The translations under genes were made by a program, and so were the position numbers. This document shows positions 1 through 64,000 of a stretch of DNA of 64,000 nt, in pieces. The stretch spans positions 312,542,001-312,606,000 of the forward strand of contig CM097882.1 of the NCBI GenBank assembly GCA_044892505.1, written 5' to 3'. The notes beneath the pieces were generated by a model that saw nothing but the letters and a program-made list of their open reading frames with translations, was not told the DNA's origin and did no database searches. The DNA comes from Schmidtea nova (taxonomy: Eukaryota). Every line of letters starts with the position of its first letter. Positions within the stretch are counted from its first letter, which is position 1.

Positions 1-330
1 TGCTTTTTAAACTCTGTAAATAAAAATTAAAGTAAATATTTTGTAAAGTAATTTTTGTATTAAATATCCAATCTTTTTAATCTGATAAATTGTCTTTGAG
101 AGTTATTAAATTGGGAGACCAAGTATTCTGCAACGTATGTCACTTATTCTAGACTTATCAACTTCAAAAGAATACAGTCGCAAAGCTGGATGACGAAATC
201 CAAAGAACCAGAAACTTCCATTCAGATTGAACAATTATATTTTGACTGTGATTGTTTAGGGACTAATCCATGTTGATTAGATAATCTGTAAAAAAAATAT
301 GTCAAACTTGTTATATTTAATAAATGTTTA
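1..330 (+). mobile_element. E0: 3' UTR end of the RLE non-LTR retrotransposon (cut by window start)
   Basis: Matches the 3' UTR of E2/E7 and ends ...AATAAATGTTTA joined to tRNA nt 19 like all other copies. Confidence 0.93.
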
Positions 331-385
331 TTATCACGTCTGCCTAACACGCAGAAGGTCCCCGGTTCGATCCCGGGTCGAACCA
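331..385 (+). pseudogene. 5'-truncated tRNA-Val(AAC), nt 19-73
   Basis: TTATCACG...GAACCA abuts element 3' end; first 18 nt (5' acceptor strand and box A) absent. Confidence 0.93.
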
Positions 386-565
386 AATTTTTCTCAATTC
401 ATTATTTGACTTTTATTATATTTGCAACTCTTTTTTTAATTCATAACGCAATTTTGTTGTTGAATTCTCTACTTTGTACATAAATTTTATTCAAGTGAAT
501 TCAGTACCTTTTGTCAAGGTAATTCGAAAATCAAACATGCACAACAATTGTTAGTTGAAACTGTC

Positions 566-638
566 GGTTCGATGGTGTAGCGGTTATCACGTCTGCCTAA
601 CACGCAGAAGGTCCCCGGTTCGATCCCGGGTCGAACCA
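566..638 (+). tRNA. trnV(AAC): tRNA-Val(AAC), intronless, eukaryotic type
   Basis: Cloverleaf: acceptor GGTTCGA/TCGAACC, anticodon arm TCTGC-CT AAC AC-GCAGA, T arm CCCGG-TTCGATC-CCGGG, discriminator A73, no encoded CCA. Confidence 0.97.
573..627 (+). promoter_or_regulatory. Pol III type-2 internal promoter: box A (573-583) and box B (617-627); same in every intact copy
   Basis: TGGTGTAGCGG fits box A; GGTTCGATCCC fits box B consensus. Confidence 0.85.
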
Positions 639-640
639 AA

Positions 641-645
641 TTTTT
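641..645 (+). terminator. Pol III oligo-dT terminator (T5), present after every tRNA copy; a T7 run follows in the spacer
   Basis: ...GAACCA-AA-TTTTT-CTC, 3 nt after the discriminator. Confidence 0.8.
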
Positions 646-818
646 CTCAATTCATTATTTGACTTTTATTATATTTGCAACTCTTTTTTTAATTCATAAC
701 GCAATTTTGTTGTTGAATTCTCTACTTTGTACATAAATTTTATTCAAGTGAATTCAGTACATTTTGTCAAGGTAATTCGAAAATCAAACATGCACAACAA
801 TTGTTAGTTGAAACTGTC

Positions 819-891
819 GGTTCGATGGTGTAGCGGTTATCACGTCTGCCTAACACGCAGAAGGTCCCCGGTTCGATCCCGGGTCGAACCA
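819..891 (+). tRNA. trnV(AAC): tRNA-Val(AAC)
   Basis: Identical to 566-638. Confidence 0.97.
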
Positions 892-1071
892 AATTTTTCT
901 CAATTCATTATTTGACTTTTATTATATTTGCAACTCTTTTTTTAATTCATAACGCAATTTTGTTGTTGAATTCTCTACTTTGTACATAAATTTTATTCAA
1001 GTGAATTCAGTACATTTTGTCAAGGTAATTCGAAAATCAAACATGCACAACAATTGTTAGTTGAAACTGTC

Positions 1072-1144
1072 GGTTCGATGGTGTAGCGGTTATCACGTCT
1101 GCCTAACACGCAGAAGGTCCCCGGTTCGATCCCGGGTCGAACCA
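1072..1144 (+). tRNA. trnV(AAC): tRNA-Val(AAC)
   Basis: Identical to 566-638. Confidence 0.97.
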
Positions 1145-1324
1145 AATTTTTCTCAATTCATTATTTGACTTTTATTATATTTGCAACTCTTTTTTTAATT
1201 CATAACGCAATTTTGTTGTTGAATTCTCTACTTTGTACATAAATTTTATTCAAGTGAATTCAGTACATTTTGTCAAGGTAATTCGAAAATCAAACATGCA
1301 CAACAATTGTTAGTTGAAACTGTC

Positions 1325-1397
1325 GGTTCGATGGTGTAGCGGTTATCACGTCTGCCTAACACGCAGAAGGTCCCCGGTTCGATCCCGGGTCGAACCA
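1325..1397 (+). tRNA. trnV(AAC): tRNA-Val(AAC)
   Basis: Identical to 566-638. Confidence 0.97.
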
Positions 1398-1577
1398 AAT
1401 TTTTCTCAATTCATTATTTGACTTTTATTATATTTGCAACTCTTTTTTTAATTCATAACGCAATTTTGTTGTTGAATTCTCTACTTTGTACATAAATTTT
1501 ATTCAAGTGAATTCAGTACATTTTGTCAAGGTAATTCGAAAATCAAACATGCACAACAATTGTTAGTTGAAACTGTC

Positions 1578-1650
1578 GGTTCGATGGTGTAGCGGTTATC
1601 ACGTCTGCCTAACACGCAGAAGGTCCCCGGTTCGATCCCGGGTCGAACCA
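1578..1650 (+). tRNA. trnV(AAC): tRNA-Val(AAC)
   Basis: Identical to 566-638. Confidence 0.97.
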
Positions 1651-1830
1651 AATTTTTCTCAATTCATTATTTGACTTTTATTATATTTGCAACTCTTTTT
1701 TTAATTCATAACGCAATTTTGTTGTTGAATTCTCTACTTTGTACATAAATTTTATTCAAGTGAATTCAGTACATTTTGTCAAGGTAATTCGAAAATCAAA
1801 CATGCACAACAATTGTTAGTTGAAACTGTC

Positions 1831-1903
1831 GGTTCGATGGTGTAGCGGTTATCACGTCTGCCTAACACGCAGAAGGTCCCCGGTTCGATCCCGGGTCGAA
1901 CCA
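1831..1903 (+). tRNA. trnV(AAC): tRNA-Val(AAC)
   Basis: Identical to 566-638. Confidence 0.97.
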
Positions 1904-2083
1904 AATTTTTCTCAATTCATTATTTGACTTTTATTATATTTGCAACTCTTTTTTTAATTCATAACGCAATTTTGTTGTTGAATTCTCTACTTTGTACATA
2001 AATTTTATTCAAGTGAATTCAGTACATTTTGTCAAGGTAATTCGAAAATCAAACATGCACAACAATTGTTAGTTGAAACTGTC

Positions 2084-2156
2084 GGTTCGATGGTGTAGCG
2101 GTTATCACGTCTGCCTAACACGCAGAAGGTCCCCGGTTCGATCCCGGGTCGAACCA
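2084..2156 (+). tRNA. trnV(AAC): tRNA-Val(AAC)
   Basis: Identical to 566-638. Confidence 0.97.
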
Positions 2157-2285
2157 AATTTTTCTCAATTCATTATTTGACTTTTATTATATTTGCAACT
2201 CTTTTTTTAATTCATAACGCAATTTTGTTGTTGAATTCTCTACTTTGTACATAAATTTTATTCAAGTGAATTCTTTCAAGGTTCG

Positions 2286-4920
2286 ATGACTCAATCACCT
2301 GCTGCTCAGTCAACTGCTGCTGATGTGATGACTCAGTCTATTGGAAATCAGTCAACTGTGACGAAGAAATATGAATTAGAAAACATTCTCAAGTATCAAA
2401 TTTCCAGTTTGCAATGTTTTCAATCGATTTTGGATTATTTTTCGCAACTAAATGGTGGAAATCTCGCTACTGCCTCAGTTCTTTCTGATGCGAATGCAAG
2501 TCAACGGAGTTCTTTCGATCAAGGATCTAAAATTTCTCAAAACCAATCTGATAATATGCCACTTTCTTATGCTGATATTGAGACTAAATTCACTAAATCA
2601 AAGGATTTACTGATTGTCAAGCGCCTGGATTCATTGGAGTCTCAATTTATGAATATGGCTGAAAAGTTAGATTATTTGGTTTCTTTTTTTTAATGGCTCT
2701 GTTGATGATTTATCAGATTTTCCTAAAGTAAATGAAAATAATTTAAATAATAATCCTTTCAATAAAAATAAAGTTTTTGATATCAAAGATAAATTAATTG
2801 TAAATAATGTAGTTTTAGATAAATCAAATATTTCAGAATTTATTGAAAATAATATTGCTAAAATTCCTAATAGTTTAATTGATGTAAATAATAAAATGTG
2901 TAATTCAAATAATAAATTTCTAAATAACCCTAATAAAGAGAATGTTAAACATTTTAATAATCCCAAAGAAACATCTTCAATTGATTTGACTAACGATAAA
3001 ATTATGCCAAATGAAAACATAGAAATAATTATTAAAAATAATAAAAAATCTGTTAAAATTATAGAACCTAATAAAACAACTAAACAGAAGTATGATAAAT
3101 TTGAATTTAAAAATCTGGTTCGTATTTTAACGAAAAGGGAACGCCAGAAAATCTTGAATGCCTTCCCTGCTTTAATACAACTAATTAAAAAGAAAGAATC
3201 ACAGAGTAAATATTTTGAAATTAATAAATTTCTTTCGAGCAAAGATTTTAATGTGAATCACTTGAATTTAAATAATTTTGATTATTTTTTCTATAGAAAT
3301 TGTAATCTTTGTGTATCTTTAAAATTGAACAACGCTCCTGTCATTTTATCAGCACCAAAACCTGTTGTTTTAAAAACTATTAAATTAATTGACCATAATA
3401 TCGTCAAAATAAATTCTGAAATCCCTGACTTTGTTCGAGCTCCAATGTCAATTCGAAGATTTTTATTCAATCTTTCGCACGATCTTTCAAACACTGTTTC
3501 CATCAAGGATGAGAAACACAGGGGAAATAAAATAAATAACATTCTTACTTCAATGAAACATAAACAACAATTACCAGATTATTTAATAAAATCAAACATT
3601 AAATACGAAAATGGTGAGTTCTTATTATTAGATTTGACTAACGATAAAATCAAATTGAACGACGATAATAACTTGATAAAATCAAATTTTTCTGAACTTA
3701 CTAGAAGTCAGATTAAAAATCTTTACTATTCTTATCCTTCTCTTAAGGAAGTTTGTTTCGTTGAAAATCTTGAAACAAGATCATCATCCGTTAGTAAAAT
3801 TATCGAATCTTTAAAGTTAATTAATGAATTTCCAAAAAATATCATTTTTAAAGAGGGTAAATTTTATCAGTCTGATAAAAGAACAATCTCACCTAGTAGT
3901 TCTCCTGACATAATGTTCAACCTTGGTCTTTTTAATTTGGCTAGTATGAGTAGAAAAGATTGTGAATTAAAATCCATTTTAGAGAAGACTGGTTGTGACT
4001 TTAAAATAGTTGAAATAATATTCTACCTCAACTATTTAGGCTTGACTCAATCTTTAGAATTTTGCAAAAATCAAACTTATTCTGATTATGTGAGGAATTA
4101 CGTCTGTAATTGCTGCTTGATAAACTCACTCTGTAGTATTGCTGATGTTGATTCGCTTTCATCTGAAGATTTTGAGGGTTGGGCGACCGAAATTGTTCAG
4201 AAAATCCCAGTTTCTTCCTATTACTTCAATAGCTGCCAGGAAAAGCTTTTAAAGCTGAAGCAATGGGACATTTCAACTAAAATCAAAAGAATCCATAACG
4301 TTATTTCACCTGAAATAATATCTTATTTAAATAACTTTCTTGACTCTGTAGACGTAAAATTTCCATCTAAGTCTCAACAACATAATATTCTAATTAAATT
4401 AATGAAAGCTATCAATGACATTAAAATTTTTGATGACATACACGGAAATAAAGCAAAAAGACTTGTTTACTTTTTGCTAAGAGATGCCAAGAAATATTTG
4501 AATAAAAATCAACGATTCAGATTATTTGAATCGAGCAATAAATATTGCACTTCAGAGATGGAGAATATAATTTCAGTAATAATTGAGAACCTTACCAAAG
4601 TTACTGACCATGAAGTTACTACTCCTGAAATCACAGTTGAAGAAACGCCAATTGAAATAACTTGTGATCCTGAACCTATCGTCTTGATTAAGGAAATAAA
4701 CTGTTTAAAATGTAACAATATCATCGAAAAATGCATTCTTGTTAGAGATGGAACAAACGTCAACATCTGTGAAAGCTGTCTATTTGACGCAATTACCTTT
4801 GAAAAGCCGATTCCTGAAGCTACTAATTCGGATATCGAAGAAAATATAGAAACAAATTGTAAGAAATCTTGTCCAAGACCTAGAAAAACAGACAAGAAAA
4901 CATCAACCAAAGCAAAATGA
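2286..4920 (+). pseudogene. E1 ORF1, +1 frameshift at T8 (2684-2691); fragments 2286-2693 (135 aa) and 2896-4920 (674 aa)
   Basis: Colinear with the intact 877-aa ORF1 of E3/E5/E6/E7 except for one extra T. Confidence 0.88.
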
Positions 4921-4926
4921 AGATGT

Positions 4927-7900
4927 GTGCCTGCATCAGCTCAATCGTCTGCCATTCCCTCTAATGAGACTGATGCAGAGAGCACAACTAAAAATAATAT
5001 TTCAACTATCGACAATCGTGATCCTGAAGTGTGGTTTTCTGATAATGATATTGATTGGTATCTTGAAAACCACATTGATAATCCAATGCATGGATATATT
5101 AAATGCTTTATAGTAAATATCATCTGTTCTAACATCACAGAAGATATTGTTGAAATTCCACCATCTATTAGCAATGCTGAAATTGTATTTTGTCCACTCA
5201 ACATTAACAATTCGCACTGGATTCTTTTTGTTTATAGTAAGAAAATGTTATCTTCTTACTTTATTGACCCAATCCTTGCAAACAGACAAAAGCCAATCAA
5301 TAAACAAATGGCTCAGAGAATTAACCTAAAACTGAATAGATTTTTTAATCTAAATATATCTGTGTCCCGACATCCACACAAACATCTTGAATATCAAAAT
5401 AACAGCTTTGATTGTGGCCCATTTACGTGTGCTTATGCTGTGATTATCAGTAAAGATTTGAACAGCTTTCCAAATGGGTTCATAGAGAAAATTCGTACCA
5501 GTGTGCATGAAAATCAAAATCGTATGCAAATAACCGAATCCACCTTATTCGCTGGTACTAACTCCAAGATGGACATGACCAAAATAAATATCAAGAAAGC
5601 CCTTGCAAAAAAGAAAGTCATCACCAACACCTCAGATATGACCAAAGTATTGAACACTCAAAAACCGTGTGTGTCATCAATAATTAGTAAATATTACGAA
5701 AGTAATTCTAAAATAACAGTCTTATCTGCCGAACTAACTTTAAACCTAATTGCACAAAATACCTCCTTCATAGCTGATAATGTCACTTTCAAGCAGTTCA
5801 AAGGAATCGATCATGTTATAAGTATCATTCCTAAATTTAACGATTGGTGTCTCTTTGTCTATTCGAATAAACTTGACAGGAGCTACATGTTCGACTTCAA
5901 TTATCGAAACATTGATGAAAGGCTAATTGAAATTGGTGAAAAGATAACTGAATATCTGAATCAATTCACTCTTGTTTCTAAAATAAAATTCACACCTCAT
6001 CATAGAATTTCTCATCCAACATTTCATTCTTACGATGATCAATATTTTGCAAGTTCTTTTATTGTATTTTTTGAGAAACTTGTCTTTGAAAGAATACTGG
6101 ACAATGATAAGGTTTATGACTCATTAAGTGCTCTAAAATATCAGTCTTGTAAAGATCTTTCTCCTAGCCTAAGTTTCATTAATGGTAAAATATCCGACAA
6201 AATTATTGAGGAATATTTTGCTAGCCTAAACTTATCGACCAAATATATTCTTCTAAACACAACAATGTGTACTGCGCTTTCAGATGATTGCACTGAATAC
6301 TTGAAAGACTTTGTAAACATTGAGTGCATGATGAAGGCTACTATAATCTTTGTAATCATTTCTCCTCCAAGAGCCAACGACTTGCTCATGGTTATTGATT
6401 ACGACGCTGATGAGCACTATTTATTAAGCCCAGTCACTAATGACTTGTTCGTTATGACTGAAGGATTCTGCTATAAATTACTAATTAAAATTAATGAGAT
6501 TAGAGAGAGCACAGGACGTTCCTTGAAATCGCGTAATTGTCGACATGACGTTAAAGGTTCTGGCTTATTTAGTAGGTTATTAATCTGTGCCTTTATTAAA
6601 TATTATGCATTTGACCGATCTCTAGAAAATATCAATCTTCATGAAATTGGCAAAATTATCTACTCACTTGTGCCATTAGTTGATAAAAATGATAATGCTG
6701 AGGAAGAAAGACGACTAAAATCAAAAGCTGTAAACTCTTTAAAACTAAATTTAAAACAGCGAATAGAAAAAGCCAATAATCTTATAATTTCACTTGAACA
6801 CGCCAGTATTGATGAAATCATAAGTGGCATTCTTTCAAATATTCCTCGTCTTAAAGATTTGAACACCGATCACATTCGTACACCATATTTAGGTACTAAA
6901 ATAGAAAAAGCTAGAAAATTCAAAAATTCCACTGAATTTCTGTCAAACATGAAAAAGACTGTGTATAGGATTTTGGGTAATAACACAGAATCAATTGCAC
7001 CTCCTTTTCAGGAAATTATTGACACTTTCAGTCATCCTGATACATTACCTAGAAATTGGGAAAACATCTTAAAATTCACTAAGAGTTCTAAATTTAGTCT
7101 TGAATTAAATCCAATGACACCTAAAGAAATCCTTTCAAGTCTTTGCAAAGCTGACAACACTTCTCCAGGTCTTGATAATGTTTGTTATAAAGATCTTTTG
7201 TTATTAGACCCTGAATGTAAATTGCTAGCTTTTCTGTACAATAAAATCCTAAAATTAGACATTATTCCTACAAGTTGGAAATCATTTAAAACCATACTAA
7301 TCCCCAAACCAGATAAAAATGGCCAATATCATAAAATATATTCTTGGCGACCAATTGCCTTATTATCTGTCATTTACAAAGTCTTCGCTTCAGTTTTGGC
7401 AAATCGTCTAAGCTTATGGATAAGAAATAATTCCATGTTACACATTGGCCAAAAGGGTGGTTCGGAGTACGAAGGATGTATTGAACACAACTCTATTCTT
7501 TCTGCTATCGTCGAACATTCAAAATACAGCAAGTCTTCACCTTTAACGATAGCTTGGCTAGACATCAAAGATGCCTTCGGAAGTGTTCCACATGACTACA
7601 TGTGGACACTGTTAAAACACATAAATGTTAGTGATAGGTTTGTAGGAATTTTAAAACTGCTCTATACTGATACAAGCTCGTTTTATTGTTGCAATAAAAT
7701 GCAGACACCGGATATTCCAATAAAGAAAGGAGTTAAACAAGGTTGTCCGATCTCAATGATATTGTTTGCAATAGCTATTAACCCAGTACTTGAGTCTATT
7801 AATCTATCAAACGTTAATACTTTTACGATTGGAACATCTCCGGTACAGGTGTTGGCTTATGCGGATGATATCGCACTTATCGCGACAAATACCTCTGATC

Positions 7901-9537
7901 TGCAAATACTCATAAACGTTGCTGTAAACACTGCTAAAACAATTGGATTTGAATATCGTCCAGAAAAGTGCGCTTATATGCAATACCCTAAAATAGAAAC
8001 TGTAAGCGAGATTTCTGTCAACAACGTTCTTATAAAAAAGATTGCAACAAATGAATTTTACCAATACTTGGGAGTACCAATAGGTGACAATAATGATCAA
8101 AGTCCCTATGAAATTCTAAGCAAAGTAATTGAAGACACAAAGAAAATAGCAAATTCTGATCTTTACGGCTGGCAAAAACTTAAAGCGTATAAGGTCTTTC
8201 TGCATTCTCGCTTGATTTTTCCATTTAGAACTAGGGAAATCAAAACAAGTTCTTTAGCTGATTCGAGTAAAAATTCAAAATTAAATGTAAATAATACGAG
8301 TATTTTGAGGAGTCATCTTAGAAAAATATTGCACTTGCCACACTACTCTGAGATTAGCTATTTTTATAATTCTACTGAAAACGGCGGTGCAGGCTGCATA
8401 GACTTACTTGACGAGTATCATACACAGACAATCGTGTACTTTTTCCGTTTGTTAACATCAACGTGCGAATATTCGAAAAAGATAAATACAGACTCGCTTT
8501 TATTTGTCACAAGTCCGAGACTCGGAATCAAAAATCCAGTTCTTAAACAAAGTTTAGAATGGATAAATGGAAAAGACAGCAAGAAAAACAACAGTGGTTG
8601 CAAAACTCGATTTTATCGGTTGCGATCATCCATTGCTTACTTTTCTAAAGTTCACAACATTAAATTGTTATTTGAAACAGTGAAAGGGAATCCTTCTATC
8701 CGGATAACCACTACACTTAAGGGAACACGTATATTATTACCAACATTAAGAAAAGCCTTGTCAATGATTTTACATTCAGCTCTCCAGGATTCGTATCTCG
8801 AGAAATGGGAGAATAGCAATCATAATAATCTGCTTGTATCTGCGATTAAACTCTGTCCACTGGTCAACAGGCTTATTTTCCGCAGTGATTTGACAGAATT
8901 TGAATGGAGATTCGTCCATCGAGCAAGAACGAATACATTATCAATATTTGCGAAGCCATATAAAACTGGCGAAAATCGTCTTTGTCGTAGATGTAAGCTT
9001 GAAGACGAGACTTTATCACACGTTCTTCAAACTTGTAAAATGAACAAATCTTGGGCAACTAGTCGACATAACGCTTGCTTAGAAAAAATAAAAAGCGAGT
9101 TGAAAGATCCAAACTTGTTAGTTGTTGCGGATCATAAATGTTCCCTAGTACCGACATCAACTGAACGCGTTGATTTAATAATAACCAATAATGATAAAAA
9201 GACCATATTATTGGTAGACATGAAATGCCCAATCGATTCGGTGCCCAACTTTGATTTGGCTGATAAAAAAAACATAGAAAAGTATGATAAACTAAAATCA
9301 GAAATTAAAATAGCCAAACCCGATTATAAAGTTGAGTTGTTTACCTGCATCATAGGCTCATTAGGATCCATTGAAATTAAAACACCTGATCTTTTAGTAA
9401 AAATGGGAGTAAAAGAAAATAAAGTAAAACGTCTGATGAAAGAGTGTGCAATTAGCAATATTGCGCACTCGGCCAAAATTTGGTACTTTCATACCAATGG
9501 CTTTCTTCCAGATAATATAAGACAAACTTGTAAATAA
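4927..9537 (+). CDS. E1 ORF2 polyprotein: Ulp1-like protease(s), RT, CCHC, RLE. Frame is open from 4921; the track start is GTG; first ATG is 5086
   Basis: WFSDNDI/HW/IDP/QNNSFDCG; SPGLD, WRPIALL, LDIKDAFGSVPH, GVKQGCPIS, YADD, YLGV; CRRC-x8-H-x4-C, RHN, RVD..DMK..KY. Confidence 0.95.
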   Translation: MPASAQSSAIPSNETDAESTTKNNISTIDNRDPEVWFSDNDIDWYLENHIDNPMHGYIKCFIVNIICSNITEDIVEIPPSISNAEIVFCPLNINNSHWILFVYSKKMLSSYFIDPILANRQKPINKQMAQRINLKLNRFFNLNISVSRHPHKHLEYQNNSFDCGPFTCAYAVIISKDLNSFPNGFIEKIRTSVHENQNRMQITESTLFAGTNSKMDMTKINIKKALAKKKVITNTSDMTKVLNTQKPCVSSIISKYYESNSKITVLSAELTLNLIAQNTSFIADNVTFKQFKGIDHVISIIPKFNDWCLFVYSNKLDRSYMFDFNYRNIDERLIEIGEKITEYLNQFTLVSKIKFTPHHRISHPTFHSYDDQYFASSFIVFFEKLVFERILDNDKVYDSLSALKYQSCKDLSPSLSFINGKISDKIIEEYFASLNLSTKYILLNTTMCTALSDDCTEYLKDFVNIECMMKATIIFVIISPPRANDLLMVIDYDADEHYLLSPVTNDLFVMTEGFCYKLLIKINEIRESTGRSLKSRNCRHDVKGSGLFSRLLICAFIKYYAFDRSLENINLHEIGKIIYSLVPLVDKNDNAEEERRLKSKAVNSLKLNLKQRIEKANNLIISLEHASIDEIISGILSNIPRLKDLNTDHIRTPYLGTKIEKARKFKNSTEFLSNMKKTVYRILGNNTESIAPPFQEIIDTFSHPDTLPRNWENILKFTKSSKFSLELNPMTPKEILSSLCKADNTSPGLDNVCYKDLLLLDPECKLLAFLYNKILKLDIIPTSWKSFKTILIPKPDKNGQYHKIYSWRPIALLSVIYKVFASVLANRLSLWIRNNSMLHIGQKGGSEYEGCIEHNSILSAIVEHSKYSKSSPLTIAWLDIKDAFGSVPHDYMWTLLKHINVSDRFVGILKLLYTDTSSFYCCNKMQTPDIPIKKGVKQGCPISMILFAIAINPVLESINLSNVNTFTIGTSPVQVLAYADDIALIATNTSDLQILINVAVNTAKTIGFEYRPEKCAYMQYPKIETVSEISVNNVLIKKIATNEFYQYLGVPIGDNNDQSPYEILSKVIEDTKKIANSDLYGWQKLKAYKVFLHSRLIFPFRTREIKTSSLADSSKNSKLNVNNTSILRSHLRKILHLPHYSEISYFYNSTENGGAGCIDLLDEYHTQTIVYFFRLLTSTCEYSKKINTDSLLFVTSPRLGIKNPVLKQSLEWINGKDSKKNNSGCKTRFYRLRSSIAYFSKVHNIKLLFETVKGNPSIRITTTLKGTRILLPTLRKALSMILHSALQDSYLEKWENSNHNNLLVSAIKLCPLVNRLIFRSDLTEFEWRFVHRARTNTLSIFAKPYKTGENRLCRRCKLEDETLSHVLQTCKMNKSWATSRHNACLEKIKSELKDPNLLVVADHKCSLVPTSTERVDLIITNNDKKTILLVDMKCPIDSVPNFDLADKKNIEKYDKLKSEIKIAKPDYKVELFTCIIGSLGSIEIKTPDLLVKMGVKENKVKRLMKECAISNIAHSAKIWYFHTNGFLPDNIRQTCK
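5023..5451 (+). other. Ulp1/SENP (C48)-like cysteine protease domain in ORF2 (shown for E1; present in all copies)
   Basis: His97 (HW, 5215), Asp114 (5266), Gln157 and Cys163 (QxNxxDCG, 5413) in C48 order. Confidence 0.85.
7114..8091 (+). other. Non-LTR reverse transcriptase domain (shown for E1)
   Basis: RT motifs SPGLD to YLGV; YADD at 7858-7869. Confidence 0.96.
8983..9290 (+). other. CCHC zinc knuckle and restriction-like (PD-D/ExK) endonuclease (shown for E1)
   Basis: CRRC 8983, H 9019, C 9034; RHN 9064; RVD 9166; DMK 9217; KY 9280. Confidence 0.88.
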
Positions 9538-9542
9538 ATAAT

Positions 9543-9556
9543 TATATATATATATA
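9543..9556. repeat. (TA)7 tract at the start of the 3' UTR ((TA)8 in E6)
   Basis: Directly visible after the ORF2 stop in every complete copy. Confidence 0.85.
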
Positions 9557-9891
9557 AATATTTGCTTTTTAAACTCTGTAAATAAAATTTAAGGTAAATA
9601 TTTTGTAAAGTAATTTTTGTATTAAATATCCAATCTTTTTAATCTGATAAATTGTCTTTGAGAGTTATTAAATTGGGAGACCAAGTATTCTGCGACGTAT
9701 GTCACTTATTCTAGAATTATCAACTTCAAAAGAATACAGTCGCAAAGCTGGATGACGAAATCCAAAGAACCAGAAACTTCCATTCAGATTGAACAATTAT
9801 ATTTTGACTGTGATTGTTTAGGGACTAATCCATGTTGATTAGATAATCTGTAAAAAAATATGTCAAACTTGTTATATTTAATAAATGTTTA

Positions 9892-9946
9892 TTATCACGT
9901 CTGCCTAACACGCAGAAGGTCCCCGGTTCGATCCCGGGTCGAACCA
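9892..9946 (+). pseudogene. 5'-truncated tRNA-Val(AAC), nt 19-73
   Basis: Abuts E1 3' end. Confidence 0.93.
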
Positions 9947-10126
9947 AATTTTTCTCAATTCATTATTTGACTTTTATTATATTTGCAACTCTTTTTTTAA
10001 TTCATAACGCAATTTTGTTGTTGAATTCTCTACTTTGTACATAAATTTTATTCAAGTGAATTCAGTACATTTTGTCAAGGTAATTCGAAAATCAAACATG
10101 CACAACAATTGTTAGTTGAAACTGTC

Positions 10127-10199
10127 GGTTCGATGGTGTAGCGGTTATCACGTCTGCCTAACACGCAGAAGGTCCCCGGTTCGATCCCGGGTCGAACCA
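10127..10199 (+). tRNA. trnV(AAC): tRNA-Val(AAC)
   Basis: Identical to 566-638. Confidence 0.97.
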
Positions 10200-10379
10200 A
10201 ATTTTTCTCAATTCATTATTTGACTTTTATTATATTTGCAACTCTTTTTTTAATTCATAACGCAATTTTGTTGTTGAATTCTCTACTTTGTACATAAATT
10301 TTATTCAAGTGAATTCAGTACATTTTGTCAAGGTAATTCGAAAATCAAACATGCACAACAATTGTTAGTTGAAACTGTC

Positions 10380-10452
10380 GGTTCGATGGTGTAGCGGTTA
10401 TCACGTCTGCCTAACACGCAGAAGGTCCCCGGTTCGATCCCGGGTCGAACCA
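10380..10452 (+). tRNA. trnV(AAC): tRNA-Val(AAC)
   Basis: Identical to 566-638. Confidence 0.97.
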
Positions 10453-10632
10453 AATTTTTCTCAATTCATTATTTGACTTTTATTATATTTGCAACTCTTT
10501 TTTTAATTCATAACGCAATTTTGTTGTTGAATTCTCTACTTTGTACATAAATTTTATTCAAGTGAATTCAGTACATTTTGTCAAGGTAATTCGAAAATCA
10601 AACATGCACAACAATTGTTAGTTGAAACTGTC

Positions 10633-10705
10633 GGTTCGATGGTGTAGCGGTTATCACGTCTGCCTAACACGCAGAAGGTCCCCGGTTCGATCCCGGGTCG
10701 AACCA
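10633..10705 (+). tRNA. trnV(AAC): tRNA-Val(AAC)
   Basis: Identical to 566-638. Confidence 0.97.
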
Positions 10706-10885
10706 AATTTTTCTCAATTCATTATTTGACTTTTATTATATTTGCAACTCTTTTTTTAATTCATAACGCAATTTTGTTGTTGAATTCTCTACTTTGTACA
10801 TAAATTTTATTCAAGTGAATTCAGTACATTTTGTCAAGGTAATTCGAAAATCAAACATGCACAACAATTGTTAGTTGAAACTGTC

Positions 10886-10958
10886 GGTTCGATGGTGTAG
10901 CGGTTATCACGTCTGCCTAACACGCAGAAGGTCCCCGGTTCGATCCCGGGTCGAACCA
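10886..10958 (+). tRNA. trnV(AAC): tRNA-Val(AAC)
   Basis: Identical to 566-638. Confidence 0.97.
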
Positions 10959-11087
10959 AATTTTTCTCAATTCATTATTTGACTTTTATTATATTTGCAA
11001 CTCTTTTTTTAATTCATAACGCAATTTTGTTGTTGAATTCTCTACTTTGTACATAAATTTTATTCAAGTGAATTCTTTCAAGGTTCG

Positions 11088-13722
11088 ATGACTCAATCAC
11101 CTGCTGCTCAGTCAACTGCTGCTGATGTGATGACTCAGTCTATTGGAAATCAGTCAACTGTGACGAAGAAATATGAATTAGAAAACATTCTCAAGTATCA
11201 AATTTCCAGTTTGCAATGTTTTCAATCGATTTTGGATTATTTTTCGCAACTAAATGGTGGAAATCTCGCTACTGCCTCAGTTCTTTCTGATGCGAATGCA
11301 AGTCAACGGAGTTCTTTCGATCAAGGATCTAAAATTTCTCAAAACCAATCTGATAATATGCCACTTTCTTATGCTGATATTGAGACTAAATTCACTAAAT
11401 CAAAGGATTTACTGATTGTCAAGCGCCTGGATTCATTGGAGTCTCAATTTATGAATATGGCTGAAAAGTTAGATTATTTGGTTTCTTTTTTTTAATGGCT
11501 CTGTTGATGATTTATCAGATTTTCCTAAAGTAAATGAAAATAATTTAAATAATAATCCTTTCAATAAAAATAAAGTTTTTGATATCAAAGATAAATTAAT
11601 TGTAAATAATGTAGTTTTAGATAAATCAAATATTTCAGAATTTATTGAAAATAATATTGCTAAAATTCCTAATAGTTTAATTGATGTAAATAATAAAATG
11701 TGTAATTCAAATAATAAATTTCTAAATAACCCTAATAAAGAGAATGTTAAACATTTTAATAATCCCAAAGAAACATCTTCAATTGATTTGACTAACGATA
11801 AAATTATGCCAAATGAAAACATAGAAATAATTATTAAAAATAATAAAAAATCTGTTAAAATTATAGAACCTAATAAAACAACTAAACAGAAGTATGATAA
11901 ATTTGAATTTAAAAATCTGGTTCGTATTTTAACGAAAAGGGAACGCCAGAAAATCTTGAATGCCTTCCCTGCTTTAATACAACTAATTAAAAAGAAAGAA
12001 TCACAGAGTAAATATTTTGAAATTAATAAATTTCTTTCGAGCAAAGATTTTAATGTGAATCACTTGAATTTAAATAATTTTGATTATTTTTTCTATAGAA
12101 ATTGTAATCTTTGTGTATCTTTAAAATTGAACAACGCTCCTGTCATTTTATCAGCACCAAAACCTGTTGTTTTAAAAACTATTAAATTAATTGACCATAA
12201 TATCGTCAAAATAAATTCTGAAATCCCTGACTTTGTTCGAGCTCCAATGTCAATTCGAAGATTTTTATTCAATCTTTCGCACGATCTTTCAAACACTGTT
12301 TCCATCAAGGATGAGAAACACAGGGGAAATAAAATAAATAACATTCTTACTTCAATGAAACATAAACAACAATTACCAGATTATTTAATAAAATCAAACA
12401 TTAAATACGAAAATGGTGAGTTCTTATTATTAGATTTGACTAACGATAAAATCAAATTGAACGACGATAATAACTTGATAAAATCAAATTTTTCTGAACT
12501 TACTAGAAGTCAGATTAAAAATCTTTACTATTCTTATCCTTCTCTTAAGGAAGTTTGTTTCGTTGAAAATCTTGAAACAAGATCATCATCCGTTAGTAAA
12601 ATTATCGAATCTTTAAAGTTAATTAATGAATTTCCAAAAAATATCATTTTTAAAGAGGGTAAATTTTATCAGTCTGATAAAAGAACAATCTCACCTAGTA
12701 GTTCTCCTGACATAATGTTCAACCTTGGTCTTTTTAATTTGGCTAGTATGAGTAGAAAAGATTGTGAATTAAAATCCATTTTAGAGAAGACTGGTTGTGA
12801 CTTTAAAATAGTTGAAATAATATTCTACCTCAACTATTTAGGCTTGACTCAATCTTTAGAATTTTGCAAAAATCAAACTTATTCTGATTATGTGAGGAAT
12901 TACGTCTGTAATTGCTGCTTGATAAACTCACTCTGTAGTATTGCTGATGTTGATTCGCTTTCATCTGAAGATTTTGAGGGTTGGGCGACCGAAATTGTTC
13001 AGAAAATCCCAGTTTCTTCCTATTACTTCAATAGCTGCCAGGAAAAGCTTTTAAAGCTGAAGCAATGGGACATTTCAACTAAAATCAAAAGAATCCATAA
13101 CGTTATTTCACCTGAAATAATATCTTATTTAAATAACTTTCTTGACTCTGTAGACGTAAAATTTCCATCTAAGTCTCAACAACATAATATTCTAATTAAA
13201 TTAATGAAAGCTATCAATGACATTAAAATTTTTGATGACATACACGGAAATAAAGCAAAAAGACTTGTTTACTTTTTGCTAAGAGATGCCAAGAAATATT
13301 TGAATAAAAATCAACGATTCAGATTATTTGAATCGAGCAATAAATATTGCACTTCAGAGATGGAGAATATAATTTCAGTAATAATTGAGAACCTTACCAA
13401 AGTTACTGACCATGAAGTTACTACTCCTGAAATCACAGTTGAAGAAACGCCAATTGAAATAACTTGTGATCCTGAACCTATCGTCTTGATTAAGGAAATA
13501 AACTGTTTAAAATGTAACAATATCATCGAAAAATGCATTCTTGTTAGAGATGGAACAAACGTCAACATCTGTGAAAGCTGTCTATTTGACGCAATTACCT
13601 TTGAAAAGCCGATTCCTGAAGCTACTAATTCGGATATCGAAGAAAATATAGAAACAAATTGTAAGAAATCTTGTCCAAGACCTAGAAAAACAGACAAGAA
13701 AACATCAACCAAAGCAAAATGA
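11088..13722 (+). pseudogene. E2 ORF1, +1 frameshift at T8 (11486-11493)
   Basis: Fragments 11088-11495 and 11698-13722. Confidence 0.88.
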
Positions 13723-13728
13723 AGATGT

Positions 13729-16700
13729 GTGCCTGCATCAGCTCAATCGTCTGCCATTCCCTCTAATGAGACTGATGCAGAGAGCACAACTAAAAATAAT
13801 ATTTCAACTATCGACAATCGTGATCCTGAAGTGTGGTTTTCTGATAATGATATTGATTGGTATCTTGAAAACCACATTGATAATCCAATGCATGGATATA
13901 TTAAATGCTTTATAGTAAATATCATCTGTTCTAACATCACAGAAGATATTGTTGAAATTCCACCATCTATTAGCAATGCTGAAATTGTATTTTGTCCACT
14001 CAACATTAACAATTCGCACTGGATTCTTTTTGTTTATAGTAAGAAAATGTTATCTTCTTACTTTATTGACCCAATCCTTGCAAACAGACAAAAGCCAATC
14101 AATAAACAAATGGCTCAGAGAATTAACCTAAAACTGAATAGATTTTTTAATCTAAATATATCTGTGTCCCGACATCCACACAAACATCTTGAATATCAAA
14201 ATAACAGCTTTGATTGTGGCCCATTTACGTGTGCTTATGCTGTGATTATCAGTAAAGATTTGAACAGCTTTCCAAATGGGTTCATAGAGAAAATTCGTAC
14301 CAGTGTGCATGAAAATCAAAATCGTATGCAAATAACCGAATCCACCTTATTCGCTGGTACTAACTCCAAGATGGACATGACCAAAATAAATATCAAGAAA
14401 GCCCTTGCAAAAAAGAAAGTCATCACCAACACCTCAGATATGACCAAAGTATTGAACACTCAAAAACCGTGTGTGTCATCAATAATTAGTAAATATTACG
14501 AAAGTAATTCTAAAATAACAGTCTTATCTGCCGAACTAACTTTAAACCTAATTGCACAAAATACCTCCTTCATAGCTGATAATGTCACTTTCAAGCAGTT
14601 CAAAGGAATCGATCATGTTATAAGTATCATTCCTAAATTTAACGATTGGTGTCTCTTTGTCTATTCGAATAAACTTGACAGGAGCTACATGTTCGACTTC
14701 AATTATCGAAACATTGATGAAAGGCTAATTGAAATTGGTGAAAAGATAACTGAATATCTGAATCAATTCACTCTTGTTTCTAAAATAAAATTCACACCTC
14801 ATCATAGAATTTCTCATCCAACATTTCATTCTTACGATGATCAATATTTTGCAAGTTCTTTTATTGTATTTTTTGAGAAACTTGTCTTTGAAAGAATACT
14901 GGACAATGATAAGGTTTATGACTCATTAAGTGCTCTAAAATATCAGTCTTGTAAAGATCTTTCTCCTAGCTTAAGTTTCATTAATGGTAAAATATCCGAC
15001 AAAATTATTGAGGAATATTTTGCTAGCCTAAACTTATCGACCAAATATATTCTTCTAAACACAACAATGTGTACTGCGCTTTCAGATGATTGCACTGAAT
15101 ACTTGAAAGACTTTGTAAACATTGAGTGCATGATGAAGGCTACTATAATCTTTGTAATCATTTCTCCTCCAAGAGCCAACGACTTGCTCATGGTTATTGA
15201 TTACGACGCTGATGAGCACTATTTATTAAGCCCAGTCACTAATGACTTGTTCGTTATGACTGAAGGATTCTGCTATAAATTACTAATTAAAATTAATGAG
15301 ATTAGAGAGAGCACAGGTCGTTCCTTGAAATCGCGTAATTGTCGACATGACGTTAAAGGTTCTGGCTTATTTAGTAGGTTATTAATCTGTGCCTTTATTA
15401 AATATTATGCATTTGACCGATCTCTAGAAAATATCAATCTTCATGAAATTGGCAAAATTATCTACTCACTTGTGCCATTAGTTGATAAAAATGATAATGC
15501 TGAGGAAGAAAGACGACTAAAATCAAAAGCTGTAAACTCTTTAAAACTAAATTTAAAACAGCGAATAGAAAAAGCCAATAATCTTATAATTTCACTTGAA
15601 CACGCCAGTATTGATGAAATCATAAGTGGCATTCTTTCAAATATTCCTCGTCTTAAAGATTTGAACACCGATCACATTCGTACACCATATTTAGGTACTA
15701 AAGTAGAAAAAGCTAGAAAATTCAAAAATTCCACTGAATTTCTGTCAAACATGAAAAAGACTGTGTATAGGATTTTGGGTAACAACACAGAATCAATTGC
15801 ACCTCCTTTTCAGGAAATTATTGACACTTTCAGTCATCCTGATACATTACCTAGAAATTGGGAAAACATCTTTAAATTCACTAAGAGTTCTAAATTTAGT
15901 CTTGAATTAAATCCAATGACACCTAAAGAAATCCTTTCAAGTCTTTGCAAAGCTGACAACACTTCTCCAGGTCTTGATAATGTTTGTTATAAAGATCTTT
16001 TGCTATTAGACCCTGAATGTAAATTGCTAGCTTTTCTGTACAATAAAATCCTAAAATTAGACATTATTCCTACAAGTTGGAAATCATTTAAAACCATACT
16101 AATCCCTAAACCAGATAAAAATGGCCAATATCATAAAATATATTCTTGGCGACCAATTGCCTTATTATCTGTCATTTACAAAGTCTTCGCTTCAGTTTTG
16201 GCAAATCGTCTAAGCTTATGGATAAGAAATAATTCCATGTTACACATTGGCCAAAAGGGTGGTTCGGAGTACGAAGGATGTATTGAACACAACTCTATTC
16301 TTTCTGCTATCGTCGAACATTCAAAATACAGCAAGTCTTCACCTTTAACAATAGCTTGGCTAGACATCAAAGATGCCTTCGGAAGTGTTCCACATGACTA
16401 CATGTGGACACTGTTAAAACACATAAATGTTAGTGATAGGTTTGTAGGAATTTTAAAACTGCTCTATACTGATACAAGCTCGTTTTATTGTTGCAATAAA
16501 ATGCAGACACCGGATATTCCAATAAAGAAAGGAGTTAAACAAGGTTGTCCGATCTCAATGATATTGTTTGCAATAGCTATTAACCCAGTACTTGAGTCTA
16601 TTAATCTATCAAACGTTAATCCTTTTACGATTGGAACATCTCCGGTACAGGTGTTGGCTTATGCGGATGATATCGCACTTATCGCGACAAATACCTCTGA

Positions 16701-18339
16701 TCTGCAAATACTCATAAACGTTGCTGTAAACACCGCTAAAACAATTGGATTTGAATATCGTCCAGAAAAGTGCGCTTATATGCAATACCCTAAAATAGAA
16801 ACTGTAAGCGAGATTTCTGTCAACAATGTTCTTATAAAAAAGATTGCAACAAATGAATTTTACCAATACTTGGGAGTACCAATAGGTGACAATAATGACC
16901 AAAGTCCCTATGAAATTCTAAGCAAAGTAATTGAAGACACAAAGAAAATAGCAAATTCTGATCTTTACGGCTGGCAAAAACTTAAAGCGTATAAGGTCTT
17001 TCTGCATTCTCGCTTGATTTTTCCATTTAGAACTAGGGAAATCAAAACAAGTTCTTTAGCTGATTCGAGTAAAAATTCAAAATTAAATGTAAATAATACG
17101 AGTATTTTGAGGAGTCATCTTAGAAAAATATTGCACTTGCCACACTACTCTGAGATTAGCTATTTTTATAATTCTACTGAAAACGGCGGTGCAGGCTGCA
17201 TAGACTTACTTGACGAGTATCATACACAGACAATCGTGTACTTTTTCCGCTTGTTAACATCAACGTGCGAATATTCGAAAAAGATAAATACTGACTCGCT
17301 TTTATTTGTCACAAGTCCGAGACTCGGAATCAAAAATCCAGTTCTTAAACAAAGTTTAGAATGGATAAATGGAAAAGAGAGCAAGAAAAACAACAGTGGT
17401 TGCAAAACTCGATTTTATCGGTTGCGATCATCCATTGCTTACTTTTCTAAAGTTCACAACATTAAATTGTTATTTGAAACAGTGAAAGGGAATCCTTCTA
17501 TCCGTATAACCACTACACTTAAGGGAACACGTATATTATTACCAACATTAAGAAAAGCATTGTCAATGATTTTACATTCAGCTCTCCAGGATTCGTATCT
17601 CGAGAAATGGGAGAATAGCAACCATAATAATCTGCTTGTATCTGCGATTAAACTCTGTCCACTTGTCAACAAGCTTATTTTCCGCAGTGATTTGACAGAA
17701 TTTGAATGGAGATTCGTCCATCGAGCAAGAACGAATACATTATCAATATTTGCGAAGCCATATAAAACTGGCGAAAATCGTCTTTGTCGTAGATGTAAGC
17801 TTGAAGACGAGACTTTATCACACGTTCTTCAAACTTGTAAAATGAACAAATCTTTGGCAACTAGTCGACATAACGCTTGCTTAGAAAAAATAAAAAGCGA
17901 GTTGAAAGATCCAAACTTGTTAGTTGTTGCGGATCATAAATGTTCCCTAGTACCGACATCAACTGAACGCGTTGATTTAATAATAACCAATAATGATAAA
18001 AAGACCATATTATTGGTAGACATGAAATGCCCAATCGATTCGGTGCCCAACTTTGACTTGGCTGATAAAAAAAACATAGAAAAGTATGATAAACTAAAAT
18101 CGGAAATTAAAATAGCCAAACCCGATTATAAAGTTGAGTTGTTTACCTGCATCATAGGCTCATTAGGATCCATTGAAATTAAAACACCTGATCTTTTAGT
18201 AAAAATGGGCGTAAAAGAAAATAAAGTAAAACGTCTGATGAAAGAGTGTGCAATTAGCAATATTGCGCACTCGGCCAAAATTTGGTACTTTCATACCAAT
18301 GGCTTTCTTCCAGATAATATAAGACAAACTTTTAAATAA
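13729..18339 (+). CDS. E2 ORF2 (Ulp1-RT-CCHC-RLE)
   Basis: Intact 1536 codons, same motifs as E1. Confidence 0.95.
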   Translation: MPASAQSSAIPSNETDAESTTKNNISTIDNRDPEVWFSDNDIDWYLENHIDNPMHGYIKCFIVNIICSNITEDIVEIPPSISNAEIVFCPLNINNSHWILFVYSKKMLSSYFIDPILANRQKPINKQMAQRINLKLNRFFNLNISVSRHPHKHLEYQNNSFDCGPFTCAYAVIISKDLNSFPNGFIEKIRTSVHENQNRMQITESTLFAGTNSKMDMTKINIKKALAKKKVITNTSDMTKVLNTQKPCVSSIISKYYESNSKITVLSAELTLNLIAQNTSFIADNVTFKQFKGIDHVISIIPKFNDWCLFVYSNKLDRSYMFDFNYRNIDERLIEIGEKITEYLNQFTLVSKIKFTPHHRISHPTFHSYDDQYFASSFIVFFEKLVFERILDNDKVYDSLSALKYQSCKDLSPSLSFINGKISDKIIEEYFASLNLSTKYILLNTTMCTALSDDCTEYLKDFVNIECMMKATIIFVIISPPRANDLLMVIDYDADEHYLLSPVTNDLFVMTEGFCYKLLIKINEIRESTGRSLKSRNCRHDVKGSGLFSRLLICAFIKYYAFDRSLENINLHEIGKIIYSLVPLVDKNDNAEEERRLKSKAVNSLKLNLKQRIEKANNLIISLEHASIDEIISGILSNIPRLKDLNTDHIRTPYLGTKVEKARKFKNSTEFLSNMKKTVYRILGNNTESIAPPFQEIIDTFSHPDTLPRNWENIFKFTKSSKFSLELNPMTPKEILSSLCKADNTSPGLDNVCYKDLLLLDPECKLLAFLYNKILKLDIIPTSWKSFKTILIPKPDKNGQYHKIYSWRPIALLSVIYKVFASVLANRLSLWIRNNSMLHIGQKGGSEYEGCIEHNSILSAIVEHSKYSKSSPLTIAWLDIKDAFGSVPHDYMWTLLKHINVSDRFVGILKLLYTDTSSFYCCNKMQTPDIPIKKGVKQGCPISMILFAIAINPVLESINLSNVNPFTIGTSPVQVLAYADDIALIATNTSDLQILINVAVNTAKTIGFEYRPEKCAYMQYPKIETVSEISVNNVLIKKIATNEFYQYLGVPIGDNNDQSPYEILSKVIEDTKKIANSDLYGWQKLKAYKVFLHSRLIFPFRTREIKTSSLADSSKNSKLNVNNTSILRSHLRKILHLPHYSEISYFYNSTENGGAGCIDLLDEYHTQTIVYFFRLLTSTCEYSKKINTDSLLFVTSPRLGIKNPVLKQSLEWINGKESKKNNSGCKTRFYRLRSSIAYFSKVHNIKLLFETVKGNPSIRITTTLKGTRILLPTLRKALSMILHSALQDSYLEKWENSNHNNLLVSAIKLCPLVNKLIFRSDLTEFEWRFVHRARTNTLSIFAKPYKTGENRLCRRCKLEDETLSHVLQTCKMNKSLATSRHNACLEKIKSELKDPNLLVVADHKCSLVPTSTERVDLIITNNDKKTILLVDMKCPIDSVPNFDLADKKNIEKYDKLKSEIKIAKPDYKVELFTCIIGSLGSIEIKTPDLLVKMGVKENKVKRLMKECAISNIAHSAKIWYFHTNGFLPDNIRQTFK

Positions 18340-18694
18340 ATAATTATATATATATATAAATATTTGCTTTTTAAACTCTGTAAATAAAAATTAAAGTAAA
18401 TATTTTGTAAAGTAATTTTTGTATTAAATATCCAATCTTTTTAATCTGATAAATTGTCTTTGAGAGTTATTAAATTGGGAGACCAAGTATTCTGCAACGT
18501 ATGTCACTTATTCTAGACTTATCAACTTCAAAAGAATACAGTCGCAAAGCTGGATGACGAAATCCAAAGAACCAGAAACTTCCATTCAGATTGAACAATT
18601 ATATTTTGACTGTGATTGTTTAGGGACTAATCCATGTTGATTAGATAATCTGTAAAAAAAATATGTCAAACTTGTTATATTTAATAAATGTTTA

Positions 18695-18749
18695 TTATCA
18701 CGTCTGCCTAACACGCAGAAGGTCCCCGGTTCGATCCCGGGTCGAACCA
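18695..18749 (+). pseudogene. 5'-truncated tRNA-Val(AAC), nt 19-73
   Basis: Abuts E2 3' end. Confidence 0.93.
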
Positions 18750-18929
18750 AATTTTTCTCAATTCATTATTTGACTTTTATTATATTTGCAACTCTTTTTT
18801 TAATTCATAACGCAATTTTGTTGTTGAATTCTCTACTTTGTACATAAATTTTATTCAAGTGAATTCAGTACCTTTTGTCAAGGTAATTCGAAAATCAAAC
18901 ATGCACAACAATTGTTAGTTGAAACTGTC

Positions 18930-19002
18930 GGTTCGATGGTGTAGCGGTTATCACGTCTGCCTAACACGCAGAAGGTCCCCGGTTCGATCCCGGGTCGAAC
19001 CA
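18930..19002 (+). tRNA. trnV(AAC): tRNA-Val(AAC)
   Basis: Identical to 566-638. Confidence 0.97.
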
Positions 19003-19182
19003 AATTTTTCTCAATTCATTATTTGACTTTTATTATATTTGCAACTCTTTTTTTAATTCATAACGCAATTTTGTTGTTGAATTCTCTACTTTGTACATAA
19101 ATTTTATTCAAGTGAATTCAGTACATTTTGTCAAGGTAATTCGAAAATCAAACATGCACAACAATTGTTAGTTGAAACTGTC

Positions 19183-19255
19183 GGTTCGATGGTGTAGCGG
19201 TTATCACGTCTGCCTAACACGCAGAAGGTCCCCGGTTCGATCCCGGGTCGAACCA
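19183..19255 (+). tRNA. trnV(AAC): tRNA-Val(AAC)
   Basis: Identical to 566-638. Confidence 0.97.
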
Positions 19256-19384
19256 AATTTTTCTCAATTCATTATTTGACTTTTATTATATTTGCAACTC
19301 TTTTTTTAATTCATAACGCAATTTTGTTGTTGAATTCTCTACTTTGTACATAAATTTTATTCAAGTGAATTCTTTCAAGGTTCG

Positions 19385-22018
19385 ATGACTCAATCACCTG
19401 CTGCTCAGTCAACTGCTGCTGATGTAATGACTCAGTCTATTGCAAATCAGTCAACTGTGACGAAGCAATATGAATTAGAAAACATTCTCAAATATCAAAT
19501 TTCCAGTTTGCAATATTTTCAATCGATTTTGGATTATTTTTCTCAACTAAATGGTGGAAATCTCGCTACTGCCTCAGTTCTATCTGATGCGAATGCAAGT
19601 CAACGGAGTTCTTTCGATCAAGGATCTAAAATTTCTCCAAACCAATCTGATAATATGCCACTTTCTTATGCTGATATTGAGACTAAATTCACTAAATCAA
19701 AGGATTTACTTATTGTCAAGCGCCTGGATTCATTGGAGTCTCAATTTATGAATATGGCTGAAAAGTTAGATTATTTGGTTTCTTTGTTTAATGGCTCTGT
19801 TGATGATTTATCAGATTTTCCTAAAGTAAATGAAAATAATTTAAATAATAATCCTTTCAATAAAAATAAAGTTTTTGATATCAAAGATAAATTAATTGTA
19901 AATAATGTAGTTTTAGATAAATCAAATATTTCAGAATTTATTGAAAATAATATTGCTAAAATTCCTAATAGTTTAATTGATGTAAATAATAAAATGTGTA
20001 ATTCAAATAATAAATTTCTAAATAACCCTAATAAAGAGAATGTTAAACATTTTAATAATCCCAAAGATACATCTTCAATTGATTTGACTAACGATAAAAT
20101 TATGCCAAATGAAAACATAGAAATAATTATTAAAAATAATAAAAAATCTGTTAAAATTATAGAACTTTATAAAACAACTAAACAGAAGTATGATAAATTT
20201 GAATTTAAAAGTCTGGTTCGTATTTTAACGAAAAGGGAACGCCAGAAAATCTTGAATGCCTTCCCTGCTTTAATACAACTAATTAAAAAGAAAGAATCAC
20301 AGAGTAAATATTTTGAAATTAATAAATTTCTTTCGAGCAAAGATTTTAATGTGAATCACTTGAATTTAATTAATTTTGATTATTTTTTCTATAGAAATTG
20401 TAATCTTTGTGTATCTTTAAAATTGAACAACGCTCCTGTCATTTCATCAGCACCAAAACCTGTTGTTTTAAAAACTATTAAATTAATTGACCATAATATC
20501 GTCAAAATAAATTCTGAAATCCCTGACTTTGTTCGAGCTCCAATGTCAATTCGAAGATTTTTATTCAATCTTTCGCACGATCTTTCAAACACTGTTTCCA
20601 TCAAGGATGAGAAACACAGGGGAAATAAAATAAATAACATTCTTACTTCAATGAAACATAAACAACAATTACCAGATTATTTAATAAAATCAAACATTAA
20701 ATACGAAAATGGTGAGTTCTTATTATTAGATTTGACTAACGATAAAATCAAATTGAACGACGATAATAACTTGATAAAATCAAATTTTTCTGAACTTACT
20801 AGAAGTCAGATTAAAAATCTTTACCATTCTTATCCTTCTCTTAAGGAAGTTTGTTTCGTTGAAAATCTTGAAACAAGATCATCATCCGTTAGTAAAATTA
20901 TCGAATCTTTAAAGTTAATTAATGAATTTCCAAAAAATATCATTTTTAAAGAGGGTAAATTTTATCAGTCTGATAAAAGAACAATCTCACCTAGTAGTTC
21001 TCCTGACATAATGTTCAACCTTGGTCTTTTTAATTTAGCTAGTATGAGTAGAAAAGATTGTGAATTAAAATCCATTTTAGAGAAGACTGGTTGTGACTTT
21101 AAAATAGTTGAAATAATATTCTACCTCAACTATTTAGGCTTGACTCAATCTTTAGAATTTTGCAAAAATCAAACTTATTCTGATTATGTGAGGAATTACG
21201 TCTGCAATTGCTGCTTGATAAACTCACTCTGTAGTATTGCTGATGTTGATTCGCTTTCATCTGAAGATTTTGAGGGTTGGGCGACCGAAATTGTTCAGAA
21301 AATCCCAGTTTCTTCCTATTACTTCAATAGCTGCCAGGAAAAGCTTTTAAAGCTGAAGCAATGGGACATTTCAACTAAAATCAAAAGAATCCATAACGTT
21401 ATTTCACCTGAAATAATATCTTATTTAAATAACTTTCTTGACTCTGTAGACGTAAAATTTCCATCTAAGTCTCAACAACATAATATTCTAATTAAATTAA
21501 TGAAAGCTATCAATGACATTAAAATTTTTGATGACATACACGGAAATAAAGCAAAAAGACTTGTTTACTTTTTGCTAAGAGATGCCAAGAAATATTTGAA
21601 TAAAAATCAACGATTCAGATTATTTGAATCGAGCAATAAATATTGCACTTTAGAGATGGAGAATATAATTTCAGTAATAATTGAGAACCTTACCAAAGTT
21701 ACTGACCATGAAGTTACTACTCCTGAAATCACAGTTGAAGAAACGCCAATTGAAATAACTTGTGATCCTGAACCTATCGTCTTGATTAAGGAAATAAACT
21801 GTTTAAAATGCAACAATATCATCGAAAAATGCATTCTTGTTAGAGATGGAACAAACGTCAACATCTGTGAAAGCTGTCTATTTGACGCAATTACCTTTGA
21901 AAAGCCGATTCCTGAAGCTACTAATTCGGATATCGAAGAAAATATAGAAACAAATTGTAAGAAATCTTGTCCAAGACCTAGAAAAACAGACAAGAAAACA
22001 TCAACCAAAGCAAAATGA
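19385..22018 (+). CDS. E3 ORF1, 877 aa, function unknown (coiled coil, Asn-rich region, C-terminal C4 zinc finger, basic tail)
   Basis: Long open frame conserved across copies; CLKC-x18-CESC. Confidence 0.88.
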   Translation: MTQSPAAQSTAADVMTQSIANQSTVTKQYELENILKYQISSLQYFQSILDYFSQLNGGNLATASVLSDANASQRSSFDQGSKISPNQSDNMPLSYADIETKFTKSKDLLIVKRLDSLESQFMNMAEKLDYLVSLFNGSVDDLSDFPKVNENNLNNNPFNKNKVFDIKDKLIVNNVVLDKSNISEFIENNIAKIPNSLIDVNNKMCNSNNKFLNNPNKENVKHFNNPKDTSSIDLTNDKIMPNENIEIIIKNNKKSVKIIELYKTTKQKYDKFEFKSLVRILTKRERQKILNAFPALIQLIKKKESQSKYFEINKFLSSKDFNVNHLNLINFDYFFYRNCNLCVSLKLNNAPVISSAPKPVVLKTIKLIDHNIVKINSEIPDFVRAPMSIRRFLFNLSHDLSNTVSIKDEKHRGNKINNILTSMKHKQQLPDYLIKSNIKYENGEFLLLDLTNDKIKLNDDNNLIKSNFSELTRSQIKNLYHSYPSLKEVCFVENLETRSSSVSKIIESLKLINEFPKNIIFKEGKFYQSDKRTISPSSSPDIMFNLGLFNLASMSRKDCELKSILEKTGCDFKIVEIIFYLNYLGLTQSLEFCKNQTYSDYVRNYVCNCCLINSLCSIADVDSLSSEDFEGWATEIVQKIPVSSYYFNSCQEKLLKLKQWDISTKIKRIHNVISPEIISYLNNFLDSVDVKFPSKSQQHNILIKLMKAINDIKIFDDIHGNKAKRLVYFLLRDAKKYLNKNQRFRLFESSNKYCTLEMENIISVIIENLTKVTDHEVTTPEITVEETPIEITCDPEPIVLIKEINCLKCNNIIEKCILVRDGTNVNICESCLFDAITFEKPIPEATNSDIEENIETNCKKSCPRPRKTDKKTSTKAK

Positions 22019-22024
22019 AGATGT

Positions 22025-25000
22025 GTGCCTGCATCAGCTCAATCGTCTGCCATTCCCTCTAATGAGACTGATGCAGAGAGCACAACTAAAAATAATATTT
22101 CAACTATCGACAATCGTGATCCTGAAGTGTGGTTTTCTGATAATGATATTGATTGGTATCTTGAAAACCACATTGATAATCCAATGCATGGATATATTAA
22201 ATGCTTTATAGTAAATATCATCTGTTCTAACATCACAGAAGATATTGTTGAAATTCCACCATCTATTAGCAATGCTGAAATTGTATTTTGTCCACTCAAC
22301 ATTAACAATTCGCACTGGATTCTTTTTGTTTATAGTAAGAAAATGTTATCTTCTTACTTTATTGACCCAATCCTTGCAAACAGACAAAAGCCAATCAATA
22401 AACAAATGGCTCAGAGAATTAATCTAAAACTGAATAGATTTTTTAATCTAAATATATCTGTGTCCCGACATCCACACAAACATCTTGAATATCAGAATAA
22501 CAGCTTTGACTGTGGCCCATTTACGTGTGCTTATGCTGTGATTATCAGTAAAGATTTGAACAGCTTTCCAAATGGGTTCATAGAGAAAATTCGTACCAGT
22601 GTGCATGAAAATCAAAATCGTATGCAAATAACCGAATCCACCTTATTCGCTGGTACTAACTCCAAGATGGACATGACCAAAATAAATATCAAGAAAGCCC
22701 TTGCAAAAAAGAAAGTCATCACCAACACCTCAGATATGACCAAAGTATTGAACACTCAAAAACCGTGTGTGTCATCAATAATTAGTAAATATTACGAAAG
22801 TAATTCTAAAATAACAGTCTTATCTGCCGAACTAACTTTAAACCTAATTGCACAAAATACCTCCTTCATAGCTGATAATGTCACTTTCAAGCAGTTCAAA
22901 GGAATCGATCATGTTATAAGTATCATTCCTAAATTTAACGATTGGTGTCTCTTTGTCTATTCGAATAAACTTGACAGGAGCTACATGTTCGACTTCAATT
23001 ATCGAAACATTGATGAAAGGCTAATTGAAATTGGTGAAAAGATAACTGAATATCTGAATCAATTCACTCTTGTTTCTAAAATAAAATTCACACCTCATCA
23101 TAGAATTTCTCATCCAACATTTCATTCTTACGATGATCAATATTTTGCAAGTTCTTTTATTGTATTTTTTGAGAAACTTGTCTTTGAAAGAATACTGGAC
23201 AATGATAAGGTTTATGACTCATTAAGTGCTCTAAAATATCAGTCTTGTAAAGATCTTTCTCCTAGCCTAAGTTTCATTAATGGTAAAATATCCGACAAAA
23301 TTATTGAGGAATATTTTGCTAGCCTAAACTTATCGACCAAATATATTCTTCTAAACACAACAATGTGTACTGCGCTTTCAGATGATTGCACTGAATACTT
23401 GAAAGACTTTGTAAACATTGAGTGCATGATGAAGGCTACTATAATCTTTGTAATCATTTCTCCTCCAAGAGCCAACGACTTGCTCATGGTTATTGATTAC
23501 GACGCTGATGAGCACTATTTATTAAGCCCAGTCACTAATGACTTGTTCGTTATGACTGAAGGATTCTGCTATAAATTACTAATTAAAATTAATGAGATTA
23601 GAGAGAGCACAGGACGTTCCTTGAAATCGCGTAATTGTCGACATGACGTTAAAGGTTCTGGCTTATTTAGTAGGTTATTAATCTGTGCCTTTATTAAATA
23701 TTATGCATTTGACCGATCTCTAGAAAATATCAATCTTCATGAAATTGGCAAAATTATCTACTCACTTGTGCCATTGGTTGATAAAAATGATAATGCTGAG
23801 GAAGAAAGACGACTAAAATCAAAAGCTGTAAACTCTTTAAAACTAAATTTAAAACAGCGAATAGAAAAAGCCAATAATCTTATAATTTCACTTGAACACG
23901 CCAGTATTGATGAAATCATAAGTGGCATTCTTTCAAATATTCCTCGTCTTAAAGATTTGAACACCGATCACATTCGTACACCATATTTAGGTACTAAAAT
24001 AGAAAAAGCTAGAAAATTCAAAAATTCCACTGAGTTTCTGTCAAACATGAAAAAGACTGTGTATAGGATTTTGGGTAACAACACAGAATCAATTGCACCT
24101 CCTTATCAGGAAATTATTGACACTTTCAGTCATCCTGATACATTACCTAGAAATTGGGAAAACATCTTAAAATTCACTAAGAGTTCTAAATATAGTCTTG
24201 AATTAAATCCAATGACACCTAAAGAAATCCTTTCAAGTCTTTGCAAAGCTGACAACACTTCTCCAGGTCTTGATAATGTTTGTTATAAAGATCTTTTGTT
24301 ATTAGACCCTGAATGTAAATTGCTAGCTTTTCTGTACAATAAAATCCTAAAATTAGACATTATTCCTACAAGTTGGAAATCATTTAAAACGATACTAATC
24401 CCCAAACCAGATAAAAATGGCCAATATCATAAAATATATTCTTGGCGACCAATTGCCTTATTATCTGTCATTTACAAAGTCTTCGCTTCAGTTTTGGCAA
24501 ATCGTCTAAGCTTATGGATAAGAAATAATTCCATGTTACACATTGGCCAAAAGGGTGGTTCGGAGTACGAAGGATGTATTGAACACAACTCTATTCTTTC
24601 TGCTATCGTCGAACATTCAAAATACAGCAAGTCTTCACCTTTAACGATAGCTTGGCTAGACATCAAAGATGCCTTCGGAAGTGTTCCACATGACTACATG
24701 TGGACACTGTTAAAACACATAAATGTTAGTGATAGGTTTGTAGGAATTTTAAAACTGCTCTATACTGATACAAGCTCGTTTTACTGTTGCAATAAAATGC
24801 AGACACCGGATATTCCAATAAAGAAAGGAGTTAAACAAGGTTGTCCGATCTCAATGATATTGTTTGCAATAGCTATTAACCCAGTACTTGAGTCTATTAA
24901 TCTATCAAACGTTAATCCTTTTACGATTGGAACATCTCCGGTACAGGTGTTGGCTTATGCGGATGATATCGCACTTATCGCGACAAATACCTCTGATCTG

Positions 25001-26635
25001 CAAATACTCATAAACGTTGCTGTAAACACCGCTAAAACAATTGGATTTGAATATCGTCCAGAAAAGTGCGCTTATATGCAATTCCCTAAAATAGAAACTG
25101 TAAGCGAGATTTCTGTCAACAACGTTCTTATCAAAAAGATTGCAACAAATGAATTTTACCAATACTTGGGAGTACCAATAGGTGACAATAATGATCAAAG
25201 TCCCTATGAAATTCTAAGCAAAGTAATTGAAGACACAAAGAAAATAGCAAATTCTGATCTTTACGGCTGGCAAAAACTTAAAGCGTATAAGGTCTTTCTG
25301 CATTCTCGCTTGATTTTTCCATTTAGAACTAGGGAAATCAAAACAAGTTCTTTAGCTGATTCGAGTAAAAATTCAAAATTAAATGTAAATAATACGAGTA
25401 TTTTGAGGAGTCATCTTAGAAAAATATTGCACTTGCCACACTACTCTGAGATTAGCTATTTTTATAATTCTACTGAAAACGGCGGTGCAGGCTGCATAGA
25501 CTTACTTGACGAGTATCATACACAGACAATCGTGTACTTTTTCCGTTTGTTAACATCAACGTGCGAATATTCGAAAAAGATAAATACTGACTCGCTTTTA
25601 TTTGTCACAAGTCCGAGACTCGGAATCAAAAATCCAGTTCTTAAACAAAGTTTAGAATGGATAAATGGAAAAGAGAGCAAGAAAAACAACAGTGGTTGCA
25701 AAACTCGATTTTATCGGTTGCGATCATCCATTGCTTACTTTTCTAAAGTTCACAACATTAAATTGTTATTTGAAACAGTGAAAGGGAATCCTTCTATCCG
25801 TATAACCACTACACTTAAGGGAACACGTATATTATTACCAACATTAAGAAAAGCCTTGTCAATGATTTTACATTCAGCTCTCCAGGATTCGTATCTCGAG
25901 AAATGGGAGAATAGCAATCATAATAATCTGCTTGTATCTGCGATAAAACTCTGTCCACTTGTCAACAAGCTTATTTTCCGCAGTGATTTGACAGAATTTG
26001 AATGGAGATTCGTCCATCGAGCAAGAACGAATACATTATCAATATTTGCGAAGCCATATAAAACTGGCGAAAATCGTCTTTGTCGTAGATGTAAGCTTGA
26101 AGACGAGACTTTATCACACGTTCTTCAAACTTGTAAAATGAACAAATCTTTGGCAACTAGTCGACATAACGCTTGCTTAGAAAAAATAAAAAGCGAGTTG
26201 AAAGATCCAAACTTGTTAGTTGTTGCGGATCATAAATGTTCCCTAGTACCGACATCAACTGAACGCGTTGATTTAATAATAACCAATAATGATAAAAAGA
26301 CCATATTATTGGTAGACATGAAATGCCCAATCGATTCGGTGCCCAACTTTGACTTGGCTGATAAAAAAAACATAGAAAAGTATGATAAACTAAAATCAGA
26401 AATTAAAATAGCCAAACCCGATTATAAAGTTGAGTTGTTTACCTGCATCATAGGCTCATTAGGATCCATTGAAATTAAAACACCTGATCTTTTAGTAAAA
26501 ATGGGAGTAAAAGAAAATAAAGTAAAACGTCTGATGAAAGAGTGTGCAATTAGCAATATTGCGCACTCGGCCAAAATTTGGTACTTTCATACCAATGGCT
26601 TTCTTCCAGATAATATAAGACAAACTTGTAAATAA
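22025..26635 (+). CDS. E3 ORF2 (Ulp1-RT-CCHC-RLE), in frame with ORF1 after a single TGA
   Basis: Same motifs as E1. Confidence 0.95.
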   Translation: MPASAQSSAIPSNETDAESTTKNNISTIDNRDPEVWFSDNDIDWYLENHIDNPMHGYIKCFIVNIICSNITEDIVEIPPSISNAEIVFCPLNINNSHWILFVYSKKMLSSYFIDPILANRQKPINKQMAQRINLKLNRFFNLNISVSRHPHKHLEYQNNSFDCGPFTCAYAVIISKDLNSFPNGFIEKIRTSVHENQNRMQITESTLFAGTNSKMDMTKINIKKALAKKKVITNTSDMTKVLNTQKPCVSSIISKYYESNSKITVLSAELTLNLIAQNTSFIADNVTFKQFKGIDHVISIIPKFNDWCLFVYSNKLDRSYMFDFNYRNIDERLIEIGEKITEYLNQFTLVSKIKFTPHHRISHPTFHSYDDQYFASSFIVFFEKLVFERILDNDKVYDSLSALKYQSCKDLSPSLSFINGKISDKIIEEYFASLNLSTKYILLNTTMCTALSDDCTEYLKDFVNIECMMKATIIFVIISPPRANDLLMVIDYDADEHYLLSPVTNDLFVMTEGFCYKLLIKINEIRESTGRSLKSRNCRHDVKGSGLFSRLLICAFIKYYAFDRSLENINLHEIGKIIYSLVPLVDKNDNAEEERRLKSKAVNSLKLNLKQRIEKANNLIISLEHASIDEIISGILSNIPRLKDLNTDHIRTPYLGTKIEKARKFKNSTEFLSNMKKTVYRILGNNTESIAPPYQEIIDTFSHPDTLPRNWENILKFTKSSKYSLELNPMTPKEILSSLCKADNTSPGLDNVCYKDLLLLDPECKLLAFLYNKILKLDIIPTSWKSFKTILIPKPDKNGQYHKIYSWRPIALLSVIYKVFASVLANRLSLWIRNNSMLHIGQKGGSEYEGCIEHNSILSAIVEHSKYSKSSPLTIAWLDIKDAFGSVPHDYMWTLLKHINVSDRFVGILKLLYTDTSSFYCCNKMQTPDIPIKKGVKQGCPISMILFAIAINPVLESINLSNVNPFTIGTSPVQVLAYADDIALIATNTSDLQILINVAVNTAKTIGFEYRPEKCAYMQFPKIETVSEISVNNVLIKKIATNEFYQYLGVPIGDNNDQSPYEILSKVIEDTKKIANSDLYGWQKLKAYKVFLHSRLIFPFRTREIKTSSLADSSKNSKLNVNNTSILRSHLRKILHLPHYSEISYFYNSTENGGAGCIDLLDEYHTQTIVYFFRLLTSTCEYSKKINTDSLLFVTSPRLGIKNPVLKQSLEWINGKESKKNNSGCKTRFYRLRSSIAYFSKVHNIKLLFETVKGNPSIRITTTLKGTRILLPTLRKALSMILHSALQDSYLEKWENSNHNNLLVSAIKLCPLVNKLIFRSDLTEFEWRFVHRARTNTLSIFAKPYKTGENRLCRRCKLEDETLSHVLQTCKMNKSLATSRHNACLEKIKSELKDPNLLVVADHKCSLVPTSTERVDLIITNNDKKTILLVDMKCPIDSVPNFDLADKKNIEKYDKLKSEIKIAKPDYKVELFTCIIGSLGSIEIKTPDLLVKMGVKENKVKRLMKECAISNIAHSAKIWYFHTNGFLPDNIRQTCK

Positions 26636-26990
26636 ATAATTATATATATATATAAATATTTGCTTTTTAAACTCTGTAAATAAAATTTAAAGTAAATATT
26701 TTGTAAAGTAATTTTTGTATTAAATATCAAATCTTTTTAATCTGATAAATTGTCTTTGAGAGTTATTAAATTGGGAGACCAAGTATTCTGCAACGTATGT
26801 CACTTATTCTAGACTTATCAACTTCAAAATAATACAGTCGCAAAGCTGGATGACGAAATCCAAAGAACCAGAAACTTCCATTCAGATTGAACAATTATAT
26901 TTTGACTGTGATTGTTTAGGCACTAATCCATGTTGATTAGATAATCTGTAAAAAAAATATGTCAAACTTGTTATATTTAATAAATGTTTA

Positions 26991-27045
26991 TTATCACGTC
27001 TGCCTAACACGCAGAAGGTCCCCGGTTCGATCCCGGGTCGAACCA
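26991..27045 (+). pseudogene. 5'-truncated tRNA-Val(AAC), nt 19-73
   Basis: Abuts E3 3' end. Confidence 0.93.
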
Positions 27046-27225
27046 AATTTTTCTCAATTCATTATTTGACTTTTATTATATTTGCAACTCTTTTTTTAAT
27101 TCATAACGCAATTTTGTTGTTGAATTCTCTACTTTGTACATAAATTTTATTCAAGTGAATTCAGTACATTTTGTCAAGGTAATTCGAAAATCAAACATGC
27201 ACAACAATTGTTAGTTGAAACTGTC

Positions 27226-27298
27226 GGTTCGATGGTGTAGCGGTTATCACGTCTGCCTAACACGCAGAAGGTCCCCGGTTCGATCCCGGGTCGAACCA
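27226..27298 (+). tRNA. trnV(AAC): tRNA-Val(AAC)
   Basis: Identical to 566-638. Confidence 0.97.
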
Positions 27299-27427
27299 AA
27301 TTTTTCTCAATTCATTATTTGACTTTTATTATATTTGCAACTCTTTTTTTAATTCATAACGCAATTTTGTTGTTGAATTCTCTACTTTGTACATAAATTT
27401 TATTCAAGTGAATTCTTTCAAGGTTCG

Positions 27428-30062
27428 ATGACTCAATCACCTGCTGCTCAGTCAACTGCTGCTGATGTGATGACTCAGTCTATTGGAAATCAGTCAACTG
27501 TGACGAAGAAATATGAATTAGAAAACATTCTCAAGTATCAAATTTCCAGTTTGCAATGTTTTCAATCGATTTTGGATTATTTTTCGCAACTAAATGGTGG
27601 AAATCTCGCTACTGCCTCAGTTCTTTCTGATGCGAATGCAAGTCAACGGAGTTCTTTCGATCAAGGATCTAAAATTTCTCAAAACCAATCTGATAATATG
27701 CCACTTTCTTATGCTGATATTGAGACTAAATTCACTAAATCAAAGGATTTACTGATTGTCAAGCGCCTGGATTCATTGGAGTCTCAATTTATGAATATGG
27801 CTGAAAAGTTAGATTATTTGGTTTCTTTTTTTTAATGGCTCTGTTGATGATTTATCAGATTTTCCTAAAGTAAATGAAAATAATTTAAATAATAATCCTT
27901 TCAATAAAAATAAAGTTTTTGATATCAAATATAAATTAATTGTAAATAATGTAGTTTTAGATAAATCAAATATTTCAGAATTTATTGAAAATAATATTGC
28001 TAAAATTCCTAATAGTTTAATTGATGTAAATAATAAAATGTGTAATTCAAATAATAAATTTCTAAATAACCCTAATAAAGAGAATGTTAAACATTTTAAT
28101 AATCCCAAAGAAACATCTTCAATTGATTTGACTAACGATAAAATTATGCCAAATGAAAACATAGAAATAATTATTAAAAATAATAAAAAATCTGTTAAAA
28201 TTATAGAACCTAATAAAACAACTAAACAGAAGTATGATAAATTTGAATTTAAAAATCTGGTTCGTATTTTAACGAAAAGGGAACGCCAGAAAATCTTGAA
28301 TGCCTTCCCTGCTTTAATACAACTAATTAAAAAGAAAGAATCACAGAGTAAATATTTTGAAATTAATAAATTTCTTTCGAGCAAAGATTTTAATGTGAAT
28401 CACTTGAATTTAAATAATTTTGATTATTTTTTCTATAGAAATTGTAATCTTTGTGTATCTTTAAAATTGAACAACGCTCCTGTCATTTTATCAGCACCAA
28501 AACCTGTTGTTTTAAAAACTATTAAATTAATTGACCATAATATCGTCAAAATAAATTCTGAAATCCCTGACTTTGTTCGAGCTCCAATGTCAATTCGAAG
28601 ATTTTTATTCAATCTTTCGCACGATCTTTCAAACACTGTTTCCATCAAGGATGAGAAACACAGGGGAAATAAAATAAATAACATTCTTACTTCAATGAAA
28701 CATAAACAACAATTACCAGATTATTTAATAAAATCAAACATTAAATACGAAAATGGTGAGTTCTTATTATTAGATTTGACTAACGATAAAATCAAATTGA
28801 ACGACGATAATAACTTGATAAAATCAAATTTTTCTGAACTTACTAGAAGTCAGATTAAAAATCTTTACTATTCTTATCCTTCTCTTAAGGAAGTTTGTTT
28901 CGTTGAAAATCTTGAAACAAGATCATCATCCGTTAGTAAAATTATCGAATCTTTAAAGTTAATTAATGAATTTCCAAAAAATATCATTTTTAAAGAGGGT
29001 AAATTTTATCAGTCTGATAAAAGAACAATCTCACCTAGTAGTTCTCCTGACATAATGTTCAACCTTGGTCTTTTTAATTTGGCTAGTATGAGTAGAAAAG
29101 ATTGTGAATTAAAATCCATTTTAGAGAAGACTGGTTGTGACTTTAAAATAGTTGAAATAATATTCTACCTCAACTATTTAGGCTTGACTCAATCTTTAGA
29201 ATTTTGCAAAAATCAAACTTATTCTGATTATGTGAGGAATTACGTCTGTAATTGCTGCTTGATAAACTCACTCTGTAGTATTGCTGATATTGATTCGCTT
29301 TCATCTGAAGATTTTGAGGGTTGGGCGACCGAAATTGTTCAGAAAATCCCAGTTTCTTCCTATTACTTCAATAGCTGCCAGGAAAAGCTTTTAAAGCTGA
29401 AGCAATGGGACATTTCAACTAAAATCAAAAGAATCCATAACGTTATTTCACCTGAAATAATATCTTATTTAAATAACTTTCTTGACTCTGTAGACGTAAA
29501 ATTTCCATCTAAGTCTCAACAACATAATATTCTAATTAAATTAATGAAAGCTATCAATGACATTAAAATTTTTGATGACATACACGGAAATAAAGCAAAA
29601 AGACTTGTTTACTTTTTGCTAAGAGATGCCAAGAAATATTTGAATAAAAATCAACGATTCAGATTATTTGAATCGAGCAATAAATATTGCACTTCAGAGA
29701 TGGAGAATATAATTTCAGTAATAATTGAGAACCTTACCAAAGTTACTGACCATGAAGTTACTACTCCTGAAATCACAGTTGAAGAAACGCCAATTGAAAT
29801 AACTTGTGATCCTGAACCTATCGTCTTGATTAAGGAAATAAACTGTTTAAAATGTAACAATATCATCGAAAAATGCATTCTTGTTAGAGATGGAACAAAC
29901 GTCAACATCTGTGAAAGCTGTCTATTTGACGCAATTACCTTTGAAAAGCCGATTCCTGAAGCTACTAATTCGGATACCGAAGAAAATATGGAAACAAATA
30001 GTAAGAAATCTTGTCCAAGACCTAGAAAAACAGACAAGAAAACATCAACCAAAGCGAAATGA
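27428..30062 (+). pseudogene. E4 ORF1, +1 frameshift at T8 (27826-27833)
   Basis: Fragments 27428-27835 and 28038-30062. Confidence 0.88.
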
Positions 30063-30068
30063 AGATGT

Positions 30069-33000
30069 GTGCCTGCATCAGCTCAATCGTCTGCCATTCC
30101 CTCTAATGAGACTGATGCAGAGAGCACAACTAAAAATAATATTTCAACTATCGACAATCGTGATCCTGAAGTGTGGTTTTCTGATAATGATATTGATTGG
30201 TATCTTGAAAACCACATTGATAATCCAATGCATGGATATATTAAATGCTTTATAGTAAATATCATCTGTTCTAACATCACAGAAGATATTGTTGAAATTC
30301 CACCATCTATTAGCAATGCTGAAATTGTATTTTGTCCACTCAACATTAACAATTCGCACTGGATTCTTTTTGTTTATAGTAAGAAAATGTTATCTTCTTA
30401 CTTTATTGACCCAATCCTTGCAAACAGACAAAAGCCAATCAATAAACAAATGGCTCAGAGAATTAACCTAAAACTGAATAGATTTTTTAATCTAAATATA
30501 TCTGTGTCCCGACATCCACACAAACATCTTGAATATCAAAATAACAGCTTTGATTGTGGCCCATTTACGTGTGCTTATGCTGTGATTATCAGTAAAGATT
30601 TGAACAGCTTTCCAAATGGGTTCATAGAGAAAATTCGTACCAGTGTGCATGAAAATCAAAATCGTATGCAAATAACCGAATCCACCTTATTCGCTGGTAC
30701 TAACTCCAAGATGGACATGACCAAAATAAATATCAAGAAAGCCCTTGCAAAAAAGAAAGTCATCACCAACACCTCAGATATGACCAAAGTATTGAACACT
30801 CAAAAACCGTGTGTGTCATCAATAATTAGTAAATATTACGAAAGTAATTCTAAAATAACAGTCTTATCTGCCGAACTAACTTTAAACCTAATTGCACAAA
30901 ATACCTCCTTCATAGCTGATAATGTCACTTTCAAGCAGTTCAAAGGAATCGATCATGTTATAAGTATCATTCCTAAATTTAACGATTGGTGTCTCTTTGT
31001 CTATTCGAATAAACTTGACAGGAGCTACATGTTCGACTTCAATTATCGAAACATTGATGAAAGGCTAATTGAAATTGGTGAAAAGATAACTGAATATCTG
31101 AATCAATTCACTCTTGTTTCTAAAATAAAATTCACACCTCATCATAGAATTTCTCATCCAACATTTCATTCTTACGATGATCAATATTTTGCAAGTTCTT
31201 TTATTGTATTTTTTGAGAAACTTGTCTTTGAAAGAATACTGGACAATGATAAGGTTTATGACTCATTAAGTGCTCTAAAATATCAGTCTTGTAAAGATCT
31301 TTCTCCTAGCCTAAGTTTCATTAATGGTAAAATATCCGACAAAATTATTGAGGAATATTTTGCTAGCCTAAACTTATCGACCAAATATATTCTTCTAAAC
31401 ACAACAATGTGTACTGCGCTTTCAGATGATTGCACTGAATACTTGAAAGACTTTGTAAACATTGAGTGCATGATGAAGGCTACTATAATCTTTGTAATCA
31501 TTTCTCCTCCAAGAGCCAACGACTTGCTCATGGTTATTGATTACGACGCTGATGAGCACTATTTATTAAGCCCAGTCACTAATGACTTGTTCGTTATGAC
31601 TGAAGGATTCTGCTATAAATTACTAATTAAAATTAATGAGATTAGAGAGAGCACAGGACGTTCCTTGAAATCGCGTAATTGTCGACATGACGTTAAAGGT
31701 TCTGGCTTATTTAGTAGGTTATTAATCTGTGCCTTTATTAAATATTATGCATTTGACCGATCTCTAGAAAATATCAATCTTCATGAAATTGGCAAAATTA
31801 TCTACTCACTTGTGCCATTAGTTGATAAAAATGATAATGCTGAGGAAGAAAGACGACTAAAATCAAAAGCTGTAAACTCTTTAAAACTAAATTTAAAACA
31901 GCGAATAGAAAAAGCCAATAATCTTATAATTTCACTTGAACACGCCAGTATTGATGAAATCATAAGTGGCATTCTTTCAAATATTCCTCGTCTTAAAGAT
32001 TTGAACACCGATCACATTCGTACACCATATTTAGGTACTAAAATAGAAAAAGCTAGAAAATTCAAAAATTCCACTGAGTTTCTGTCAAACATGAAAAAGA
32101 CTGTGTATAGGATTTTGGGTAACAACACAGAATCAATTGCACCTCCTTATCAGGAAATTATTGACACTTTCAGTCATCCTGATACATTACCTAGAAATTG
32201 GGAAAACATCTTAAAATTCACTAAGAGTTCTAAATATAGTCTTGAATTAAATCCAATGACACCTAAAGAAATCCTTTCAAGTCTTTGCAAAGCTGACAAC
32301 ACTTCTCCAGGTCTTGATAATGTTTGTTATAAAGATCTTTTGTTATTAGACCCTGAATGTAAATTGCTAGCTTTTCTGTACAATAAAATCCTAAAATTAG
32401 ACATTATTCCTACAAGTTGGAAATCATTTAAAACCATACTAATCCCCAAACCAGATAAAAATGGCCAATATCATAAAATATATTCTTGGCGACCAATTGC
32501 CTTATTATCTGTCATTTACAAAGTCTTCGCTTCAGTTTTGGCAAATCGTCTAAGCTTATGGATAAGAAATAATTCCATGTTACACATTGGCCAAAAGGGT
32601 GGTTCGGAGTACGAAGGATGTATTGAACACAACTCTATTCTTTCTGCTATCGTCGAACATTCAAAATACAGCAAGTCTTCACCTTTAACGATAGCTTGGC
32701 TAGACATCAAAGATGCCTTCGGAAGTGTTCCACATGACTACATGTGGACACTGTTAAAACACATAAATGTTAGTGATAGGTTTGTAGGAATTTTAAAACT
32801 GCTCTATACTGATACAAGCTCGTTTTATTGTTGCAATAAAATGCAGACACCGGATATTCCAATAAAGAAAGGAGTTAAACAAGGTTGTCCGATCTCAATG
32901 ATATTGTTTGCAATAGCTATTAACCCAGTACTTGAGTCTATTAATCTATCAAACGTCAATCCTTTTACGATTGGAACATCTCCGGTACAGGTTTTGGCTT

Positions 33001-34679
33001 ATGCGGATGATATCGCACTTATCGCGACAAATACCTCTGATCTGCAAATACTCATAAACGTTGCTGTAAACACCGCTAAAACAATTGGATTTGAATATCG
33101 TCCAGAAAAGTGCGCTTATATGCAATACCCTAAAATAGAAACTGTAAGCGAGATTTCTGTCAACAACGTTCTTATAAAAAAGATTGCAACAAATGAATTT
33201 TACCAATACTTGGGAGTACCAATAGGTGACAATAATGATCAAAGTCCCTATGAAATTCTAAGCAAAGTAATTGAAGACACAAAGAAAATAGCAAATTCTG
33301 ATCTTTACGGCTGGCAAAAACTTAAAGCGTATAAGGTCTTTCTGCATTCTCGCTTGATTTTTCCATTTAGAACTAGGGAAATCAAAACAAGTTCTTTAGC
33401 TGATTCGAGTAAAAATTCAAAATTAAATGTAAATAATACGAGTATTTTGAGGAGTCATCTTAGAAAAATATTGCACTTGCCACACTACTCTGAGATTAGC
33501 TATTTTTATAATTCTACTGAAAACGGCGGTGCAGGCTGCATAGACTTACTTGACGAGTATCATACACAGACAATCGTGTACTTTTTCCGTTTGTTAACAT
33601 CAACGTGCGAATATTCGAAAAAGATAAATATTGACTCGCTTTTATTTGTCACAAGTCCGAGACTCGGAATCAAAAATCCAGTTCTTAAACAAAGTTTAGA
33701 ATGGATAAATGGAAAAGAGAGCAAGAAAAACAACAGTGGTTGCAAAACTCAATTTTATCGGTTGCGATCATCCATTGCTTACTTTTCTAAAGTTCACAAC
33801 ATTAAATTGTTATTTGAAACAGTGAAAGGGAATCCTTCTATCCGTATAACCACTACACTTAAGGGAACACGTATATTATTACCAACATTAAGAAAAGCCT
33901 TGTCAATGATTTTACATTCAGCTCTCCAGGATTCGTATCTCGAGAAATGGGAGAATAGCAATCATAATAATCTGCTTGTATCTGCGATTAAACTCTGTCC
34001 ACTGGTCAACAGGCTTATTTTCCGCAGTGATTTGACAGAATTTGAATGGAGATTCGTCCATCGAGCAAGAACGAATACATTATCAATATTTGCGAAGCCA
34101 TATAAAACTGGCGAAAATCGTCTTTGTCGTAGATGTAAGCTTGAAGACGAGACTTTATCACACGTTCTTCAAACTTGTAAAATGAACAAATCTTGGGCAA
34201 CTAGTCGACATAACGCTTGCTTAGAAAAAATAAAAAGCGAGTTGAAAGATCCAAACTTGTTAGTTGTTGCGGATCATAAATGTTCCCTAGTACCGACATC
34301 AACTGAACGCGTTGATTTAATAATAACCAATAATGATAAAAAGACCATATTATTGGTAGACATGAAATGCCCAATCGATTCGGTGCCCAACTTTGATTTG
34401 GCTGATAAAAAAAACATAGAAAAGTATGATAAACTAAAATCAGAAATTAAAATAGCCAAACCCGATTATAAAGTTGAGTTGTTTACCTGCATCATAGGCT
34501 CATTAGGATCCATTGAAATTAAAACACCTGATCTTTTAGTAAAAATGGGAGTAAAAGAAAATAAAGTAAAACGTCTGATGAAAGAGTGTGCAATTAGCAA
34601 TATTGCGCACTCGGCCAAAATTTGGTACTTTCATACCAATGGCTTTCTTCCAGATAATATAAGACAAACTTGTAAATAA
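30069..34679 (+). CDS. E4 ORF2 (Ulp1-RT-CCHC-RLE)
   Basis: Intact, same motifs. Confidence 0.95.
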   Translation: MPASAQSSAIPSNETDAESTTKNNISTIDNRDPEVWFSDNDIDWYLENHIDNPMHGYIKCFIVNIICSNITEDIVEIPPSISNAEIVFCPLNINNSHWILFVYSKKMLSSYFIDPILANRQKPINKQMAQRINLKLNRFFNLNISVSRHPHKHLEYQNNSFDCGPFTCAYAVIISKDLNSFPNGFIEKIRTSVHENQNRMQITESTLFAGTNSKMDMTKINIKKALAKKKVITNTSDMTKVLNTQKPCVSSIISKYYESNSKITVLSAELTLNLIAQNTSFIADNVTFKQFKGIDHVISIIPKFNDWCLFVYSNKLDRSYMFDFNYRNIDERLIEIGEKITEYLNQFTLVSKIKFTPHHRISHPTFHSYDDQYFASSFIVFFEKLVFERILDNDKVYDSLSALKYQSCKDLSPSLSFINGKISDKIIEEYFASLNLSTKYILLNTTMCTALSDDCTEYLKDFVNIECMMKATIIFVIISPPRANDLLMVIDYDADEHYLLSPVTNDLFVMTEGFCYKLLIKINEIRESTGRSLKSRNCRHDVKGSGLFSRLLICAFIKYYAFDRSLENINLHEIGKIIYSLVPLVDKNDNAEEERRLKSKAVNSLKLNLKQRIEKANNLIISLEHASIDEIISGILSNIPRLKDLNTDHIRTPYLGTKIEKARKFKNSTEFLSNMKKTVYRILGNNTESIAPPYQEIIDTFSHPDTLPRNWENILKFTKSSKYSLELNPMTPKEILSSLCKADNTSPGLDNVCYKDLLLLDPECKLLAFLYNKILKLDIIPTSWKSFKTILIPKPDKNGQYHKIYSWRPIALLSVIYKVFASVLANRLSLWIRNNSMLHIGQKGGSEYEGCIEHNSILSAIVEHSKYSKSSPLTIAWLDIKDAFGSVPHDYMWTLLKHINVSDRFVGILKLLYTDTSSFYCCNKMQTPDIPIKKGVKQGCPISMILFAIAINPVLESINLSNVNPFTIGTSPVQVLAYADDIALIATNTSDLQILINVAVNTAKTIGFEYRPEKCAYMQYPKIETVSEISVNNVLIKKIATNEFYQYLGVPIGDNNDQSPYEILSKVIEDTKKIANSDLYGWQKLKAYKVFLHSRLIFPFRTREIKTSSLADSSKNSKLNVNNTSILRSHLRKILHLPHYSEISYFYNSTENGGAGCIDLLDEYHTQTIVYFFRLLTSTCEYSKKINIDSLLFVTSPRLGIKNPVLKQSLEWINGKESKKNNSGCKTQFYRLRSSIAYFSKVHNIKLLFETVKGNPSIRITTTLKGTRILLPTLRKALSMILHSALQDSYLEKWENSNHNNLLVSAIKLCPLVNRLIFRSDLTEFEWRFVHRARTNTLSIFAKPYKTGENRLCRRCKLEDETLSHVLQTCKMNKSWATSRHNACLEKIKSELKDPNLLVVADHKCSLVPTSTERVDLIITNNDKKTILLVDMKCPIDSVPNFDLADKKNIEKYDKLKSEIKIAKPDYKVELFTCIIGSLGSIEIKTPDLLVKMGVKENKVKRLMKECAISNIAHSAKIWYFHTNGFLPDNIRQTCK

Positions 34680-35033
34680 ATAATTATATATATATATAAA
34701 TATTTGCTTTTTAAACTCTGTAAATAAAATTTAAGGTAAATATTTTGTAAAGTAATTTTTGTATTAAATATCCAATCTTTTTAATCTGATAAATTGTCTT
34801 TGAGAGTTATTAAATTGGGAGACCAAGTATTCTGCGACGTATGTCACTTATTCTAGAATTATCAACTTCAAAAGAATACAGTCGCAAAGCTGGATGACGA
34901 AATCCAAAGAACCAGAAACTTCCATTCAGATTGAACAATTATATTTTGACTGTGATTGTTTAGGGACTAATCCATGTTGATTAGATAATCTGTAAAAAAA
35001 TATGTCAAACTTGTTATATTTAATAAATGTTTA

Positions 35034-35088
35034 TTATCACGTCTGCCTAACACGCAGAAGGTCCCCGGTTCGATCCCGGGTCGAACCA
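35034..35088 (+). pseudogene. 5'-truncated tRNA-Val(AAC), nt 19-73
   Basis: Abuts E4 3' end. Confidence 0.93.
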
Positions 35089-35268
35089 AATTTTTCTCAA
35101 TTCATTATTTGACTTTTATTATATTTGCAACTCTTTTTTTAATTCATAACGCAATTTTGTTGTTGAATTCTCTACTTTGTACATAAATTTTATTCAAGTG
35201 AATTCAGTACATTTTGTCAAGGTAATTCGAAAATCAAACATGCACAACAATTGTTAGTTGAAACTGTC

Positions 35269-35341
35269 GGTTCGATGGTGTAGCGGTTATCACGTCTGCC
35301 TAACACGCAGAAGGTCCCCGGTTCGATCCCGGGTCGAACCA
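35269..35341 (+). tRNA. trnV(AAC): tRNA-Val(AAC)
   Basis: Identical to 566-638. Confidence 0.97.
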
Positions 35342-35521
35342 AATTTTTCTCAATTCATTATTTGACTTTTATTATATTTGCAACTCTTTTTTTAATTCAT
35401 AACGCAATTTTGTTGTTGAATTCTCTACTTTGTACATAAATTTTATTCAAGTGAATTCAGTACATTTTGTCAAGGTAATTCGAAAATCAAACATGCACAA
35501 CAATTGTTAGTTGAAACTGTC

Positions 35522-35594
35522 GGTTCGATGGTGTAGCGGTTATCACGTCTGCCTAACACGCAGAAGGTCCCCGGTTCGATCCCGGGTCGAACCA
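35522..35594 (+). tRNA. trnV(AAC): tRNA-Val(AAC)
   Basis: Identical to 566-638. Confidence 0.97.
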
Positions 35595-35723
35595 AATTTT
35601 TCTCAATTCATTATTTGACTTTTATTATATTTGCAACTCTTTTTTTAATTCATAACGCAATTTTGTTGTTGAATTCTCTACTTTGTACATAAATTTTATT
35701 CAAGTGAATTCTTTCAAGGTTCG

Positions 35724-38357
35724 ATGACTCAATCACCTGCTGCTCAGTCAACTGCTGCTGATGTGATGACTCAGTCTATTGGAAATCAGTCAACTGTGAC
35801 GAAGAAATATGAATTAGAAAACATTCTCAAGTATCAAATTTCCAGTTTGCAATGTTTTCAATCGATTTTGGATTATTTTTCGCAACTAAATGGTGGAAAT
35901 CTCGCTACTGCCTCAGTTCTTTCTGATGCGAATGCAAGTCAACGGAGTTCTTTCGATCAAGGATCTAAAATTTCTCAAAACCAATCTGATAATATGCCAC
36001 TTTCTTATGCTGATATTGAGACTAAATTCACTAAATCAAAGGATTTACTGATTGTCAAGCGCCTGGATTCATTGGAGTCTCAATTTATGAATATGGCTGA
36101 AAAGTTAGATTATTTGGTTTCTTTGTTTAATGGCTCTGTTGATGATTTATCAGATTTTCCTAAAGTAAATGAAAATAATTTAAATAATAATCCTTTCAAT
36201 AAAAATAAAGTTTTTGATATCAAAGATAAATTAATTGTAAATAATGTAGTTTTAGATAAATCAAATATTTCAGAATTTATTGAAAATAATATTGCTAAAA
36301 TTCCTAATAGTTTAATTGATGTAAATAATAAAATGTGTAATTCAAATAATAAATTTCTAAATAACCCTAATAAAGAGAATGTTAAACATTTTAATAATCC
36401 CAAAGATACATCTTCAATTGATTTGACTAACGATAAAATTATGCCAAATGAAAACATAGAAATAATTATTAAAAATAATAAAAAATCTGTTAAAATTATA
36501 GAACTTTATAAAACAACTAAACAGAAGTATGATAAATTTGAATTTAAAAGTCTGGTTCGTATTTTAACGAAAAGGGAACGCCAGAAAATCTTGAATGCCT
36601 TCCCTGCTTTAATACAACTAATTAAAAAGAAAGAATCACAGAGTAAATATTTTGAAATTAATAAATTTCTTTCGAGCAAAGATTTTAATGTGAATCACTT
36701 GAATTTAATTAATTTTGATTATTTTTTCTATAGAAATTGTAATCTTTGTGTATCTTTAAAATTGAACAACGCTCCTGTCATTTCATCAGCACCAAAACCT
36801 GTTGTTTTAAAAACTATTAAATTAATTGACCATAATATCGTCAAAATAAATTCTGAAATCCCTGACTTTGTTCGAGCTCCAATGTCAATTCGAAGATTTT
36901 TATTCAATCTTTCGCACGATCTTTCAAACACTGTTTCCATCAAGGATGAGAAACACAGGGGAAATAAAATAAATAACATTCTTACTTCAATGAAACATAA
37001 ACAACAATTACCAGATTATTTAATAAAATCAAACATTAAATACGAAAATGGTGAGTTCTTATTATTAGATTTGACTAACGATAAAATCAAATTGAACGAC
37101 GATAATAACTTGATAAAATCAAATTTTTCTGAACTTACTAGAAGTCAGATTAAAAATCTTTACCATTCTTATCCTTCTCTTAAGGAAGTTTGTTTCGTTG
37201 AAAATCTTGAAACAAGATCATCATCCGTTAGTAAAATTATCGAATCTTTAAAGTTAATTAATGAATTTCCAAAAAATATCATTTTTAAAGAGGGTAAATT
37301 TTATCAGTCTGATAAAAGAACAATCTCACCTAGTAGTTCTCCTGACATAATGTTCAACCTTGGTCTTTTTAATTTAGCTAGTATGAGTAGAAAAGATTGT
37401 GAATTAAAATCCATTTTAGAGAAGACTGGTTGTGACTTTAAAATAGTTGAAATAATATTCTACCTCAACTATTTAGGCTTGACTCAATCTTTAGAATTTT
37501 GCAAAAATCAAACTTATTCTGATTATGTGAGGAATTACGTCTGCAATTGCTGCTTGATAAACTCACTCTGTAGTATTGCTGATGTTGATTCGCTTTCATC
37601 TGAAGATTTTGAGGGTTGGGCGACCGAAATTGTTCAGAAAATCCCAGTTTCTTCCTATTACTTCAATAGCTGCCAGGAAAAGCTTTTAAAGCTGAAGCAA
37701 TGGGACATTTCAACTAAAATCAAAAGAATCCATAACGTTATTTCACCTGAAATAATATCTTATTTAAATAACTTTCTTGACTCTGTAGACGTAAAATTTC
37801 CATCTAAGTCTCAACAACATAATATTCTAATTAAATTAATGAAAGCTATCAATGACATTAAAATTTTTGATGACATACACGGAAATAAAGCAAAAAGACT
37901 TGTTTACTTTTTGCTAAGAGATGCCAAGAAATATTTGAATAAAAATCAACGATTCAGATTATTTGAATCGAGCAATAAATATTGCACTTTAGAGATGGAG
38001 AATATAATTTCAGTAATAATTGAGAACCTTACCAAAGTTACTGACCATGAAGTTACTACTCCTGAAATCACAGTTGAAGAAACGCCAATTGAAATAACTT
38101 GTGATCCTGAACCTATCGTCTTGATTAAGGAAATAAACTGTTTAAAATGCAACAATATCATCGAAAAATGCATTCTTGTTAGAGATGGAACAAACGTCAA
38201 CATCTGTGAAAGCTGTCTATTTGACGCAATTACCTTTGAAAAGCCGATTCCTGAAGCTACTAATTCGGATATCGAAGAAAATATAGAAACAAATTGTAAG
38301 AAATCTTGTCCAAGACCTAGAAAAACAGACAAGAAAACATCAACCAAAGCAAAATGA
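35724..38357 (+). CDS. E5 ORF1, 877 aa
   Basis: Intact open frame. Confidence 0.88.
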   Translation: MTQSPAAQSTAADVMTQSIGNQSTVTKKYELENILKYQISSLQCFQSILDYFSQLNGGNLATASVLSDANASQRSSFDQGSKISQNQSDNMPLSYADIETKFTKSKDLLIVKRLDSLESQFMNMAEKLDYLVSLFNGSVDDLSDFPKVNENNLNNNPFNKNKVFDIKDKLIVNNVVLDKSNISEFIENNIAKIPNSLIDVNNKMCNSNNKFLNNPNKENVKHFNNPKDTSSIDLTNDKIMPNENIEIIIKNNKKSVKIIELYKTTKQKYDKFEFKSLVRILTKRERQKILNAFPALIQLIKKKESQSKYFEINKFLSSKDFNVNHLNLINFDYFFYRNCNLCVSLKLNNAPVISSAPKPVVLKTIKLIDHNIVKINSEIPDFVRAPMSIRRFLFNLSHDLSNTVSIKDEKHRGNKINNILTSMKHKQQLPDYLIKSNIKYENGEFLLLDLTNDKIKLNDDNNLIKSNFSELTRSQIKNLYHSYPSLKEVCFVENLETRSSSVSKIIESLKLINEFPKNIIFKEGKFYQSDKRTISPSSSPDIMFNLGLFNLASMSRKDCELKSILEKTGCDFKIVEIIFYLNYLGLTQSLEFCKNQTYSDYVRNYVCNCCLINSLCSIADVDSLSSEDFEGWATEIVQKIPVSSYYFNSCQEKLLKLKQWDISTKIKRIHNVISPEIISYLNNFLDSVDVKFPSKSQQHNILIKLMKAINDIKIFDDIHGNKAKRLVYFLLRDAKKYLNKNQRFRLFESSNKYCTLEMENIISVIIENLTKVTDHEVTTPEITVEETPIEITCDPEPIVLIKEINCLKCNNIIEKCILVRDGTNVNICESCLFDAITFEKPIPEATNSDIEENIETNCKKSCPRPRKTDKKTSTKAK

Positions 38358-38363
38358 AGATGT

Positions 38364-41300
38364 GTGCCTGCATCAGCTCAATCGTCTGCCATTCCCTCTA
38401 ATGAGACTGATGCAGAGAGCACAACTAAAAATAATATTTCAACTATCGACAATCGTGATCCTGAAGTGTGGTTTTCTGATAATGATATTGATTGGTATCT
38501 TGAAAACCACATTGATAATCCAATGCATGGATATATTAAATGCTTTATAGTAAATATCATCTGTTCTAACATCACAGAAGATATTGTTGAAATTCCACCA
38601 TCTATTAGCAATGCTGAAATTGTATTTTGTCCACTCAACATTAACAATTCGCACTGGATTCTTTTTGTTTATAGTAAGAAAATGTTATCTTCTTACTTTA
38701 TTGACCCAATCCTTGCAAACAGACAAAAGCCAATCAATAAACAAATGGCTCAGAGAATTAATCTAAAACTGAATAGATTTTTTAATCTAAATATATCTGT
38801 GTCCCGACATCCACACAAACATCTTGAATATCAGAATAACAGCTTTGACTGTGGCCCATTTACGTGTGCTTATGCTGTGATTATCAGTAAAGATTTGAAC
38901 AGCTTTCCAAATGGGTTCATAGAGAAAATTCGTACCAGTGTGCATGAAAATCAAAATCGTATGCAAATAACCGAATCCACCTTATTCGCTGGTACTAACT
39001 CCAAGATGGACATGACCAAAATAAATATCAAGAAAGCCCTTGCAAAAAAGAAAGTCATCACCAACACCTCAGATATGACCAAAGTATTGAACACTCAAAA
39101 ACCGTGTGTGTCATCAATAATTAGTAAATATTACGAAAGTAATTCTAAAATAACAGTCTTATCTGCCGAACTAACTTTAAACCTAATTGCACAAAATACC
39201 TCCTTCATAGCTGATAATGTCACTTTCAAGCAGTTCAAAGGAATCGATCATGTTATAAGTATCATTCCTAAATTTAACGATTGGTGTCTCTTTGTCTATT
39301 CGAATAAACTTGACAGGAGCTACATGTTCGACTTCAATTATCGAAACATTGATGAAAGGCTAATTGAAATTGGTGAAAAGATAACTGAATATCTGAATCA
39401 ATTCACTCTTGTTTCTAAAATAAAATTCACACCTCATCATAGAATTTCTCATCCAACATTTCATTCTTACGATGATCAATATTTTGCAAGTTCTTTTATT
39501 GTATTTTTTGAGAAACTTGTCTTTGAAAGAATACTGGACAATGATAAGGTTTATGACTCATTAAGTGCTCTAAAATATCAGTCTTGTAAAGATCTTTCTC
39601 CTAGCCTAAGTTTCATTAATGGTAAAATATCCGACAAAATTATTGAGGAATATTTTGCTAGCCTAAACTTATCGACCAAATATATTCTTCTAAACACAAC
39701 AATGTGTACTGCGCTTTCAGATGATTGCACTGAATACTTGAAAGACTTTGTAAACATTGAGTGCATGATGAAGGCTACTATAATCTTTGTAATCATTTCT
39801 CCTCCAAGAGCCAACGACTTGCTCATGGTTATTGATTACGACGCTGATGAGCACTATTTATTAAGCCCAGTCACTAATGACTTGTTCGTTATGACTGAAG
39901 GATTCTGCTATAAATTACTAATTAAAATTAATGAGATTAGAGAGAGCACAGGACGTTCCTTGAAATCGCGTAATTGTCGACATGACGTTAAAGGTTCTGG
40001 CTTATTTAGTAGGTTATTAATCTGTGCCTTTATTAAATATTATGCATTTGACCGATCTCTAGAAAATATCAATCTTCATGAAATTGGCAAAATTATCTAC
40101 TCACTTGTGCCATTGGTTGATAAAAATGATAATGCTGAGGAAGAAAGACGACTAAAATCAAAAGCTGTAAACTCTTTAAAACTAAATTTAAAACAGCGAA
40201 TAGAAAAAGCCAATAATCTTATAATTTCACTTGAACACGCCAGTATTGATGAAATCATAAGTGGCATTCTTTCAAATATTCCTCGTCTTAAAGATTTGAA
40301 CACCGATCACATTCGTACACCATATTTAGGTACTAAAATAGAAAAAGCTAGAAAATTCAAAAATTCCACTGAGTTTCTGTCAAACATGAAAAAGACTGTG
40401 TATAGGATTTTGGGTAACAACACAGAATCAATTGCACCTCCTTATCAGGAAATTATTGACACTTTCAGTCATCCTGATACATTACCTAGAAATTGGGAAA
40501 ACATCTTAAAATTCACTAAGAGTTCTAAATATAGTCTTGAATTAAATCCAATGACACCTAAAGAAATCCTTTCAAGTCTTTGCAAAGCTGACAACACTTC
40601 TCCAGGTCTTGATAATGTTTGTTATAAAGATCTTTTGTTATTAGACCCTGAATGTAAATTGCTAGCTTTTCTGTACAATAAAATCCTAAAATTAGACATT
40701 ATTCCTACAAGTTGGAAATCATTTAAAACGATACTAATCCCCAAACCAGATAAAAATGGCCAATATCATAAAATATATTCTTGGCGACCAATTGCCTTAT
40801 TATCTGTCATTTACAAAGTCTTCGCTTCAGTTTTGGCAAATCGTCTAAGCTTATGGATAAGAAATAATTCCATGTTACACATTGGCCAAAAGGGTGGTTC
40901 GGAGTACGAAGGATGTATTGAACACAACTCTATTCTTTCTGCTATCGTCGAACATTCAAAATACAGCAAGTCTTCACCTTTAACGATAGCTTGGCTAGAC
41001 ATCAAAGATGCCTTCGGAAGTGTTCCACATGACTACATGTGGACACTGTTAAAACACATAAATGTTAGTGATAGGTTTGTAGGAATTTTAAAACTGCTCT
41101 ATACTGATACAAGCTCGTTTTACTGTTGCAATAAAATGCAGACACCGGATATTCCAATAAAGAAAGGAGTTAAACAAGGTTGTCCGATCTCAATGATATT
41201 GTTTGCAATAGCTATTAACCCAGTACTTGAGTCTATTAATCTATCAAACGTTAATCCTTTTACGATTGGAACATCTCCGGTACAGGTGTTGGCTTATGCG

Positions 41301-42974
41301 GATGATATCGCACTTATCGCGACAAATACCTCTGATCTGCAAATACTCATAAACGTTGCTGTAAACACCGCTAAAACAATTGGATTTGAATATCGTCCAG
41401 AAAAGTGCGCTTATATGCAATTCCCTAAAATAGAAACTGTAAGCGAGATTTCTGTCAACAACGTTCTTATCAAAAAGATTGCAACAAATGAATTTTACCA
41501 ATACTTGGGAGTACCAATAGGTGACAATAATGATCAAAGTCCCTATGAAATTCTAAGCAAAGTAATTGAAGACACAAAGAAAATAGCAAATTCTGATCTT
41601 TACGGCTGGCAAAAACTTAAAGCGTATAAGGTCTTTCTGCATTCTCGCTTGATTTTTCCATTTAGAACTAGGGAAATCAAAACAAGTTCTTTAGCTGATT
41701 CGAGTAAAAATTCAAAATTAAATGTAAATAATACGAGTATTTTGAGGAGTCATCTTAGAAAAATATTGCACTTGCCACACTACTCTGAGATTAGCTATTT
41801 TTATAATTCTACTGAAAACGGCGGTGCAGGCTGCATAGACTTACTTGACGAGTATCATACACAGACAATCGTGTACTTTTTCCGTTTGTTAACATCAACG
41901 TGCGAATATTCGAAAAAGATAAATACTGACTCGCTTTTATTTGTCACAAGTCCGAGACTCGGAATCAAAAATCCAGTTCTTAAACAAAGTTTAGAATGGA
42001 TAAATGGAAAAGAGAGCAAGAAAAACAACAGTGGTTGCAAAACTCGATTTTATCGGTTGCGATCATCCATTGCTTACTTTTCTAAAGTTCACAACATTAA
42101 ATTGTTATTTGAAACAGTGAAAGGGAATCCTTCTATCCGTATAACCACTACACTTAAGGGAACACGTATATTATTACCAACATTAAGAAAAGCCTTGTCA
42201 ATGATTTTACATTCAGCTCTCCAGGATTCGTATCTCGAGAAATGGGAGAATAGCAATCATAATAATCTGCTTGTATCTGCGATAAAACTCTGTCCACTTG
42301 TCAACAAGCTTATTTTCCGCAGTGATTTGACAGAATTTGAATGGAGATTCGTCCATCGAGCAAGAACGAATACATTATCAATATTTGCGAAGCCATATAA
42401 AACTGGCGAAAATCGTCTTTGTCGTAGATGTAAGCTTGAAGACGAGACTTTATCACACGTTCTTCAAACTTGTAAAATGAACAAATCTTTGGCAACTAGT
42501 CGACATAACGCTTGCTTAGAAAAAATAAAAAGCGAGTTGAAAGATCCAAACTTGTTAGTTGTTGCGGATCATAAATGTTCCCTAGTACCGACATCAACTG
42601 AACGCGTTGATTTAATAATAACCAATAATGATAAAAAGACCATATTATTGGTAGACATGAAATGCCCAATCGATTCGGTGCCCAACTTTGACTTGGCTGA
42701 TAAAAAAAACATAGAAAAGTATGATAAACTAAAATCAGAAATTAAAATAGCCAAACCCGATTATAAAGTTGAGTTGTTTACCTGCATCATAGGCTCATTA
42801 GGATCCATTGAAATTAAAACACCTGATCTTTTAGTAAAAATGGGAGTAAAAGAAAATAAAGTAAAACGTCTGATGAAAGAGTGTGCAATTAGCAATATTG
42901 CGCACTCGGCCAAAATTTGGTACTTTCATACCAATGGCTTTCTTCCAGATAATATAAGACAAACTTGTAAATAA
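38364..42974 (+). CDS. E5 ORF2 (Ulp1-RT-CCHC-RLE)
   Basis: Intact, same motifs. Confidence 0.95.
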   Translation: MPASAQSSAIPSNETDAESTTKNNISTIDNRDPEVWFSDNDIDWYLENHIDNPMHGYIKCFIVNIICSNITEDIVEIPPSISNAEIVFCPLNINNSHWILFVYSKKMLSSYFIDPILANRQKPINKQMAQRINLKLNRFFNLNISVSRHPHKHLEYQNNSFDCGPFTCAYAVIISKDLNSFPNGFIEKIRTSVHENQNRMQITESTLFAGTNSKMDMTKINIKKALAKKKVITNTSDMTKVLNTQKPCVSSIISKYYESNSKITVLSAELTLNLIAQNTSFIADNVTFKQFKGIDHVISIIPKFNDWCLFVYSNKLDRSYMFDFNYRNIDERLIEIGEKITEYLNQFTLVSKIKFTPHHRISHPTFHSYDDQYFASSFIVFFEKLVFERILDNDKVYDSLSALKYQSCKDLSPSLSFINGKISDKIIEEYFASLNLSTKYILLNTTMCTALSDDCTEYLKDFVNIECMMKATIIFVIISPPRANDLLMVIDYDADEHYLLSPVTNDLFVMTEGFCYKLLIKINEIRESTGRSLKSRNCRHDVKGSGLFSRLLICAFIKYYAFDRSLENINLHEIGKIIYSLVPLVDKNDNAEEERRLKSKAVNSLKLNLKQRIEKANNLIISLEHASIDEIISGILSNIPRLKDLNTDHIRTPYLGTKIEKARKFKNSTEFLSNMKKTVYRILGNNTESIAPPYQEIIDTFSHPDTLPRNWENILKFTKSSKYSLELNPMTPKEILSSLCKADNTSPGLDNVCYKDLLLLDPECKLLAFLYNKILKLDIIPTSWKSFKTILIPKPDKNGQYHKIYSWRPIALLSVIYKVFASVLANRLSLWIRNNSMLHIGQKGGSEYEGCIEHNSILSAIVEHSKYSKSSPLTIAWLDIKDAFGSVPHDYMWTLLKHINVSDRFVGILKLLYTDTSSFYCCNKMQTPDIPIKKGVKQGCPISMILFAIAINPVLESINLSNVNPFTIGTSPVQVLAYADDIALIATNTSDLQILINVAVNTAKTIGFEYRPEKCAYMQFPKIETVSEISVNNVLIKKIATNEFYQYLGVPIGDNNDQSPYEILSKVIEDTKKIANSDLYGWQKLKAYKVFLHSRLIFPFRTREIKTSSLADSSKNSKLNVNNTSILRSHLRKILHLPHYSEISYFYNSTENGGAGCIDLLDEYHTQTIVYFFRLLTSTCEYSKKINTDSLLFVTSPRLGIKNPVLKQSLEWINGKESKKNNSGCKTRFYRLRSSIAYFSKVHNIKLLFETVKGNPSIRITTTLKGTRILLPTLRKALSMILHSALQDSYLEKWENSNHNNLLVSAIKLCPLVNKLIFRSDLTEFEWRFVHRARTNTLSIFAKPYKTGENRLCRRCKLEDETLSHVLQTCKMNKSLATSRHNACLEKIKSELKDPNLLVVADHKCSLVPTSTERVDLIITNNDKKTILLVDMKCPIDSVPNFDLADKKNIEKYDKLKSEIKIAKPDYKVELFTCIIGSLGSIEIKTPDLLVKMGVKENKVKRLMKECAISNIAHSAKIWYFHTNGFLPDNIRQTCK

Positions 42975-43329
42975 ATAATTATATATATATATAAATATTT
43001 GCTTTTTAAACTCTGTAAATAAAATTTAAAGTAAATATTTTGTAAAGTAATTTTTGTATTAAATATCAAATCTTTTTAATCTGATAAATTGTCTTTGAGA
43101 GTTATTAAATTGGGAGACCAAGTATTCTGCAACGTATGTCACTTATTCTAGACTTATCAACTTCAAAATAATACAGTCGCAAAGCTGGATGACGAAATCC
43201 AAAGAACCAGAAACTTCCATTCAGATTGAACAATTATATTTTGACTGTGATTGTTTAGGCACTAATCCATGTTGATTAGATAATCTGTAAAAAAAATATG
43301 TCAAACTTGTTATATTTAATAAATGTTTA

Positions 43330-43384
43330 TTATCACGTCTGCCTAACACGCAGAAGGTCCCCGGTTCGATCCCGGGTCGAACCA
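43330..43384 (+). pseudogene. 5'-truncated tRNA-Val(AAC), nt 19-73
   Basis: Abuts E5 3' end. Confidence 0.93.
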
Positions 43385-43564
43385 AATTTTTCTCAATTCA
43401 TTATTTGACTTTTATTATATTTGCAACTCTTTTTTTAATTCATAACGCAATTTTGTTGTTGAATTCTCTACTTTGTACATAAATTTTATTCAAGTGAATT
43501 CAGTACATTTTGTCAAGGTAATTCGAAAATCAAACATGCACAACAATTGTTAGTTGAAACTGTC

Positions 43565-43637
43565 GGTTCGATGGTGTAGCGGTTATCACGTCTGCCTAAC
43601 ACGCAGAAGGTCCCCGGTTCGATCCCGGGTCGAACCA
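43565..43637 (+). tRNA. trnV(AAC): tRNA-Val(AAC)
   Basis: Identical to 566-638. Confidence 0.97.
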
Positions 43638-43817
43638 AATTTTTCTCAATTCATTATTTGACTTTTATTATATTTGCAACTCTTTTTTTAATTCATAACG
43701 CAATTTTGTTGTTGAATTCTCTACTTTGTACATAAATTTTATTCAAGTGAATTCAGTACATTTTGTCAAGGTAATTCGAAAATCAAACATGCACAACAAT
43801 TGTTAGTTGAAACTGTC

Positions 43818-43890
43818 GGTTCGATGGTGTAGCGGTTATCACGTCTGCCTAACACGCAGAAGGTCCCCGGTTCGATCCCGGGTCGAACCA
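43818..43890 (+). tRNA. trnV(AAC): tRNA-Val(AAC)
   Basis: Identical to 566-638. Confidence 0.97.
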
Positions 43891-44070
43891 AATTTTTCTC
43901 AATTCATTATTTGACTTTTATTATATTTGCAACTCTTTTTTTAATTCATAACGCAATTTTGTTGTTGAATTCTCTACTTTGTACATAAATTTTATTCAAG
44001 TGAATTCAGTACATTTTGTCAAGGTAATTCGAAAATCAAACATGCACAACAATTGTTAGTTGAAACTGTC

Positions 44071-44143
44071 GGTTCGATGGTGTAGCGGTTATCACGTCTG
44101 CCTAACACGCAGAAGGTCCCCGGTTCGATCCCGGGTCGAACCA
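44071..44143 (+). tRNA. trnV(AAC): tRNA-Val(AAC)
   Basis: Identical to 566-638. Confidence 0.97.
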
Positions 44144-44272
44144 AATTTTTCTCAATTCATTATTTGACTTTTATTATATTTGCAACTCTTTTTTTAATTC
44201 ATAACGCAATTTTGTTGTTGAATTCTCTACTTTGTACATAAATTTTATTCAAGTGAATTCTTTCAAGGTTCG

Positions 44273-46906
44273 ATGACTCAATCACCTGCTGCTCAGTCAA
44301 CTGCTGCTGATGTAATGACTCAGTCTATTGCAAATCAGTCAACTGTGACGAAGCAATATGAATTAGAAAACATTCTCAAATATCAAATTTCCAGTTTGCA
44401 ATATTTTCAATCGATTTTGGATTATTTTTCTCAACTAAATGGTGGAAATCTCGCTACTGCCTCAGTTCTATCTGATGCGAATGCAAGTCAACGGAGTTCT
44501 TTCGATCAAGGATCTAAAATTTCTCCAAACCAATCTGATAATATGCCACTTTCTTATGCTGATATTGAGACTAAATTCACTAAATCAAAGGATTTACTTA
44601 TTGTCAAGCGCCTGGATTCATTGGAGTCTCAATTTATGAATATGGCTGAAAAGTTAGATTATTTGGTTTCTTTGTTTAATGGCTCTGTTGATGATTTATC
44701 AGATTTTCCTAAAGTAAATGAAAATAATTTAAATAATAATCCTTTCAATAAAAATAAAGTTTTTGATATCAAAGATAAATTAATTGTAAATAATGTAGTT
44801 TTAGATAAATCAAATATTTCAGAATTTATTGAAAATAATATTGCTAAAATTCCTAATAGTTTAATTGATGTAAATAATAAAATGTGTAATTCAAATAATA
44901 AATTTCTAAATAACCCTAATAAAGAGAATGTTAAACATTTTAATAATCCCAAAGAAACATCTTCAATTGATTTGACTAACGATAAAATTATGCCAAATGA
45001 AAACATAGAAATAATTATTAAAAATAATAAAAAATCTGTTAAAATTATAGAACCTAATAAAACAACTAAACAGAAGTATGATAAATTTGAATTTAAAAAT
45101 CTGGTTCGTATTTTAACGAAAAGGGAACGCCAGAAAATCTTGAATGCCTTCCCTGCTTTAATACAACTAATTAAAAAGAAAGAATCACAGAGTAAATATT
45201 TTGAAATTAATAAATTTCTTTCGAGCAAAGATTTTAATGTGAATCACTTGAATTTAATTAATTTTGATTATTTTTTCTATAGAAATTGTAATCTTTGTGT
45301 ATCTTTAAAATTGAACAACGCTCCTGTCATTTCATCAGCACCAAAACCTGTTGTTTTAAAATCTATTAAATTAATTGACCATAATATCGTCAAAATAAAT
45401 TCTGAAATCCCTGACTTTGTTCGAGCTCCAATGTCAATTCGAAGATTTTTATTCAATCTTTCGCACGATCTTTCAAACACTGTTTCCATCAAGGATGAGA
45501 AACACAGGGGAAATAAAATAAATAACATTCTTACTTCAATGAAACATAAACAACAATTACCAGATTATTTAATAAAATCAAACATTAAATACGAAAATGG
45601 TGAGTTCTTATTATTAGATTTGACTAACGATAAAATCAAATTGAACGACGATAATAACTTGATAAAATCAAATTTTTCTGAACTTACTAGAAGTCAGATT
45701 AAAAATCTTTACTATTCTTATCCTTCTCTTAAGGAAGTTTGTTTCGTTGAAAATCTTGAAACAAGATCATCATCCGTTAGTAAAATTATCGAATCTTTAA
45801 AGTTAATTAATGAATTTCCAAAAAATATCATTTTTAAAGAGGGTAAATTTTATCAGTCTGATAAAAGAACAATCTCACCTAGTAGTTCTCCTGACATAAT
45901 GTTCAACCTAGGTCTTTTTAATTTGGCTAGTATGAGTAGAAAAGATTGTGAATTAAAATCCATTTTAGAGAAGACTGGTTGTGACTTTAAAATAGTTGAA
46001 ATAATATTCTACCTCAACTATTTAGGCTTGACTCAATCTTTAGAATTTTGCAAAAATCAAACTTATTCCGATTATGTGAGGAATTACGTCTGTAATTGCT
46101 GCTTGATAAACTCACTCTGTAGTATTGCTGATGTTGATTCGCTTTCATCTGAAGATTTTGAGGGTTGGGCGACCGAAATTGTTCAGAAAATCCCAGTTTC
46201 TTCCTATTACTTCAATAGCTGCCAGGAAAAGCTTTTAAAGCTGAAGCAATGGGACATTTCAACTAAAATCAAAAGAATCCATAACGTTATTTCACCTGAA
46301 ATAATATCTTATTTAAATAACTTTCTTGACTCTGTAGACGTAAAATTTCCATCTAAGTCTCAACAACATAATATTCTAATTAAATTAATGAAAGCTATCA
46401 ATGACATTAAAATTTTTGATGACATACACGGAAATAAAGCAAAAAGACTTGTTTACTTTTTGCTAAGAGATGCCAAGAAATATTTGAATAAAAATCAACG
46501 ATTCAGATTATTTGAATCGAGCAATAAATATTGCACTTTAGAGATGGAGAATATAATTTCAGTAATAATTGAGAACCTTACCAAAGTTACTGACCATGAA
46601 GTTACTACTCCTGAAATCACAGTTGAAGAAACGCCAATTGAAATAACTTGTGATCCTGAACCTATCGTCTTGATTAAGGAAATAAACTGTTTAAAATGTA
46701 ACAATATCATCGAAAAATGCATTCTTGTTAGAGATGGAACAAACGTCAACATCTGTGAAAGCTGTCTATTTGACGCAATTACCTTTGAAAAGCCGATTCC
46801 TGAAGCTACTAATTCGGATATCGAAGAAAATATAGAAACAAATTGTAAGAAATCTTGTCCAAGACCTAGAAAAACAGACAAGAAAACATCAACCAAAGCA
46901 AAATGA
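44273..46906 (+). CDS. E6 ORF1, 877 aa
   Basis: Intact open frame. Confidence 0.88.
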   Translation: MTQSPAAQSTAADVMTQSIANQSTVTKQYELENILKYQISSLQYFQSILDYFSQLNGGNLATASVLSDANASQRSSFDQGSKISPNQSDNMPLSYADIETKFTKSKDLLIVKRLDSLESQFMNMAEKLDYLVSLFNGSVDDLSDFPKVNENNLNNNPFNKNKVFDIKDKLIVNNVVLDKSNISEFIENNIAKIPNSLIDVNNKMCNSNNKFLNNPNKENVKHFNNPKETSSIDLTNDKIMPNENIEIIIKNNKKSVKIIEPNKTTKQKYDKFEFKNLVRILTKRERQKILNAFPALIQLIKKKESQSKYFEINKFLSSKDFNVNHLNLINFDYFFYRNCNLCVSLKLNNAPVISSAPKPVVLKSIKLIDHNIVKINSEIPDFVRAPMSIRRFLFNLSHDLSNTVSIKDEKHRGNKINNILTSMKHKQQLPDYLIKSNIKYENGEFLLLDLTNDKIKLNDDNNLIKSNFSELTRSQIKNLYYSYPSLKEVCFVENLETRSSSVSKIIESLKLINEFPKNIIFKEGKFYQSDKRTISPSSSPDIMFNLGLFNLASMSRKDCELKSILEKTGCDFKIVEIIFYLNYLGLTQSLEFCKNQTYSDYVRNYVCNCCLINSLCSIADVDSLSSEDFEGWATEIVQKIPVSSYYFNSCQEKLLKLKQWDISTKIKRIHNVISPEIISYLNNFLDSVDVKFPSKSQQHNILIKLMKAINDIKIFDDIHGNKAKRLVYFLLRDAKKYLNKNQRFRLFESSNKYCTLEMENIISVIIENLTKVTDHEVTTPEITVEETPIEITCDPEPIVLIKEINCLKCNNIIEKCILVRDGTNVNICESCLFDAITFEKPIPEATNSDIEENIETNCKKSCPRPRKTDKKTSTKAK

Positions 46907-46912
46907 AGATGT

Positions 46913-49900
46913 GTGCCTGCATCAGCTCAATCGTCTGCCATTCCCTCTAATGAGACTGATGCAGAGAGCACAACTAAAAATAATATTTCAACTATCGACA
47001 ATCGTGATCCTGAAGTGTGGTTTTCTGATAATGATATTGATTGGTATCTTGAAAACCACATTGATAATCCAATGCATGGATATATTAAATGCTTTATAGT
47101 AAATATCATCTGTTCTAACATCACAGAAGATATTGTTGAAATTCCACCATCTATTAGCAATGCTGAAATTGTATTTTGTCCACTCAACATTAACAATTCG
47201 CACTGGATTCTTTTTGTTTATAGTAAGAAAATGTTATCTTCTTACTTTATTGACCCAATCCTTGCAAACAGACAAAAGCCAATCAATAAACAAATGGCTC
47301 AGAGAATTAACCTAAAACTGAATAGATTTTTTAATCTAAATATATCTGTGTCCCGACATCCACACAAACATCTTGAATATCAAAATAACAGCTTTGATTG
47401 TGGCCCATTTACGTGTGCTTATGCTGTGATTATCAGTAAAGATTTGAACAGCTTTCCAAATGGGTTCATAGAGAAAATTCGTACCAGTGTGCATGAAAAT
47501 CAAAATCGTATGCAAATAACCGAATCCACCTTATTCGCTGGTACTAACTCCAAGATGGACATGACCAAAATAAATATCAAGAAAGCCCTTGCAAAAAAGA
47601 AAGTCATCACCAACACCTCAGATATGACCAAAGTATTGAACACTCAAAAACCGTGTGTGTCATCAATAATTAGTAAATATTACGAAAGTAATTCTAAAAT
47701 AACAGTCTTATCTGCCGAACTAACTTTAAACCTAATTGCACAAAATACCTCCTTCATAGCTGATAATGTCACTTTCAAGCAGTTCAAAGGAATCGATCAT
47801 GTTATAAGTATCATTCCTAAATTTAACGATTGGTGTCTCTTTGTCTATTCGAATAAACTTGACAGGAGCTACATGTTCGACTTCAATTATCGAAACATTG
47901 ATGAAAGGCTAATTGAAATTGGTGAAAAGATAACTGAATATCTGAATCAATTCACTCTTGTTTCTAAAATAAAATTCACACCTCATCATAGAATTTCTCA
48001 TCCAACATTTCATTCTTACGATGATCAATATTTTGCAAGTTCTTTTATTGTATTTTTTGAGAAACTTGTCTTTGAAAGAATACTGGACAATGATAAGGTT
48101 TATGACTCATTAAGTGCTCTAAAATATCAGTCTTGTAAAGATCTTTCTCCTAGCTTAAGTTTCATTAATGGTAAAATATCCGACAAAATTATTGAGGAAT
48201 ATTTTGCTAGCCTAAACTTATCGACCAAATATATTCTTCTAAACACAACAATGTGTACTGCGCTTTCAGATGATTGCACTGAATACTTGAAAGACTTTGT
48301 AAACATTGAGTGCATGATGAAGGCTACTATAATCTTTGTAATCATTTCTCCTCCAAGAGCCAACGACTTGCTCATGGTTATTGATTACGACGCTGATGAG
48401 CACTATTTATTAAGCCCAGTCACTAATGACTTGTTCGTTATGACTGAAGGATTCTGCTATAAATTACTAATTAAAATTAATGAGATTAGAGAGAGCACAG
48501 GTCGTTCCTTGAAATCGCGTAATTGTCGACATGACGTTAAAGGTTCTGGCTTATTTAGTAGGTTATTAATCTGTGCCTTTATTAAATATTATGCATTTGA
48601 CCGATCTCTAGAAAATATCAATCTTCATGAAATTGGCAAAATTATCTACTCACTTGTGCCATTAGTTGATAAAAATGATAATGCTGAGGAAGAAAGACGA
48701 CTAAAATCAAAAGCTGTAAACTCTTTAAAACTAAATTTAAAACAGCGAATAGAAAAAGCCAATAATCTTATAATTTCACTTGAACACGCCAGTATTGATG
48801 AAATCATAAGTGGCATTCTTTCAAATATTCCTCGTCTTAAAGATTTGAACACCGATCACATTCGTACACCATATTTAGGTACTAAAGTAGAAAAAGCTAG
48901 AAAATTCAAAAATTCCACTGAGTTTCTGTCAAACATGAAAAAGACTGTGTATAGGATTTTGGGTAACAACACAGAATCAATTGCACCTCCTTATCAGGAA
49001 ATTATTGACACTTTCAGTCATCCTGATACATTACCTAGAAATTGGGAAAACATCTTAAAATTCACTAAGAGTTCTAAATATAGTCTTGAATTAAATCCAA
49101 TGACACCTAAAGAAATCCTTTCAAGTCTTTGCAAAGCTGACAACACTTCTCCAGGTCTTGATAATGTTTGTTATAAAGATCTTTTGTTATTAGACCCTGA
49201 ATGTAAATTGCTAGCTTTTCTGTACAATAAAATCCTAAAATTAGACATTATTCCTACAAGTTGGAAATCATTTAAAACCATACTAATCCCCAAACCAGAT
49301 AAAAATGGCCAATATCATAAAATATATTCTTGGCGACCAATTGCCTTATTATCTGTCATTTACAAAGTCTTCGCTTCAGTTTTGGCAAATCGTCTAAGCT
49401 TATGGATAAGAAATAATTCCATGTTACACATTGGCCAAAAGGGTGGTTCGGAGTACGAAGGATGTATTGAACACAACTCTATTCTTTCTGCTATCGTCGA
49501 ACATTCAAAATACAGCAAGTCTTCACCTTTAACGATAGCTTGGCTAGACATCAAAGATGCCTTCGGAAGTGTTCCACATGACTACATGTGGACACTGTTA
49601 AAACACATAAATGTTAGTGATAGGTTTGTAGGAATTTTAAAACTGCTCTATACTGATACAAGCTCGTTTTATTGTTGCAATAAAATGCAGACACCGGATA
49701 TTCCAATAAAGAAAGGAGTTAAACAAGGTTGTCCGATCTCAATGATATTGTTTGCAATAGCTATTAACCCAGTACTTGAGTCTATTAATCTATCAAACGT
49801 CAATCCTTTTACGATTGGAACATCTCCGGTACAGGTTTTGGCTTATGCGGATGATATCGCACTTATCGCGACAAATACCTCTGATCTGCAAATACTCATA

Positions 49901-51523
49901 AACGTTGCTGTAAACACCGCTAAAACAATTGGATTTGAATATCGTCCAGAAAAGTGCGCTTATATGCAATACCCTAAAATAGAAACTGTAAGCGAGATTT
50001 CTGTCAACAACGTTCTTATAAAAAAGATTGCAACAAATGAATTTTACCAATACTTGGGAGTACCAATAGGTGACAATAATGATCAAAGTCCCTATGAAAT
50101 TCTAAGCAAAGTAATTGAAGACACAAAGAAAATAGCAAATTCTGATCTTTACGGCTGGCAAAAACTTAAAGCGTATAAGGTCTTTCTGCATTCTCGCTTG
50201 ATTTTTCCATTTAGAACTAGGGAAATCAAAACAAGTTCTTTAGCTGATTCGAGTAAAAATTCAAAATTAAATGTAAATAATACGAGTATTTTGAGGAGTC
50301 ATCTTAGAAAAATATTGCACTTGCCACACTACTCTGAGATTAGCTATTTTTATAATTCTACTGAAAACGGCGGTGCAGGCTGCATAGACTTACTTGACGA
50401 GTATCATACACAGACAATCGTGTACTTTTTCCGTTTGTTAACATCAACGTGCGAATATTCGAAAAAGATAAATACAGACTCGCTTTTATTTGTCACAAGT
50501 CCGAGACTCGGAATCAAAAATCCAGTTCTTAAACAAAGTTTAGAATGGATAAATGGAAAAGACAGCAAGAAAAACAACAGTGGTTGCAAAACTCGATTTT
50601 ATCGGTTGCGATCATCCATTGCTTACTTTTCTAAAGTTCACAACATTAAATTGTTATTTGAAACAGTGAAAGGGAATCCTTCTATCCGGATAACCACTAC
50701 ACTTAAGGGAACACGTATATTATTACCAACATTAAGAAAAGCCTTGTCAATGATTTTACATTCAGCTCTCCAGGATTCGTATCTCGAGAAATGGGAGAAT
50801 AGCAATCATAATAATCTGCTTGTATCTGCGATTAAACTCTGTCCACTGGTCAACAGGCTTATTTTCCGCAGTGATTTGACAGAATTTGAATGGAGATTCG
50901 TCCATCGAGCAAGAACGAATACATTATCAATATTTGCGAAGCCATATAAAACTGGCGAAAATCGTCTTTGTCGTAGATGTAAGCTTGAAGACGAGACTTT
51001 ATCACACGTTCTTCAAACTTGTAAAATGAACAAATCTTGGGCAACTAGTCGACATAACGCTTGCTTAGAAAAAATAAAAAGCGAGTTGAAAGATCCAAAC
51101 TTGTTAGTTGTTGCGGATCATAAATGTTCCCTAGTACCGACATCAACTGAACGCGTTGATTTAATAATAACCAATAATGATAAAAAGACCATATTATTGG
51201 TAGACATGAAATGCCCAATCGATTCGGTGCCCAACTTTGATTTGGCTGATAAAAAAAACATAGAAAAGTATGATAAACTAAAATCAGAAATTAAAATAGC
51301 CAAACCCGATTATAAAGTTGAGTTGTTTACCTGCATCATAGGCTCATTAGGATCCATTGAAATTAAAACACCTGATCTTTTAGTAAAAATGGGAGTAAAA
51401 GAAAATAAAGTAAAACGTCTGATGAAAGAGTGTGCAATTAGCAATATTGCGCACTCGGCCAAAATTTGGTACTTTCATACCAATGGCTTTCTTCCAGATA
51501 ATATAAGACAAACTTGTAAATAA
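46913..51523 (+). CDS. E6 ORF2 (Ulp1-RT-CCHC-RLE)
   Basis: Intact, same motifs. Confidence 0.95.
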   Translation: MPASAQSSAIPSNETDAESTTKNNISTIDNRDPEVWFSDNDIDWYLENHIDNPMHGYIKCFIVNIICSNITEDIVEIPPSISNAEIVFCPLNINNSHWILFVYSKKMLSSYFIDPILANRQKPINKQMAQRINLKLNRFFNLNISVSRHPHKHLEYQNNSFDCGPFTCAYAVIISKDLNSFPNGFIEKIRTSVHENQNRMQITESTLFAGTNSKMDMTKINIKKALAKKKVITNTSDMTKVLNTQKPCVSSIISKYYESNSKITVLSAELTLNLIAQNTSFIADNVTFKQFKGIDHVISIIPKFNDWCLFVYSNKLDRSYMFDFNYRNIDERLIEIGEKITEYLNQFTLVSKIKFTPHHRISHPTFHSYDDQYFASSFIVFFEKLVFERILDNDKVYDSLSALKYQSCKDLSPSLSFINGKISDKIIEEYFASLNLSTKYILLNTTMCTALSDDCTEYLKDFVNIECMMKATIIFVIISPPRANDLLMVIDYDADEHYLLSPVTNDLFVMTEGFCYKLLIKINEIRESTGRSLKSRNCRHDVKGSGLFSRLLICAFIKYYAFDRSLENINLHEIGKIIYSLVPLVDKNDNAEEERRLKSKAVNSLKLNLKQRIEKANNLIISLEHASIDEIISGILSNIPRLKDLNTDHIRTPYLGTKVEKARKFKNSTEFLSNMKKTVYRILGNNTESIAPPYQEIIDTFSHPDTLPRNWENILKFTKSSKYSLELNPMTPKEILSSLCKADNTSPGLDNVCYKDLLLLDPECKLLAFLYNKILKLDIIPTSWKSFKTILIPKPDKNGQYHKIYSWRPIALLSVIYKVFASVLANRLSLWIRNNSMLHIGQKGGSEYEGCIEHNSILSAIVEHSKYSKSSPLTIAWLDIKDAFGSVPHDYMWTLLKHINVSDRFVGILKLLYTDTSSFYCCNKMQTPDIPIKKGVKQGCPISMILFAIAINPVLESINLSNVNPFTIGTSPVQVLAYADDIALIATNTSDLQILINVAVNTAKTIGFEYRPEKCAYMQYPKIETVSEISVNNVLIKKIATNEFYQYLGVPIGDNNDQSPYEILSKVIEDTKKIANSDLYGWQKLKAYKVFLHSRLIFPFRTREIKTSSLADSSKNSKLNVNNTSILRSHLRKILHLPHYSEISYFYNSTENGGAGCIDLLDEYHTQTIVYFFRLLTSTCEYSKKINTDSLLFVTSPRLGIKNPVLKQSLEWINGKDSKKNNSGCKTRFYRLRSSIAYFSKVHNIKLLFETVKGNPSIRITTTLKGTRILLPTLRKALSMILHSALQDSYLEKWENSNHNNLLVSAIKLCPLVNRLIFRSDLTEFEWRFVHRARTNTLSIFAKPYKTGENRLCRRCKLEDETLSHVLQTCKMNKSWATSRHNACLEKIKSELKDPNLLVVADHKCSLVPTSTERVDLIITNNDKKTILLVDMKCPIDSVPNFDLADKKNIEKYDKLKSEIKIAKPDYKVELFTCIIGSLGSIEIKTPDLLVKMGVKENKVKRLMKECAISNIAHSAKIWYFHTNGFLPDNIRQTCK

Positions 51524-51880
51524 ATAATTATATATATATATATAAATATTTGCTTTTTAAACTCTGTAAATAAAATTTAAGGTAAATATTTTGTAAAGTA
51601 ATTTTTGTATTAAATATCCAATCTTTTTAATCTGATAAATTGTCTTTGAGAGTTATTAAATTGGGAGACCAAGTATTCTGCGACGTATGTCACTTATTCT
51701 AGAATTATCAACTTCAAAAGAATACAGTCGCAAAGCTGGATGACGAAATCCAAAGAACCAGAAACTTCCATTCAGATTGAACAATTATATTTTGACTGTG
51801 ATTGTTTAGGGACTAATCCATGTTGATTAGATAATCTGTAAAAAAAATATGTCAAACTTGTTATATTTAATAAATGTTTA

Positions 51881-51935
51881 TTATCACGTCTGCCTAACAC
51901 GCAGAAGGTCCCCGGTTCGATCCCGGGTCGAACCA
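51881..51935 (+). pseudogene. 5'-truncated tRNA-Val(AAC), nt 19-73
   Basis: Abuts E6 3' end. Confidence 0.93.
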
Positions 51936-52115
51936 AATTTTTCTCAATTCATTATTTGACTTTTATTATATTTGCAACTCTTTTTTTAATTCATAACGCA
52001 ATTTTGTTGTTGAATTCTCTACTTTGTACATAAATTTTATTCAAGTGAATTCAGTACATTTTGTCAAGGTAATTCGAAAATCAAACATGCACAACAATTG
52101 TTAGTTGAAACTGTC

Positions 52116-52188
52116 GGTTCGATGGTGTAGCGGTTATCACGTCTGCCTAACACGCAGAAGGTCCCCGGTTCGATCCCGGGTCGAACCA
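52116..52188 (+). tRNA. trnV(AAC): tRNA-Val(AAC)
   Basis: Identical to 566-638. Confidence 0.97.
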
Positions 52189-52368
52189 AATTTTTCTCAA
52201 TTCATTATTTGACTTTTATTATATTTGCAACTCTTTTTTTAATTCATAACGCAATTTTGTTGTTGAATTCTCTACTTTGTACATAAATTTTATTCAAGTG
52301 AATTCAGTACATTTTGTCAAGGTAATTCGAAAATCAAACATGCACAACAATTGTTAGTTGAAACTGTC

Positions 52369-52441
52369 GGTTCGATGGTGTAGCGGTTATCACGTCTGCC
52401 TAACACGCAGAAGGTCCCCGGTTCGATCCCGGGTCGAACCA
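52369..52441 (+). tRNA. trnV(AAC): tRNA-Val(AAC)
   Basis: Identical to 566-638. Confidence 0.97.
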
Positions 52442-52621
52442 AATTTTTCTCAATTCATTATTTGACTTTTATTATATTTGCAACTCTTTTTTTAATTCAT
52501 AACGCAATTTTGTTGTTGAATTCTCTACTTTGTACATAAATTTTATTCAAGTGAATTCAGTACATTTTGTCAAGGTAATTCGAAAATCAAACATGCACAA
52601 CAATTGTTAGTTGAAACTGTC

Positions 52622-52694
52622 GGTTCGATGGTGTAGCGGTTATCACGTCTGCCTAACACGCAGAAGGTCCCCGGTTCGATCCCGGGTCGAACCA
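52622..52694 (+). tRNA. trnV(AAC): tRNA-Val(AAC)
   Basis: Identical to 566-638. Confidence 0.97.
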
Positions 52695-52874
52695 AATTTT
52701 TCTCAATTCATTATTTGACTTTTATTATATTTGCAACTCTTTTTTTAATTCATAACGCAATTTTGTTGTTGAATTCTCTACTTTGTACATAAATTTTATT
52801 CAAGTGAATTCAGTACATTTTGTCAAGGTAATTCGAAAATTAAACATGCACAACAATTGTTAGTTGAAACTGTC

Positions 52875-52947
52875 GGTTCGATGGTGTAGCGGTTATCACG
52901 TCTGCCTAACACGCAGAAGGTCCCCGGTTCGATCCCGGGTCGAACCA
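52875..52947 (+). tRNA. trnV(AAC): tRNA-Val(AAC)
   Basis: Identical to 566-638. Confidence 0.97.
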
Positions 52948-53127
52948 AATTTTTCTCAATTCATTATTTGACTTTTATTATATTTGCAACTCTTTTTTTA
53001 ATTCATAACGCAATTTTGTTGTTGAATTCTCTACTTTGTACATAAATTTTATTCAAGTGAATTCAGTACATTTTGTCAAGGTAATTCGAAAATCAAACAT
53101 GCACAACAATTGTTAGTTGAAACTGTC

Positions 53128-53200
53128 GGTTCGATGGTGTAGCGGTTATCACGTCTGCCTAACACGCAGAAGGTCCCCGGTTCGATCCCGGGTCGAACCA
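53128..53200 (+). tRNA. trnV(AAC): tRNA-Val(AAC)
   Basis: Identical to 566-638. Confidence 0.97.
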
Positions 53201-53380
53201 AATTTTTCTCAATTCATTATTTGACTTTTATTATATTTGCAACTCTTTTTTTAATTCATAACGCAATTTTGTTGTTGAATTCTCTACTTTGTACATAAAT
53301 TTTATTCAAGTGAATTCAGTACATTTTGTCAAGGTGATTCGAAAATCAAACATGCACAACAATTGTTAGTTGAAACTGTC

Positions 53381-53453
53381 GGTTCGATGGTGTAGCGGTT
53401 ATCACGTCTGCCTAACACGCAGAAGGTCCCCGGTTCGATCCCGGGTCGAACCA
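53381..53453 (+). tRNA. trnV(AAC): tRNA-Val(AAC)
   Basis: Identical to 566-638. Confidence 0.97.
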
Positions 53454-53582
53454 AATTTTTCTCAATTCATTATTTGACTTTTATTATATTTGCAACTCTT
53501 TTTTTAATTCATAACGCAATTTTGTTGTTGAATTCTCTACTTTGTACATAAATTTTATTCAAGTGAATTCTTTCAAGGTTCG

Positions 53583-56216
53583 ATGACTCAATCACCTGCT
53601 GCTCAGTCAACTGCTGCTGATGTGATGACTCAGTCTATTGGAAATCAGTCAACTGTGACGAAGAAATATGAATTAGAAAACATTCTCAAGTATCAAATTT
53701 CCAGTTTGCAATGTTTTCAATCGATTTTGGATTATTTTTCGCAACTAAATGGTGGAAATCTCGCTACTGCCTCAGTTCTTTCTGATGCGAATGCAAGTCA
53801 ACGGAGTTCTTTCGATCAAGGATCTAAAATTTCTCAAAACCAATCTGATAATATGCCACTTTCTTATGCTGATATTGAGACTAAATTCACTAAATCAAAG
53901 GATTTACTGATTGTCAAGCGCCTGGATTCATTGGAGTCTCAATTTATGAATATGGCTGAAAAGTTAGATTATTTGGTTTCTTTTTTTAATGGCTCTGTTG
54001 ATGATTTATCAGATTTTCCTAAAGTAAATGAAAATAATTTAAATAATAATCCTTTCAATAAAAATAAAGTTTTTGATATCAAAGATAAATTAATTGTAAA
54101 TAATGTAGTTTTAGATAAATCAAATATTTCAGAATTTATTGAAAATAATATTGCTAAAATTCCTAATAGTTTAATTGATGTAAATAATAAAATGTGTAAT
54201 TCAAATAATAAATTTCTAAATAACCCTAATAAAGAGAATGTTAAACATTTTAATAATCCCAAAGAAACATCTTCAATTGATTTGACTAACGATAAAATTA
54301 TGCCAAATGAAAACATAGAAATAATTATTAAAAATAATAAAAAATCTGTTAAAATTATAGAACCTAATAAAACAACTAAACAGAAGTATGATAAATTTGA
54401 ATTTAAAAATCTGGTTCGTATTTTAACGAAAAGGGAACGCCAGAAAATCTTGAATGCCTTCCCTGCTTTAATACAACTAATTAAAAAGAAAGAATCACAG
54501 AGTAAATATTTTGAAATTAATAAATTTCTTTCGAGCAAAGATTTTAATGTGAATCACTTGAATTTAATTAATTTTGATTATTTTTTCTATAGAAATTGTA
54601 ATCTTTGTGTATCTTTAAAATTGAACAACGCTCCTGTCATTTCATCAGCACCAAAACCTGTTGTTTTAAAATCTATTAAATTAATTGACCATAATATCGT
54701 CAAAATAAATTCTGAAATCCCTGACTTTGTTCGAGCTCCAATGTCAATTCGAAGATTTTTATTCAATCTTTCGCACGATCTTTCAAACACTGTTTCCATC
54801 AAGGATGAGAAACACAGGGGAAATAAAATAAATAACATTCTTACTTCAATGAAACATAAACAACAATTACCAGATTATTTAATAAAATCAAACATTAAAT
54901 ACGAAAATGGTGAGTTCTTATTATTAGATTTGACTAACGATAAAATCAAATTGAACGACGATAATAACTTGATAAAATCAAATTTTTCTGAACTTACTAG
55001 AAGTCAGATTAAAAATCTTTACTATTCTTATCCTTCTCTTAAGGAAGTTTGTTTCGTTGAAAATCTTGAAACAAGATCATCATCCGTTAGTAAAATTATC
55101 GAATCTTTAAAGTTAATTAATGAATTTCCAAAAAATATCATTTTTAAAGAGGGTAAATTTTATCAGTCTGATAAAAGAACAATCTCACCTAGTAGTTCTC
55201 CTGACATAATGTTCAACCTAGGTCTTTTTAATTTGGCTAGTATGAGTAGAAAAGATTGTGAATTAAAATCCATTTTAGAGAAGACTGGTTGTGACTTTAA
55301 AATAGTTGAAATAATATTCTACCTCAACTATTTAGGCTTGACTCAATCTTTAGAATTTTGCAAAAATCAAACTTATTCCGATTATGTGAGGAATTACGTC
55401 TGTAATTGCTGCTTGATAAACTCACTCTGTAGTATTGCTGATGTTGATTCGCTTTCATCTGAAGATTTTGAGGGTTGGGCGACCGAAATTGTTCAGAAAA
55501 TCCCAGTTTCTTCCTATTACTTCAATAGCTGCCAGGAAAAGCTTTTAAAGCTGAAGCAATGGGACATTTCAACTAAAATCAAAAGAATCCATAACGTTAT
55601 TTCACCTGAAATAATATCTTATTTAAATAACTTTCTTGACTCTGTAGACGTAAAATTTCCATCTAAGTCTCAACAACATAATATTCTAATTAAATTAATG
55701 AAAGCTATCAATGACATTAAAATTTTTGATGACATACACGGAAATAAAGCAAAAAGACTTGTTTACTTTTTGCTAAGAGATGCCAAGAAATATTTGAATA
55801 AAAATCAACGATTCAGATTATTTGAATCGAGCAATAAATATTGCACTTCAGAGATGGAGAATATAATTTCAGTAATAATTGAGAACCTTACCAAAGTTAC
55901 TGACCATGAAGTTACTACTCCTGAAATCACAGTTGAAGAAACGCCAATTGAAATAACTTGTGATCCTGAACCTATCGTCTTGATTAAGGAAATAAACTGT
56001 TTAAAATGTAACAATATCATCGAAAAATGCATTCTTGTTAGAGATGGAACAAACGTCAACATCTGTGAAAGCTGTCTATTTGACGCAATTACCTTTGAAA
56101 AGCCGATTCCTGAAGCTACTAATTCGGATATCGAAGAAAATATAGAAACAAATTGTAAGAAATCTTGTCCAAGACCTAGAAAAACAGACAAGAAAACATC
56201 AACCAAAGCAAAATGA
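53583..56216 (+). CDS. E7 ORF1, 877 aa
   Basis: Intact; T7 at 53981-53987 keeps the frame. Confidence 0.88.
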   Translation: MTQSPAAQSTAADVMTQSIGNQSTVTKKYELENILKYQISSLQCFQSILDYFSQLNGGNLATASVLSDANASQRSSFDQGSKISQNQSDNMPLSYADIETKFTKSKDLLIVKRLDSLESQFMNMAEKLDYLVSFFNGSVDDLSDFPKVNENNLNNNPFNKNKVFDIKDKLIVNNVVLDKSNISEFIENNIAKIPNSLIDVNNKMCNSNNKFLNNPNKENVKHFNNPKETSSIDLTNDKIMPNENIEIIIKNNKKSVKIIEPNKTTKQKYDKFEFKNLVRILTKRERQKILNAFPALIQLIKKKESQSKYFEINKFLSSKDFNVNHLNLINFDYFFYRNCNLCVSLKLNNAPVISSAPKPVVLKSIKLIDHNIVKINSEIPDFVRAPMSIRRFLFNLSHDLSNTVSIKDEKHRGNKINNILTSMKHKQQLPDYLIKSNIKYENGEFLLLDLTNDKIKLNDDNNLIKSNFSELTRSQIKNLYYSYPSLKEVCFVENLETRSSSVSKIIESLKLINEFPKNIIFKEGKFYQSDKRTISPSSSPDIMFNLGLFNLASMSRKDCELKSILEKTGCDFKIVEIIFYLNYLGLTQSLEFCKNQTYSDYVRNYVCNCCLINSLCSIADVDSLSSEDFEGWATEIVQKIPVSSYYFNSCQEKLLKLKQWDISTKIKRIHNVISPEIISYLNNFLDSVDVKFPSKSQQHNILIKLMKAINDIKIFDDIHGNKAKRLVYFLLRDAKKYLNKNQRFRLFESSNKYCTSEMENIISVIIENLTKVTDHEVTTPEITVEETPIEITCDPEPIVLIKEINCLKCNNIIEKCILVRDGTNVNICESCLFDAITFEKPIPEATNSDIEENIETNCKKSCPRPRKTDKKTSTKAK

Positions 56217-56222
56217 AGATGT

Positions 56223-59200
56223 GTGCCTGCATCAGCTCAATCGTCTGCCATTCCCTCTAATGAGACTGATGCAGAGAGCACAACTAAAAATAATATTTCA
56301 ACTATCGACAATCGTGATCCTGAAGTGTGGTTTTCTGATAATGATATTGATTGGTATCTTGAAAACCACATTGATAATCCAATGCATGGATATATTAAAT
56401 GCTTTATAGTAAATATCATCTGTTCTAACATCACAGAAGATATTGTTGAAATTCCACCATCTATTAGCAATGCTGAAATTGTATTTTGTCCACTCAACAT
56501 TAACAATTCGCACTGGATTCTTTTTGTTTATAGTAAGAAAATGTTATCTTCTTACTTTATTGACCCAATCCTTGCAAACAGACAAAAGCCAATCAATAAA
56601 CAAATGGCTCAGAGAATTAACCTAAAACTGAATAGATTTTTTAATCTAAATATATCTGTGTCCCGACATCCACACAAACATCTTGAATATCAAAATAACA
56701 GCTTTGATTGTGGCCCATTTACGTGTGCTTATGCTGTGATTATCAGTAAAGATTTGAACAGCTTTCCAAATGGGTTCATAGAGAAAATTCGTACCAGTGT
56801 GCATGAAAATCAAAATCGTATGCAAATAACCGAATCCACCTTATTCGCTGGTACTAACTCCAAGATGGACATGACCAAAATAAATATCAAGAAAGCCCTT
56901 GCAAAAAAGAAAGTCATCACCAACACCTCAGATATGACCAAAGTATTGAACACTCAAAAACCGTGTGTGTCATCAATAATTAGTAAATATTACGAAAGTA
57001 ATTCTAAAATAACAGTCTTATCTGCCGAACTAACTTTAAACCTAATTGCACAAAATACCTCCTTCATAGCTGATAATGTCACTTTCAAGCAGTTCAAAGG
57101 AATCGATCATGTTATAAGTATCATTCCTAAATTTAACGATTGGTGTCTCTTTGTCTATTCGAATAAACTTGACAGGAGCTACATGTTCGACTTCAATTAT
57201 CGAAACATTGATGAAAGGCTAATTGAAATTGGTGAAAAGATAACTGAATATCTGAATCAATTCACTCTTGTTTCTAAAATAAAATTCACACCTCATCATA
57301 GAATTTCTCATCCAACATTTCATTCTTACGATGATCAATATTTTGCAAGTTCTTTTATTGTATTTTTTGAGAAACTTGTCTTTGAAAGAATACTGGACAA
57401 TGATAAGGTTTATGACTCATTAAGTGCTCTAAAATATCAGTCTTGTAAAGATCTTTCTCCTAGCTTAAGTTTCATTAATGGTAAAATATCCGACAAAATT
57501 ATTGAGGAATATTTTGCTAGCCTAAACTTATCGACCAAATATATTCTTCTAAACACAACAATGTGTACTGCGCTTTCAGATGATTGCACTGAATACTTGA
57601 AAGACTTTGTAAACATTGAGTGCATGATGAAGGCTACTATAATCTTTGTAATCATTTCTCCTCCAAGAGCCAACGACTTGCTCATGGTTATTGATTACGA
57701 CGCTGATGAGCACTATTTATTAAGCCCAGTCACTAATGACTTGTTCGTTATGACTGAAGGATTCTGCTATAAATTACTAATTAAAATTAATGAGATTAGA
57801 GAGAGCACAGGTCGTTCCTTGAAATCGCGTAATTGTCGACATGACGTTAAAGGTTCTGGCTTATTTAGTAGGTTATTAATCTGTGCCTTTATTAAATATT
57901 ATGCATTTGACCGATCTCTAGAAAATATCAATCTTCATGAAATTGGCAAAATTATCTACTCACTTGTGCCATTAGTTGATAAAAATGATAATGCTGAGGA
58001 AGAAAGACGACTAAAATCAAAAGCTGTAAACTCTTTAAAACTAAATTTAAAACAGCGAATAGAAAAAGCCAATAATCTTATAATTTCACTTGAACACGCC
58101 AGTATTGATGAAATCATAAGTGGCATTCTTTCAAATATTCCTCGTCTTAAAGATTTGAACACCGATCACATTCGTACACCATATTTAGGTACTAAAGTAG
58201 AAAAAGCTAGAAAATTCAAAAATTCCACTGAATTTCTGTCAAACATGAAAAAGACTGTGTATAGGATTTTGGGTAACAACACAGAATCAATTGCACCTCC
58301 TTTTCAGGAAATTATTGACACTTTCAGTCATCCTGATACATTACCTAGAAATTGGGAAAACATCTTTAAATTCACTAAGAGTTCTAAATTTAGTCTTGAA
58401 TTAAATCCAATGACACCTAAAGAAATCCTTTCAAGTCTTTGCAAAGCTGACAACACTTCTCCAGGTCTTGATAATGTTTGTTATAAAGATCTTTTGCTAT
58501 TAGACCCTGAATGTAAATTGCTAGCTTTTCTGTACAATAAAATCCTAAAATTAGACATTATTCCTACAAGTTGGAAATCATTTAAAACCATACTAATCCC
58601 TAAACCAGATAAAAATGGCCAATATCATAAAATATATTCTTGGCGACCAATTGCCTTATTATCTGTCATTTACAAAGTCTTCGCTTCAGTTTTGGCAAAT
58701 CGTCTAAGCTTATGGATAAGAAATAATTCCATGTTACACATTGGCCAAAAGGGTGGTTCGGAGTACGAAGGATGTATTGAACACAACTCTATTCTTTCTG
58801 CTATCGTCGAACATTCAAAATACAGCAAGTCTTCACCTTTAACAATAGCTTGGCTAGACATCAAAGATGCCTTCGGAAGTGTTCCACATGACTACATGTG
58901 GACACTGTTAAAACACATAAATGTTAGTGATAGGTTTGTAGGAATTTTAAAACTGCTCTATACTGATACAAGCTCGTTTTATTGTTGCAATAAAATGCAG
59001 ACACCGGATATTCCAATAAAGAAAGGAGTTAAACAAGGTTGTCCGATCTCAATGATATTGTTTGCAATAGCTATTAACCCAGTACTTGAGTCTATTAATC
59101 TATCAAACGTTAATCCTTTTACGATTGGAACATCTCCGGTACAGGTGTTGGCTTATGCGGATGATATCGCACTTATCGCGACAAATACCTCTGATCTGCA

Positions 59201-60833
59201 AATACTCATAAACGTTGCTGTAAACACCGCTAAAACAATTGGATTTGAATATCGTCCAGAAAAGTGCGCTTATATGCAATACCCTAAAATAGAAACTGTA
59301 AGCGAGATTTCTGTCAACAATGTTCTTATAAAAAAGATTGCAACAAATGAATTTTACCAATACTTGGGAGTACCAATAGGTGACAATAATGACCAAAGTC
59401 CCTATGAAATTCTAAGCAAAGTAATTGAAGACACAAAGAAAATAGCAAATTCTGATCTTTACGGCTGGCAAAAACTTAAAGCGTATAAGGTCTTTCTGCA
59501 TTCTCGCTTGATTTTTCCATTTAGAACTAGGGAAATCAAAACAAGTTCTTTAGCTGATTCGAGTAAAAATTCAAAATTAAATGTAAATAATACGAGTATT
59601 TTGAGGAGTCATCTTAGAAAAATATTGCACTTGCCACACTACTCTGAGATTAGCTATTTTTATAATTCTACTGAAAACGGCGGTGCAGGCTGCATAGACT
59701 TACTTGACGAGTATCATACACAGACAATCGTGTACTTTTTCCGCTTGTTAACATCAACGTGCGAATATTCGAAAAAGATAAATACTGACTCGCTTTTATT
59801 TGTCACAAGTCCGAGACTCGGAATCAAAAATCCAGTTCTTAAACAAAGTTTAGAATGGATAAATGGAAAAGAGAGCAAGAAAAACAACAGTGGTTGCAAA
59901 ACTCGATTTTATCGGTTGCGATCATCCATTGCTTACTTTTCTAAAGTTCACAACATTAAATTGTTATTTGAAACAGTGAAAGGGAATCCTTCTATCCGTA
60001 TAACCACTACACTTAAGGGAACACGTATATTATTACCAACATTAAGAAAAGCATTGTCAATGATTTTACATTCAGCTCTCCAGGATTCGTATCTCGAGAA
60101 ATGGGAGAATAGCAACCATAATAATCTGCTTGTATCTGCGATTAAACTCTGTCCACTTGTCAACAAGCTTATTTTCCGCAGTGATTTGACAGAATTTGAA
60201 TGGAGATTCGTCCATCGAGCAAGAACGAATACATTATCAATATTTGCGAAGCCATATAAAACTGGCGAAAATCGTCTTTGTCGTAGATGTAAGCTTGAAG
60301 ACGAGACTTTATCACACGTTCTTCAAACTTGTAAAATGAACAAATCTTTGGCAACTAGTCGACATAACGCTTGCTTAGAAAAAATAAAAAGCGAGTTGAA
60401 AGATCCAAACTTGTTAGTTGTTGCGGATCATAAATGTTCCCTAGTACCGACATCAACTGAACGCGTTGATTTAATAATAACCAATAATGATAAAAAGACC
60501 ATATTATTGGTAGACATGAAATGCCCAATCGATTCGGTGCCCAACTTTGACTTGGCTGATAAAAAAAACATAGAAAAGTATGATAAACTAAAATCGGAAA
60601 TTAAAATAGCCAAACCCGATTATAAAGTTGAGTTGTTTACCTGCATCATAGGCTCATTAGGATCCATTGAAATTAAAACACCTGATCTTTTAGTAAAAAT
60701 GGGCGTAAAAGAAAATAAAGTAAAACGTCTGATGAAAGAGTGTGCAATTAGCAATATTGCGCACTCGGCCAAAATTTGGTACTTTCATACCAATGGCTTT
60801 CTTCCAGATAATATAAGACAAACTTTTAAATAA
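56223..60833 (+). CDS. E7 ORF2 (Ulp1-RT-CCHC-RLE)
   Basis: Intact, same motifs. Confidence 0.95.
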   Translation: MPASAQSSAIPSNETDAESTTKNNISTIDNRDPEVWFSDNDIDWYLENHIDNPMHGYIKCFIVNIICSNITEDIVEIPPSISNAEIVFCPLNINNSHWILFVYSKKMLSSYFIDPILANRQKPINKQMAQRINLKLNRFFNLNISVSRHPHKHLEYQNNSFDCGPFTCAYAVIISKDLNSFPNGFIEKIRTSVHENQNRMQITESTLFAGTNSKMDMTKINIKKALAKKKVITNTSDMTKVLNTQKPCVSSIISKYYESNSKITVLSAELTLNLIAQNTSFIADNVTFKQFKGIDHVISIIPKFNDWCLFVYSNKLDRSYMFDFNYRNIDERLIEIGEKITEYLNQFTLVSKIKFTPHHRISHPTFHSYDDQYFASSFIVFFEKLVFERILDNDKVYDSLSALKYQSCKDLSPSLSFINGKISDKIIEEYFASLNLSTKYILLNTTMCTALSDDCTEYLKDFVNIECMMKATIIFVIISPPRANDLLMVIDYDADEHYLLSPVTNDLFVMTEGFCYKLLIKINEIRESTGRSLKSRNCRHDVKGSGLFSRLLICAFIKYYAFDRSLENINLHEIGKIIYSLVPLVDKNDNAEEERRLKSKAVNSLKLNLKQRIEKANNLIISLEHASIDEIISGILSNIPRLKDLNTDHIRTPYLGTKVEKARKFKNSTEFLSNMKKTVYRILGNNTESIAPPFQEIIDTFSHPDTLPRNWENIFKFTKSSKFSLELNPMTPKEILSSLCKADNTSPGLDNVCYKDLLLLDPECKLLAFLYNKILKLDIIPTSWKSFKTILIPKPDKNGQYHKIYSWRPIALLSVIYKVFASVLANRLSLWIRNNSMLHIGQKGGSEYEGCIEHNSILSAIVEHSKYSKSSPLTIAWLDIKDAFGSVPHDYMWTLLKHINVSDRFVGILKLLYTDTSSFYCCNKMQTPDIPIKKGVKQGCPISMILFAIAINPVLESINLSNVNPFTIGTSPVQVLAYADDIALIATNTSDLQILINVAVNTAKTIGFEYRPEKCAYMQYPKIETVSEISVNNVLIKKIATNEFYQYLGVPIGDNNDQSPYEILSKVIEDTKKIANSDLYGWQKLKAYKVFLHSRLIFPFRTREIKTSSLADSSKNSKLNVNNTSILRSHLRKILHLPHYSEISYFYNSTENGGAGCIDLLDEYHTQTIVYFFRLLTSTCEYSKKINTDSLLFVTSPRLGIKNPVLKQSLEWINGKESKKNNSGCKTRFYRLRSSIAYFSKVHNIKLLFETVKGNPSIRITTTLKGTRILLPTLRKALSMILHSALQDSYLEKWENSNHNNLLVSAIKLCPLVNKLIFRSDLTEFEWRFVHRARTNTLSIFAKPYKTGENRLCRRCKLEDETLSHVLQTCKMNKSLATSRHNACLEKIKSELKDPNLLVVADHKCSLVPTSTERVDLIITNNDKKTILLVDMKCPIDSVPNFDLADKKNIEKYDKLKSEIKIAKPDYKVELFTCIIGSLGSIEIKTPDLLVKMGVKENKVKRLMKECAISNIAHSAKIWYFHTNGFLPDNIRQTFK

Positions 60834-61188
60834 ATAATTATATATATATATAAATATTTGCTTTTTAAACTCTGTAAATAAAAATTAAAGTAAATATTTT
60901 GTAAAGTAATTTTTGTATTAAATATCCAATCTTTTTAATCTGATAAATTGTCTTTGAGAGTTATTAAATTGGGAGACCAAGTATTCTGCAACGTATGTCA
61001 CTTATTCTAGACTTATCAACTTCAAAAGAATACAGTCGCAAAGCTGGATGACGAAATCCAAAGAACCAGAAACTTCCATTCAGATTGAACAATTATATTT
61101 TGACTGTGATTGTTTAGGGACTAATCCATGTTGATTAGATAATCTGTAAAAAAAATATGTCAAACTTGTTATATTTAATAAATGTTTA

Positions 61189-61243
61189 TTATCACGTCTG
61201 CCTAACACGCAGAAGGTCCCCGGTTCGATCCCGGGTCGAACCA
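61189..61243 (+). pseudogene. 5'-truncated tRNA-Val(AAC), nt 19-73
   Basis: Abuts E7 3' end. Confidence 0.93.
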
Positions 61244-61423
61244 AATTTTTCTCAATTCATTATTTGACTTTTATTATATTTGCAACTCTTTTTTTAATTC
61301 ATAACGCAATTTTGTTGTTGAATTCTCTACTTTGTACATAAATTTTATTCAAGTGAATTCAGTACATTTTGTCAAGGTAATTCGAAAATCAAACATGCAC
61401 AACAATTGTTAGTTGAAACTGTC

Positions 61424-61496
61424 GGTTCGATGGTGTAGCGGTTATCACGTCTGCCTAACACGCAGAAGGTCCCCGGTTCGATCCCGGGTCGAACCA
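61424..61496 (+). tRNA. trnV(AAC): tRNA-Val(AAC)
   Basis: Identical to 566-638. Confidence 0.97.
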
Positions 61497-61676
61497 AATT
61501 TTTCTCAATTCATTATTTGACTTTTATTATATTTGCAACTCTTTTTTTAATTCATAACGCAATTTTGTTGTTGAATTCTCTACTTTGTACATAAATTTTA
61601 TTCAAGTGAATTCAGTACATTTTGTCAAGGTAATTCGAAAATCAAACATGCACAACAATTGTTAGTTGAAACTGTC

Positions 61677-61749
61677 GGTTCGATGGTGTAGCGGTTATCA
61701 CGTCTGCCTAACACGCAGAAGGTCCCCGGTTCGATCCCGGGTCGAACCA
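61677..61749 (+). tRNA. trnV(AAC): tRNA-Val(AAC)
   Basis: Identical to 566-638. Confidence 0.97.
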
Positions 61750-61929
61750 AATTTTTCTCAATTCATTATTTGACTTTTATTATATTTGCAACTCTTTTTT
61801 TAATTCATAACGCAATTTTGTTGTTGAATTCTCTACTTTGTACATAAATTTTATTCAAGTGAATTCAGTACATTTTGTCAAGGTAATTCGAAAATCAAAC
61901 ATGCACAACAATTGTTAGTTGAAACTGTC

Positions 61930-62002
61930 GGTTCGATGGTGTAGCGGTTATCACGTCTGCCTAACACGCAGAAGGTCCCCGGTTCGATCCCGGGTCGAAC
62001 CA
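61930..62002 (+). tRNA. trnV(AAC): tRNA-Val(AAC)
   Basis: Identical to 566-638. Confidence 0.97.
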
Positions 62003-62182
62003 AATTTTTCTCAATTCATTATTTGACTTTTATTATATTTGCAACTCTTTTTTTAATTCATAACGCAATTTTGTTGTTGAATTCTCTACTTTGTACATAA
62101 ATTTTATTCAAGTGAATTCAGTACATTTTGTCAAGGTAATTCGAAAATCAAACATGCACAACAATTGTTAGTTGAAACTGTC

Positions 62183-62255
62183 GGTTCGATGGTGTAGCGG
62201 TTATCACGTCTGCCTAACACGCAGAAGGTCCCCGGTTCGATCCCGGGTCGAACCA
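62183..62255 (+). tRNA. trnV(AAC): tRNA-Val(AAC)
   Basis: Identical to 566-638. Confidence 0.97.
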
Positions 62256-62435
62256 AATTTTTCTCAATTCATTATTTGACTTTTATTATATTTGCAACTC
62301 TTTTTTTAATTCATAACGCAATTTTGTTGTTGAATTCTCTACTTTGTACATAAATTTTATTCAAGTGAATTCAGTACATTTTGTCAAGGTAATTCGAAAA
62401 TCAAACATGCACAACAATTGTTAGTTGAAACTGTC

Positions 62436-62508
62436 GGTTCGATGGTGTAGCGGTTATCACGTCTGCCTAACACGCAGAAGGTCCCCGGTTCGATCCCGGG
62501 TCGAACCA
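62436..62508 (+). tRNA. trnV(AAC): tRNA-Val(AAC)
   Basis: Identical to 566-638. Confidence 0.97.
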
Positions 62509-62625
62509 AATTTTTCTCAATTCATTATTTGACTTTTATTATATTTGCAACTCTTTTTTTTATTCATAACGCAATTTTGTTGTTGAATTCTCTACTTTGT
62601 ACATAAATTTTATTCAAGTGAATTC

Positions 62626-64000
62626 TTTCAAGGTTCGATGACTCAATCACCTGCTGCTCAGTCAACTGCTGCTGATGTAATGACTCAGTCTATTGCAAAT
62701 CAGTCAACTGTGACGAAGCAATATGAATTAGAAAACATTCTCAAATATCAAATTTCCAGTTTGCAATATTTTCAATCGATTTTGGATTATTTTTCTCAAC
62801 TAAATGGTGGAAATCTCGCTACTGCCTCAGTTCTATCTGATGCGAATGCAAGTCAACGGAGTTCTTTCGATCAAGGATCTAAAATTTCTCCAAACCAATC
62901 TGATAATATGCCACTTTCTTATGCTGATATTGAGACTAAATTCACTAAATCAAAGGATTTACTTATTGTCAAGCGCCTGGATTCATTGGAGTCTCAATTT
63001 ATGAATATGGCTGAAAAGTTAGATTATTTGGTTTCTTTGTTTAATGGCTCTGTTGATGATTTATCAGATTTTCCTAAAGTAAATGAAAATAATTTAAATA
63101 ATAATCCTTTCAATAAAAATAAAGTTTTTGATATCAAAGATAAATTAATTGTAAATAATGTAGTTTTAGATAAATCAAATATTTCAGAATTTATTGAAAA
63201 TAATATTGCTAAAATTCCTAATAGTTTAATTGATGTAAATAATAAAATGTGTAATTCAAATAATAAATTTCTAAATAACCCTAATAAAGAGAATGTTAAA
63301 CATTTTAATAATCCCAAAGATACATCTTCAATTGATTTGACTAACGATAAAATTATGCCAAATGAAAACATAGAAATAATTATTAAAAATAATAAAAAAT
63401 CTGTTAAAATTATAGAACTTTATAAAACAACTAAACAGAAGTATGATAAATTTGAATTTAAAAGTCTGGTTCGTATTTTAACGAAAAGGGAACGCCAGAA
63501 AATCTTGAATGCCTTCCCTGCTTTAATACAACTAATTAAAAAGAAAGAATCACAGAGTAAATATTTTGAAATTAATAAATTTCTTTCGAGCAAAGATTTT
63601 AATGTGAATCACTTGAATTTAATTAATTTTGATTATTTTTTCTATAGAAATTGTAATCTTTGTGTATCTTTAAAATTGAACAACGCTCCTGTCATTTCAT
63701 CAGCACCAAAACCTGTTGTTTTAAAAACTATTAAATTAATTGACCATAATATCGTCAAAATAAATTCTGAAATCCCTGACTTTGTTCGAGCTCCAATGTC
63801 AATTCGAAGATTTTTATTCAATCTTTCGCACGATCTTTCAAACACTGTTTCCATCAAGGATGAGAAACACAGGGGAAATAAAATAAATAACATTCTTACT
63901 TCAATGAAACATAAACAACAATTACCAGATTATTTAATAAAATCAAACATTAAATACGAAAATGGTGAGTTCTTATTATTAGATTTGACTAACGATAAAA
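62626..64000 (+). mobile_element. E8: 5' part of the RLE retrotransposon (cut by window end)
   Basis: Same 5' junction GAATTC|TTTCAAGGTTCGATG; E3-like haplotype. Confidence 0.93.
62638..64000 (+). CDS. E8 ORF1, partial (runs off the window)
   Basis: ATG at 62638; TTTGTTT allele keeps the frame open. Confidence 0.85.
   Translation, partial: MTQSPAAQSTAADVMTQSIANQSTVTKQYELENILKYQISSLQYFQSILDYFSQLNGGNLATASVLSDANASQRSSFDQGSKISPNQSDNMPLSYADIETKFTKSKDLLIVKRLDSLESQFMNMAEKLDYLVSLFNGSVDDLSDFPKVNENNLNNNPFNKNKVFDIKDKLIVNNVVLDKSNISEFIENNIAKIPNSLIDVNNKMCNSNNKFLNNPNKENVKHFNNPKDTSSIDLTNDKIMPNENIEIIIKNNKKSVKIIELYKTTKQKYDKFEFKSLVRILTKRERQKILNAFPALIQLIKKKESQSKYFEINKFLSSKDFNVNHLNLINFDYFFYRNCNLCVSLKLNNAPVISSAPKPVVLKTIKLIDHNIVKINSEIPDFVRAPMSIRRFLFNLSHDLSNTVSIKDEKHRGNKINNILTSMKHKQQLPDYLIKSNIKYENGEFLLLDLTNDK

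What the first reader, a model, noticed from the sequence alone, without database searches (positions are those of the whole stretch)
1..64000. tRNA-Val(AAC) array colonised by a sequence-specific, protease-carrying RLE retrotransposon
Seen: nine copies of one ~7.62-kb element, all sense to the tRNA genes, with identical junctions inside a 253-bp tRNA-Val unit; 8 of 38 visible tRNA units are disrupted. ORF2 reads Ulp1-RT-CCHC-RLE. Known: this domain order is that of C. elegans NeSL-1 (SL1-targeting); RLE elements such as R2 (28S), R5 (planarian rDNA) and Utopia (U2) target multicopy RNA genes; tRNA-array targeting has precedent among APE elements (Dewa in fish). I also recall NeSL-group planarian Repbase families reported in tRNA genes, which I cannot verify here. 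Inference: a young, probably active, possibly undescribed tRNA-Val-specific family and a candidate new site-specific integration tool.
Basis: partly seen in the sequence, partly recalled or inferred. Interest (0 to 1): 0.85.

Follow-up and report, generated by a model that had tools for sequence, protein, structure and literature searches.

The report
tRNA-Val-targeting protease-bearing retrotransposon in array
A tandem array of valine tRNA genes carries nine near-identical copies of a 7.6-kb jumping gene of the NeSL/R5-LIN kind, a kind already known to target tRNA genes in flatworms, which seems to make its enzymes by reading through a stop codon.

Summary
The window holds 30 intact, identical tRNA-Val(AAC) genes in a 253-bp tandem unit. 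It also holds 7 complete element copies (7618-7620 bp) and 2 partial copies cut by the window edges. All are sense to the tRNAs, and all junctions are identical.

The element has an RT, a CCHC finger and a restriction-like endonuclease (RLE), preceded by a Ulp1-type protease. Copies are 99.3-99.9% identical. ORF2 is intact in all 7 and ORF1 in 4 of 7. Differences between copies are mostly synonymous in ORF2 (12 N : 29 S), so functional lineages have been replicating.

Relatives from other samples end inside the D loop of tRNA-Val(AAC) or tRNA-Phe(GAA), which supports real target specificity. Flatworm NeSL-clade families specific for tRNA-Arg and tRNA-Glu are already published (Kojima & Jurka 2015), so this is a new member of a known kind.

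New details found here:
- ORF1 and ORF2 share one frame, split by a TGA conserved in 11 relatives and followed by a covarying stem-loop. This points to programmed readthrough.
- There are three tandem Ulp1-like domains, and only the first is catalytic.
- ORF1's ATG lies in a 9-nt relic of the tRNA 5' end.
- The junction offset is -81 or +172 bp, unresolved.

Some copies probably spread by array recombination.

The parts
1..64000 (+). Tandem array of 253-bp tRNA-Val(AAC) units (73-nt gene plus 180-bp spacer): 30 intact genes and 22 complete units, interrupted by the element copies
   Evidence: only 5 single-base variant sites across all complete and partial units
1..330 (+). Partial copy p0: last 330 bp (3' UTR) of an element cut by the window edge
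   Evidence: identical to copies 2 and 7 over this stretch
2274..9891 (+). Element copy 1 (7618 bp)
2286..4920 (+). ORF1 of copy 1, broken by one frameshift
11076..18694 (+). Element copy 2 (7619 bp)
11088..13722 (+). ORF1 of copy 2, broken by one frameshift
19373..26990 (+). Element copy 3 (7618 bp), both ORFs open; used as the reference copy for the sub-parts below
19373..19384 (+). 12 nt between the array flank and ORF1's ATG. Its last 6 nt plus the ATG equal tRNA-Val nt 1-9. Present at all 8 visible 5' junctions
19385..22018 (+). ORF1 (877 aa plus TGA). No known domain; fast-evolving; homologous to ORF1 of relatives at 17-32% identity
22016..22018 (+). In-frame TGA separating ORF1 from ORF2. 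Present in all 7 full copies and in 11 related loci
22025..22083 (+). Conserved RNA stem-loop (13 bp in two helices) starting 6 nt after the TGA
   Evidence: 95.7% of cells paired, 5 pairs with compensatory changes, 0/500 shuffles reach this, slid controls 14-39%
22019..26635 (+). ORF2 (1538 codons open, plus stop), same frame as ORF1, no conserved ATG at its start
22121..22633 (+). Ulp1-like domain 1 (aa 35-205), catalytic; H99, D116, Q159 and C165 invariant in 13 sequences
22643..22654 (+). Gly-Gly/Ala-Gly motif in the disordered linker after domain 1; candidate protease cleavage site (inference)
   Evidence: GG or AG at these columns in 11 of the 12 sequences that cover them; linker pLDDT <50
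22754..23254 (+). Ulp1-like domain 2 (aa 246-412); none of the four catalytic positions of domain 1 is conserved here
   Evidence: (hhalign D1-D2 E=2e-5)
23255..23788 (+). Ulp1-like domain 3 (aa 413-590); none of the four catalytic positions of domain 1 is conserved here
   Evidence: (D1-D3 E=1.5e-5; D2-D3 E=3e-7)
24392..25171 (+). Reverse transcriptase domain (aa 792-1051), with Y-A-D-D invariant
26081..26134 (+). CCHC zinc finger (C1355, C1358, H1367, C1372 invariant)
26264..26464 (+). Restriction-like endonuclease core (D1418, D1433, K1435 invariant); aligns to the R2 endonuclease
26636..26990 (+). 3' UTR. It ends with an AATAAA-containing terminal motif conserved in relatives (28/32 nt identical to L001). 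There is no poly(A) tail
27416..35033 (+). Element copy 4 (7618 bp)
27428..30062 (+). ORF1 of copy 4, broken by one frameshift
35712..43329 (+). Element copy 5 (7618 bp), both ORFs open
44261..51880 (+). Element copy 6 (7620 bp), both ORFs open
53571..61188 (+). Element copy 7 (7618 bp), both ORFs open
62626..64000 (+). Partial copy p9: first 1375 bp (5' part of ORF1), identical to copy 3 over this stretch
331..385 (+). 5'-truncated tRNA-Val remnant (gene nt 19-73) downstream of p0
9892..9946 (+). tRNA-Val remnant (nt 19-73) downstream of copy 1
18695..18749 (+). tRNA-Val remnant downstream of copy 2
26991..27045 (+). tRNA-Val remnant downstream of copy 3
35034..35088 (+). tRNA-Val remnant downstream of copy 4
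43330..43384 (+). tRNA-Val remnant downstream of copy 5
51881..51935 (+). tRNA-Val remnant downstream of copy 6
61189..61243 (+). tRNA-Val remnant downstream of copy 7

Best explanation
This is a young family of RLE-type non-LTR retrotransposon, very probably still replicating, from the NeSL clade in the broad sense (the flatworm R5/LIN lineage). It integrates by target-primed reverse transcription into the D-loop region of tRNA-Val(AAC) genes. Shown: the element always ends so that the downstream flank begins at tRNA nt 19, so the antisense strand is nicked opposite nt 18/19 and that 3' end primes cDNA synthesis from a conserved, AATAAA-containing 3' terminus. Shown: the second junction lies at one fixed place, 81 bp upstream or, equivalently in the array, 172 bp downstream. 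Inferred: second-strand cleavage is therefore precise and far from the first nick. Inferred: if it is the 172-bp duplication, the upstream tRNA gene stays whole and only a promoter-less remnant is added. Expression, inferred from sequence: one mRNA encodes ORF1 (877 aa, unknown fold). Behind a conserved UGA followed by a stem-loop, occasional readthrough yields an ORF1-ORF2 polyprotein. A catalytic Ulp1-type cysteine protease sits directly after the readthrough point. It probably cuts the polyprotein, for instance at a conserved Gly-Gly/Ala-Gly linker motif. That would release a module of two inactive Ulp1-like domains, RT, CCHC finger and RLE. The layout resembles retroviral gag-stop-pro-pol. 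Within the array, unequal crossing-over and gene conversion also shuffle and copy the insertions.
For: Anatomy and junctions. Domains: Pfam RVT_1 and Peptidase_C48. The best solved relatives are R2 proteins (E=3e-53), with the CCHC and endonuclease D..D.K aligned. Catalytic residues of protease, RT, CCHC and RLE are invariant in 13 sequences. Youth and function: 99.3-99.9% identity; ORF2 open in 7/7 and ORF1 in 4/7. Among 78 variable sites, ORF2 has 12 non-synonymous against 29 synonymous changes, where neutrality predicts about 79% non-synonymous (binomial p=9e-12). ORF1 has 19:11 (p=0.02). No stop alleles occur. Specificity beyond this array: relative L003 (ORF2 43% identical, another sample) abuts tRNA-Val(AAC) from nt 15 in a dispersed Val-AAC/CAC/TAC cluster. 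L006 abuts tRNA-Phe(GAA) in its D loop. L001 abuts a D-arm-like string. The literature records tRNA-Arg and tRNA-Glu specific planarian LIN families, and the LIN25_SM 3' end resembles ours. Readthrough: TGA sits at the ORF boundary in all window copies and in 11 related loci. The stem-loop is 95.7% paired with 5 covarying pairs and 0/500 shuffles reaching this. ORF2 has no conserved ATG at its start. A more distant relative has a single fused 2421-aa ORF. No SECIS or ribozyme hit was found. Three Ulp1-like domains. Long offset precedent within the clade: a 72-bp duplication flanks L002, with 0 mismatches against 2-4 in other units.
Against: No transcript, protein or insertion-polymorphism data exist, so activity, readthrough and cleavage are all inferred. 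All 8 5' junctions share an odd 12-nt insert and one offset, and no copy is 5'-truncated; that is also what recombinational copying of a single insertion would give. A rare flank variant is shared by the flanks of two same-type copies. The arms of the stem-loop also encode conserved residues (V-P-A and A-D/E), so part of their conservation is protein-level. ORF1 carries a frameshift in 3 of 7 copies. No DNA-binding domain that could read the tRNA gene was identified. Placement in the NeSL clade rests on architecture, 3'-end likeness and literature, not on a phylogeny with named references. The host organism is unknown.
Confidence: 0.75

Rival explanations
1. One insertion, or very few, into a tRNA-Val unit was multiplied by unequal crossing-over or segmental duplication of the array. 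On this view the nine copies say nothing about target specificity, and the element need not be active now.
For: All 8 5' junctions carry the same 12-nt insert and the same offset. No uninserted unit shows that spacer variant. There are no 5'-truncated copies. A rare unit variant (unit position 195) occurs only in the flanks downstream of p0 and copy 2, which carry the same element type. Variant patterns are mosaic, as recombination would produce.
Against: Differences between copies are strongly biased to synonymous sites in ORF2 (12:29, p=9e-12). Neutral decay after duplication would not give that. Element copies differ by 0.07-0.7%, whereas array units are almost invariant. Relatives in other samples sit at the same place in tRNA-Val and at the matching place in tRNA-Phe. 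As a contributor this process is likely; as the sole explanation it is unlikely.
Confidence: 0.15
2. ORF2 is not made by stop-codon readthrough. It would come instead from termination-reinitiation, internal initiation at a downstream Met, or a separate transcript. The conserved stem-loop would serve another role, such as RNA packaging or protein binding.
For: Non-LTR elements with two ORFs are known to use termination-reinitiation, for example SART1 and LINE-1 (PMC5972666). In SART1 a downstream structure is needed for this. The first ATG of ORF2 lies 55 codons in.
Against: ORF1 and ORF2 share a frame across 11 relatives with only one stop between them. The stop is always TGA, usually followed by C or A. 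The codons right after the stop are conserved at protein level, with no conserved ATG. A distant relative has one fused ORF. A stem-loop 6 nt after a leaky UGA is the classic readthrough arrangement (established knowledge of viral readthrough signals).
Confidence: 0.2
3. The multi-copy structure is an assembly artefact: a repeat wrongly expanded or stitched together.
For: Long, near-identical repeats in tandem arrays are hard to assemble. The single-base length difference that breaks ORF1 in 3 copies could be a sequencing error.
Against: The copies carry distinct, structured variant sets (5-53 differences). They are separated by different numbers of units (4, 2, 1, 2, 3, 6, 5). The window contains no N.
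Confidence: 0.05

Closest known systems
Planarian LIN families of the R5/LIN lineage, NeSL clade (LIN15_SM in tRNA-Arg, LIN25_SM in tRNA-Glu; Kojima & Jurka 2015, PMC4640811)
   Same: These are RLE non-LTR elements of flatworms that insert at fixed sites inside tRNA genes, in sense orientation and without a poly(A) tail. Their 3' ends are AT-rich and contain AATAAA. The LIN25_SM 3' end shown in that paper's S6 Fig closely resembles this element's last ~45 nt.
   Different: The target here is tRNA-Val(AAC), which that paper does not list. Coding sequences of the LIN families were not available, so identity, ORF layout and protease content could not be compared.
NeSL-1 of Caenorhabditis elegans (Malik & Eickbush 2000; as summarised in PMC4640811)
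   Same: A Ulp1-like cysteine protease lies N-terminal to RT, with a zinc finger and RLE at the C-terminus. It is site-specific for a multicopy small-RNA gene (spliced leader).
   Different: The target differs. Here there is a separate 877-aa ORF1 joined in frame through a TGA, and three Ulp1-like domains instead of one reported. No NeSL-1 sequence came back as a named hit, so homology of the protease domains was not tested directly.
R2 elements (solved structures 9nl2, 9nl3, 9dou, 8gh6)
   Same: The RT-CCHC-RLE core is the closest solved relative (E=3e-53). Both use target-primed reverse transcription into a multicopy RNA gene, with a precise 3' junction.
   Different: R2 has a single ORF with N-terminal zinc-finger/Myb DNA-binding motifs, no protease, and a 28S target with a 2-bp cleavage offset. 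None of these holds here, and no ribozyme was detected at the 5' end.
R9 of bdelloid rotifers (Gladyshev & Arkhipova 2009; known to me only from its title in the reference list of PMC13580325)
   Same: [quoted passage not shown] This is a precedent for the 72-bp duplication around relative L002 and the possible 172-bp duplication here.
   Different: R9 has a 28S rDNA target and belongs to the R2 group. The paper itself was not read.
Retroviral gag-stop-pro-pol expression (e.g. gammaretroviruses; established knowledge)
   Same: An in-frame stop is followed a few nucleotides later by an RNA structure, with a protease encoded directly after the stop and RT behind it.
   Different: The retroviral case is an unrelated element class with an aspartic rather than a CE-clan cysteine protease. 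It is an analogy of layout only, with no homology claimed.

Membership tests
NeSL clade sensu Kojima & Jurka 2015 (NeSL-1, R5/LIN, Utopia) | RT followed by a CCHC zinc finger and a restriction-like (PD-D/ExK) endonuclease, with no AP endonuclease | tested here: met
   CCHC and D..D.K are invariant and align to the R2 RLE. Pfam finds no APE domain.
NeSL clade sensu Kojima & Jurka 2015 | Ulp1-like cysteine protease N-terminal to RT (reported for NeSL-1 and Utopia-1_TSP, not for all members) | tested here: met
   Peptidase_C48 E=6e-7. Foldseek top hits are NEDP1, SENP and Ulp1. The H/D/Q/C positions are invariant.
NeSL clade sensu Kojima & Jurka 2015 | RT phylogeny places it with NeSL-1/R5/LIN rather than R2, R4, CRE or HERO | not testable with these tools
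   No named NeSL-1, R5 or LIN protein came back from any search, and Repbase is not available. Only an unnamed clade of Ulp1+RT proteins could be defined.
NeSL clade, R5/LIN lineage of flatworms | Site-specific insertion in multicopy RNA genes, including tRNA genes | tested here: met
   This array; relatives in tRNA-Val and tRNA-Phe; literature.
NeSL clade, R5/LIN lineage of flatworms | Host is a flatworm | tested here: inconclusive
   The source is unknown. The only hints are 31% GC and a 3' end like LIN25_SM. Sample accessions of the relatives are in no paper held.
R2 clade | Single ORF with N-terminal zinc-finger/Myb DNA-binding motifs; 28S rDNA target | tested here: not met
   There are two ORFs in one frame. 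The N-terminus consists of Ulp1-like domains, with no ZF or Myb hit. The target is a tRNA gene.
   No Exo_endo_phos hit was found, and an RLE is present instead.
Programmed stop-codon readthrough signals (structure-stimulated type) | Leaky stop context, a conserved downstream RNA structure within ~8 nt, and a conserved in-frame downstream ORF | tested here: met
   TGA is followed by C or A in 10 of 11 relatives. The stem starts 6 nt downstream and covaries. ORF2 is in frame in all.
Programmed stop-codon readthrough signals | Readthrough product actually made | not testable with these tools
   This needs ribosome-profiling or proteomic data.

The most novel reading that the evidence does not exclude
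A whole clade of flatworm-type RLE retrotransposons would express its enzymes the way a retrovirus does. Programmed UGA readthrough, stimulated by a downstream stem-loop, would feed into a CE-clan (Ulp1-like) protease that processes an ORF1-protease-RT-endonuclease polyprotein. In addition, the clade would cleave the second DNA strand 72-172 bp downstream of the first nick. Each insertion into a tRNA gene would then regenerate an intact gene copy upstream, making the element harmless to its target. I found neither feature described for non-LTR elements in the papers I could search.
Probability: 0.35. Interest if true: 0.65.

Novelty: new member of a known kind. Interest (0 to 1): 0.5.

Why it matters
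Site-specific RLE retrotransposons are the model for target-primed reverse transcription and are being developed for gene insertion (reviews PMC13580325, PMC12203849). A family with open reading frames, a 73-nt well-defined target and close relatives that have switched between tRNA-Val, tRNA-Phe and a satellite offers a natural series for asking how target recognition changes. The conserved TGA plus stem-loop and the protease placed right behind it would, if confirmed, add stop-codon readthrough and proteolytic processing to the known ways non-LTR elements set their ORF1:ORF2 ratio. The junction offset raises the question of whether the element spares its host gene. None of this changes the category: tRNA-targeting NeSL-clade elements in flatworms are already on record.

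Tried and rejected
- **ORF1 function.** Pfam gave no hit. A PDB profile search gave nothing. The word-indexed protein search found no homologue. A single-sequence AlphaFold model was useless (pLDDT 34).
- **5' self-cleaving ribozyme, tRNA-like fold or SECIS.** The Rfam E-value scan and ARAGORN found only the tRNAs.
- **More junctions from public collections.** The metagenome scan gave one 1.1-kb fragment. Junction-pattern scans of prokaryote genomes and viral contigs gave nothing.
- **Naming the host.** The sample accessions appear in no paper held.
- **RT phylogeny with named NeSL-1, R5, Utopia, R2 and R4.** This was not possible because no named references were retrievable. A search with the N-terminal region returned only P0002. 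Fell et al. 2025 and Malik & Eickbush 2000 are not held.
- **Rejected readings.**
  - APE-type (Dewa-like) element: no APE domain.
  - R2 membership: architecture and target do not fit.
  - The TGA as a recent inactivating mutation: it is conserved in 11 relatives.
  - A spacer origin for the 12-nt 5' insert: this needs three gaps, whereas the match to tRNA nt 1-9 is exact.
  - An early ORF-listing script printed open-frame bounds that bracket the frameshift in three copies.
  - I first noticed the Gly-Gly motif and the degenerate third domain in a consensus line that the alignment tool printed by itself. The claims in this report rest instead on per-sequence counts and the invariant-column lists.

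Full report
**1. The observation**

ARAGORN finds 30 tRNA-Val(AAC) genes, all on the + strand. All 30 are identical 73-mers, and the window contains no N. Successive genes are 253 bp apart except at seven gaps of 8043-8045 bp.

Extending the 253-bp unit into each gap from both sides defines seven insertions of 7618-7620 bp: 2274-9891, 11076-18694, 19373-26990, 27416-35033, 35712-43329, 44261-51880 and 53571-61188. The window starts with the last 330 bp of another copy and ends with the first 1375 bp of a ninth.

The 5' junction string occurs 8 times and the 3' junction string 8 times, with none expected by chance. Whole copies differ by 5-53 mismatches and at most 4 gap columns, which is 99.3-99.9% identity.

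**2. Junction anatomy**

- Upstream of every copy, the array runs through a complete tRNA gene and 117 bp of spacer, to unit position 190.
- Downstream, the array resumes at tRNA nt 19, in the D loop.
- In a perfect tandem array this equals either an 81-bp target deletion or a 172-bp target duplication, and the window cannot tell them apart. The one unit variant that could have told them apart lies next to the copy whose other flank is outside the window.
- Between unit position 190 and ORF1's ATG lie 12 nt. The last six of these plus the ATG are exactly tRNA-Val nt 1-9. The start codon of ORF1 is therefore a relic of the tRNA's own 5' end.
- In relative L002 the element begins exactly at an ATG whose first 12 nt match ours at 11 positions. 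It is flanked by a 72-bp repeat of its 201-bp satellite target. The two flanking blocks are identical, while other units differ at 2-4 positions. That supports a true long duplication in this clade.
- The reference list of PMC13580325 cites an RLE element (R9) that makes an exceptionally long duplication. I know that paper by title only.
- Under the duplication reading, each insertion leaves an intact tRNA gene with its T-run terminator upstream. It only adds a remnant lacking the A-box region. This follows from the standard layout of tRNA promoters (inference).

**3. Coding capacity**

- In copies 3, 5, 6 and 7 a single frame is open from the ATG for 877 codons (ORF1). A TGA follows, and the same frame then stays open for 1538 codons (ORF2).
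- Copies 1, 2 and 4 each carry one frameshift in ORF1, the same single-base length difference. ORF2 is unbroken in all seven. No copy has a premature stop.
- ORF2 matches Pfam RVT_1 (E=2e-29) and Peptidase_C48 (E=6e-7).
- The best solved relatives are R2 proteins (9nl2, E=3e-53). LINE-1 ORF2p is far weaker.
- The C-terminal 170 residues align to the CCHC finger and endonuclease of R2.
- In an alignment with 12 relatives, the following are invariant:
  - the protease positions H99, D116, Q159 and C165;
  - the RT Y-A-D-D;
  - the finger residues C1355, C1358, H1367 and C1372;
  - the endonuclease residues D1418, D1433 and K1435.

**4. Three Ulp1-like domains**

- An AlphaFold model of ORF2 residues 1-694 was built with 10 relatives (mean pLDDT 71). 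It shows three globular domains, at about 35-205, 246-412 and 413-590, with the same order of helices and strands.
- Foldseek against the PDB returns NEDP1, SENP1/2/5/7 and Ulp1 as top hits.
- Profile-profile comparison links the three segments: D1-D2 E=2e-5, D1-D3 E=1.5e-5, D2-D3 E=3e-7.
- Only the first domain keeps the catalytic residues. The other two are presumably non-catalytic, and their role is unknown.
- The low-confidence linker after domain 1 carries Gly-Gly, or Ala-Gly in this element, at the same columns. This holds in 11 of the 12 sequences that cover the region, amid otherwise unconserved sequence.
- CE-clan proteases (Ulp1/SENP, adenovirus, poxvirus and asfarvirus core proteases) cut after Gly-Gly or Ala-Gly (established knowledge). 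This motif is therefore a candidate processing site (inference).

**5. The TGA and the stem-loop**

- The ORF1-ORF2 boundary is a TGA in the window copies checked (6 of 7 read directly) and in all eleven related loci examined: L001-L006, L009 and L011-L013. For copy 4 the script's search key failed, so its stop codon was not read, but its ORF bounds are the same.
- ORF2 is always in the same frame. The TGA is followed by C in 8 relatives, A in 2 and T in 1.
- Six nucleotides downstream begins a 13-bp stem in two helices. RNAalifold predicts it without prompting.
- With 11 sequences, 95.7% of cells are paired, against 14-39% when the partner is slid by 1-3 columns. Five pairs show changes on both sides, and no shuffle out of 500 reaches the observed covariation.
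- The codons just after the stop are conserved (V-P-A), and there is no conserved ATG.
- A more distant relative (P0017, about 31% identical) has one fused ORF of 2421 aa.
- No SECIS element or ribozyme was detected.
- The simplest reading is programmed UGA readthrough. It would give a minority ORF1-ORF2 fusion with the protease placed directly behind the stop.
- Reviews I could read list termination-reinitiation (SART1, LINE-1) and 2A peptides for non-LTR elements, but not readthrough. My literature coverage is incomplete.

**6. Are the copies independent, and is the family active?**

- Of 78 substitution columns among the seven copies, 67 are shared by two or more copies and 11 are private.
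- ORF2 has 12 non-synonymous and 29 synonymous changes over 3653 and 961 sites, a ratio near 0.11 (binomial p=9e-12). ORF1 has 19 and 11, a ratio near 0.42 (p=0.02).
- Differences that arose after passive duplication would be neutral. These were filtered for function, so several distinct functional lineages contributed copies.
- The array units are almost invariant (five variant sites in all units), while the elements differ by up to 0.7%.
- Against full independence:
  - the variant patterns are mosaic;
  - partial copy p0 and copy 2 share both their element type and a flank variant seen nowhere else;
  - no copy is 5'-truncated;
  - all copies share the 12-nt insert.
- I conclude that both retrotransposition and array recombination shaped the locus, as is known for R2 in rDNA (established knowledge).

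**7. Specificity judged from relatives**

- Neither search of the protein collection found anything closer than 59% identity. One was word-indexed (5.8 billion sequence clusters at 90% identity). The other was exhaustive (1.84 billion representatives of clusters at 50% identity). Beyond that lies a set of unnamed Ulp1+RT proteins of 1450-1540 aa from metagenome and read-archive assemblies.
- Their contigs show the same ORF1-TGA-ORF2 layout.
- L003 (43% identical) ends against tRNA-Val(AAC) nt 15 onward. It sits in a dispersed cluster of Val-AAC, Val-CAC and Val-TAC genes, so it is an independent insertion four bases from ours.
- L006 comes from the same sample and is sister to L003 in a rough NJ tree. 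It ends against the D loop of tRNA-Phe(GAA).
- L001 (58% identical) ends against a D-arm-like string before its contig stops.
- L002 sits in a satellite.
- The last 32 nt of our element and L001 are 28/32 identical, although the proteins are 58% identical. All relatives keep AATAAA a few bases from the end. This fits a cis-acting 3' end recognised by the RT (inference).

**8. Comparison with what is known**

- Kojima & Jurka 2015 (PMC4640811) place the planarian R5/LIN lineage in the NeSL clade. They report LIN9/24/26_SM in 28S, LIN15_SM in tRNA-Arg, LIN25_SM in tRNA-Glu and NeSL-1_TV in tRNA-Pro. They state that target specificity has diversified in this flatworm lineage.
- Their S6 Fig shows LIN25_SM 3' ends very like ours.
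- tRNA-Val appears in neither the text nor the supplements.
- They also confirm that NeSL families and Utopia-1_TSP carry an N-terminal Ulp1-like protease.
- The element therefore works like, and very probably belongs to, this clade. Formal membership by RT phylogeny could not be tested because no named reference sequence was retrievable.
- It is not an R2, since it lacks the ZF/Myb N-terminus, the single ORF and the 28S target. It is not an APE-type element either.

**9. Verdict**

The finding is real and correctly read. It is a new member of a known kind rather than a new kind. The source organism is unknown, and a flatworm is likely from the 3'-end likeness and base composition only.

No fetched contig looked human.

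Noticed in passing
window 19385-19468 (and the same place in every copy): The first ~14 codons of ORF1 are repeated in tandem: the protein starts M-T-Q-S... twice, 14 residues apart. This suggests a short duplication of the element's extreme 5' end. Relative L002 has only one such start.
   Followed up: partly
L002:1-140 and 7515-8223: A relative (ORF2 45% identical) sits in a 201-bp satellite that matches no tRNA or Rfam family. It is flanked by a 72-bp exact duplication, and the element starts exactly at ORF1's ATG with no 5' UTR.
   Followed up: yes
L003:7043-8315: This is a dispersed cluster of three tRNA-Val isoacceptor genes (AAC, CAC, TAC) with near-identical bodies, next to a truncated Val-AAC remnant. 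Two of the three genes are preceded by CAA, like the 12-nt insert in the window.
   Followed up: partly
L007:128-7393: A more distant relative (about 31% identical) encodes ORF1 and ORF2 as one uninterrupted 2421-aa ORF with no stop at the boundary.
   Followed up: no
window, unit position 195 of the flanks ending at 565 and 18929: A rare A-to-C unit variant is found only in the two flanks downstream of p0 and copy 2, which carry the same element type. This is a footprint of block duplication within the array.
   Followed up: partly
window, all seven full copies: Variant-sharing patterns are mutually incompatible. For example, copy 6 shares sites with copy 3, with copy 7 and with copies 1+4. 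This indicates recombination or gene conversion between copies.
   Followed up: partly
window 22019+ (ORF2 aa 655-660) and relatives: An invariant P-Y-L-G-x-K motif lies between the third Ulp1-like domain and the RT in all 13 sequences. Its function is unknown.
   Followed up: no
window 2667-3242 and 4509-4910, minus strand: Antisense ORFs of 191 and 133 aa lie inside the element. They are probably chance products of AT-rich, low-complexity sequence.
   Followed up: no
L003, L004, L006, L008, L012, L013 (all from sample ERZ27257134): One metagenome sample holds at least six distinct families of this clade, with tRNA-Val and tRNA-Phe among their targets. A single host genome probably carries a radiation of these elements.
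   Followed up: partly

Follow-up and report, generated by a model that had tools for sequence, protein, structure and literature searches.

The window (the whole 64-kb stretch of DNA that was analysed) is built from a tandemly repeated 253-bp unit that comprises a 73-nt tRNA-Val(AAC) gene and a 180-nt spacer. This array holds 30 intact tRNA-Val genes and is interrupted by seven complete copies of a two-ORF retrotransposon, each 7618–7620 bp long and encoding a Ulp1 protease, a reverse transcriptase (RT) and a restriction-like endonuclease motif, and by two partial copies at the ends of the window (Table 1). The intact genes that flank or separate the elements number, in order, 7, 4, 2, 1, 2, 3, 6 and 5. 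Except for small indels, the tRNA is identical to Val-AAC_1 of Schmidtea mediterranea as described in PMC7962491. An assembly artefact was ruled out: the differences among copies are mostly synonymous, and the element is present in four runs (X1–X4) of one study.

Table 1 Features of the first complete element and of its junctions with the tRNA-Val array
Feature	Position	Strand	Remark
Intact tRNA-Val(AAC) gene immediately upstream of the element	2084..2156	+	Intact gene at the same place in 8/8 copies
Retained array spacer, 117 of 180 nt	2157..2273	+	Begins with a T5 run; compared with uninserted units
AATTC	2269..2273	+	Common to the array spacer and the other tRNA-Val flank
5′ ends of the element	2274, 11076, 19373, 27416, 35712, 44261, 53571, 62626	+	Same junction at each
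TTTCAA	2274..2279	+	Absent from its own array unit; in run X1, another tRNA-Val gene has these 6 nt at the end of its 5′ flank
tRNA-Val nt 1–9 (GGTTCGATG)	2280..2288	+	nt 7–9 are the ORF1 ATG (inner joint)
Junction in copy 2	11076..11090	+	Same as at 2274
ORF1	2286..4920	+	877 aa in the four intact complete copies; frameshifted near codon 135 in the copy at 2274
ORF2 frame	4921..9537	+	Same frame as ORF1, after its TGA; first start is GTG at 4927
3′ UTR	9538..9891	+	No poly(A); terminal 33 nt agree with LIN25_SM ends at 29 positions (by eye)
3′ junction, tRNA-Val nt 19–73	9892..9946	+	Cut just after the D-loop GG; 1–3 nt ambiguous

ORF1 carries a 1-bp frameshift in three of the eight copies (2274, 11076 and 27416), caused by a T run that is one letter longer, at 2684–2693 in the first of these and at the equivalent place in the other two; the copy at 53571 has a pure T run at the same place, with no extra letter. 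Neither a word search nor Pfam (no family above cut-off) returned a match for ORF1, and relatives surfaced only in a full HMMER search, which gave 18 unnamed proteins at E values up to 0.001. Since the six relatives that were aligned have 814–960 aa, ORF1 read from the ATG at 2286 is of normal length and not truncated. A distant relative, P0018, consists of one single frame of 2421 aa, and the similarity of ORF1 to its N terminus is not significant. Residues about 805–835 of ORF1 show a C-x2-C ... C-x2-C pattern that recurs in four of the six aligned relatives; it has no Pfam match and is possibly a zinc finger.

ORF2 is open in all seven complete copies. It contains a Ulp1/C48 protease domain (PF02902, E = 6.3e-7; HW...Q...DCG motif) and an RT domain (PF00078, E = 1.8e-29; YADD at residue 980). 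Towards its C terminus, residues C1355, C1358, H1367, C1372, R1416, D1418, D1433 and K1435 are invariant in 13 of 13 aligned proteins, and we take them to be a CCHC finger followed by a PD-(D/E)xK-like endonuclease motif; Pfam returned nothing for this part. The closest ORF2 relatives among the matches listed are unnamed and 38–58% identical over the RT–endonuclease part. A search of the Atlas returned generic RT clusters, and a scan of metagenome contigs confirmed one of 31 pattern matches, a distant RT fragment of 1.1 kb that lacks the junction. No unusual RNA structure was found in the 3′ UTR (z −0.65).

At the border between the two ORFs (4915–4938, and again 22013–22036), the TGA and two further codons are followed in one frame by GTG-CCT-GCA-TCA, and the ORF2 of most close relatives is called from M-P-A at the equivalent place. 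Judged from these letters, a non-AUG start, reinitiation or read-through are candidate routes for ORF2 expression. Contigs of runs X1–X4 were aligned to positions 18400–27700 of the window; in all four runs their depth is maximal at this border (21821–22131), with loose ends there and many indels at 22095–22108. The stretch 21821–22131 may be common to related families or to a shorter element.

The junction with the tRNA-Val array

The window displays both the target site and the anatomy of the junctions. All eight visible 5′ junctions are identical, as the preliminary description had stated, and read ...CAAGTGAATTC|TTTCAAGGTTCGATGACT. Each is preceded by an intact tRNA gene (chance of this in eight of eight copies, P = 0.15) and by the first 117 nt of the spacer, the other 63 nt being missing, and at all eight visible 3′ ends the element is followed by the tRNA from nt 19 onward. 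The same description was also right that no target-site duplication exists at the eight visible ends and that the ORF1 ATG (2286–2288) begins 12 nt past the junction. It had put the missing target at 81 bp; the 63 spacer bp and tRNA nt 1–18 are indeed displaced from their normal place (63 + 18), but because tRNA nt 1–9 are present next to the junction the net loss is 72 bp, that is, 63 bp of spacer and tRNA nt 10–18. Its equation of the 9-mer GGTTCGATG with tRNA nt 1–9, and of the start codon with nt 7–9, agrees letter for letter: the 9-mer occurs once in the element, and the chance of finding it within 30 nt is about 3e-5.

Insertion at 9892, tRNA nt 19, parts the A-box part of the tRNA gene from the B box. 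The internal promoter of tRNA genes consists of an A box and a B box, so the downstream tRNA fragments should be silent.

The retained spacer is identical to that of uninserted units in seven copies and differs from it once in one copy. No ATG occurs from 2157 to 2285, which leaves an AUG-free stretch of 129 nt ahead of the ORF1 start codon; the leader is 23% GC, and the lost 63 nt of spacer contain a 5-codon upstream frame. This difference is no more than suggestive. No unusual RNA fold was found at the 5′ junction, where 2157–2450 folds worse than 185 of 200 shuffles (z +1.27), and Rfam gave no ribozyme match at E up to 1 in window positions 1–12000; an HDV-like ribozyme is thus not seen at the junction, which leaves room for a divergent one.

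These properties bear on a reading, close to that of the preliminary description, in which every insertion regenerates the junction: the element RNA would start in the 117-bp spacer, the cDNA would anneal to the target and an 81-nt flap would be trimmed. R2 provides a precedent, since R2 RNAs with 9–36 nt of upstream 28S sequence yield junctions that do not vary, among them one with a fixed 7-bp deletion (PMC3774820), and in this respect the analogy with R2 drawn in the preliminary description is apt. The identity of the retained spacer with uninserted units, its lack of an ATG and the upstream frame in the lost part also favour regeneration. However, homogenisation of the array accounts for the spacer identity equally well, the fixed R2 deletions described in PMC3774820 span 2–7 bp, neither a junction fold nor a ribozyme came to light, and TTTCAA is left unexplained. 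We therefore regard regeneration at every insertion as a tentative possibility.

Recombination and selection among the copies

Recombination among the copies can be read directly from the window. The seven complete copies differ pairwise at 6–53 sites, and 644 of 2346 informative site pairs fail the four-gamete test, so that the copies are mosaics. Copies 3 and 5 differ at nine sites only, all within nt 54–339. Two of the 30 units (508 and 18872) carry a rare spacer variant; each directly follows an element, and the two elements concerned share their 3′ UTR haplotype (chance about 3 in 435). The mosaicism, this shared flank variant and the frameshift common to three of eight copies point to unequal exchange, and the eight junctions are thus not eight independent events.

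Together with the lack of 5′ truncation in any of the seven complete copies, these observations favour a purely DNA-level origin of the uniformity, in which unequal crossing-over spread the chance junction of a single insertion and active copies at other places renewed the interiors of the elements by gene conversion, with no RNA that carries the spacer. Against this stands the selection that is equally visible in the window. In ORF2, 29 polymorphisms are synonymous and 12 nonsynonymous (pN/pS 0.11, p = 9e-12); the corresponding counts for ORF1 are 11 and 19 (pN/pS 0.42, p = 0.02). The strong purifying selection on ORF2, which is open in every complete copy, indicates that the variation arose in working lineages and that the junction was carried by active ones, and it argues against duplication of a single dead copy as the whole story. 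Moreover, the same junction is common to two 5′ haplotypes that are about 3% apart (the nine sites in nt 54–339). The selection data would also allow gene conversion by active copies at other places, and we consider multiplication by DNA-level events alone possible, if rather unlikely. The preliminary description had named such duplication as the outcome that would undo its own reading; the copies are indeed shuffled, and at least one pair looks DNA-duplicated, but the selection on ORF2 opposes a full explanation of that kind.

Source of the first 15 nucleotides

Other tRNA-Val loci are visible among the aligned contigs of runs X1–X4. Two of the 24 loose ends listed, from a total of 462, lie directly before the tRNA start. 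One, from a single contig of run X1 with 229 loose letters, terminates ...GATAAATTCTTTCAA, and this flank joined to tRNA nt 1–9 equals the junction at 20 of 20 nt without a gap: AATTCTTTCAAGGTTCGATG. The chance of the 11 contiguous flank letters in register is about 3e-6, and that of the six that do not occur in the element's own spacer (TTTCAA) is about 1e-3. The other loose end, from run X3, lacks the match to the junction. The 30 loose letters adjoin their listed place, as verified on the RT motif at 24653 (W879). Since the X1 contig is placed at the tRNA start and not at the element start, it would continue as an uninserted tRNA, and because it departs from the array spacer upstream of AATTC it cannot simply stem from an inserted copy. 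Its 229 loose letters did not align to the window at 85%, and TAAATTTTA stands shortly ahead of AATTC in both the other flank and the array spacer. The locus may be another Val isoacceptor gene, because Val-TAC_1 of S. mediterranea starts with the same 22 nt (PMC7962491). The evidence for this second locus is one contig of one run; and because runs X1–X4 contain 0.78–0.81 of the window's words and differ from it at some sites, it is a candidate locus in the genome to which the window belongs. Among the same 24 of 462 loose ends, none shows the element joined to the other (...AATTCTTTCAA) flank.

In run X4, a joint of depth 972 within window positions 18756–18930 has a tRNA end and a tRNA start on its two sides and other letters between them; further, different flanks occur in this region in run X3. 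This points to at least one further tRNA-Val array with a different spacer. Among 32 of 1400 pieces listed, runs X2 and X4 also contain a sister family that shows, over 419 nt, 58 differences and 3 gaps; it is about 86% identical to the element at 19385–19800 and has a similar contig depth. Its alignment runs exactly from the ATG onward, with 73 unlike letters upstream, as would be expected if joining at the ATG had removed an earlier UTR.

The preliminary description had held that the first 15 nt look target-derived and resemble the lost spacer segment. The first part is supported, with another tRNA-Val flank and tRNA nt 1–9 as the best source. The second resemblance does exceed chance, as 3 of 2000 shuffles align as well, but the comparison was post hoc and gapped and requires a mismatch, a 3-nt gap and a 9-nt skip; to judge from the letters, the ungapped 20-nt match to the other locus is the better explanation. 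The lost segment may in turn have arisen as a copy of a flank and tRNA start that later decayed.

A decayed duplication of this kind would also suit a scenario with no deletion, in which inserted units keep an older, short spacer end whereas uninserted units gained about 60 bp and were then homogenised. The occurrence of TAAATTTTA shortly before AATTC on both sides and the likeness of the extra segment to flank plus tRNA start favour it. Yet no short-spacer uninserted unit is found among the 30 in the window, the 229 loose letters of the other locus do not align to the window at 85%, and the words shared are AT-rich, and we consider this scenario improbable.

A further reading invokes tRNA punctuation: host RNase Z would cut a read-through transcript at the 3′ end of the upstream tRNA, so that the RNA starts at 2157, the 117-nt spacer serves as leader and homology arm, tRNA nt 7–9 supply the start codon and 72 bp are replaced at each insertion. 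The intact tRNA ahead of all eight copies and the ATG-free 129-nt leader are consistent with this but weak, and we find no report of tRNA processing that sets the 5′ end of such an element in the literature searched (Repbase and subscription journals lie outside that scope). We think it quite improbable; if true, tRNA punctuation would play the part of the R2 ribozyme, and the junction would document that the element jumped from one tRNA gene family to another. That the first 13–15 nt were patched from the element's own unit by template jumps, with the match to the other locus due to chance, would make a second locus unnecessary and draws on a gapped similarity that beats shuffles, but the skip, mismatch and gap that it needs, set against an ungapped 20-nt match, make it very unlikely.

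The reading that we favour, with moderate confidence, is that the junction is an inherited double scar, two stacked joints, of a LIN25-like, tRNA-Val-specific retrotransposon. In this light the seeming deletion resembles a long-inherited scar and not the product of a new cutting mechanism. The element would nick tRNA-Val genes at about nt 18/19 and integrate by target-primed reverse transcription, as the family is known to do and as the 3′ junction observed here would suit. We suggest that an ancestor inserted in a different tRNA-Val gene with a flank ending ...AAATTCTTTCAA, and that its cDNA was fused there, by way of the ORF1 ATG, with tRNA nt 7–9, with loss of tRNA nt 10–18 and of any 5′ UTR. 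A copy with 15–20 nt of this former upstream target could then have entered the window's array and been joined to its spacer through the shared AATTC, 5 nt that would be the microhomology of the outer joint, dropping 63 bp. Thereafter the compound junction was inherited unchanged. Unequal exchange in the array passed it on in at least part of the copies, and retrotransposition probably did so too, from read-through RNA whose spacer anneals to the target, as proposed for R2. The host spacer would now be the AUG-free leader of the element.

Pol III read-through from the upstream tRNA was rejected as the source of full-length RNA, since the retained spacer contains T5 and T7 runs and the element 18 runs of at least five T; Pol II read-through or an unseen promoter is therefore assumed. 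Spliced-leader trans-splicing at the AAG before GTTCG is not needed and was set aside.

Relation to known retrotransposons

The RT domain and the C-terminal CCHC and PD-(D/E)xK-like motifs are those of an RLE-type non-LTR retrotransposon, and the Ulp1-like cysteine protease is that of the NeSL clade. R5 elements have two ORFs. Three of the ORF1 relatives found here lie on contigs equal in length to contigs with ORF2 relatives. The tRNA match points to a planarian host, probably a triclad, as for R5–LIN elements, although indirectly and for the host group only, and the 3′ terminus is of the LIN25 type (29 of 33 nt by eye; AT-rich, with no statistical test). No named R5/LIN protein occurs among the best 120 of 200 matches or among the 23 of 23 profile-search matches. 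Membership in the R5/LIN lineage of the NeSL clade is thus, from sequence comparison, likely but not proven. The element is not assigned to the LIN25_SM family itself, as all eight 3′ junctions lie at tRNA-Val nt 19, and is in our reading a new member of a known lineage at a new site. The Ulp1-like protease is described for NeSL families and Utopia-1_TSP and not for all members of the clade, and the planarian R5/LIN lineage, to which LIN25 belongs, has members that target 28S rRNA, tRNA-Arg and tRNA-Glu genes (PMC4640811).

LIN25_SM of S. mediterranea has a similar 3′ terminus (29/33 nt ungapped, or 35/39 with one 3-nt gap; by eye, AAWT01034431), and like the present element it lacks poly(A) and targets a tRNA gene (PMC4640811). 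Nucleotides 5–21 of its target tRNA-Glu equal those of tRNA-Val at 15 of 17 positions (by eye), but it inserts at nt 4/5, whereas the present site, nt 18/19, lies 14 nt further 3′ (PMC4640811). LIN15_SM (tRNA-Arg, in four isoacceptor genes) and NeSL-1_TV (tRNA-Pro) also insert inside tRNA genes, and LIN25 too uses several isoacceptor genes (PMC4640811). In contrast to the present element, which has lost 72 bp and carries foreign flank, the single 5′ boundary described for LIN15_SM duplicates about 40 nt of target, and NeSL-1_TV loses only a few nt (PMC4640811). We found no account of a tRNA-Val-targeting LIN element in the literature searched, although Repbase or subscription journals may hold the family.

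The phenomenon is known from R2 and Utopia; the present junction is a larger form of it with two layers, and the overlap of start codon and tRNA is unusual. R2 elements of springtail, sow bug, earwig and horseshoe crab have uniform 5′ junctions, with fixed 4- and 7-bp deletions and carried target pieces of 21–24 bp; uniformity goes with RNA that carries upstream 28S sequence, junction variants become fixed, and cDNA with upstream target may also join by microhomology with deletion (PMC3774820). The present element shares the invariant junctions, the fixed deletion and the carried target-derived 5′ sequence (PMC3774820). R2 deletions span 2–7 bp, however, and its 5′ end is set by an HDV-like ribozyme (PMC3774820). 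The present element has no UTR and gave no ribozyme match, its target loss is tenfold greater, and the piece that it carries matches another gene locus. In U2 snRNA arrays of Phytophthora, Utopia insertions likewise have an intact gene ahead of them in place of the missing 5′ portion of the target, but there the spacers have diverged, which makes the deletion undefinable, and target and host differ (PMC4640811).

If array duplication alone multiplied the junction, it is an ordinary scar. If new insertions reproduce it, the element, which has neither UTR nor ribozyme, would replace about 70 bp under homology guidance in nature, with relevance to second-strand priming and retrotransposon-based gene insertion. 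The tRNA-Val D-loop is a new target for the lineage, with the nick site shifted by 14 nt along nearly the same sequence, and LIN25 and the present element form a natural pair for the study of target choice. On the reading favoured here, a site-specific retrotransposon can keep a piece of its former target at its 5′ end, as a record of its move between tRNA gene loci.

Follow-up and report, generated by a model that had tools for sequence, protein, structure and literature searches.

A tandem array of RLE-type retrotransposons in tRNA-Val repeats

The 64,000-nt stretch of DNA analysed here (the window) carries tandemly repeated copies of a non-LTR retrotransposon with a restriction-like endonuclease (RLE), lying within tRNA-Val(AAC) repeats (Table 1). 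Seven complete copies of the element are present, about 99.5% identical to one another and variable at 86 of 7,704 columns. ORF1 encodes 877 aa when intact, as in the copy at 19385–22018. This intact form is found in four of the seven copies (3, 5, 6 and 7), whereas copies 1, 2 and 4 carry the 1-nt insertion, in a run of T, that shifts the frame. A preliminary description had proposed a 2,416-aa ORF1–ORF2 fusion and gave coordinates in copy 1, one of the frameshifted copies; because of the insertion, only the four intact copies could yield such a product. The ORF1 protein had no Pfam match over the cut-off and no Atlas match, its AlphaFold model (mean pLDDT 49.6) matched no PDB fold at E≤0.001, and an ORF1 alignment used as a search query returned no matches.

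The domain content of ORF2 is clearer. Its Ulp1 domain scores above the cut-off for PF02902 and matches SENP/Ulp1 proteins by both sequence and fold. Trp38 (5032–5034) is the counterpart of the Trp in the WLND motif of Ulp1, and His99, Asp116, Gln159 and Cys165 are all present. There are three protease-like repeats in tandem, and codons 1–32 are predicted to be disordered. A search of residues 1–330 against shorter proteins only gave no matches.

The order of RT, CCHC knuckle and RLE, with a Ulp1-like cysteine protease N-terminal to the RT, suggests by domain content that the element belongs to the RLE non-LTR elements of the NeSL clade (R5/LIN); our RT tree covered unnamed relatives only. NeSL-1, Utopia-1_TSP and the planarian R5/LIN families also have a Ulp1-like protease before RT and RLE. 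The element falls outside the NeSL-1 family proper, which has one ORF and inserts into spliced-leader genes, having itself tRNA-Val flanks and two ORFs split by TGA, whereas Utopia and NeSL are described as encoding a single protein; the three tandem protease-like repeats and the tRNA-Val target further distinguish it within the clade. Planarian LIN15 and LIN25 also target tRNA genes. Compared by eye, the 3' end of the element resembles those of LIN24_SM and LIN25_SM.

Table 1. Features of the array, with the junction of copy 1 in detail
Feature	Position	Strand	Remarks
tRNA-Val(AAC) genes, in the 253-bp repeats that flank the element	566..2156	+	30 in the window
ORF1, copy 1	2286..4920	+	1-nt insertion near 2684
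Out-of-frame ORF, AUG overlapping the stop (AUGA)	4917..4964	+	15 codons
In-frame UGA between ORF1 and ORF2	4918..4920	+	preceded by AAA; candidate readthrough codon
ORF2	4921..9537	+	1538 aa stop to stop; Ulp1 protease, RT, CCHC, RLE
Stem, 5' arm	4926..4943	+	lower helix TGTGC 4926–30; core CTGCATCAG 4931–39; upper CTCA 4940–43
GTG, codon 3 after the stop	4927..4929	+	in lower helix; candidate reinitiation start
Loop	4944..4964	+	21 nt; sequence varies between families
Stem, 3' arm	4965..4986	+	TGAG 4965–68 pairs with upper, CTGATGCAG 4970–78 with core, GCACA 4982–86 with lower helix; A and AGA bulges
Ulp1/C48 protease domain	5023..5520	+	contains first in-frame Met (5086)
Reverse transcriptase core	7300..8079	+	PF00078, E 1.8e-29
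CCHC zinc knuckle and restriction-like endonuclease motif	8983..9225	+	CRRC..H..C; R-V-D-x14-D-M-K
3' UTR	9538..9891	+	conserved blocks; joins 3' part of tRNA-Val
Stop and stem, copy 2	13720..13788	+	
Stop and stem, copy 3	22016..22084	+	intact ORF1
Stop and stem, copy 4	30060..30128	+	
Stop and stem, copy 5	38355..38423	+	intact ORF1
Stop and stem, copy 6	46904..46972	+	intact ORF1
Stop and stem, copy 7	56214..56282	+	intact ORF1

The UGA junction and its conservation

The preliminary description had placed ORF1 and ORF2 in one frame across a single TGA followed by a GC-rich hairpin, and this arrangement holds. The frame is shared in all seven complete copies, with every stop ending where it had been put (copy 4 reads AAA GCG AAA TGA), the arms of the hairpin were confirmed at their positions, and its GC content is 0.45 against 0.32 for the whole element. 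The stem totals 18 bp, the lower helix starting 5 nt and the core 10 nt after the stop. The minimum free energy of 4918–4995 is −25.4 kcal/mol (z −4.02; none of 200 shuffles was as good), and the junction region is the second most stable of 478 segments of 75 nt. The minimum-energy fold shifts the lower helix slightly, but it is the GTGC/GCAC pairing of the preliminary description that all six families described below retain. One detail of the start codons needed amending: the first in-frame ATG (5086) does lie inside the Ulp1 domain, although it is codon 56 after the stop and not Met54. The ATGs at 4917 and 4923 are indeed out of frame, opening ORFs of 15 and 13 codons.

Invariance of the hairpin among the seven copies, which had been cited in its favour, carries no weight because the copies are nearly identical; the evidence for conservation comes instead from six diverged families, A to F, of the same genome (35–63% identity in ORF1, 53–93% in ORF2). 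AAA-TGA and the stem are common to all six, so the homologues retain both at the nucleotide level, as the preliminary description would require. Across some 7 kb compared in five families, the arms lie in the two longest invariant runs, the 5' arm within one of 23 nt and the 3' arm forming one of 16 nt; the next longest is 11 nt. In codons 1–23, the codon is unchanged at 12 of 14 invariant residues, against 238 of 1,046 elsewhere, an excess that is weaker against the farthest family (A–F1, 9/12, p 0.034; B–F1, 7/10, p 0.13). The stop is TGA in 484 exact copies (434 and 50) and a sense codon in two (one TTA, one AGA); TAA, TAG or TGG was found at the junction in no copy. Among 60 fetched loci bearing the arms, 58 have TGA and all 60 retain the 3' arm. 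These results show that both arms are under selection at the nucleotide level, and they establish the frame, the identity of the stop and the potential to form the stem; the domain content of the element is likewise established.

Covariation, proposed earlier as a check, was absent from the DNA of the six families (no double changes, with 14 of the 18 pairs never varying), and a function of the primary sequence is therefore also possible. Compensatory pairs are implied in two homologues from other organisms, deduced from their protein residues and not from DNA: bases fixed by the amino acids imply a change from U-A to C-G in P0024 and from G-C to A-U in P0019. The core of P0013 is interrupted by an A-G mismatch, and most other homologues have no arms, chance scores of 6/6 occurring.

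Other features differ among the families. No in-frame AUG at the junction is common to the six, the first in-frame Met being Met56 in A, Met37 in B–E (immediately ahead of the Ulp1 Trp) and Met65 in F, with the Ulp1 Trp at 38 or 31. Family F lacks the C4 zinc-finger-like motif in ORF1. Insertion sites lie in tRNA-Val for A, in tRNA-Met/Thr/Cys for F and in tRNA-Lys arrays for a further family, G; for B–E, no tRNA was found at any of the 12 loci examined.

A readthrough model and a distant clade

The junction combines a conserved in-frame UGA, a 3' stem inside the expected range of about 5–12 nt and synonymous-site conservation of both arms, as in structure-stimulated readthrough. We therefore consider that programmed UGA readthrough probably yields a minor ORF1–protease–RT–RLE fusion; the interpretation given in the preliminary description is supported, on sequence grounds. 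Most ribosomes would stop at the UGA and release the 877-aa ORF1 protein. Acting at the mRNA entry channel, the stem probably slows a minority of ribosomes; these would decode the UGA as a near-cognate amino acid, either Trp, Cys or Arg, and continue to the end of the fusion. ORF1 product would then be in excess over the fusion, which may later cleave itself through its Ulp1-like protease, following the Gag-Pro-Pol logic of gammaretroviruses. The earlier caveat about the +4 base was justified: in the window's clade it is A, G or U and never C, and a UGA-C context of the leaky kind (CUA or CGG) occurs only in a distant clade, as UGA-CUA.

In that clade, from the same genome and with RTs 31–38% identical to those of the window's clade, an in-frame TGA sits on the conserved Trp codon of the Ulp1 motif. 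This is so in 20 of 38 distinct contexts, CTA-TC following in 19 of the 20. The site aligns to APRR-W-LNDT of yeast Ulp1, with matching flanks on both sides; a sister family has TGG there (10) and another has CCG (4), with an open frame. No significant hairpin was found after the stop in this clade or in L155 and L156, except in L099, whose hairpin (z −2.5 to −3.2) begins some 29 nt past the stop. Sequence hallmarks expected of readthrough are seen in the distant clade, which is an analogy for the window's clade, its stop lying at a different site. The stem appears to replace the leaky UGA-C context that the distant clade uses at another codon.

We are inclined, with less confidence, to extend this reading to a whole branch of the protease-bearing RLE non-LTR elements, which may rely on programmed UGA readthrough to produce a retrovirus-like ORF1-Pro-RT-EN fusion. 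The arrangement would have been reached at least twice, by UGA and an 18-bp stem in a linker and by UGA-CUA on the Ulp1 Trp, with some sister families having returned to a single ORF. Under this proposal, since the UGA-CUA falls on a conserved Trp, an intact protease in the distant clade would exist only in the readthrough product.

Competing explanations and known systems

The alternative that fares best, although we judge it unlikely, is termination followed by reinitiation. Ribosomes would end ORF1 at the UGA and, held by the stem after termination, begin again at the GUG six bases downstream (or at Met37 or Met56), giving a separate ORF2 protein. There are precedents in the stop–start coupling of SART1, with its downstream structure, and in the unconventional reinitiation of L1 (PMC5972666, PMC3894237). 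GTG at codon 3 and the AUGA overlap are present in all six families, the gene calls of P0001, P0013, P0019 and P0024 begin at the equivalent codon, and a start there would lose no domain because codons 1–32 are predicted to be disordered. However, the invariance of the GUG is explained by its own pairing within the stem, and its context is weak (U at −3, C at +4). The ORF of the overlapping AUG (4917) lies in another frame and ends after 15–16 codons, and the first in-frame AUG of the window element is codon 56, so that coupling of the SART1 type does not fit. Restart also leaves unexplained the constant identity of the UGA, the constant frame and the distant clade, whose protease motif extends across the stop, with no Met until 29–81 codons beyond it. 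A variant, in which restart at the out-of-frame AUGA is followed by a frameshift, was rejected: no slippery site was seen and the short ORF ends in the loop.

Production of ORF2 from a spliced, trans-spliced or subgenomic RNA, with the stem serving RNP packaging or RNA stability, we regard as very improbable. It can draw on a conserved AG (4938–39), on 37 candidate in-frame GT..AG pairs and on a translational role for the stem that covariation leaves unproven. Yet the best donors agree with only 6 of 9 consensus letters, retrotransposition would remove an intron whereas the stop persists in 484 copies, and the constant in-frame UGA five bases ahead of the stem would have no explanation. Four sequencing runs of unrecorded kind, available as contigs only, gave no usable joint, start or edit and were weighed neither way.

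Two ways of recoding the UGA are more doubtful still. A-to-I editing near the stem could convert the UGA of some RNA molecules to UGI, which is read as UGG (Trp); a long stem does adjoin the stop and Trp is the residue required at the stop of the distant clade, but the UGA falls outside the predicted helix, reverse transcription of edited RNA would leave TGG (seen in none, against 434 copies with TGA), and most distant-clade families have no proximal stem. Equally hard to credit is selenocysteine, the stem then serving for redefinition as in SelN. Selenoproteins are predicted in Naiad Penelope-like elements (PMC8557442) and UGA is the only stop used here, but the codon aligns to Ser in P0031 (which is fused across the junction and has Val at the GTG codon) and to Trp or Pro in the distant clade's sister families, not to a conserved Cys. 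Rfam detected no SECIS element in the window or at six other loci, and a custom pattern gave none in five 3' UTRs. A mitochondrial-type code was rejected, as all 14–21 Trp codons per ORF2 are TGG and L089 terminates on TGA. Finally, a stop that arose as an inactivating mutation and spread by array amplification, as the near-identical, recombining copies and the ORF1 frameshift in three of seven might suggest, is refuted by conservation of stop and stem in six families, including four that are dispersed and whose ORF2 is intact in many copies, and by conservation of both ORF1 and ORF2 as proteins.

Readthrough, the reading we prefer, is already known in retroviruses and LTR elements. In gag-pro-pol of the gammaretrovirus MoMLV, a single in-frame stop likewise precedes a protease, an RT and an integration enzyme, and the 3' RNA structure is encoded by the region of the protease N terminus (PMC13517186); MoMLV uses UAG and a pseudoknot, whereas the non-LTR element has UGA, a stem-loop, a Ulp1-type cysteine protease and an RLE. 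The Ty3/Ty1-type LTR elements Tj1, Tosmo1-3, Tcry1 and Tca2 have an in-frame TGA at the boundary of structural ORF and enzymes, preceded, as in the window element, by AA, which is cited as favouring readthrough (PMC10085805). Their TGA-CT context is that of the distant clade; the window's clade differs in lacking C at +4 and in having the stem. Similar in form are alphavirus, coltivirus, furovirus and Drosophila kelch, with UGA followed by a stem of at least 12 bp and paired peaks of synonymous conservation, kelch itself combining UGA-A and a stem (PMC3159437). Those stems are tested or covarying, and their spacers are 7–9 nt, against 5 (lower helix) or 10 (core) here; the mRNA entry channel is put at 11–12 nt (PMC3159437, PMC13517186). 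SART1 and L1 share a bicistronic non-LTR RNA with the window element, and SART1 requires structure downstream of the junction. They differ in carrying APE instead of RLE and in reinitiating at an AUG (in a UAAUG overlap or after a 63-nt spacer), the window element having no in-frame AUG at the junction.

How non-LTR elements produce ORF2 protein is a long-standing question, for which the review passages on the subject give reinitiation, IRES and 2A skipping, without readthrough. Our literature searches, the original R5 and NeSL-1 papers lying outside their scope, found no description of stop-codon readthrough in non-LTR elements. The junction offers a short, testable signal, with natural controls within one genome: families with the stem, families with UGA-CUA and families free of the stop. 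It is a further, rare candidate for structure-dependent readthrough at UGA-A, -G or -U and would represent convergence with retroviral gag-pro-pol. It also bears on annotation and on the mining of RLE elements as gene-writing tools, in which the 877 N-terminal residues would otherwise be overlooked or the element called dead. An in-frame TGA also lies ahead of the RT ORF in two of three metagenome contigs.

The stop and the stem between ORF1 and ORF2

ORF1 and ORF2 of the window's element (family A) share a frame across the TGA in all 7 complete copies, as the preliminary description had stated, and the hairpin that it placed after the stop is borne out by folding: positions 4918-4995 have a minimum free energy of -25.4 kcal/mol (z -4.02), with 0 of 200 shuffles as stable. 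Ranked by folding stability, the 75 nt following the stop come second among 478 windows in family A and first among 465-471 in each of four further families, and their GC content in the five families, 0.44-0.47 versus 0.32, agrees with the unusual richness described. Invariance across copies also holds, the 90 bases 3' of the TGA being identical in all seven, but carries no evidence because only 86 of 7,704 columns vary among the copies. The first in-frame ATG of ORF2 does lie at 5086, at codon 56 after the stop and not at residue 54; Trp38 of ORF2 corresponds to the Trp of the Ulp1 PRRWLND motif. The 2,416-aa product, which the description derived from readthrough, is blocked in copies 1, 2 and 4 by a 1-nt ORF1 insertion, so the copy at 4909-4990 could not give it as assembled. 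The insertion in these 3 of 7 copies is one additional T within a T run and shifts ORF1; mostly missing from public contigs, it could be a minor allele or result from misassembly.

Searches of the same genome with PF02902 and with P0001, a public protein (52% identical) whose first residue is codon 3 after the stop and which retains the arm residues around an altered loop, yielded the diverged families B-E and F. Families B-E are dispersed (0 tRNAs at 12/12 loci), and family F is located in tRNA-Met, Thr and Cys arrays. The in-frame arrangement, whose lack in homologues the description had named as a refutation, recurs in these families as AAA-TGA after an ORF1 of 773-877 aa in all families B-F. 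Among A-E, identity is 44-63% in ORF1 and 68-93% in ORF2, and the longest invariant nucleotide runs are the two arms (23 and 16 nt; next 11), which remain the longest with F1 added (15 and 10 nt; next 8). Of the 14 invariant residues that A-E have in codons 1-23, 12 use a single codon, the exceptions being a loop Ser and the terminal pair, versus 238 of 1,046 elsewhere. The joint p of 1e-9 ignores family relatedness; pairwise values are 3.5e-4 (A-B), 1e-4 (A-E) and 0.001 (A-C), and against F1 0.034 (A-F1) and 0.13 (B-F1). Whole-genome exact counts gave 434 copies of TGA with the A-E arm and 50 with the F arm; patterns for variants at the stop, which demanded A preceding the codon, gave one TTA and one AGA, with no TAA, TAG or TGG. 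Across six family representatives, 14 of 18 stem pairs are invariant, 96% of cells pair and no stem pair has a double change. Sequence conservation thus shows selection on both arms, but no covariation.

The arm signature occurs in register in 5 of 18 database proteins carrying the Ulp1 anchor motif. In six of the nine core pairs both bases fall on first or second codon positions, so that the residues fix them (except for Ser and Arg); 6/6 are preserved in P0001 and P0031, P0024 (PAPV..TGAD, shorter loop) implies a U-A to C-G change, P0019 (PTSV..ADVD) a G-C to A-U change, and P0013 has one core-pair mismatch. The remaining proteins lack arms or score at chance level. Since 6/6 arises in 0-12% of shuffles, P0026 reaching it without homology, foreign proteins lend only modest support to the conserved stem. 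P0031 is open through the junction from C4 motif into protease and has Ser in place of the stop and Val at codon 3, but it looks decayed. One metagenome scan gave 3 loci, of which contigs L155 (734 aa, AAC TGA CAA, 1,148 aa) and L156 (AAA TGA TGG) carry a TGA in frame ahead of the RT ORF, with no significant stem after it; both belong to other RLE lineages and, as single contigs, may be decayed.

A distant clade with the stop on the Ulp1 Trp codon

Other elements of this genome form a distant clade, in which ORF1-TGA-ORF2 is in frame with the stop at a different codon. Its RT shares 31-38% identity with that of the window element, and ORF2 identity within the clade is 31-71%. From 83 motif matches came 38 distinct contexts: TGA in 20, followed by CTA-TC in 19 and CTG-TC in one, and otherwise TGG (10), CCG (4), TCA (2), TAG (1) and TGT (1). 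Of all Leu codons in the ORFs concerned, CTA accounts for just 14-31%. A further family (L140, L142), not caught by the motif, has TGA-TGG-TC, not CTA-TC, at the same Ulp1 position. APSQ-W-LSDSAIEIFF of locus L089 aligns with yeast Ulp1 APRR-W-LNDTIIEFF (E 4.2e-12); W at the stop is the chosen code reading, of which the flanking residues are independent, and because these flanks align, the protease motif spans the stop. The first Met lies 29-81 codons downstream, and a sister family has a true Trp codon at this site, its frame open. Many loci are decayed; ORF1 is long and intact in L089, L091, L092, L098, L102 and L142. In a tree whose long branches converge near the root, families with TGG or CCG are placed within those with TGA, a pattern that suggests loss of the stop.

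Readthrough and its alternatives

Frame, stop identity and stem potential are established for the window's junction, which is most likely a site of programmed readthrough. Reinitiation at the invariant GUG after the UGA is the serious rival: SART1 uses downstream structure and L1 reinitiates unconventionally (PMC5972666, PMC3894237, available portions), and gene callers start foreign homologues at this GUG, yet it leaves the fixed UGA, the fixed frame and the distant clade unexplained. Decoding of the UGA as selenocysteine has precedent in Naiads (PMC8557442, in part), but no SECIS was found by Rfam in the window or six other loci, or by pattern in five 3' UTRs. RNA editing would leave TGG copies, of which 0 were found, and splicing across the junction would use weak donors and be fixed by retrotransposition.

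With programmed readthrough, most ribosomes would terminate at the UGA and some would pass it, aided by the 5' AA and the stem, whose core starts 10 nt after the stop, close to the end of the mRNA entry channel (PMC13517186, in part). The same signature, paired synonymous peaks, is described in PMC3159437 (in part), as is a UGA-A case with a stem, kelch. The product would be ORF1-linker-protease-RT-RLE. As ORF2 codons 1-32 are predicted disordered, the inserted residue need not matter in the window's clade; it would matter in the distant clade. That the Ulp1-like protease would cleave its own polyprotein is conjecture, drawn from the gag-pro-pol analogy.

Gammaretroviruses likewise place readthrough between structural ORF and enzymes, as do LTR elements, Tj1 and Tosmo1-3 among them (PMC10085805, in part). 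Our search, outside which the R5 and NeSL-1 originals and Repbase lay, found no literature description of readthrough in a non-LTR element; R5 has two ORFs, and a Repbase entry may already record the stop. The available portions of PMC7650587, PMC3846280 and PMC13708176 hold nothing relevant to it.

Array, element layout and insertion sites

Coordinates of features in the window and in related loci
Feature	Position	Remark
Element/tRNA-Val(AAC) array	window 566-62508; G000:C1 about 312.23-312.80 Mb	head to tail; span at least 0.5 Mb
5' junction and ORF1 start	window 2271-2290	nine tRNA-like bases run into ATG
ORF1	window 2286-4917	conserved protein, 773-877 aa across families
Extra T in ORF1	window 2684, 11486, 27826	
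In-frame TGA	window 4918-4920	
Stem arms	window 4926-4943 / 4965-4986	18-bp hairpin
Three tandem alpha/beta units, Ulp1-like layout, in ORF2	window 5020-6680	residues about 33-200, 250-410, 420-585
Conserved 3' UTR blocks	window 9690-9891; 3' UTRs of L041, L046, L044, L050, L085	TCTGC.A, TCGCAAAGCYGGA..TCC, TCCATG, TTGTTATATTTAATAAA
TGA-TGG-TC, further family	L140:4050-4061; L142:3536-3547	oriented
In-frame TGA, metagenome contigs	L155:2283-2285; L156:495-497	

The window holds 7 complete and 1 partial copies of the 7.6-kb element, head to tail, interspersed with 30 tRNA-Val(AAC) genes in 253-bp repeats. Both junctions are identical in every array copy and haplotypes are mosaic; a single insertion amplified with the array and repeated targeting fit this pattern equally. 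The Ulp1/C48 protease of ORF2 (1,538 aa, stop to stop) scores above the Pfam cut-off; it is followed by an RT (E 1.8e-29) and then by a CCHC knuckle and an RLE motif, by sequence the domain order of the NeSL clade; catalytic His and Cys occur in the first Ulp1-like unit only. ORF1 has no match in Pfam, Atlas or PDB, and family F lacks its C-terminal C4 motif.

ORF1 starts nearly at the 5' junction; its ATG directly follows the spacer in L085 and the 5' part of tRNA-Lys in L089, and the 5' UTR is nearly absent from the window element, L085, L104 and L089. TTTCAAG upstream of the ATG could be a trans-splice acceptor. Planarian LIN families are listed from tRNA genes and 28S genes, and by eye the element's 3' end is similar to LIN24_SM and LIN25_SM (PMC4640811, supplement S6, in part), which points to a planarian-like host. 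Related families lie in tRNA-Met, tRNA-Cys, tRNA-Thr and tRNA-Lys arrays (L085, L088, L104, L086, L087, L089), targets absent from those given for LIN families in the available part of PMC4640811. For F1 the junctions with tRNA-Met and with tRNA-Cys fall at one and the same D-loop sequence, GGTAG; for F2 the junction with tRNA-Thr lies in the anticodon arm. The conserved 3' UTR blocks could fold into a common structure by which the RT recognises its template. In families B and C the element often ends in an (AAT)n or (ATT)n microsatellite (3' flanks of L045, L046, L048, L049 and L052).

What the first reader, a model, noticed from the sequence alone, without database searches (positions are those of the whole stretch)
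5023..6612. Three tandem Ulp1-like folds: one catalytic and two apparent pseudo-proteases
Seen: repeat 1 (aa ~33-175) HWILFVYSKKMLSSYFIDP...QNNSFDCGPFTCAY has an intact His/Asp/Cys triad. Repeat 2 (aa ~245-385) DWCLFVYSNKLDRSYMFDF aligns without gaps but has His>Asp and no QxxxxDCG. Repeat 3 (aa ~418-562) has KISDKIIEEYF (cf. WFSDNDIDWYL), ATIIFVIISPPRANDLLMVIDYDADEHYLLSP (cf. AEIVFCPLNINNSHWILFVYSKKMLSSYFIDP) and ICAFIKYY (cf. TCAYAVII), with no catalytic residues. Known: NeSL-type elements carry a Ulp1-like domain, and SUMOylation takes part in transposon silencing. Inference: the dead repeats could be SUMO-binding or decoy modules, or nucleic-acid scaffolds, working with an active deSUMOylase or polyprotein-processing protease. 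I am not aware of a described triplication.
Basis: partly seen in the sequence, partly recalled or inferred. Interest (0 to 1): 0.75.

Follow-up and report, generated by a model that had tools for sequence, protein, structure and literature searches.

The report
Retrotransposon with one live, two dead proteases
A jumping gene that inserts into valine-tRNA genes starts its enzyme protein with three copies of a SUMO-protease-like fold, of which only the first can still cut, an arrangement found in only about two dozen related elements and not described in the papers I could search.

Summary
ORF2 (4927-9537) of a ~7.6-kb R2/NeSL-type non-LTR retrotransposon begins with three tandem C48 (Ulp1/SENP) domains. 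Seven copies sit in a tRNA-Val(AAC) gene array.

- R1 (aa 33-200) is a true C48 domain with W36, H97, W98, D114, Q157 and C163 intact.
- R2 (aa 236-405) is a significant paralogue of R1 (BLASTP 3e-5; shuffle z 7.2). It has His>Asp and Cys>Asp.
- R3 (aa 406-580) is not significant from this sequence alone. Family profiles link it to R1 (hhalign 5e-6), and bridging domains link all three (E 1e-12 to 1e-14). A confident AlphaFold model (pLDDT 85.7) has Ulp1 as its best PDB match (E 1e-6, TM 0.71). R3 has N484, S501 and S549 at the triad positions.

A search of 1.84 billion proteins found 18 carriers of R2+R3, all retroelement ORF2s or fragments.

New context: ORF1 and ORF2 share a frame, separated by one UGA followed by a covarying hairpin. 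The protease therefore sits just after a readthrough site, as in gag-pro-pol. A Gly-Gly motif follows R1 in 13 of 17 relatives but is degenerate here.

Best reading: R1 processes the fusion protein, and R2 and R3 are retained non-catalytic modules on the RT-endonuclease. That function is inferred, not shown. It is a new variant of a known kind.

The parts
2274..9891 (+). Copy 1 of a ~7.6-kb site-specific non-LTR retrotransposon inside a 253-bp tRNA-Val(AAC) gene array. Six more near-identical copies follow in the window, with ORF2 at 13729, 22025, 30069, 38364, 46913 and 56223.
   Evidence: All seven copies have identical junctions.
2286..4920 (+). ORF1. It is 877 aa in four copies (for example 19385-22018). 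In copies 1, 2 and 4 a premature stop splits it into 135 + 674 aa. No Pfam family matches. There is a CxxC...CxxC motif near the C-terminus.
4918..4989 (+). In-frame UGA (4918-4920) between ORF1 and ORF2, and a hairpin (4921-4989) whose conserved stem starts six nucleotides after the stop. This is a candidate programmed readthrough signal.
   Evidence: The same-frame UGA is present in all 9 elements examined. RNAalifold on five loci found 15 pairs, 3 of them with compensatory changes. The window's MFE is -25.4 kcal/mol, z -4.0. L003 carries further compensatory changes.
5023..5526 (+). R1: catalytic C48 (Ulp1/SENP) domain, aa 33-200. H97 is at 5215-5217, D114 at 5266-5268, Q157 at 5395-5397 and C163 at 5413-5415.
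5545..5559 (+). Position of the family's Gly-Gly(-Gly) linker motif (consensus L-x-G-G-G/A). Here it is degenerate, L-F-A-G-T (aa 207-211), in all seven copies. It is a candidate self-cleavage site.
5632..6141 (+). R2: C48-like pseudo-protease, aa 236-405. D306 (5842-5844) replaces the His and D371 (6037-6039) replaces the Cys. W307 and D323 are kept.
   Evidence: Secondary-structure pattern.
6142..6666 (+). R3: C48-fold pseudo-protease, aa 406-580. N484 (6376-6378) replaces the His, S501 the Asp and S549 (6571-6573) the Cys.
7300..8079 (+). Reverse transcriptase domain, aa 792-1051.
   Evidence: Pfam RVT_1 E 2e-29. The closest solved structures are R2 retrotransposon proteins, E 7e-54.
8947..9534 (+). 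C-terminal CCHC zinc knuckle (C1353, C1356, H1365, C1370) and a restriction-like endonuclease motif (D1416 ... D1431-x-K1433).
   Evidence: Invariant columns. Weak zf-RVT match. The motif assignment rests on reading the sequence against what is known of R2-type endonucleases.
9892..11075 (+). Target: tRNA-Val(AAC) array. The 3' junction of each copy lies in the D-loop of the tRNA gene, after nucleotide 18.
   Evidence: A distant family member (L007) joins the same tRNA at the same site.

Best explanation
Shown: ORF2 of a tRNA-Val-gene-specific R2/NeSL-type retrotransposon starts with three paralogous C48 (Ulp1/SENP-fold) domains. R1 keeps the full catalytic apparatus. R2 and R3 have lost the His and the Cys, and R3 the Asp as well, so they are pseudo-proteases. 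Each of the three is an old, separately conserved lineage within a small family of retroelements. That family also has two-domain members (R1 + R3-type, or R1 + R2-type).

Inferred mechanism:
1. ORF2 has no usable AUG and lies in frame with ORF1 behind a single UGA followed by a conserved hairpin. It is therefore made as an ORF1-ORF2 fusion by stop-codon readthrough, as in gag-pro-pol.
2. R1 sits immediately after the readthrough site. It acts mainly in cis as the processing protease, cutting at the Gly-Gly motif in the R1-R2 linker.
3. This leaves R2-R3 as the N-terminus of the RT-endonuclease, in the position where R2 elements carry their zinc-finger/Myb domains.
4. There R2 and R3 serve as non-catalytic binding or scaffold modules, for a protein or peptide rather than nucleic acid. 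R3 still uses its former active-site cleft, where conservation is highest and a Ser replaces the Cys.
For: - Fold and homology.
- Loss of catalytic residues in R2 and R3.
- Retention under selection: R2 and R3 are as conserved between family members (40-47% identity) as R1 (43-56%). Among the seven copies, the 6 variable codons in aa 1-584 are all synonymous, and the whole ORF2 has 28 synonymous to 12 non-synonymous. In the domain tree R1, R2 and R3 are each supported groups: 100/98, 96/95 and 100/99.
- Readthrough: an in-frame UGA is present in all 9 elements examined. The first AUG of ORF2 is codon 54, inside the C48 domain. Codons after the stop are CGG x4, AGA x2, CUA, CGU and CAC. UGA-CGG and UGA-CUA are contexts I recall as readthrough-promoting in plant viruses (from memory, not checked here). 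The hairpin covaries.
- Cleavage site: GG or GGG lies 44-52 residues after the catalytic Cys in 13 of 17 members, in an otherwise unconserved linker, in proteins with only 2-3% Gly. C48 and related CE-clan proteases cut after Gly-Gly (established knowledge). R1's best solved relative is SENP8, which cuts after LRGG.
- Position: the RT-RLE part aligns to R2 proteins from their residue ~309 on, so the three C48 domains fill the place of R2's N-terminal DNA-binding region.
Against: - No cleavage, readthrough or binding has been measured.
- The window's own element has L-F-A-G-T instead of L-x-G-G-G in all seven otherwise intact copies. Three other members also lack GG. Either the site tolerates change or processing there is not essential.
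- The Gly motif could simply be a flexible hinge.
- No conserved GG lies between ORF1 and R1, so ORF1 would stay fused to R1.
- R2 has no confident structure model.
- The binding partner of R2 and R3 is unknown.
Confidence: 0.5

Rival explanations
1. R1 is a host-directed deSUMOylase (or deneddylase/deubiquitinase) that counters SUMO-dependent silencing. R2 and R3 are SUMO- or ubiquitin-like-protein-binding or decoy modules that bring the enzyme, or the whole RNP, to modified chromatin.
For: R1 has every residue needed for isopeptidase activity, including both tunnel tryptophans. In most family members R3 has Ser at the nucleophile position. That is the same change as the laboratory Cys-to-Ser SENP mutants crystallised with SUMO bound, such as 2g4d, which is among the fold matches. 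The former active-site motif is the best conserved part of R3.
Against: R3 lacks both Trp residues that clamp the Gly-Gly tail, and R2 lacks one. The Asp of the W-x-x-D motif that I recall contacting SUMO in Ulp1 (from memory, not checked here) is not conserved in R3. The position of R1 right after a readthrough site, and the GG motif after it, are explained better by self-processing. Nothing here tests binding.
Confidence: 0.2
2. R2 and R3 are the target-recognition module. They replace the zinc-finger/Myb domains of R2 elements and bind the tRNA gene DNA, or a Pol III transcription factor bound to it, so that the endonuclease cuts in the D-loop region.
For: ORF2 has no zinc finger or Myb domain upstream of the RT. 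The three C48 domains occupy that position. Insertion is precise at one site in the tRNA-Val gene in seven copies and in a distant relative.
Against: R3 is acidic and R2 near neutral. The window's element and L007 use the same site although their N-terminal domains are highly diverged. L006, with the same three domains, sits in a satellite. ORF1 carries a CxxC...CxxC motif that could do this job.
Confidence: 0.15
3. R2 and R3 are decaying leftovers of internal duplications and now serve only as spacers.
For: They have lost the catalytic residues. Two-domain relatives exist, so one copy is dispensable in some lineages.
Against: Both are conserved as separate lineages across a family whose members share only 20-45% identity. 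R3 folds with high predicted confidence. No amino-acid change occurs in aa 1-584 among the seven copies, against six synonymous changes.
Confidence: 0.07

Closest known systems
NeSL-1 and Utopia-1_TSP (nematode RLE-type non-LTR retrotransposons with an N-terminal Ulp1-like protease)
   Same: [quoted passage not shown] Both insert site-specifically into multicopy small-RNA genes. tRNA-specific NeSL relatives are known: NeSL-1_TV, LIN15_SM and LIN25_SM (PMC4640811).
   Different: Those elements are described with one protease domain, and Utopia families generally with a single protein and N-terminal zinc fingers (PMC4640811). Here there are three C48 domains (two dead), no N-terminal zinc fingers, and a separate long ORF1 joined through an in-frame UGA. 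The R2+R3 profile found no nematode NeSL protein in 1.84 billion representatives. RT phylogeny against NeSL was not done.
R2 retrotransposon proteins (solved structures 9nl2, 9nl3, 9dou, 8gh6)
   Same: They are the closest solved relatives of the RT-to-endonuclease part (E 7e-54). They have the same CCHC plus RLE C-terminus and also insert site-specifically into a tandemly repeated RNA gene.
   Different: R2 has a single ORF with N-terminal zinc-finger/Myb DNA-binding domains and no protease. Here that position is filled by R1-R2-R3.
Ulp1/SENP/NEDP1 proteases (MEROPS C48, clan CE)
   Same: R1 has the same fold, catalytic His-Asp-Cys, oxyanion Gln and Trp tunnel. R3 has the same fold.
   Different: These are cellular, single-domain enzymes. 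R2 and R3 lack the triad and are invisible to Pfam: the best single member scores E 0.024.
gag-pro-pol of gammaretroviruses such as MuLV (comparison from memory, not checked here)
   Same: Both have a structural ORF, an in-frame stop with a downstream RNA structure, then protease, then RT.
   Different: The protease class is unrelated (aspartic versus C48 cysteine). This is a non-LTR element with a restriction-like endonuclease, and two dead protease copies follow the live one. The resemblance is in how it works, not in family membership.
Active/inactive paralogue pairs among deubiquitinases: Rpn11-Rpn8, CSN5-CSN6, BRCC36-Abraxas, and the pseudo-USP domain of PAN2 (from memory, not checked here)
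   Same: In each case a catalytically dead copy of a ubiquitin-family protease fold is kept as a scaffold or activator beside an active enzyme or a nuclease.
   Different: These are different folds (JAMM, USP). Except for PAN2 they are separate polypeptides rather than tandem domains, and none is in a mobile element.

Membership tests
Peptidase C48 (Ulp1/SENP), domain R1 | Sequence match to the family profile above the curated cut-off | tested here: met
   Pfam PF02902, 29.9 bits against a 20.7-bit cut-off. PDB hits to SENP8, Ulp1, SENP1 and SENP2.
Peptidase C48 (Ulp1/SENP), domain R1 | Catalytic His-Asp-Cys, oxyanion Gln and the two tunnel Trp residues | tested here: met
   H97, D114, C163, Q157, W36 and W98 are invariant in the window, P0001 and P0002.
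Peptidase C48 (Ulp1/SENP), domain R1 | Cleavage after Gly-Gly of a ubiquitin-like protein or other substrate | not testable with these tools
   Needs an enzyme assay.
Peptidase C48 fold, domain R2 | Homology to C48 domains | tested here: met
   BLASTP against R1, E 3e-5. Shuffle z 7.2. hhalign 1e-5, and 4e-12 to bridging domains that in turn match R1 at 3e-14. Pfam itself does not detect R2.
Peptidase C48 fold, domain R2 | Three-dimensional C48 fold | tested here: inconclusive
   The only model covering R2 has pLDDT 41.6. Its order of helices and strands matches R1 and R3.
Peptidase C48 fold, domain R2 | Catalytic triad | tested here: not met
   D306 sits at the His position and D371 at the Cys position (Pro in P0001 and P0002). 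Only the Asp (D323) is kept.
Peptidase C48 fold, domain R3 | Three-dimensional C48 fold | tested here: met
   AlphaFold2 pLDDT 85.7, pTM 0.83. Foldseek best match is Ulp1 1euv_A, E 1e-6, TM 0.71, and the first 43 matches are all C48-type proteases.
Peptidase C48 fold, domain R3 | Catalytic triad and Trp tunnel | tested here: not met
   N484, S501 and S549 sit at the His, Asp and Cys positions. K421 and D485 sit at the two Trp positions.
RLE-type (R2/NeSL group) non-LTR retrotransposon | RT followed by a CCHC knuckle and a PD-(D/E)xK-type endonuclease, with no AP endonuclease | tested here: met
   RVT_1 E 2e-29. R2 proteins are the best solved relatives. The CCHC and D...D-x-K motifs are invariant. 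The endonuclease assignment rests on motif reading only.
RLE-type (R2/NeSL group) non-LTR retrotransposon | Site-specific insertion into a repeated target | tested here: met
   Seven copies share one site in the tRNA-Val D-loop. L007 uses the same site.
NeSL clade in the strict sense | RT phylogeny placing the element with NeSL-1 | not tested

The most novel reading that the evidence does not exclude
A non-LTR retrotransposon lineage has independently arrived at a gag-pro-pol expression plan. ORF1 is joined to ORF2 by hairpin-stimulated UGA readthrough, and a C48 protease then frees itself at an L-x-G-G site. The protease was duplicated into two pseudo-proteases, and these act as natural substrate traps, with Ser in place of the catalytic Cys in R3. 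The traps would hold a Gly-Gly-ended tail, either of the element's own cleavage product or of a ubiquitin-like modifier on the Pol III machinery. That would tether the RT-endonuclease to its partner or to tRNA genes.
Probability: 0.15. Interest if true: 0.8.

Novelty: new variant of a known kind. Interest (0 to 1): 0.55.

Why it matters
Ulp1-like proteases in NeSL-type elements have been known since 2000, as I recall, but I found no experimental account of what they do in the papers I could search. This family offers a concrete, testable model with four parts: a readthrough fusion protein, a protease placed exactly at the junction, a conserved Gly-Gly motif behind it, and two dead copies of the protease kept on the RT-endonuclease.

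- It is a natural case of pseudo-enzyme evolution by tandem duplication inside a mobile element.
- It would be a candidate case of programmed stop-codon readthrough in a non-LTR retrotransposon. I found no such case in the papers I could search.
- It adds tRNA-Val to the list of small-RNA gene targets.
- R2 and R3 are invisible to Pfam, so similar hidden pseudo-protease domains may be missed in routine annotation of transposons.

Tried and rejected
- Pfam scans of R2 and R3, both as part of ORF2 and for every member of the R2 and R3 alignments. Only one bridging member reached E 0.024 for C48.
- PDB sequence searches with three-sequence profiles of R2 and R3 found nothing. With deeper profiles, R2 found nothing, and R3 found only Ulp1, at a marginal E 0.021.
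- AlphaFold2 on aa 1-620 with three sequences gave pLDDT 41.6. I used it only for its secondary-structure order, and did not run a fold search on it because a low-confidence model gives meaningless matches.
- Single-sequence tests of R1-R3 and R2-R3 were not significant. hhalign with three-sequence profiles was only weak, E 0.004 to 0.08.
- TGA as a sense codon was considered and rejected, because no in-frame TGA occurs inside the 877-aa or 1536-aa ORFs.
- R3 as a Ser-His-Asn enzyme was considered. His is present at the right position in about half of the family's R3 domains but not in the window's (N484) or in P0002, so I treat R3 here as inactive.
- tRNA or other RNA targets next to L001-L006 were not found.
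- The host organism could not be identified. The relatives come from unnamed Logan and ENA assemblies. The window has no N and nothing suggests human sequence.
- Which of R2 and R3 arose first could not be settled, because the domain tree is unrooted and two-domain members carry either type.
Full report
**What the window is.** The 64-kb window is an array of 253-bp units, each holding a tRNA-Val(AAC) gene. Seven near-identical copies of a ~7.6-kb element interrupt the array. Each copy has a long ORF1 and a 1536-aa ORF2. ORF1 is 877 aa in four copies and cut by a premature stop into 135 + 674 aa in copies 1, 2 and 4. ORF2 is intact in all seven copies.

ORF2 carries Peptidase_C48 at aa 81-179 and RVT_1 at aa 792-1051. 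At the C-terminus it has an invariant CCHC knuckle and a D...D-x-K motif. Its RT-to-C-terminus part is closest to solved R2 retrotransposon proteins (E 7e-54). The element is therefore a restriction-like-endonuclease non-LTR retrotransposon of the R2/NeSL group.

Every copy joins the tRNA gene at the same point in the D-loop, after nucleotide 18. NeSL relatives that target tRNA genes are already known (PMC4640811).

**Checking the observation.** The finding's coordinates are aa 33-562 of ORF2, and the quoted motifs are there.
- R1 is an ordinary, complete C48 domain. The Pfam score is above the curated cut-off. There are profile hits to SENP8, Ulp1, SENP1 and SENP2. H97, D114, Q157, C163 and both tunnel tryptophans are invariant in the three closest family members.
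- R2 is a significant internal repeat of R1 on this one sequence. BLASTP gives E 3e-5, 29% identity over 80 residues running from the His strand to the Cys helix. No shuffle out of 2000 reached the observed score (z 7.2). D306 replaces the His and D371 the Cys. The Trp after the His (W307) and the Asp (D323) remain.
- R3 is not significant on this sequence alone.

**Relatives settle R3.** A word-index search with aa 1-620 found two full-length relatives, 46% and 43% identical, with the same three parts. An exhaustive HMMER search with a profile of R2+R3 against 1.84 billion representatives found only 18 proteins. The ten checked with Pfam are retroelement ORF2s or fragments of them, and no stand-alone cellular C48 protease was among them. 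A further word search added four three-domain members.

Two of the 18 carry a second domain that bridges the repeats. P0018 aa 241-411 has Lys at the His position, keeps the Asp, and has D-S-G-P where C48 has D-C-G-P. It is matched by the R1, R2 and R3 profiles at 37, 30 and 40 bits. Profiles built without any shared sequences gave these hhalign results:
- R1-R2: E 1e-5.
- R2-R3: E 2e-6.
- Bridge pair against R1, R2 and R3: E 3e-14, 4e-12 and 6e-12.

**Structure.** A first AlphaFold2 run on aa 1-620 with three sequences was poor (pLDDT 41.6). Even so, the same order of helices and strands appears three times. A second run on aa 400-590 with a 16-sequence alignment of R3 domains, containing no active C48 domain, gave pLDDT 85.7 and pTM 0.83.

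Foldseek against the PDB put yeast Ulp1 first (E 1e-6, TM 0.71). The next 42 matches were all Ulp1, SENP1/2/3/5/7/8, XopD or NopD. S549 falls on the first residue of the helix that carries the nucleophile in this fold, and N484 and S501 fall at the His and Asp positions. For R2 it is passed by sequence only.

**Evolution and constraint.**
- In a tree of all domains, R1, R2 and R3 each form a supported group: 100/98, 96/95 and 100/99.
- Some elements have only two domains. P0010 and P0009 have R1 + R3-type. P0014 has R1 + R2-type. P0018's second domain sits near the centre of the tree. The order of duplication and loss cannot be read without a root.
- R2 and R3 are about as conserved between relatives as R1.
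- Among the seven copies in the window, ORF2 has 28 synonymous and 12 non-synonymous variable codons. The six variable codons in aa 1-584 are all synonymous.
- The dead domains are therefore kept by selection.

ORF1 and ORF2 are in the same frame, separated by one TGA at 4918-4920. The first ATG of ORF2 is codon 54, inside the protease. The same arrangement holds in all eight related elements whose DNA I fetched.

Six nucleotides after the stop begins a 13-15-bp stem. It is conserved with compensatory changes (L003) and folds at -25.4 kcal/mol, z -4.0, in the window. Its two arms encode the conserved peptides V-P-A-S and T-D-A-E-S-T, which explains why those residues are conserved. The codon after the stop is CGG in four of the nine elements and CUA in one. 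I recall both as readthrough-promoting contexts in plant viruses, but I did not check that here.

I infer that ORF2 is made as an ORF1-ORF2 readthrough fusion, with the live protease directly behind the junction.

A Gly-Gly or Gly-Gly-Gly lies 44-52 residues after the catalytic Cys in 13 of 17 family members, with consensus L-x-G-G-G/A. It sits in an otherwise unconserved linker, in proteins that are only 2-3% glycine. C48 and other CE-clan proteases cut after Gly-Gly, which is established knowledge. The window's element has L-F-A-G-T there in all seven copies, which weakens the case for this particular element.

**Mechanism.** My best reading, at about 50% confidence for the whole chain, has two steps.
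- R1 is chiefly a cis-acting processing protease of the readthrough fusion.
- R2-R3 stay on the RT-endonuclease as non-catalytic binding or scaffold modules, in the place where R2 proteins have their zinc-finger/Myb domains.

The strongest conservation in R3 is at the former active site (G-S-G-L-F-S-x-L-L-I/L-C, with Ser at the nucleophile position). This suggests the cleft is still used. Canonical threading of a Gly-Gly tail is doubtful, because both tunnel tryptophans are gone in R3 and one is gone in R2.

R3 is mildly acidic and R2 near neutral, which argues weakly against general nucleic-acid binding. The rivals are a host-directed deSUMOylase with binding decoys, target recognition, and functionless relics. 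They are set out with their tests in the Rival explanations section.

**Comparison and novelty.** A single Ulp1-like domain in NeSL and Utopia-1_TSP is known (PMC4640811). My searches found no paper describing tandem or dead copies, or readthrough expression, in such elements. The library covers open-access papers only. Pfam does not see R2 or R3. I rate this a new variant of a known kind: of moderate interest to transposon and pseudo-enzyme specialists, and higher if the processing and substrate-trap model proves true.

**Limits.**
- R2 has no confident 3D model.
- No NeSL or Utopia reference sequences were available for an RT phylogeny.
- The host is unknown.
- All functional statements are inference.
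The window contains no N and nothing suggests human sequence.

Noticed in passing
window 4918-4989 (and the same place in the other six copies); L001-L008: ORF1 and ORF2 share one reading frame, interrupted by a single UGA. A conserved, covarying hairpin begins six nucleotides downstream, and ORF2 has no AUG before codon 54. This looks like programmed stop-codon readthrough giving an ORF1-ORF2 fusion.
   Followed up: partly
window 5545-5559; relatives P0001-P0023: A Gly-Gly(-Gly) motif (L-x-G-G-G/A) lies 44-52 residues after the catalytic Cys in 13 of 17 family members. In the window's element it is degenerate (L-F-A-G-T). It is a candidate self-cleavage site or hinge.
   Followed up: partly
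window 2260-2300 and 9880-9900 (junctions of copy 1; identical in all copies): The 3' junction lies in the tRNA-Val D-loop. At the 5' junction the array unit breaks off 63 bp before the next tRNA and is followed by tttcaa plus GGTTCGATG, which equals the first nine nucleotides of the tRNA. The ORF1 start codon is the ATG of that nonamer, so the element has almost no 5' UTR of its own. L006 likewise has its ORF1 ATG directly at the junction. This may point to co-transcription with the target.
   Followed up: partly
window 2691-2693, 11493-11495 and the equivalent in copy 4 (ORF1 at 28038): Three of the seven copies share a premature stop that splits ORF1 into 135 + 674 aa, while their ORF2 stays intact. 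The copies also share substitution patterns in groups. This suggests a mix of array-level duplication and separate insertions.
   Followed up: partly
L007 7100-8323: A distant family member (P0021) is joined to a tRNA-Val gene identical in sequence to the window's, at the same D-loop site. It is followed by tRNA-Val genes whose anticodon regions read AAC, CAC and TAC by eye. Its host is therefore the same as, or close to, the window's, and carries at least two diverged lineages of this family.
   Followed up: partly
L008 about 7420-7480; L006 1-140 and 7560-8223: Targets differ within the family. L008's 3' end abuts what looks like the 3' part of another tRNA-like gene, again after G-C-G-G. 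L006 sits in a satellite of roughly 250 bp, with about 70 bp of the unit present on both sides of the element.
   Followed up: no
window 19385-22018 (intact ORF1): The 877-aa ORF1 has no Pfam match. It has a CxxC...CxxC motif near its C-terminus that recurs in L003 and L006. Its role (RNA or DNA binding?) is open.
   Followed up: no
ORF2 aa 653-656 (window 6883-6894): A P-Y-L-G motif followed by basic residues, about 70 residues after R3 and upstream of the RT, is invariant across the family members in which I saw this region, including distant ones (P0006, P0008, P0010, P0015). Its function is unknown.
   Followed up: no
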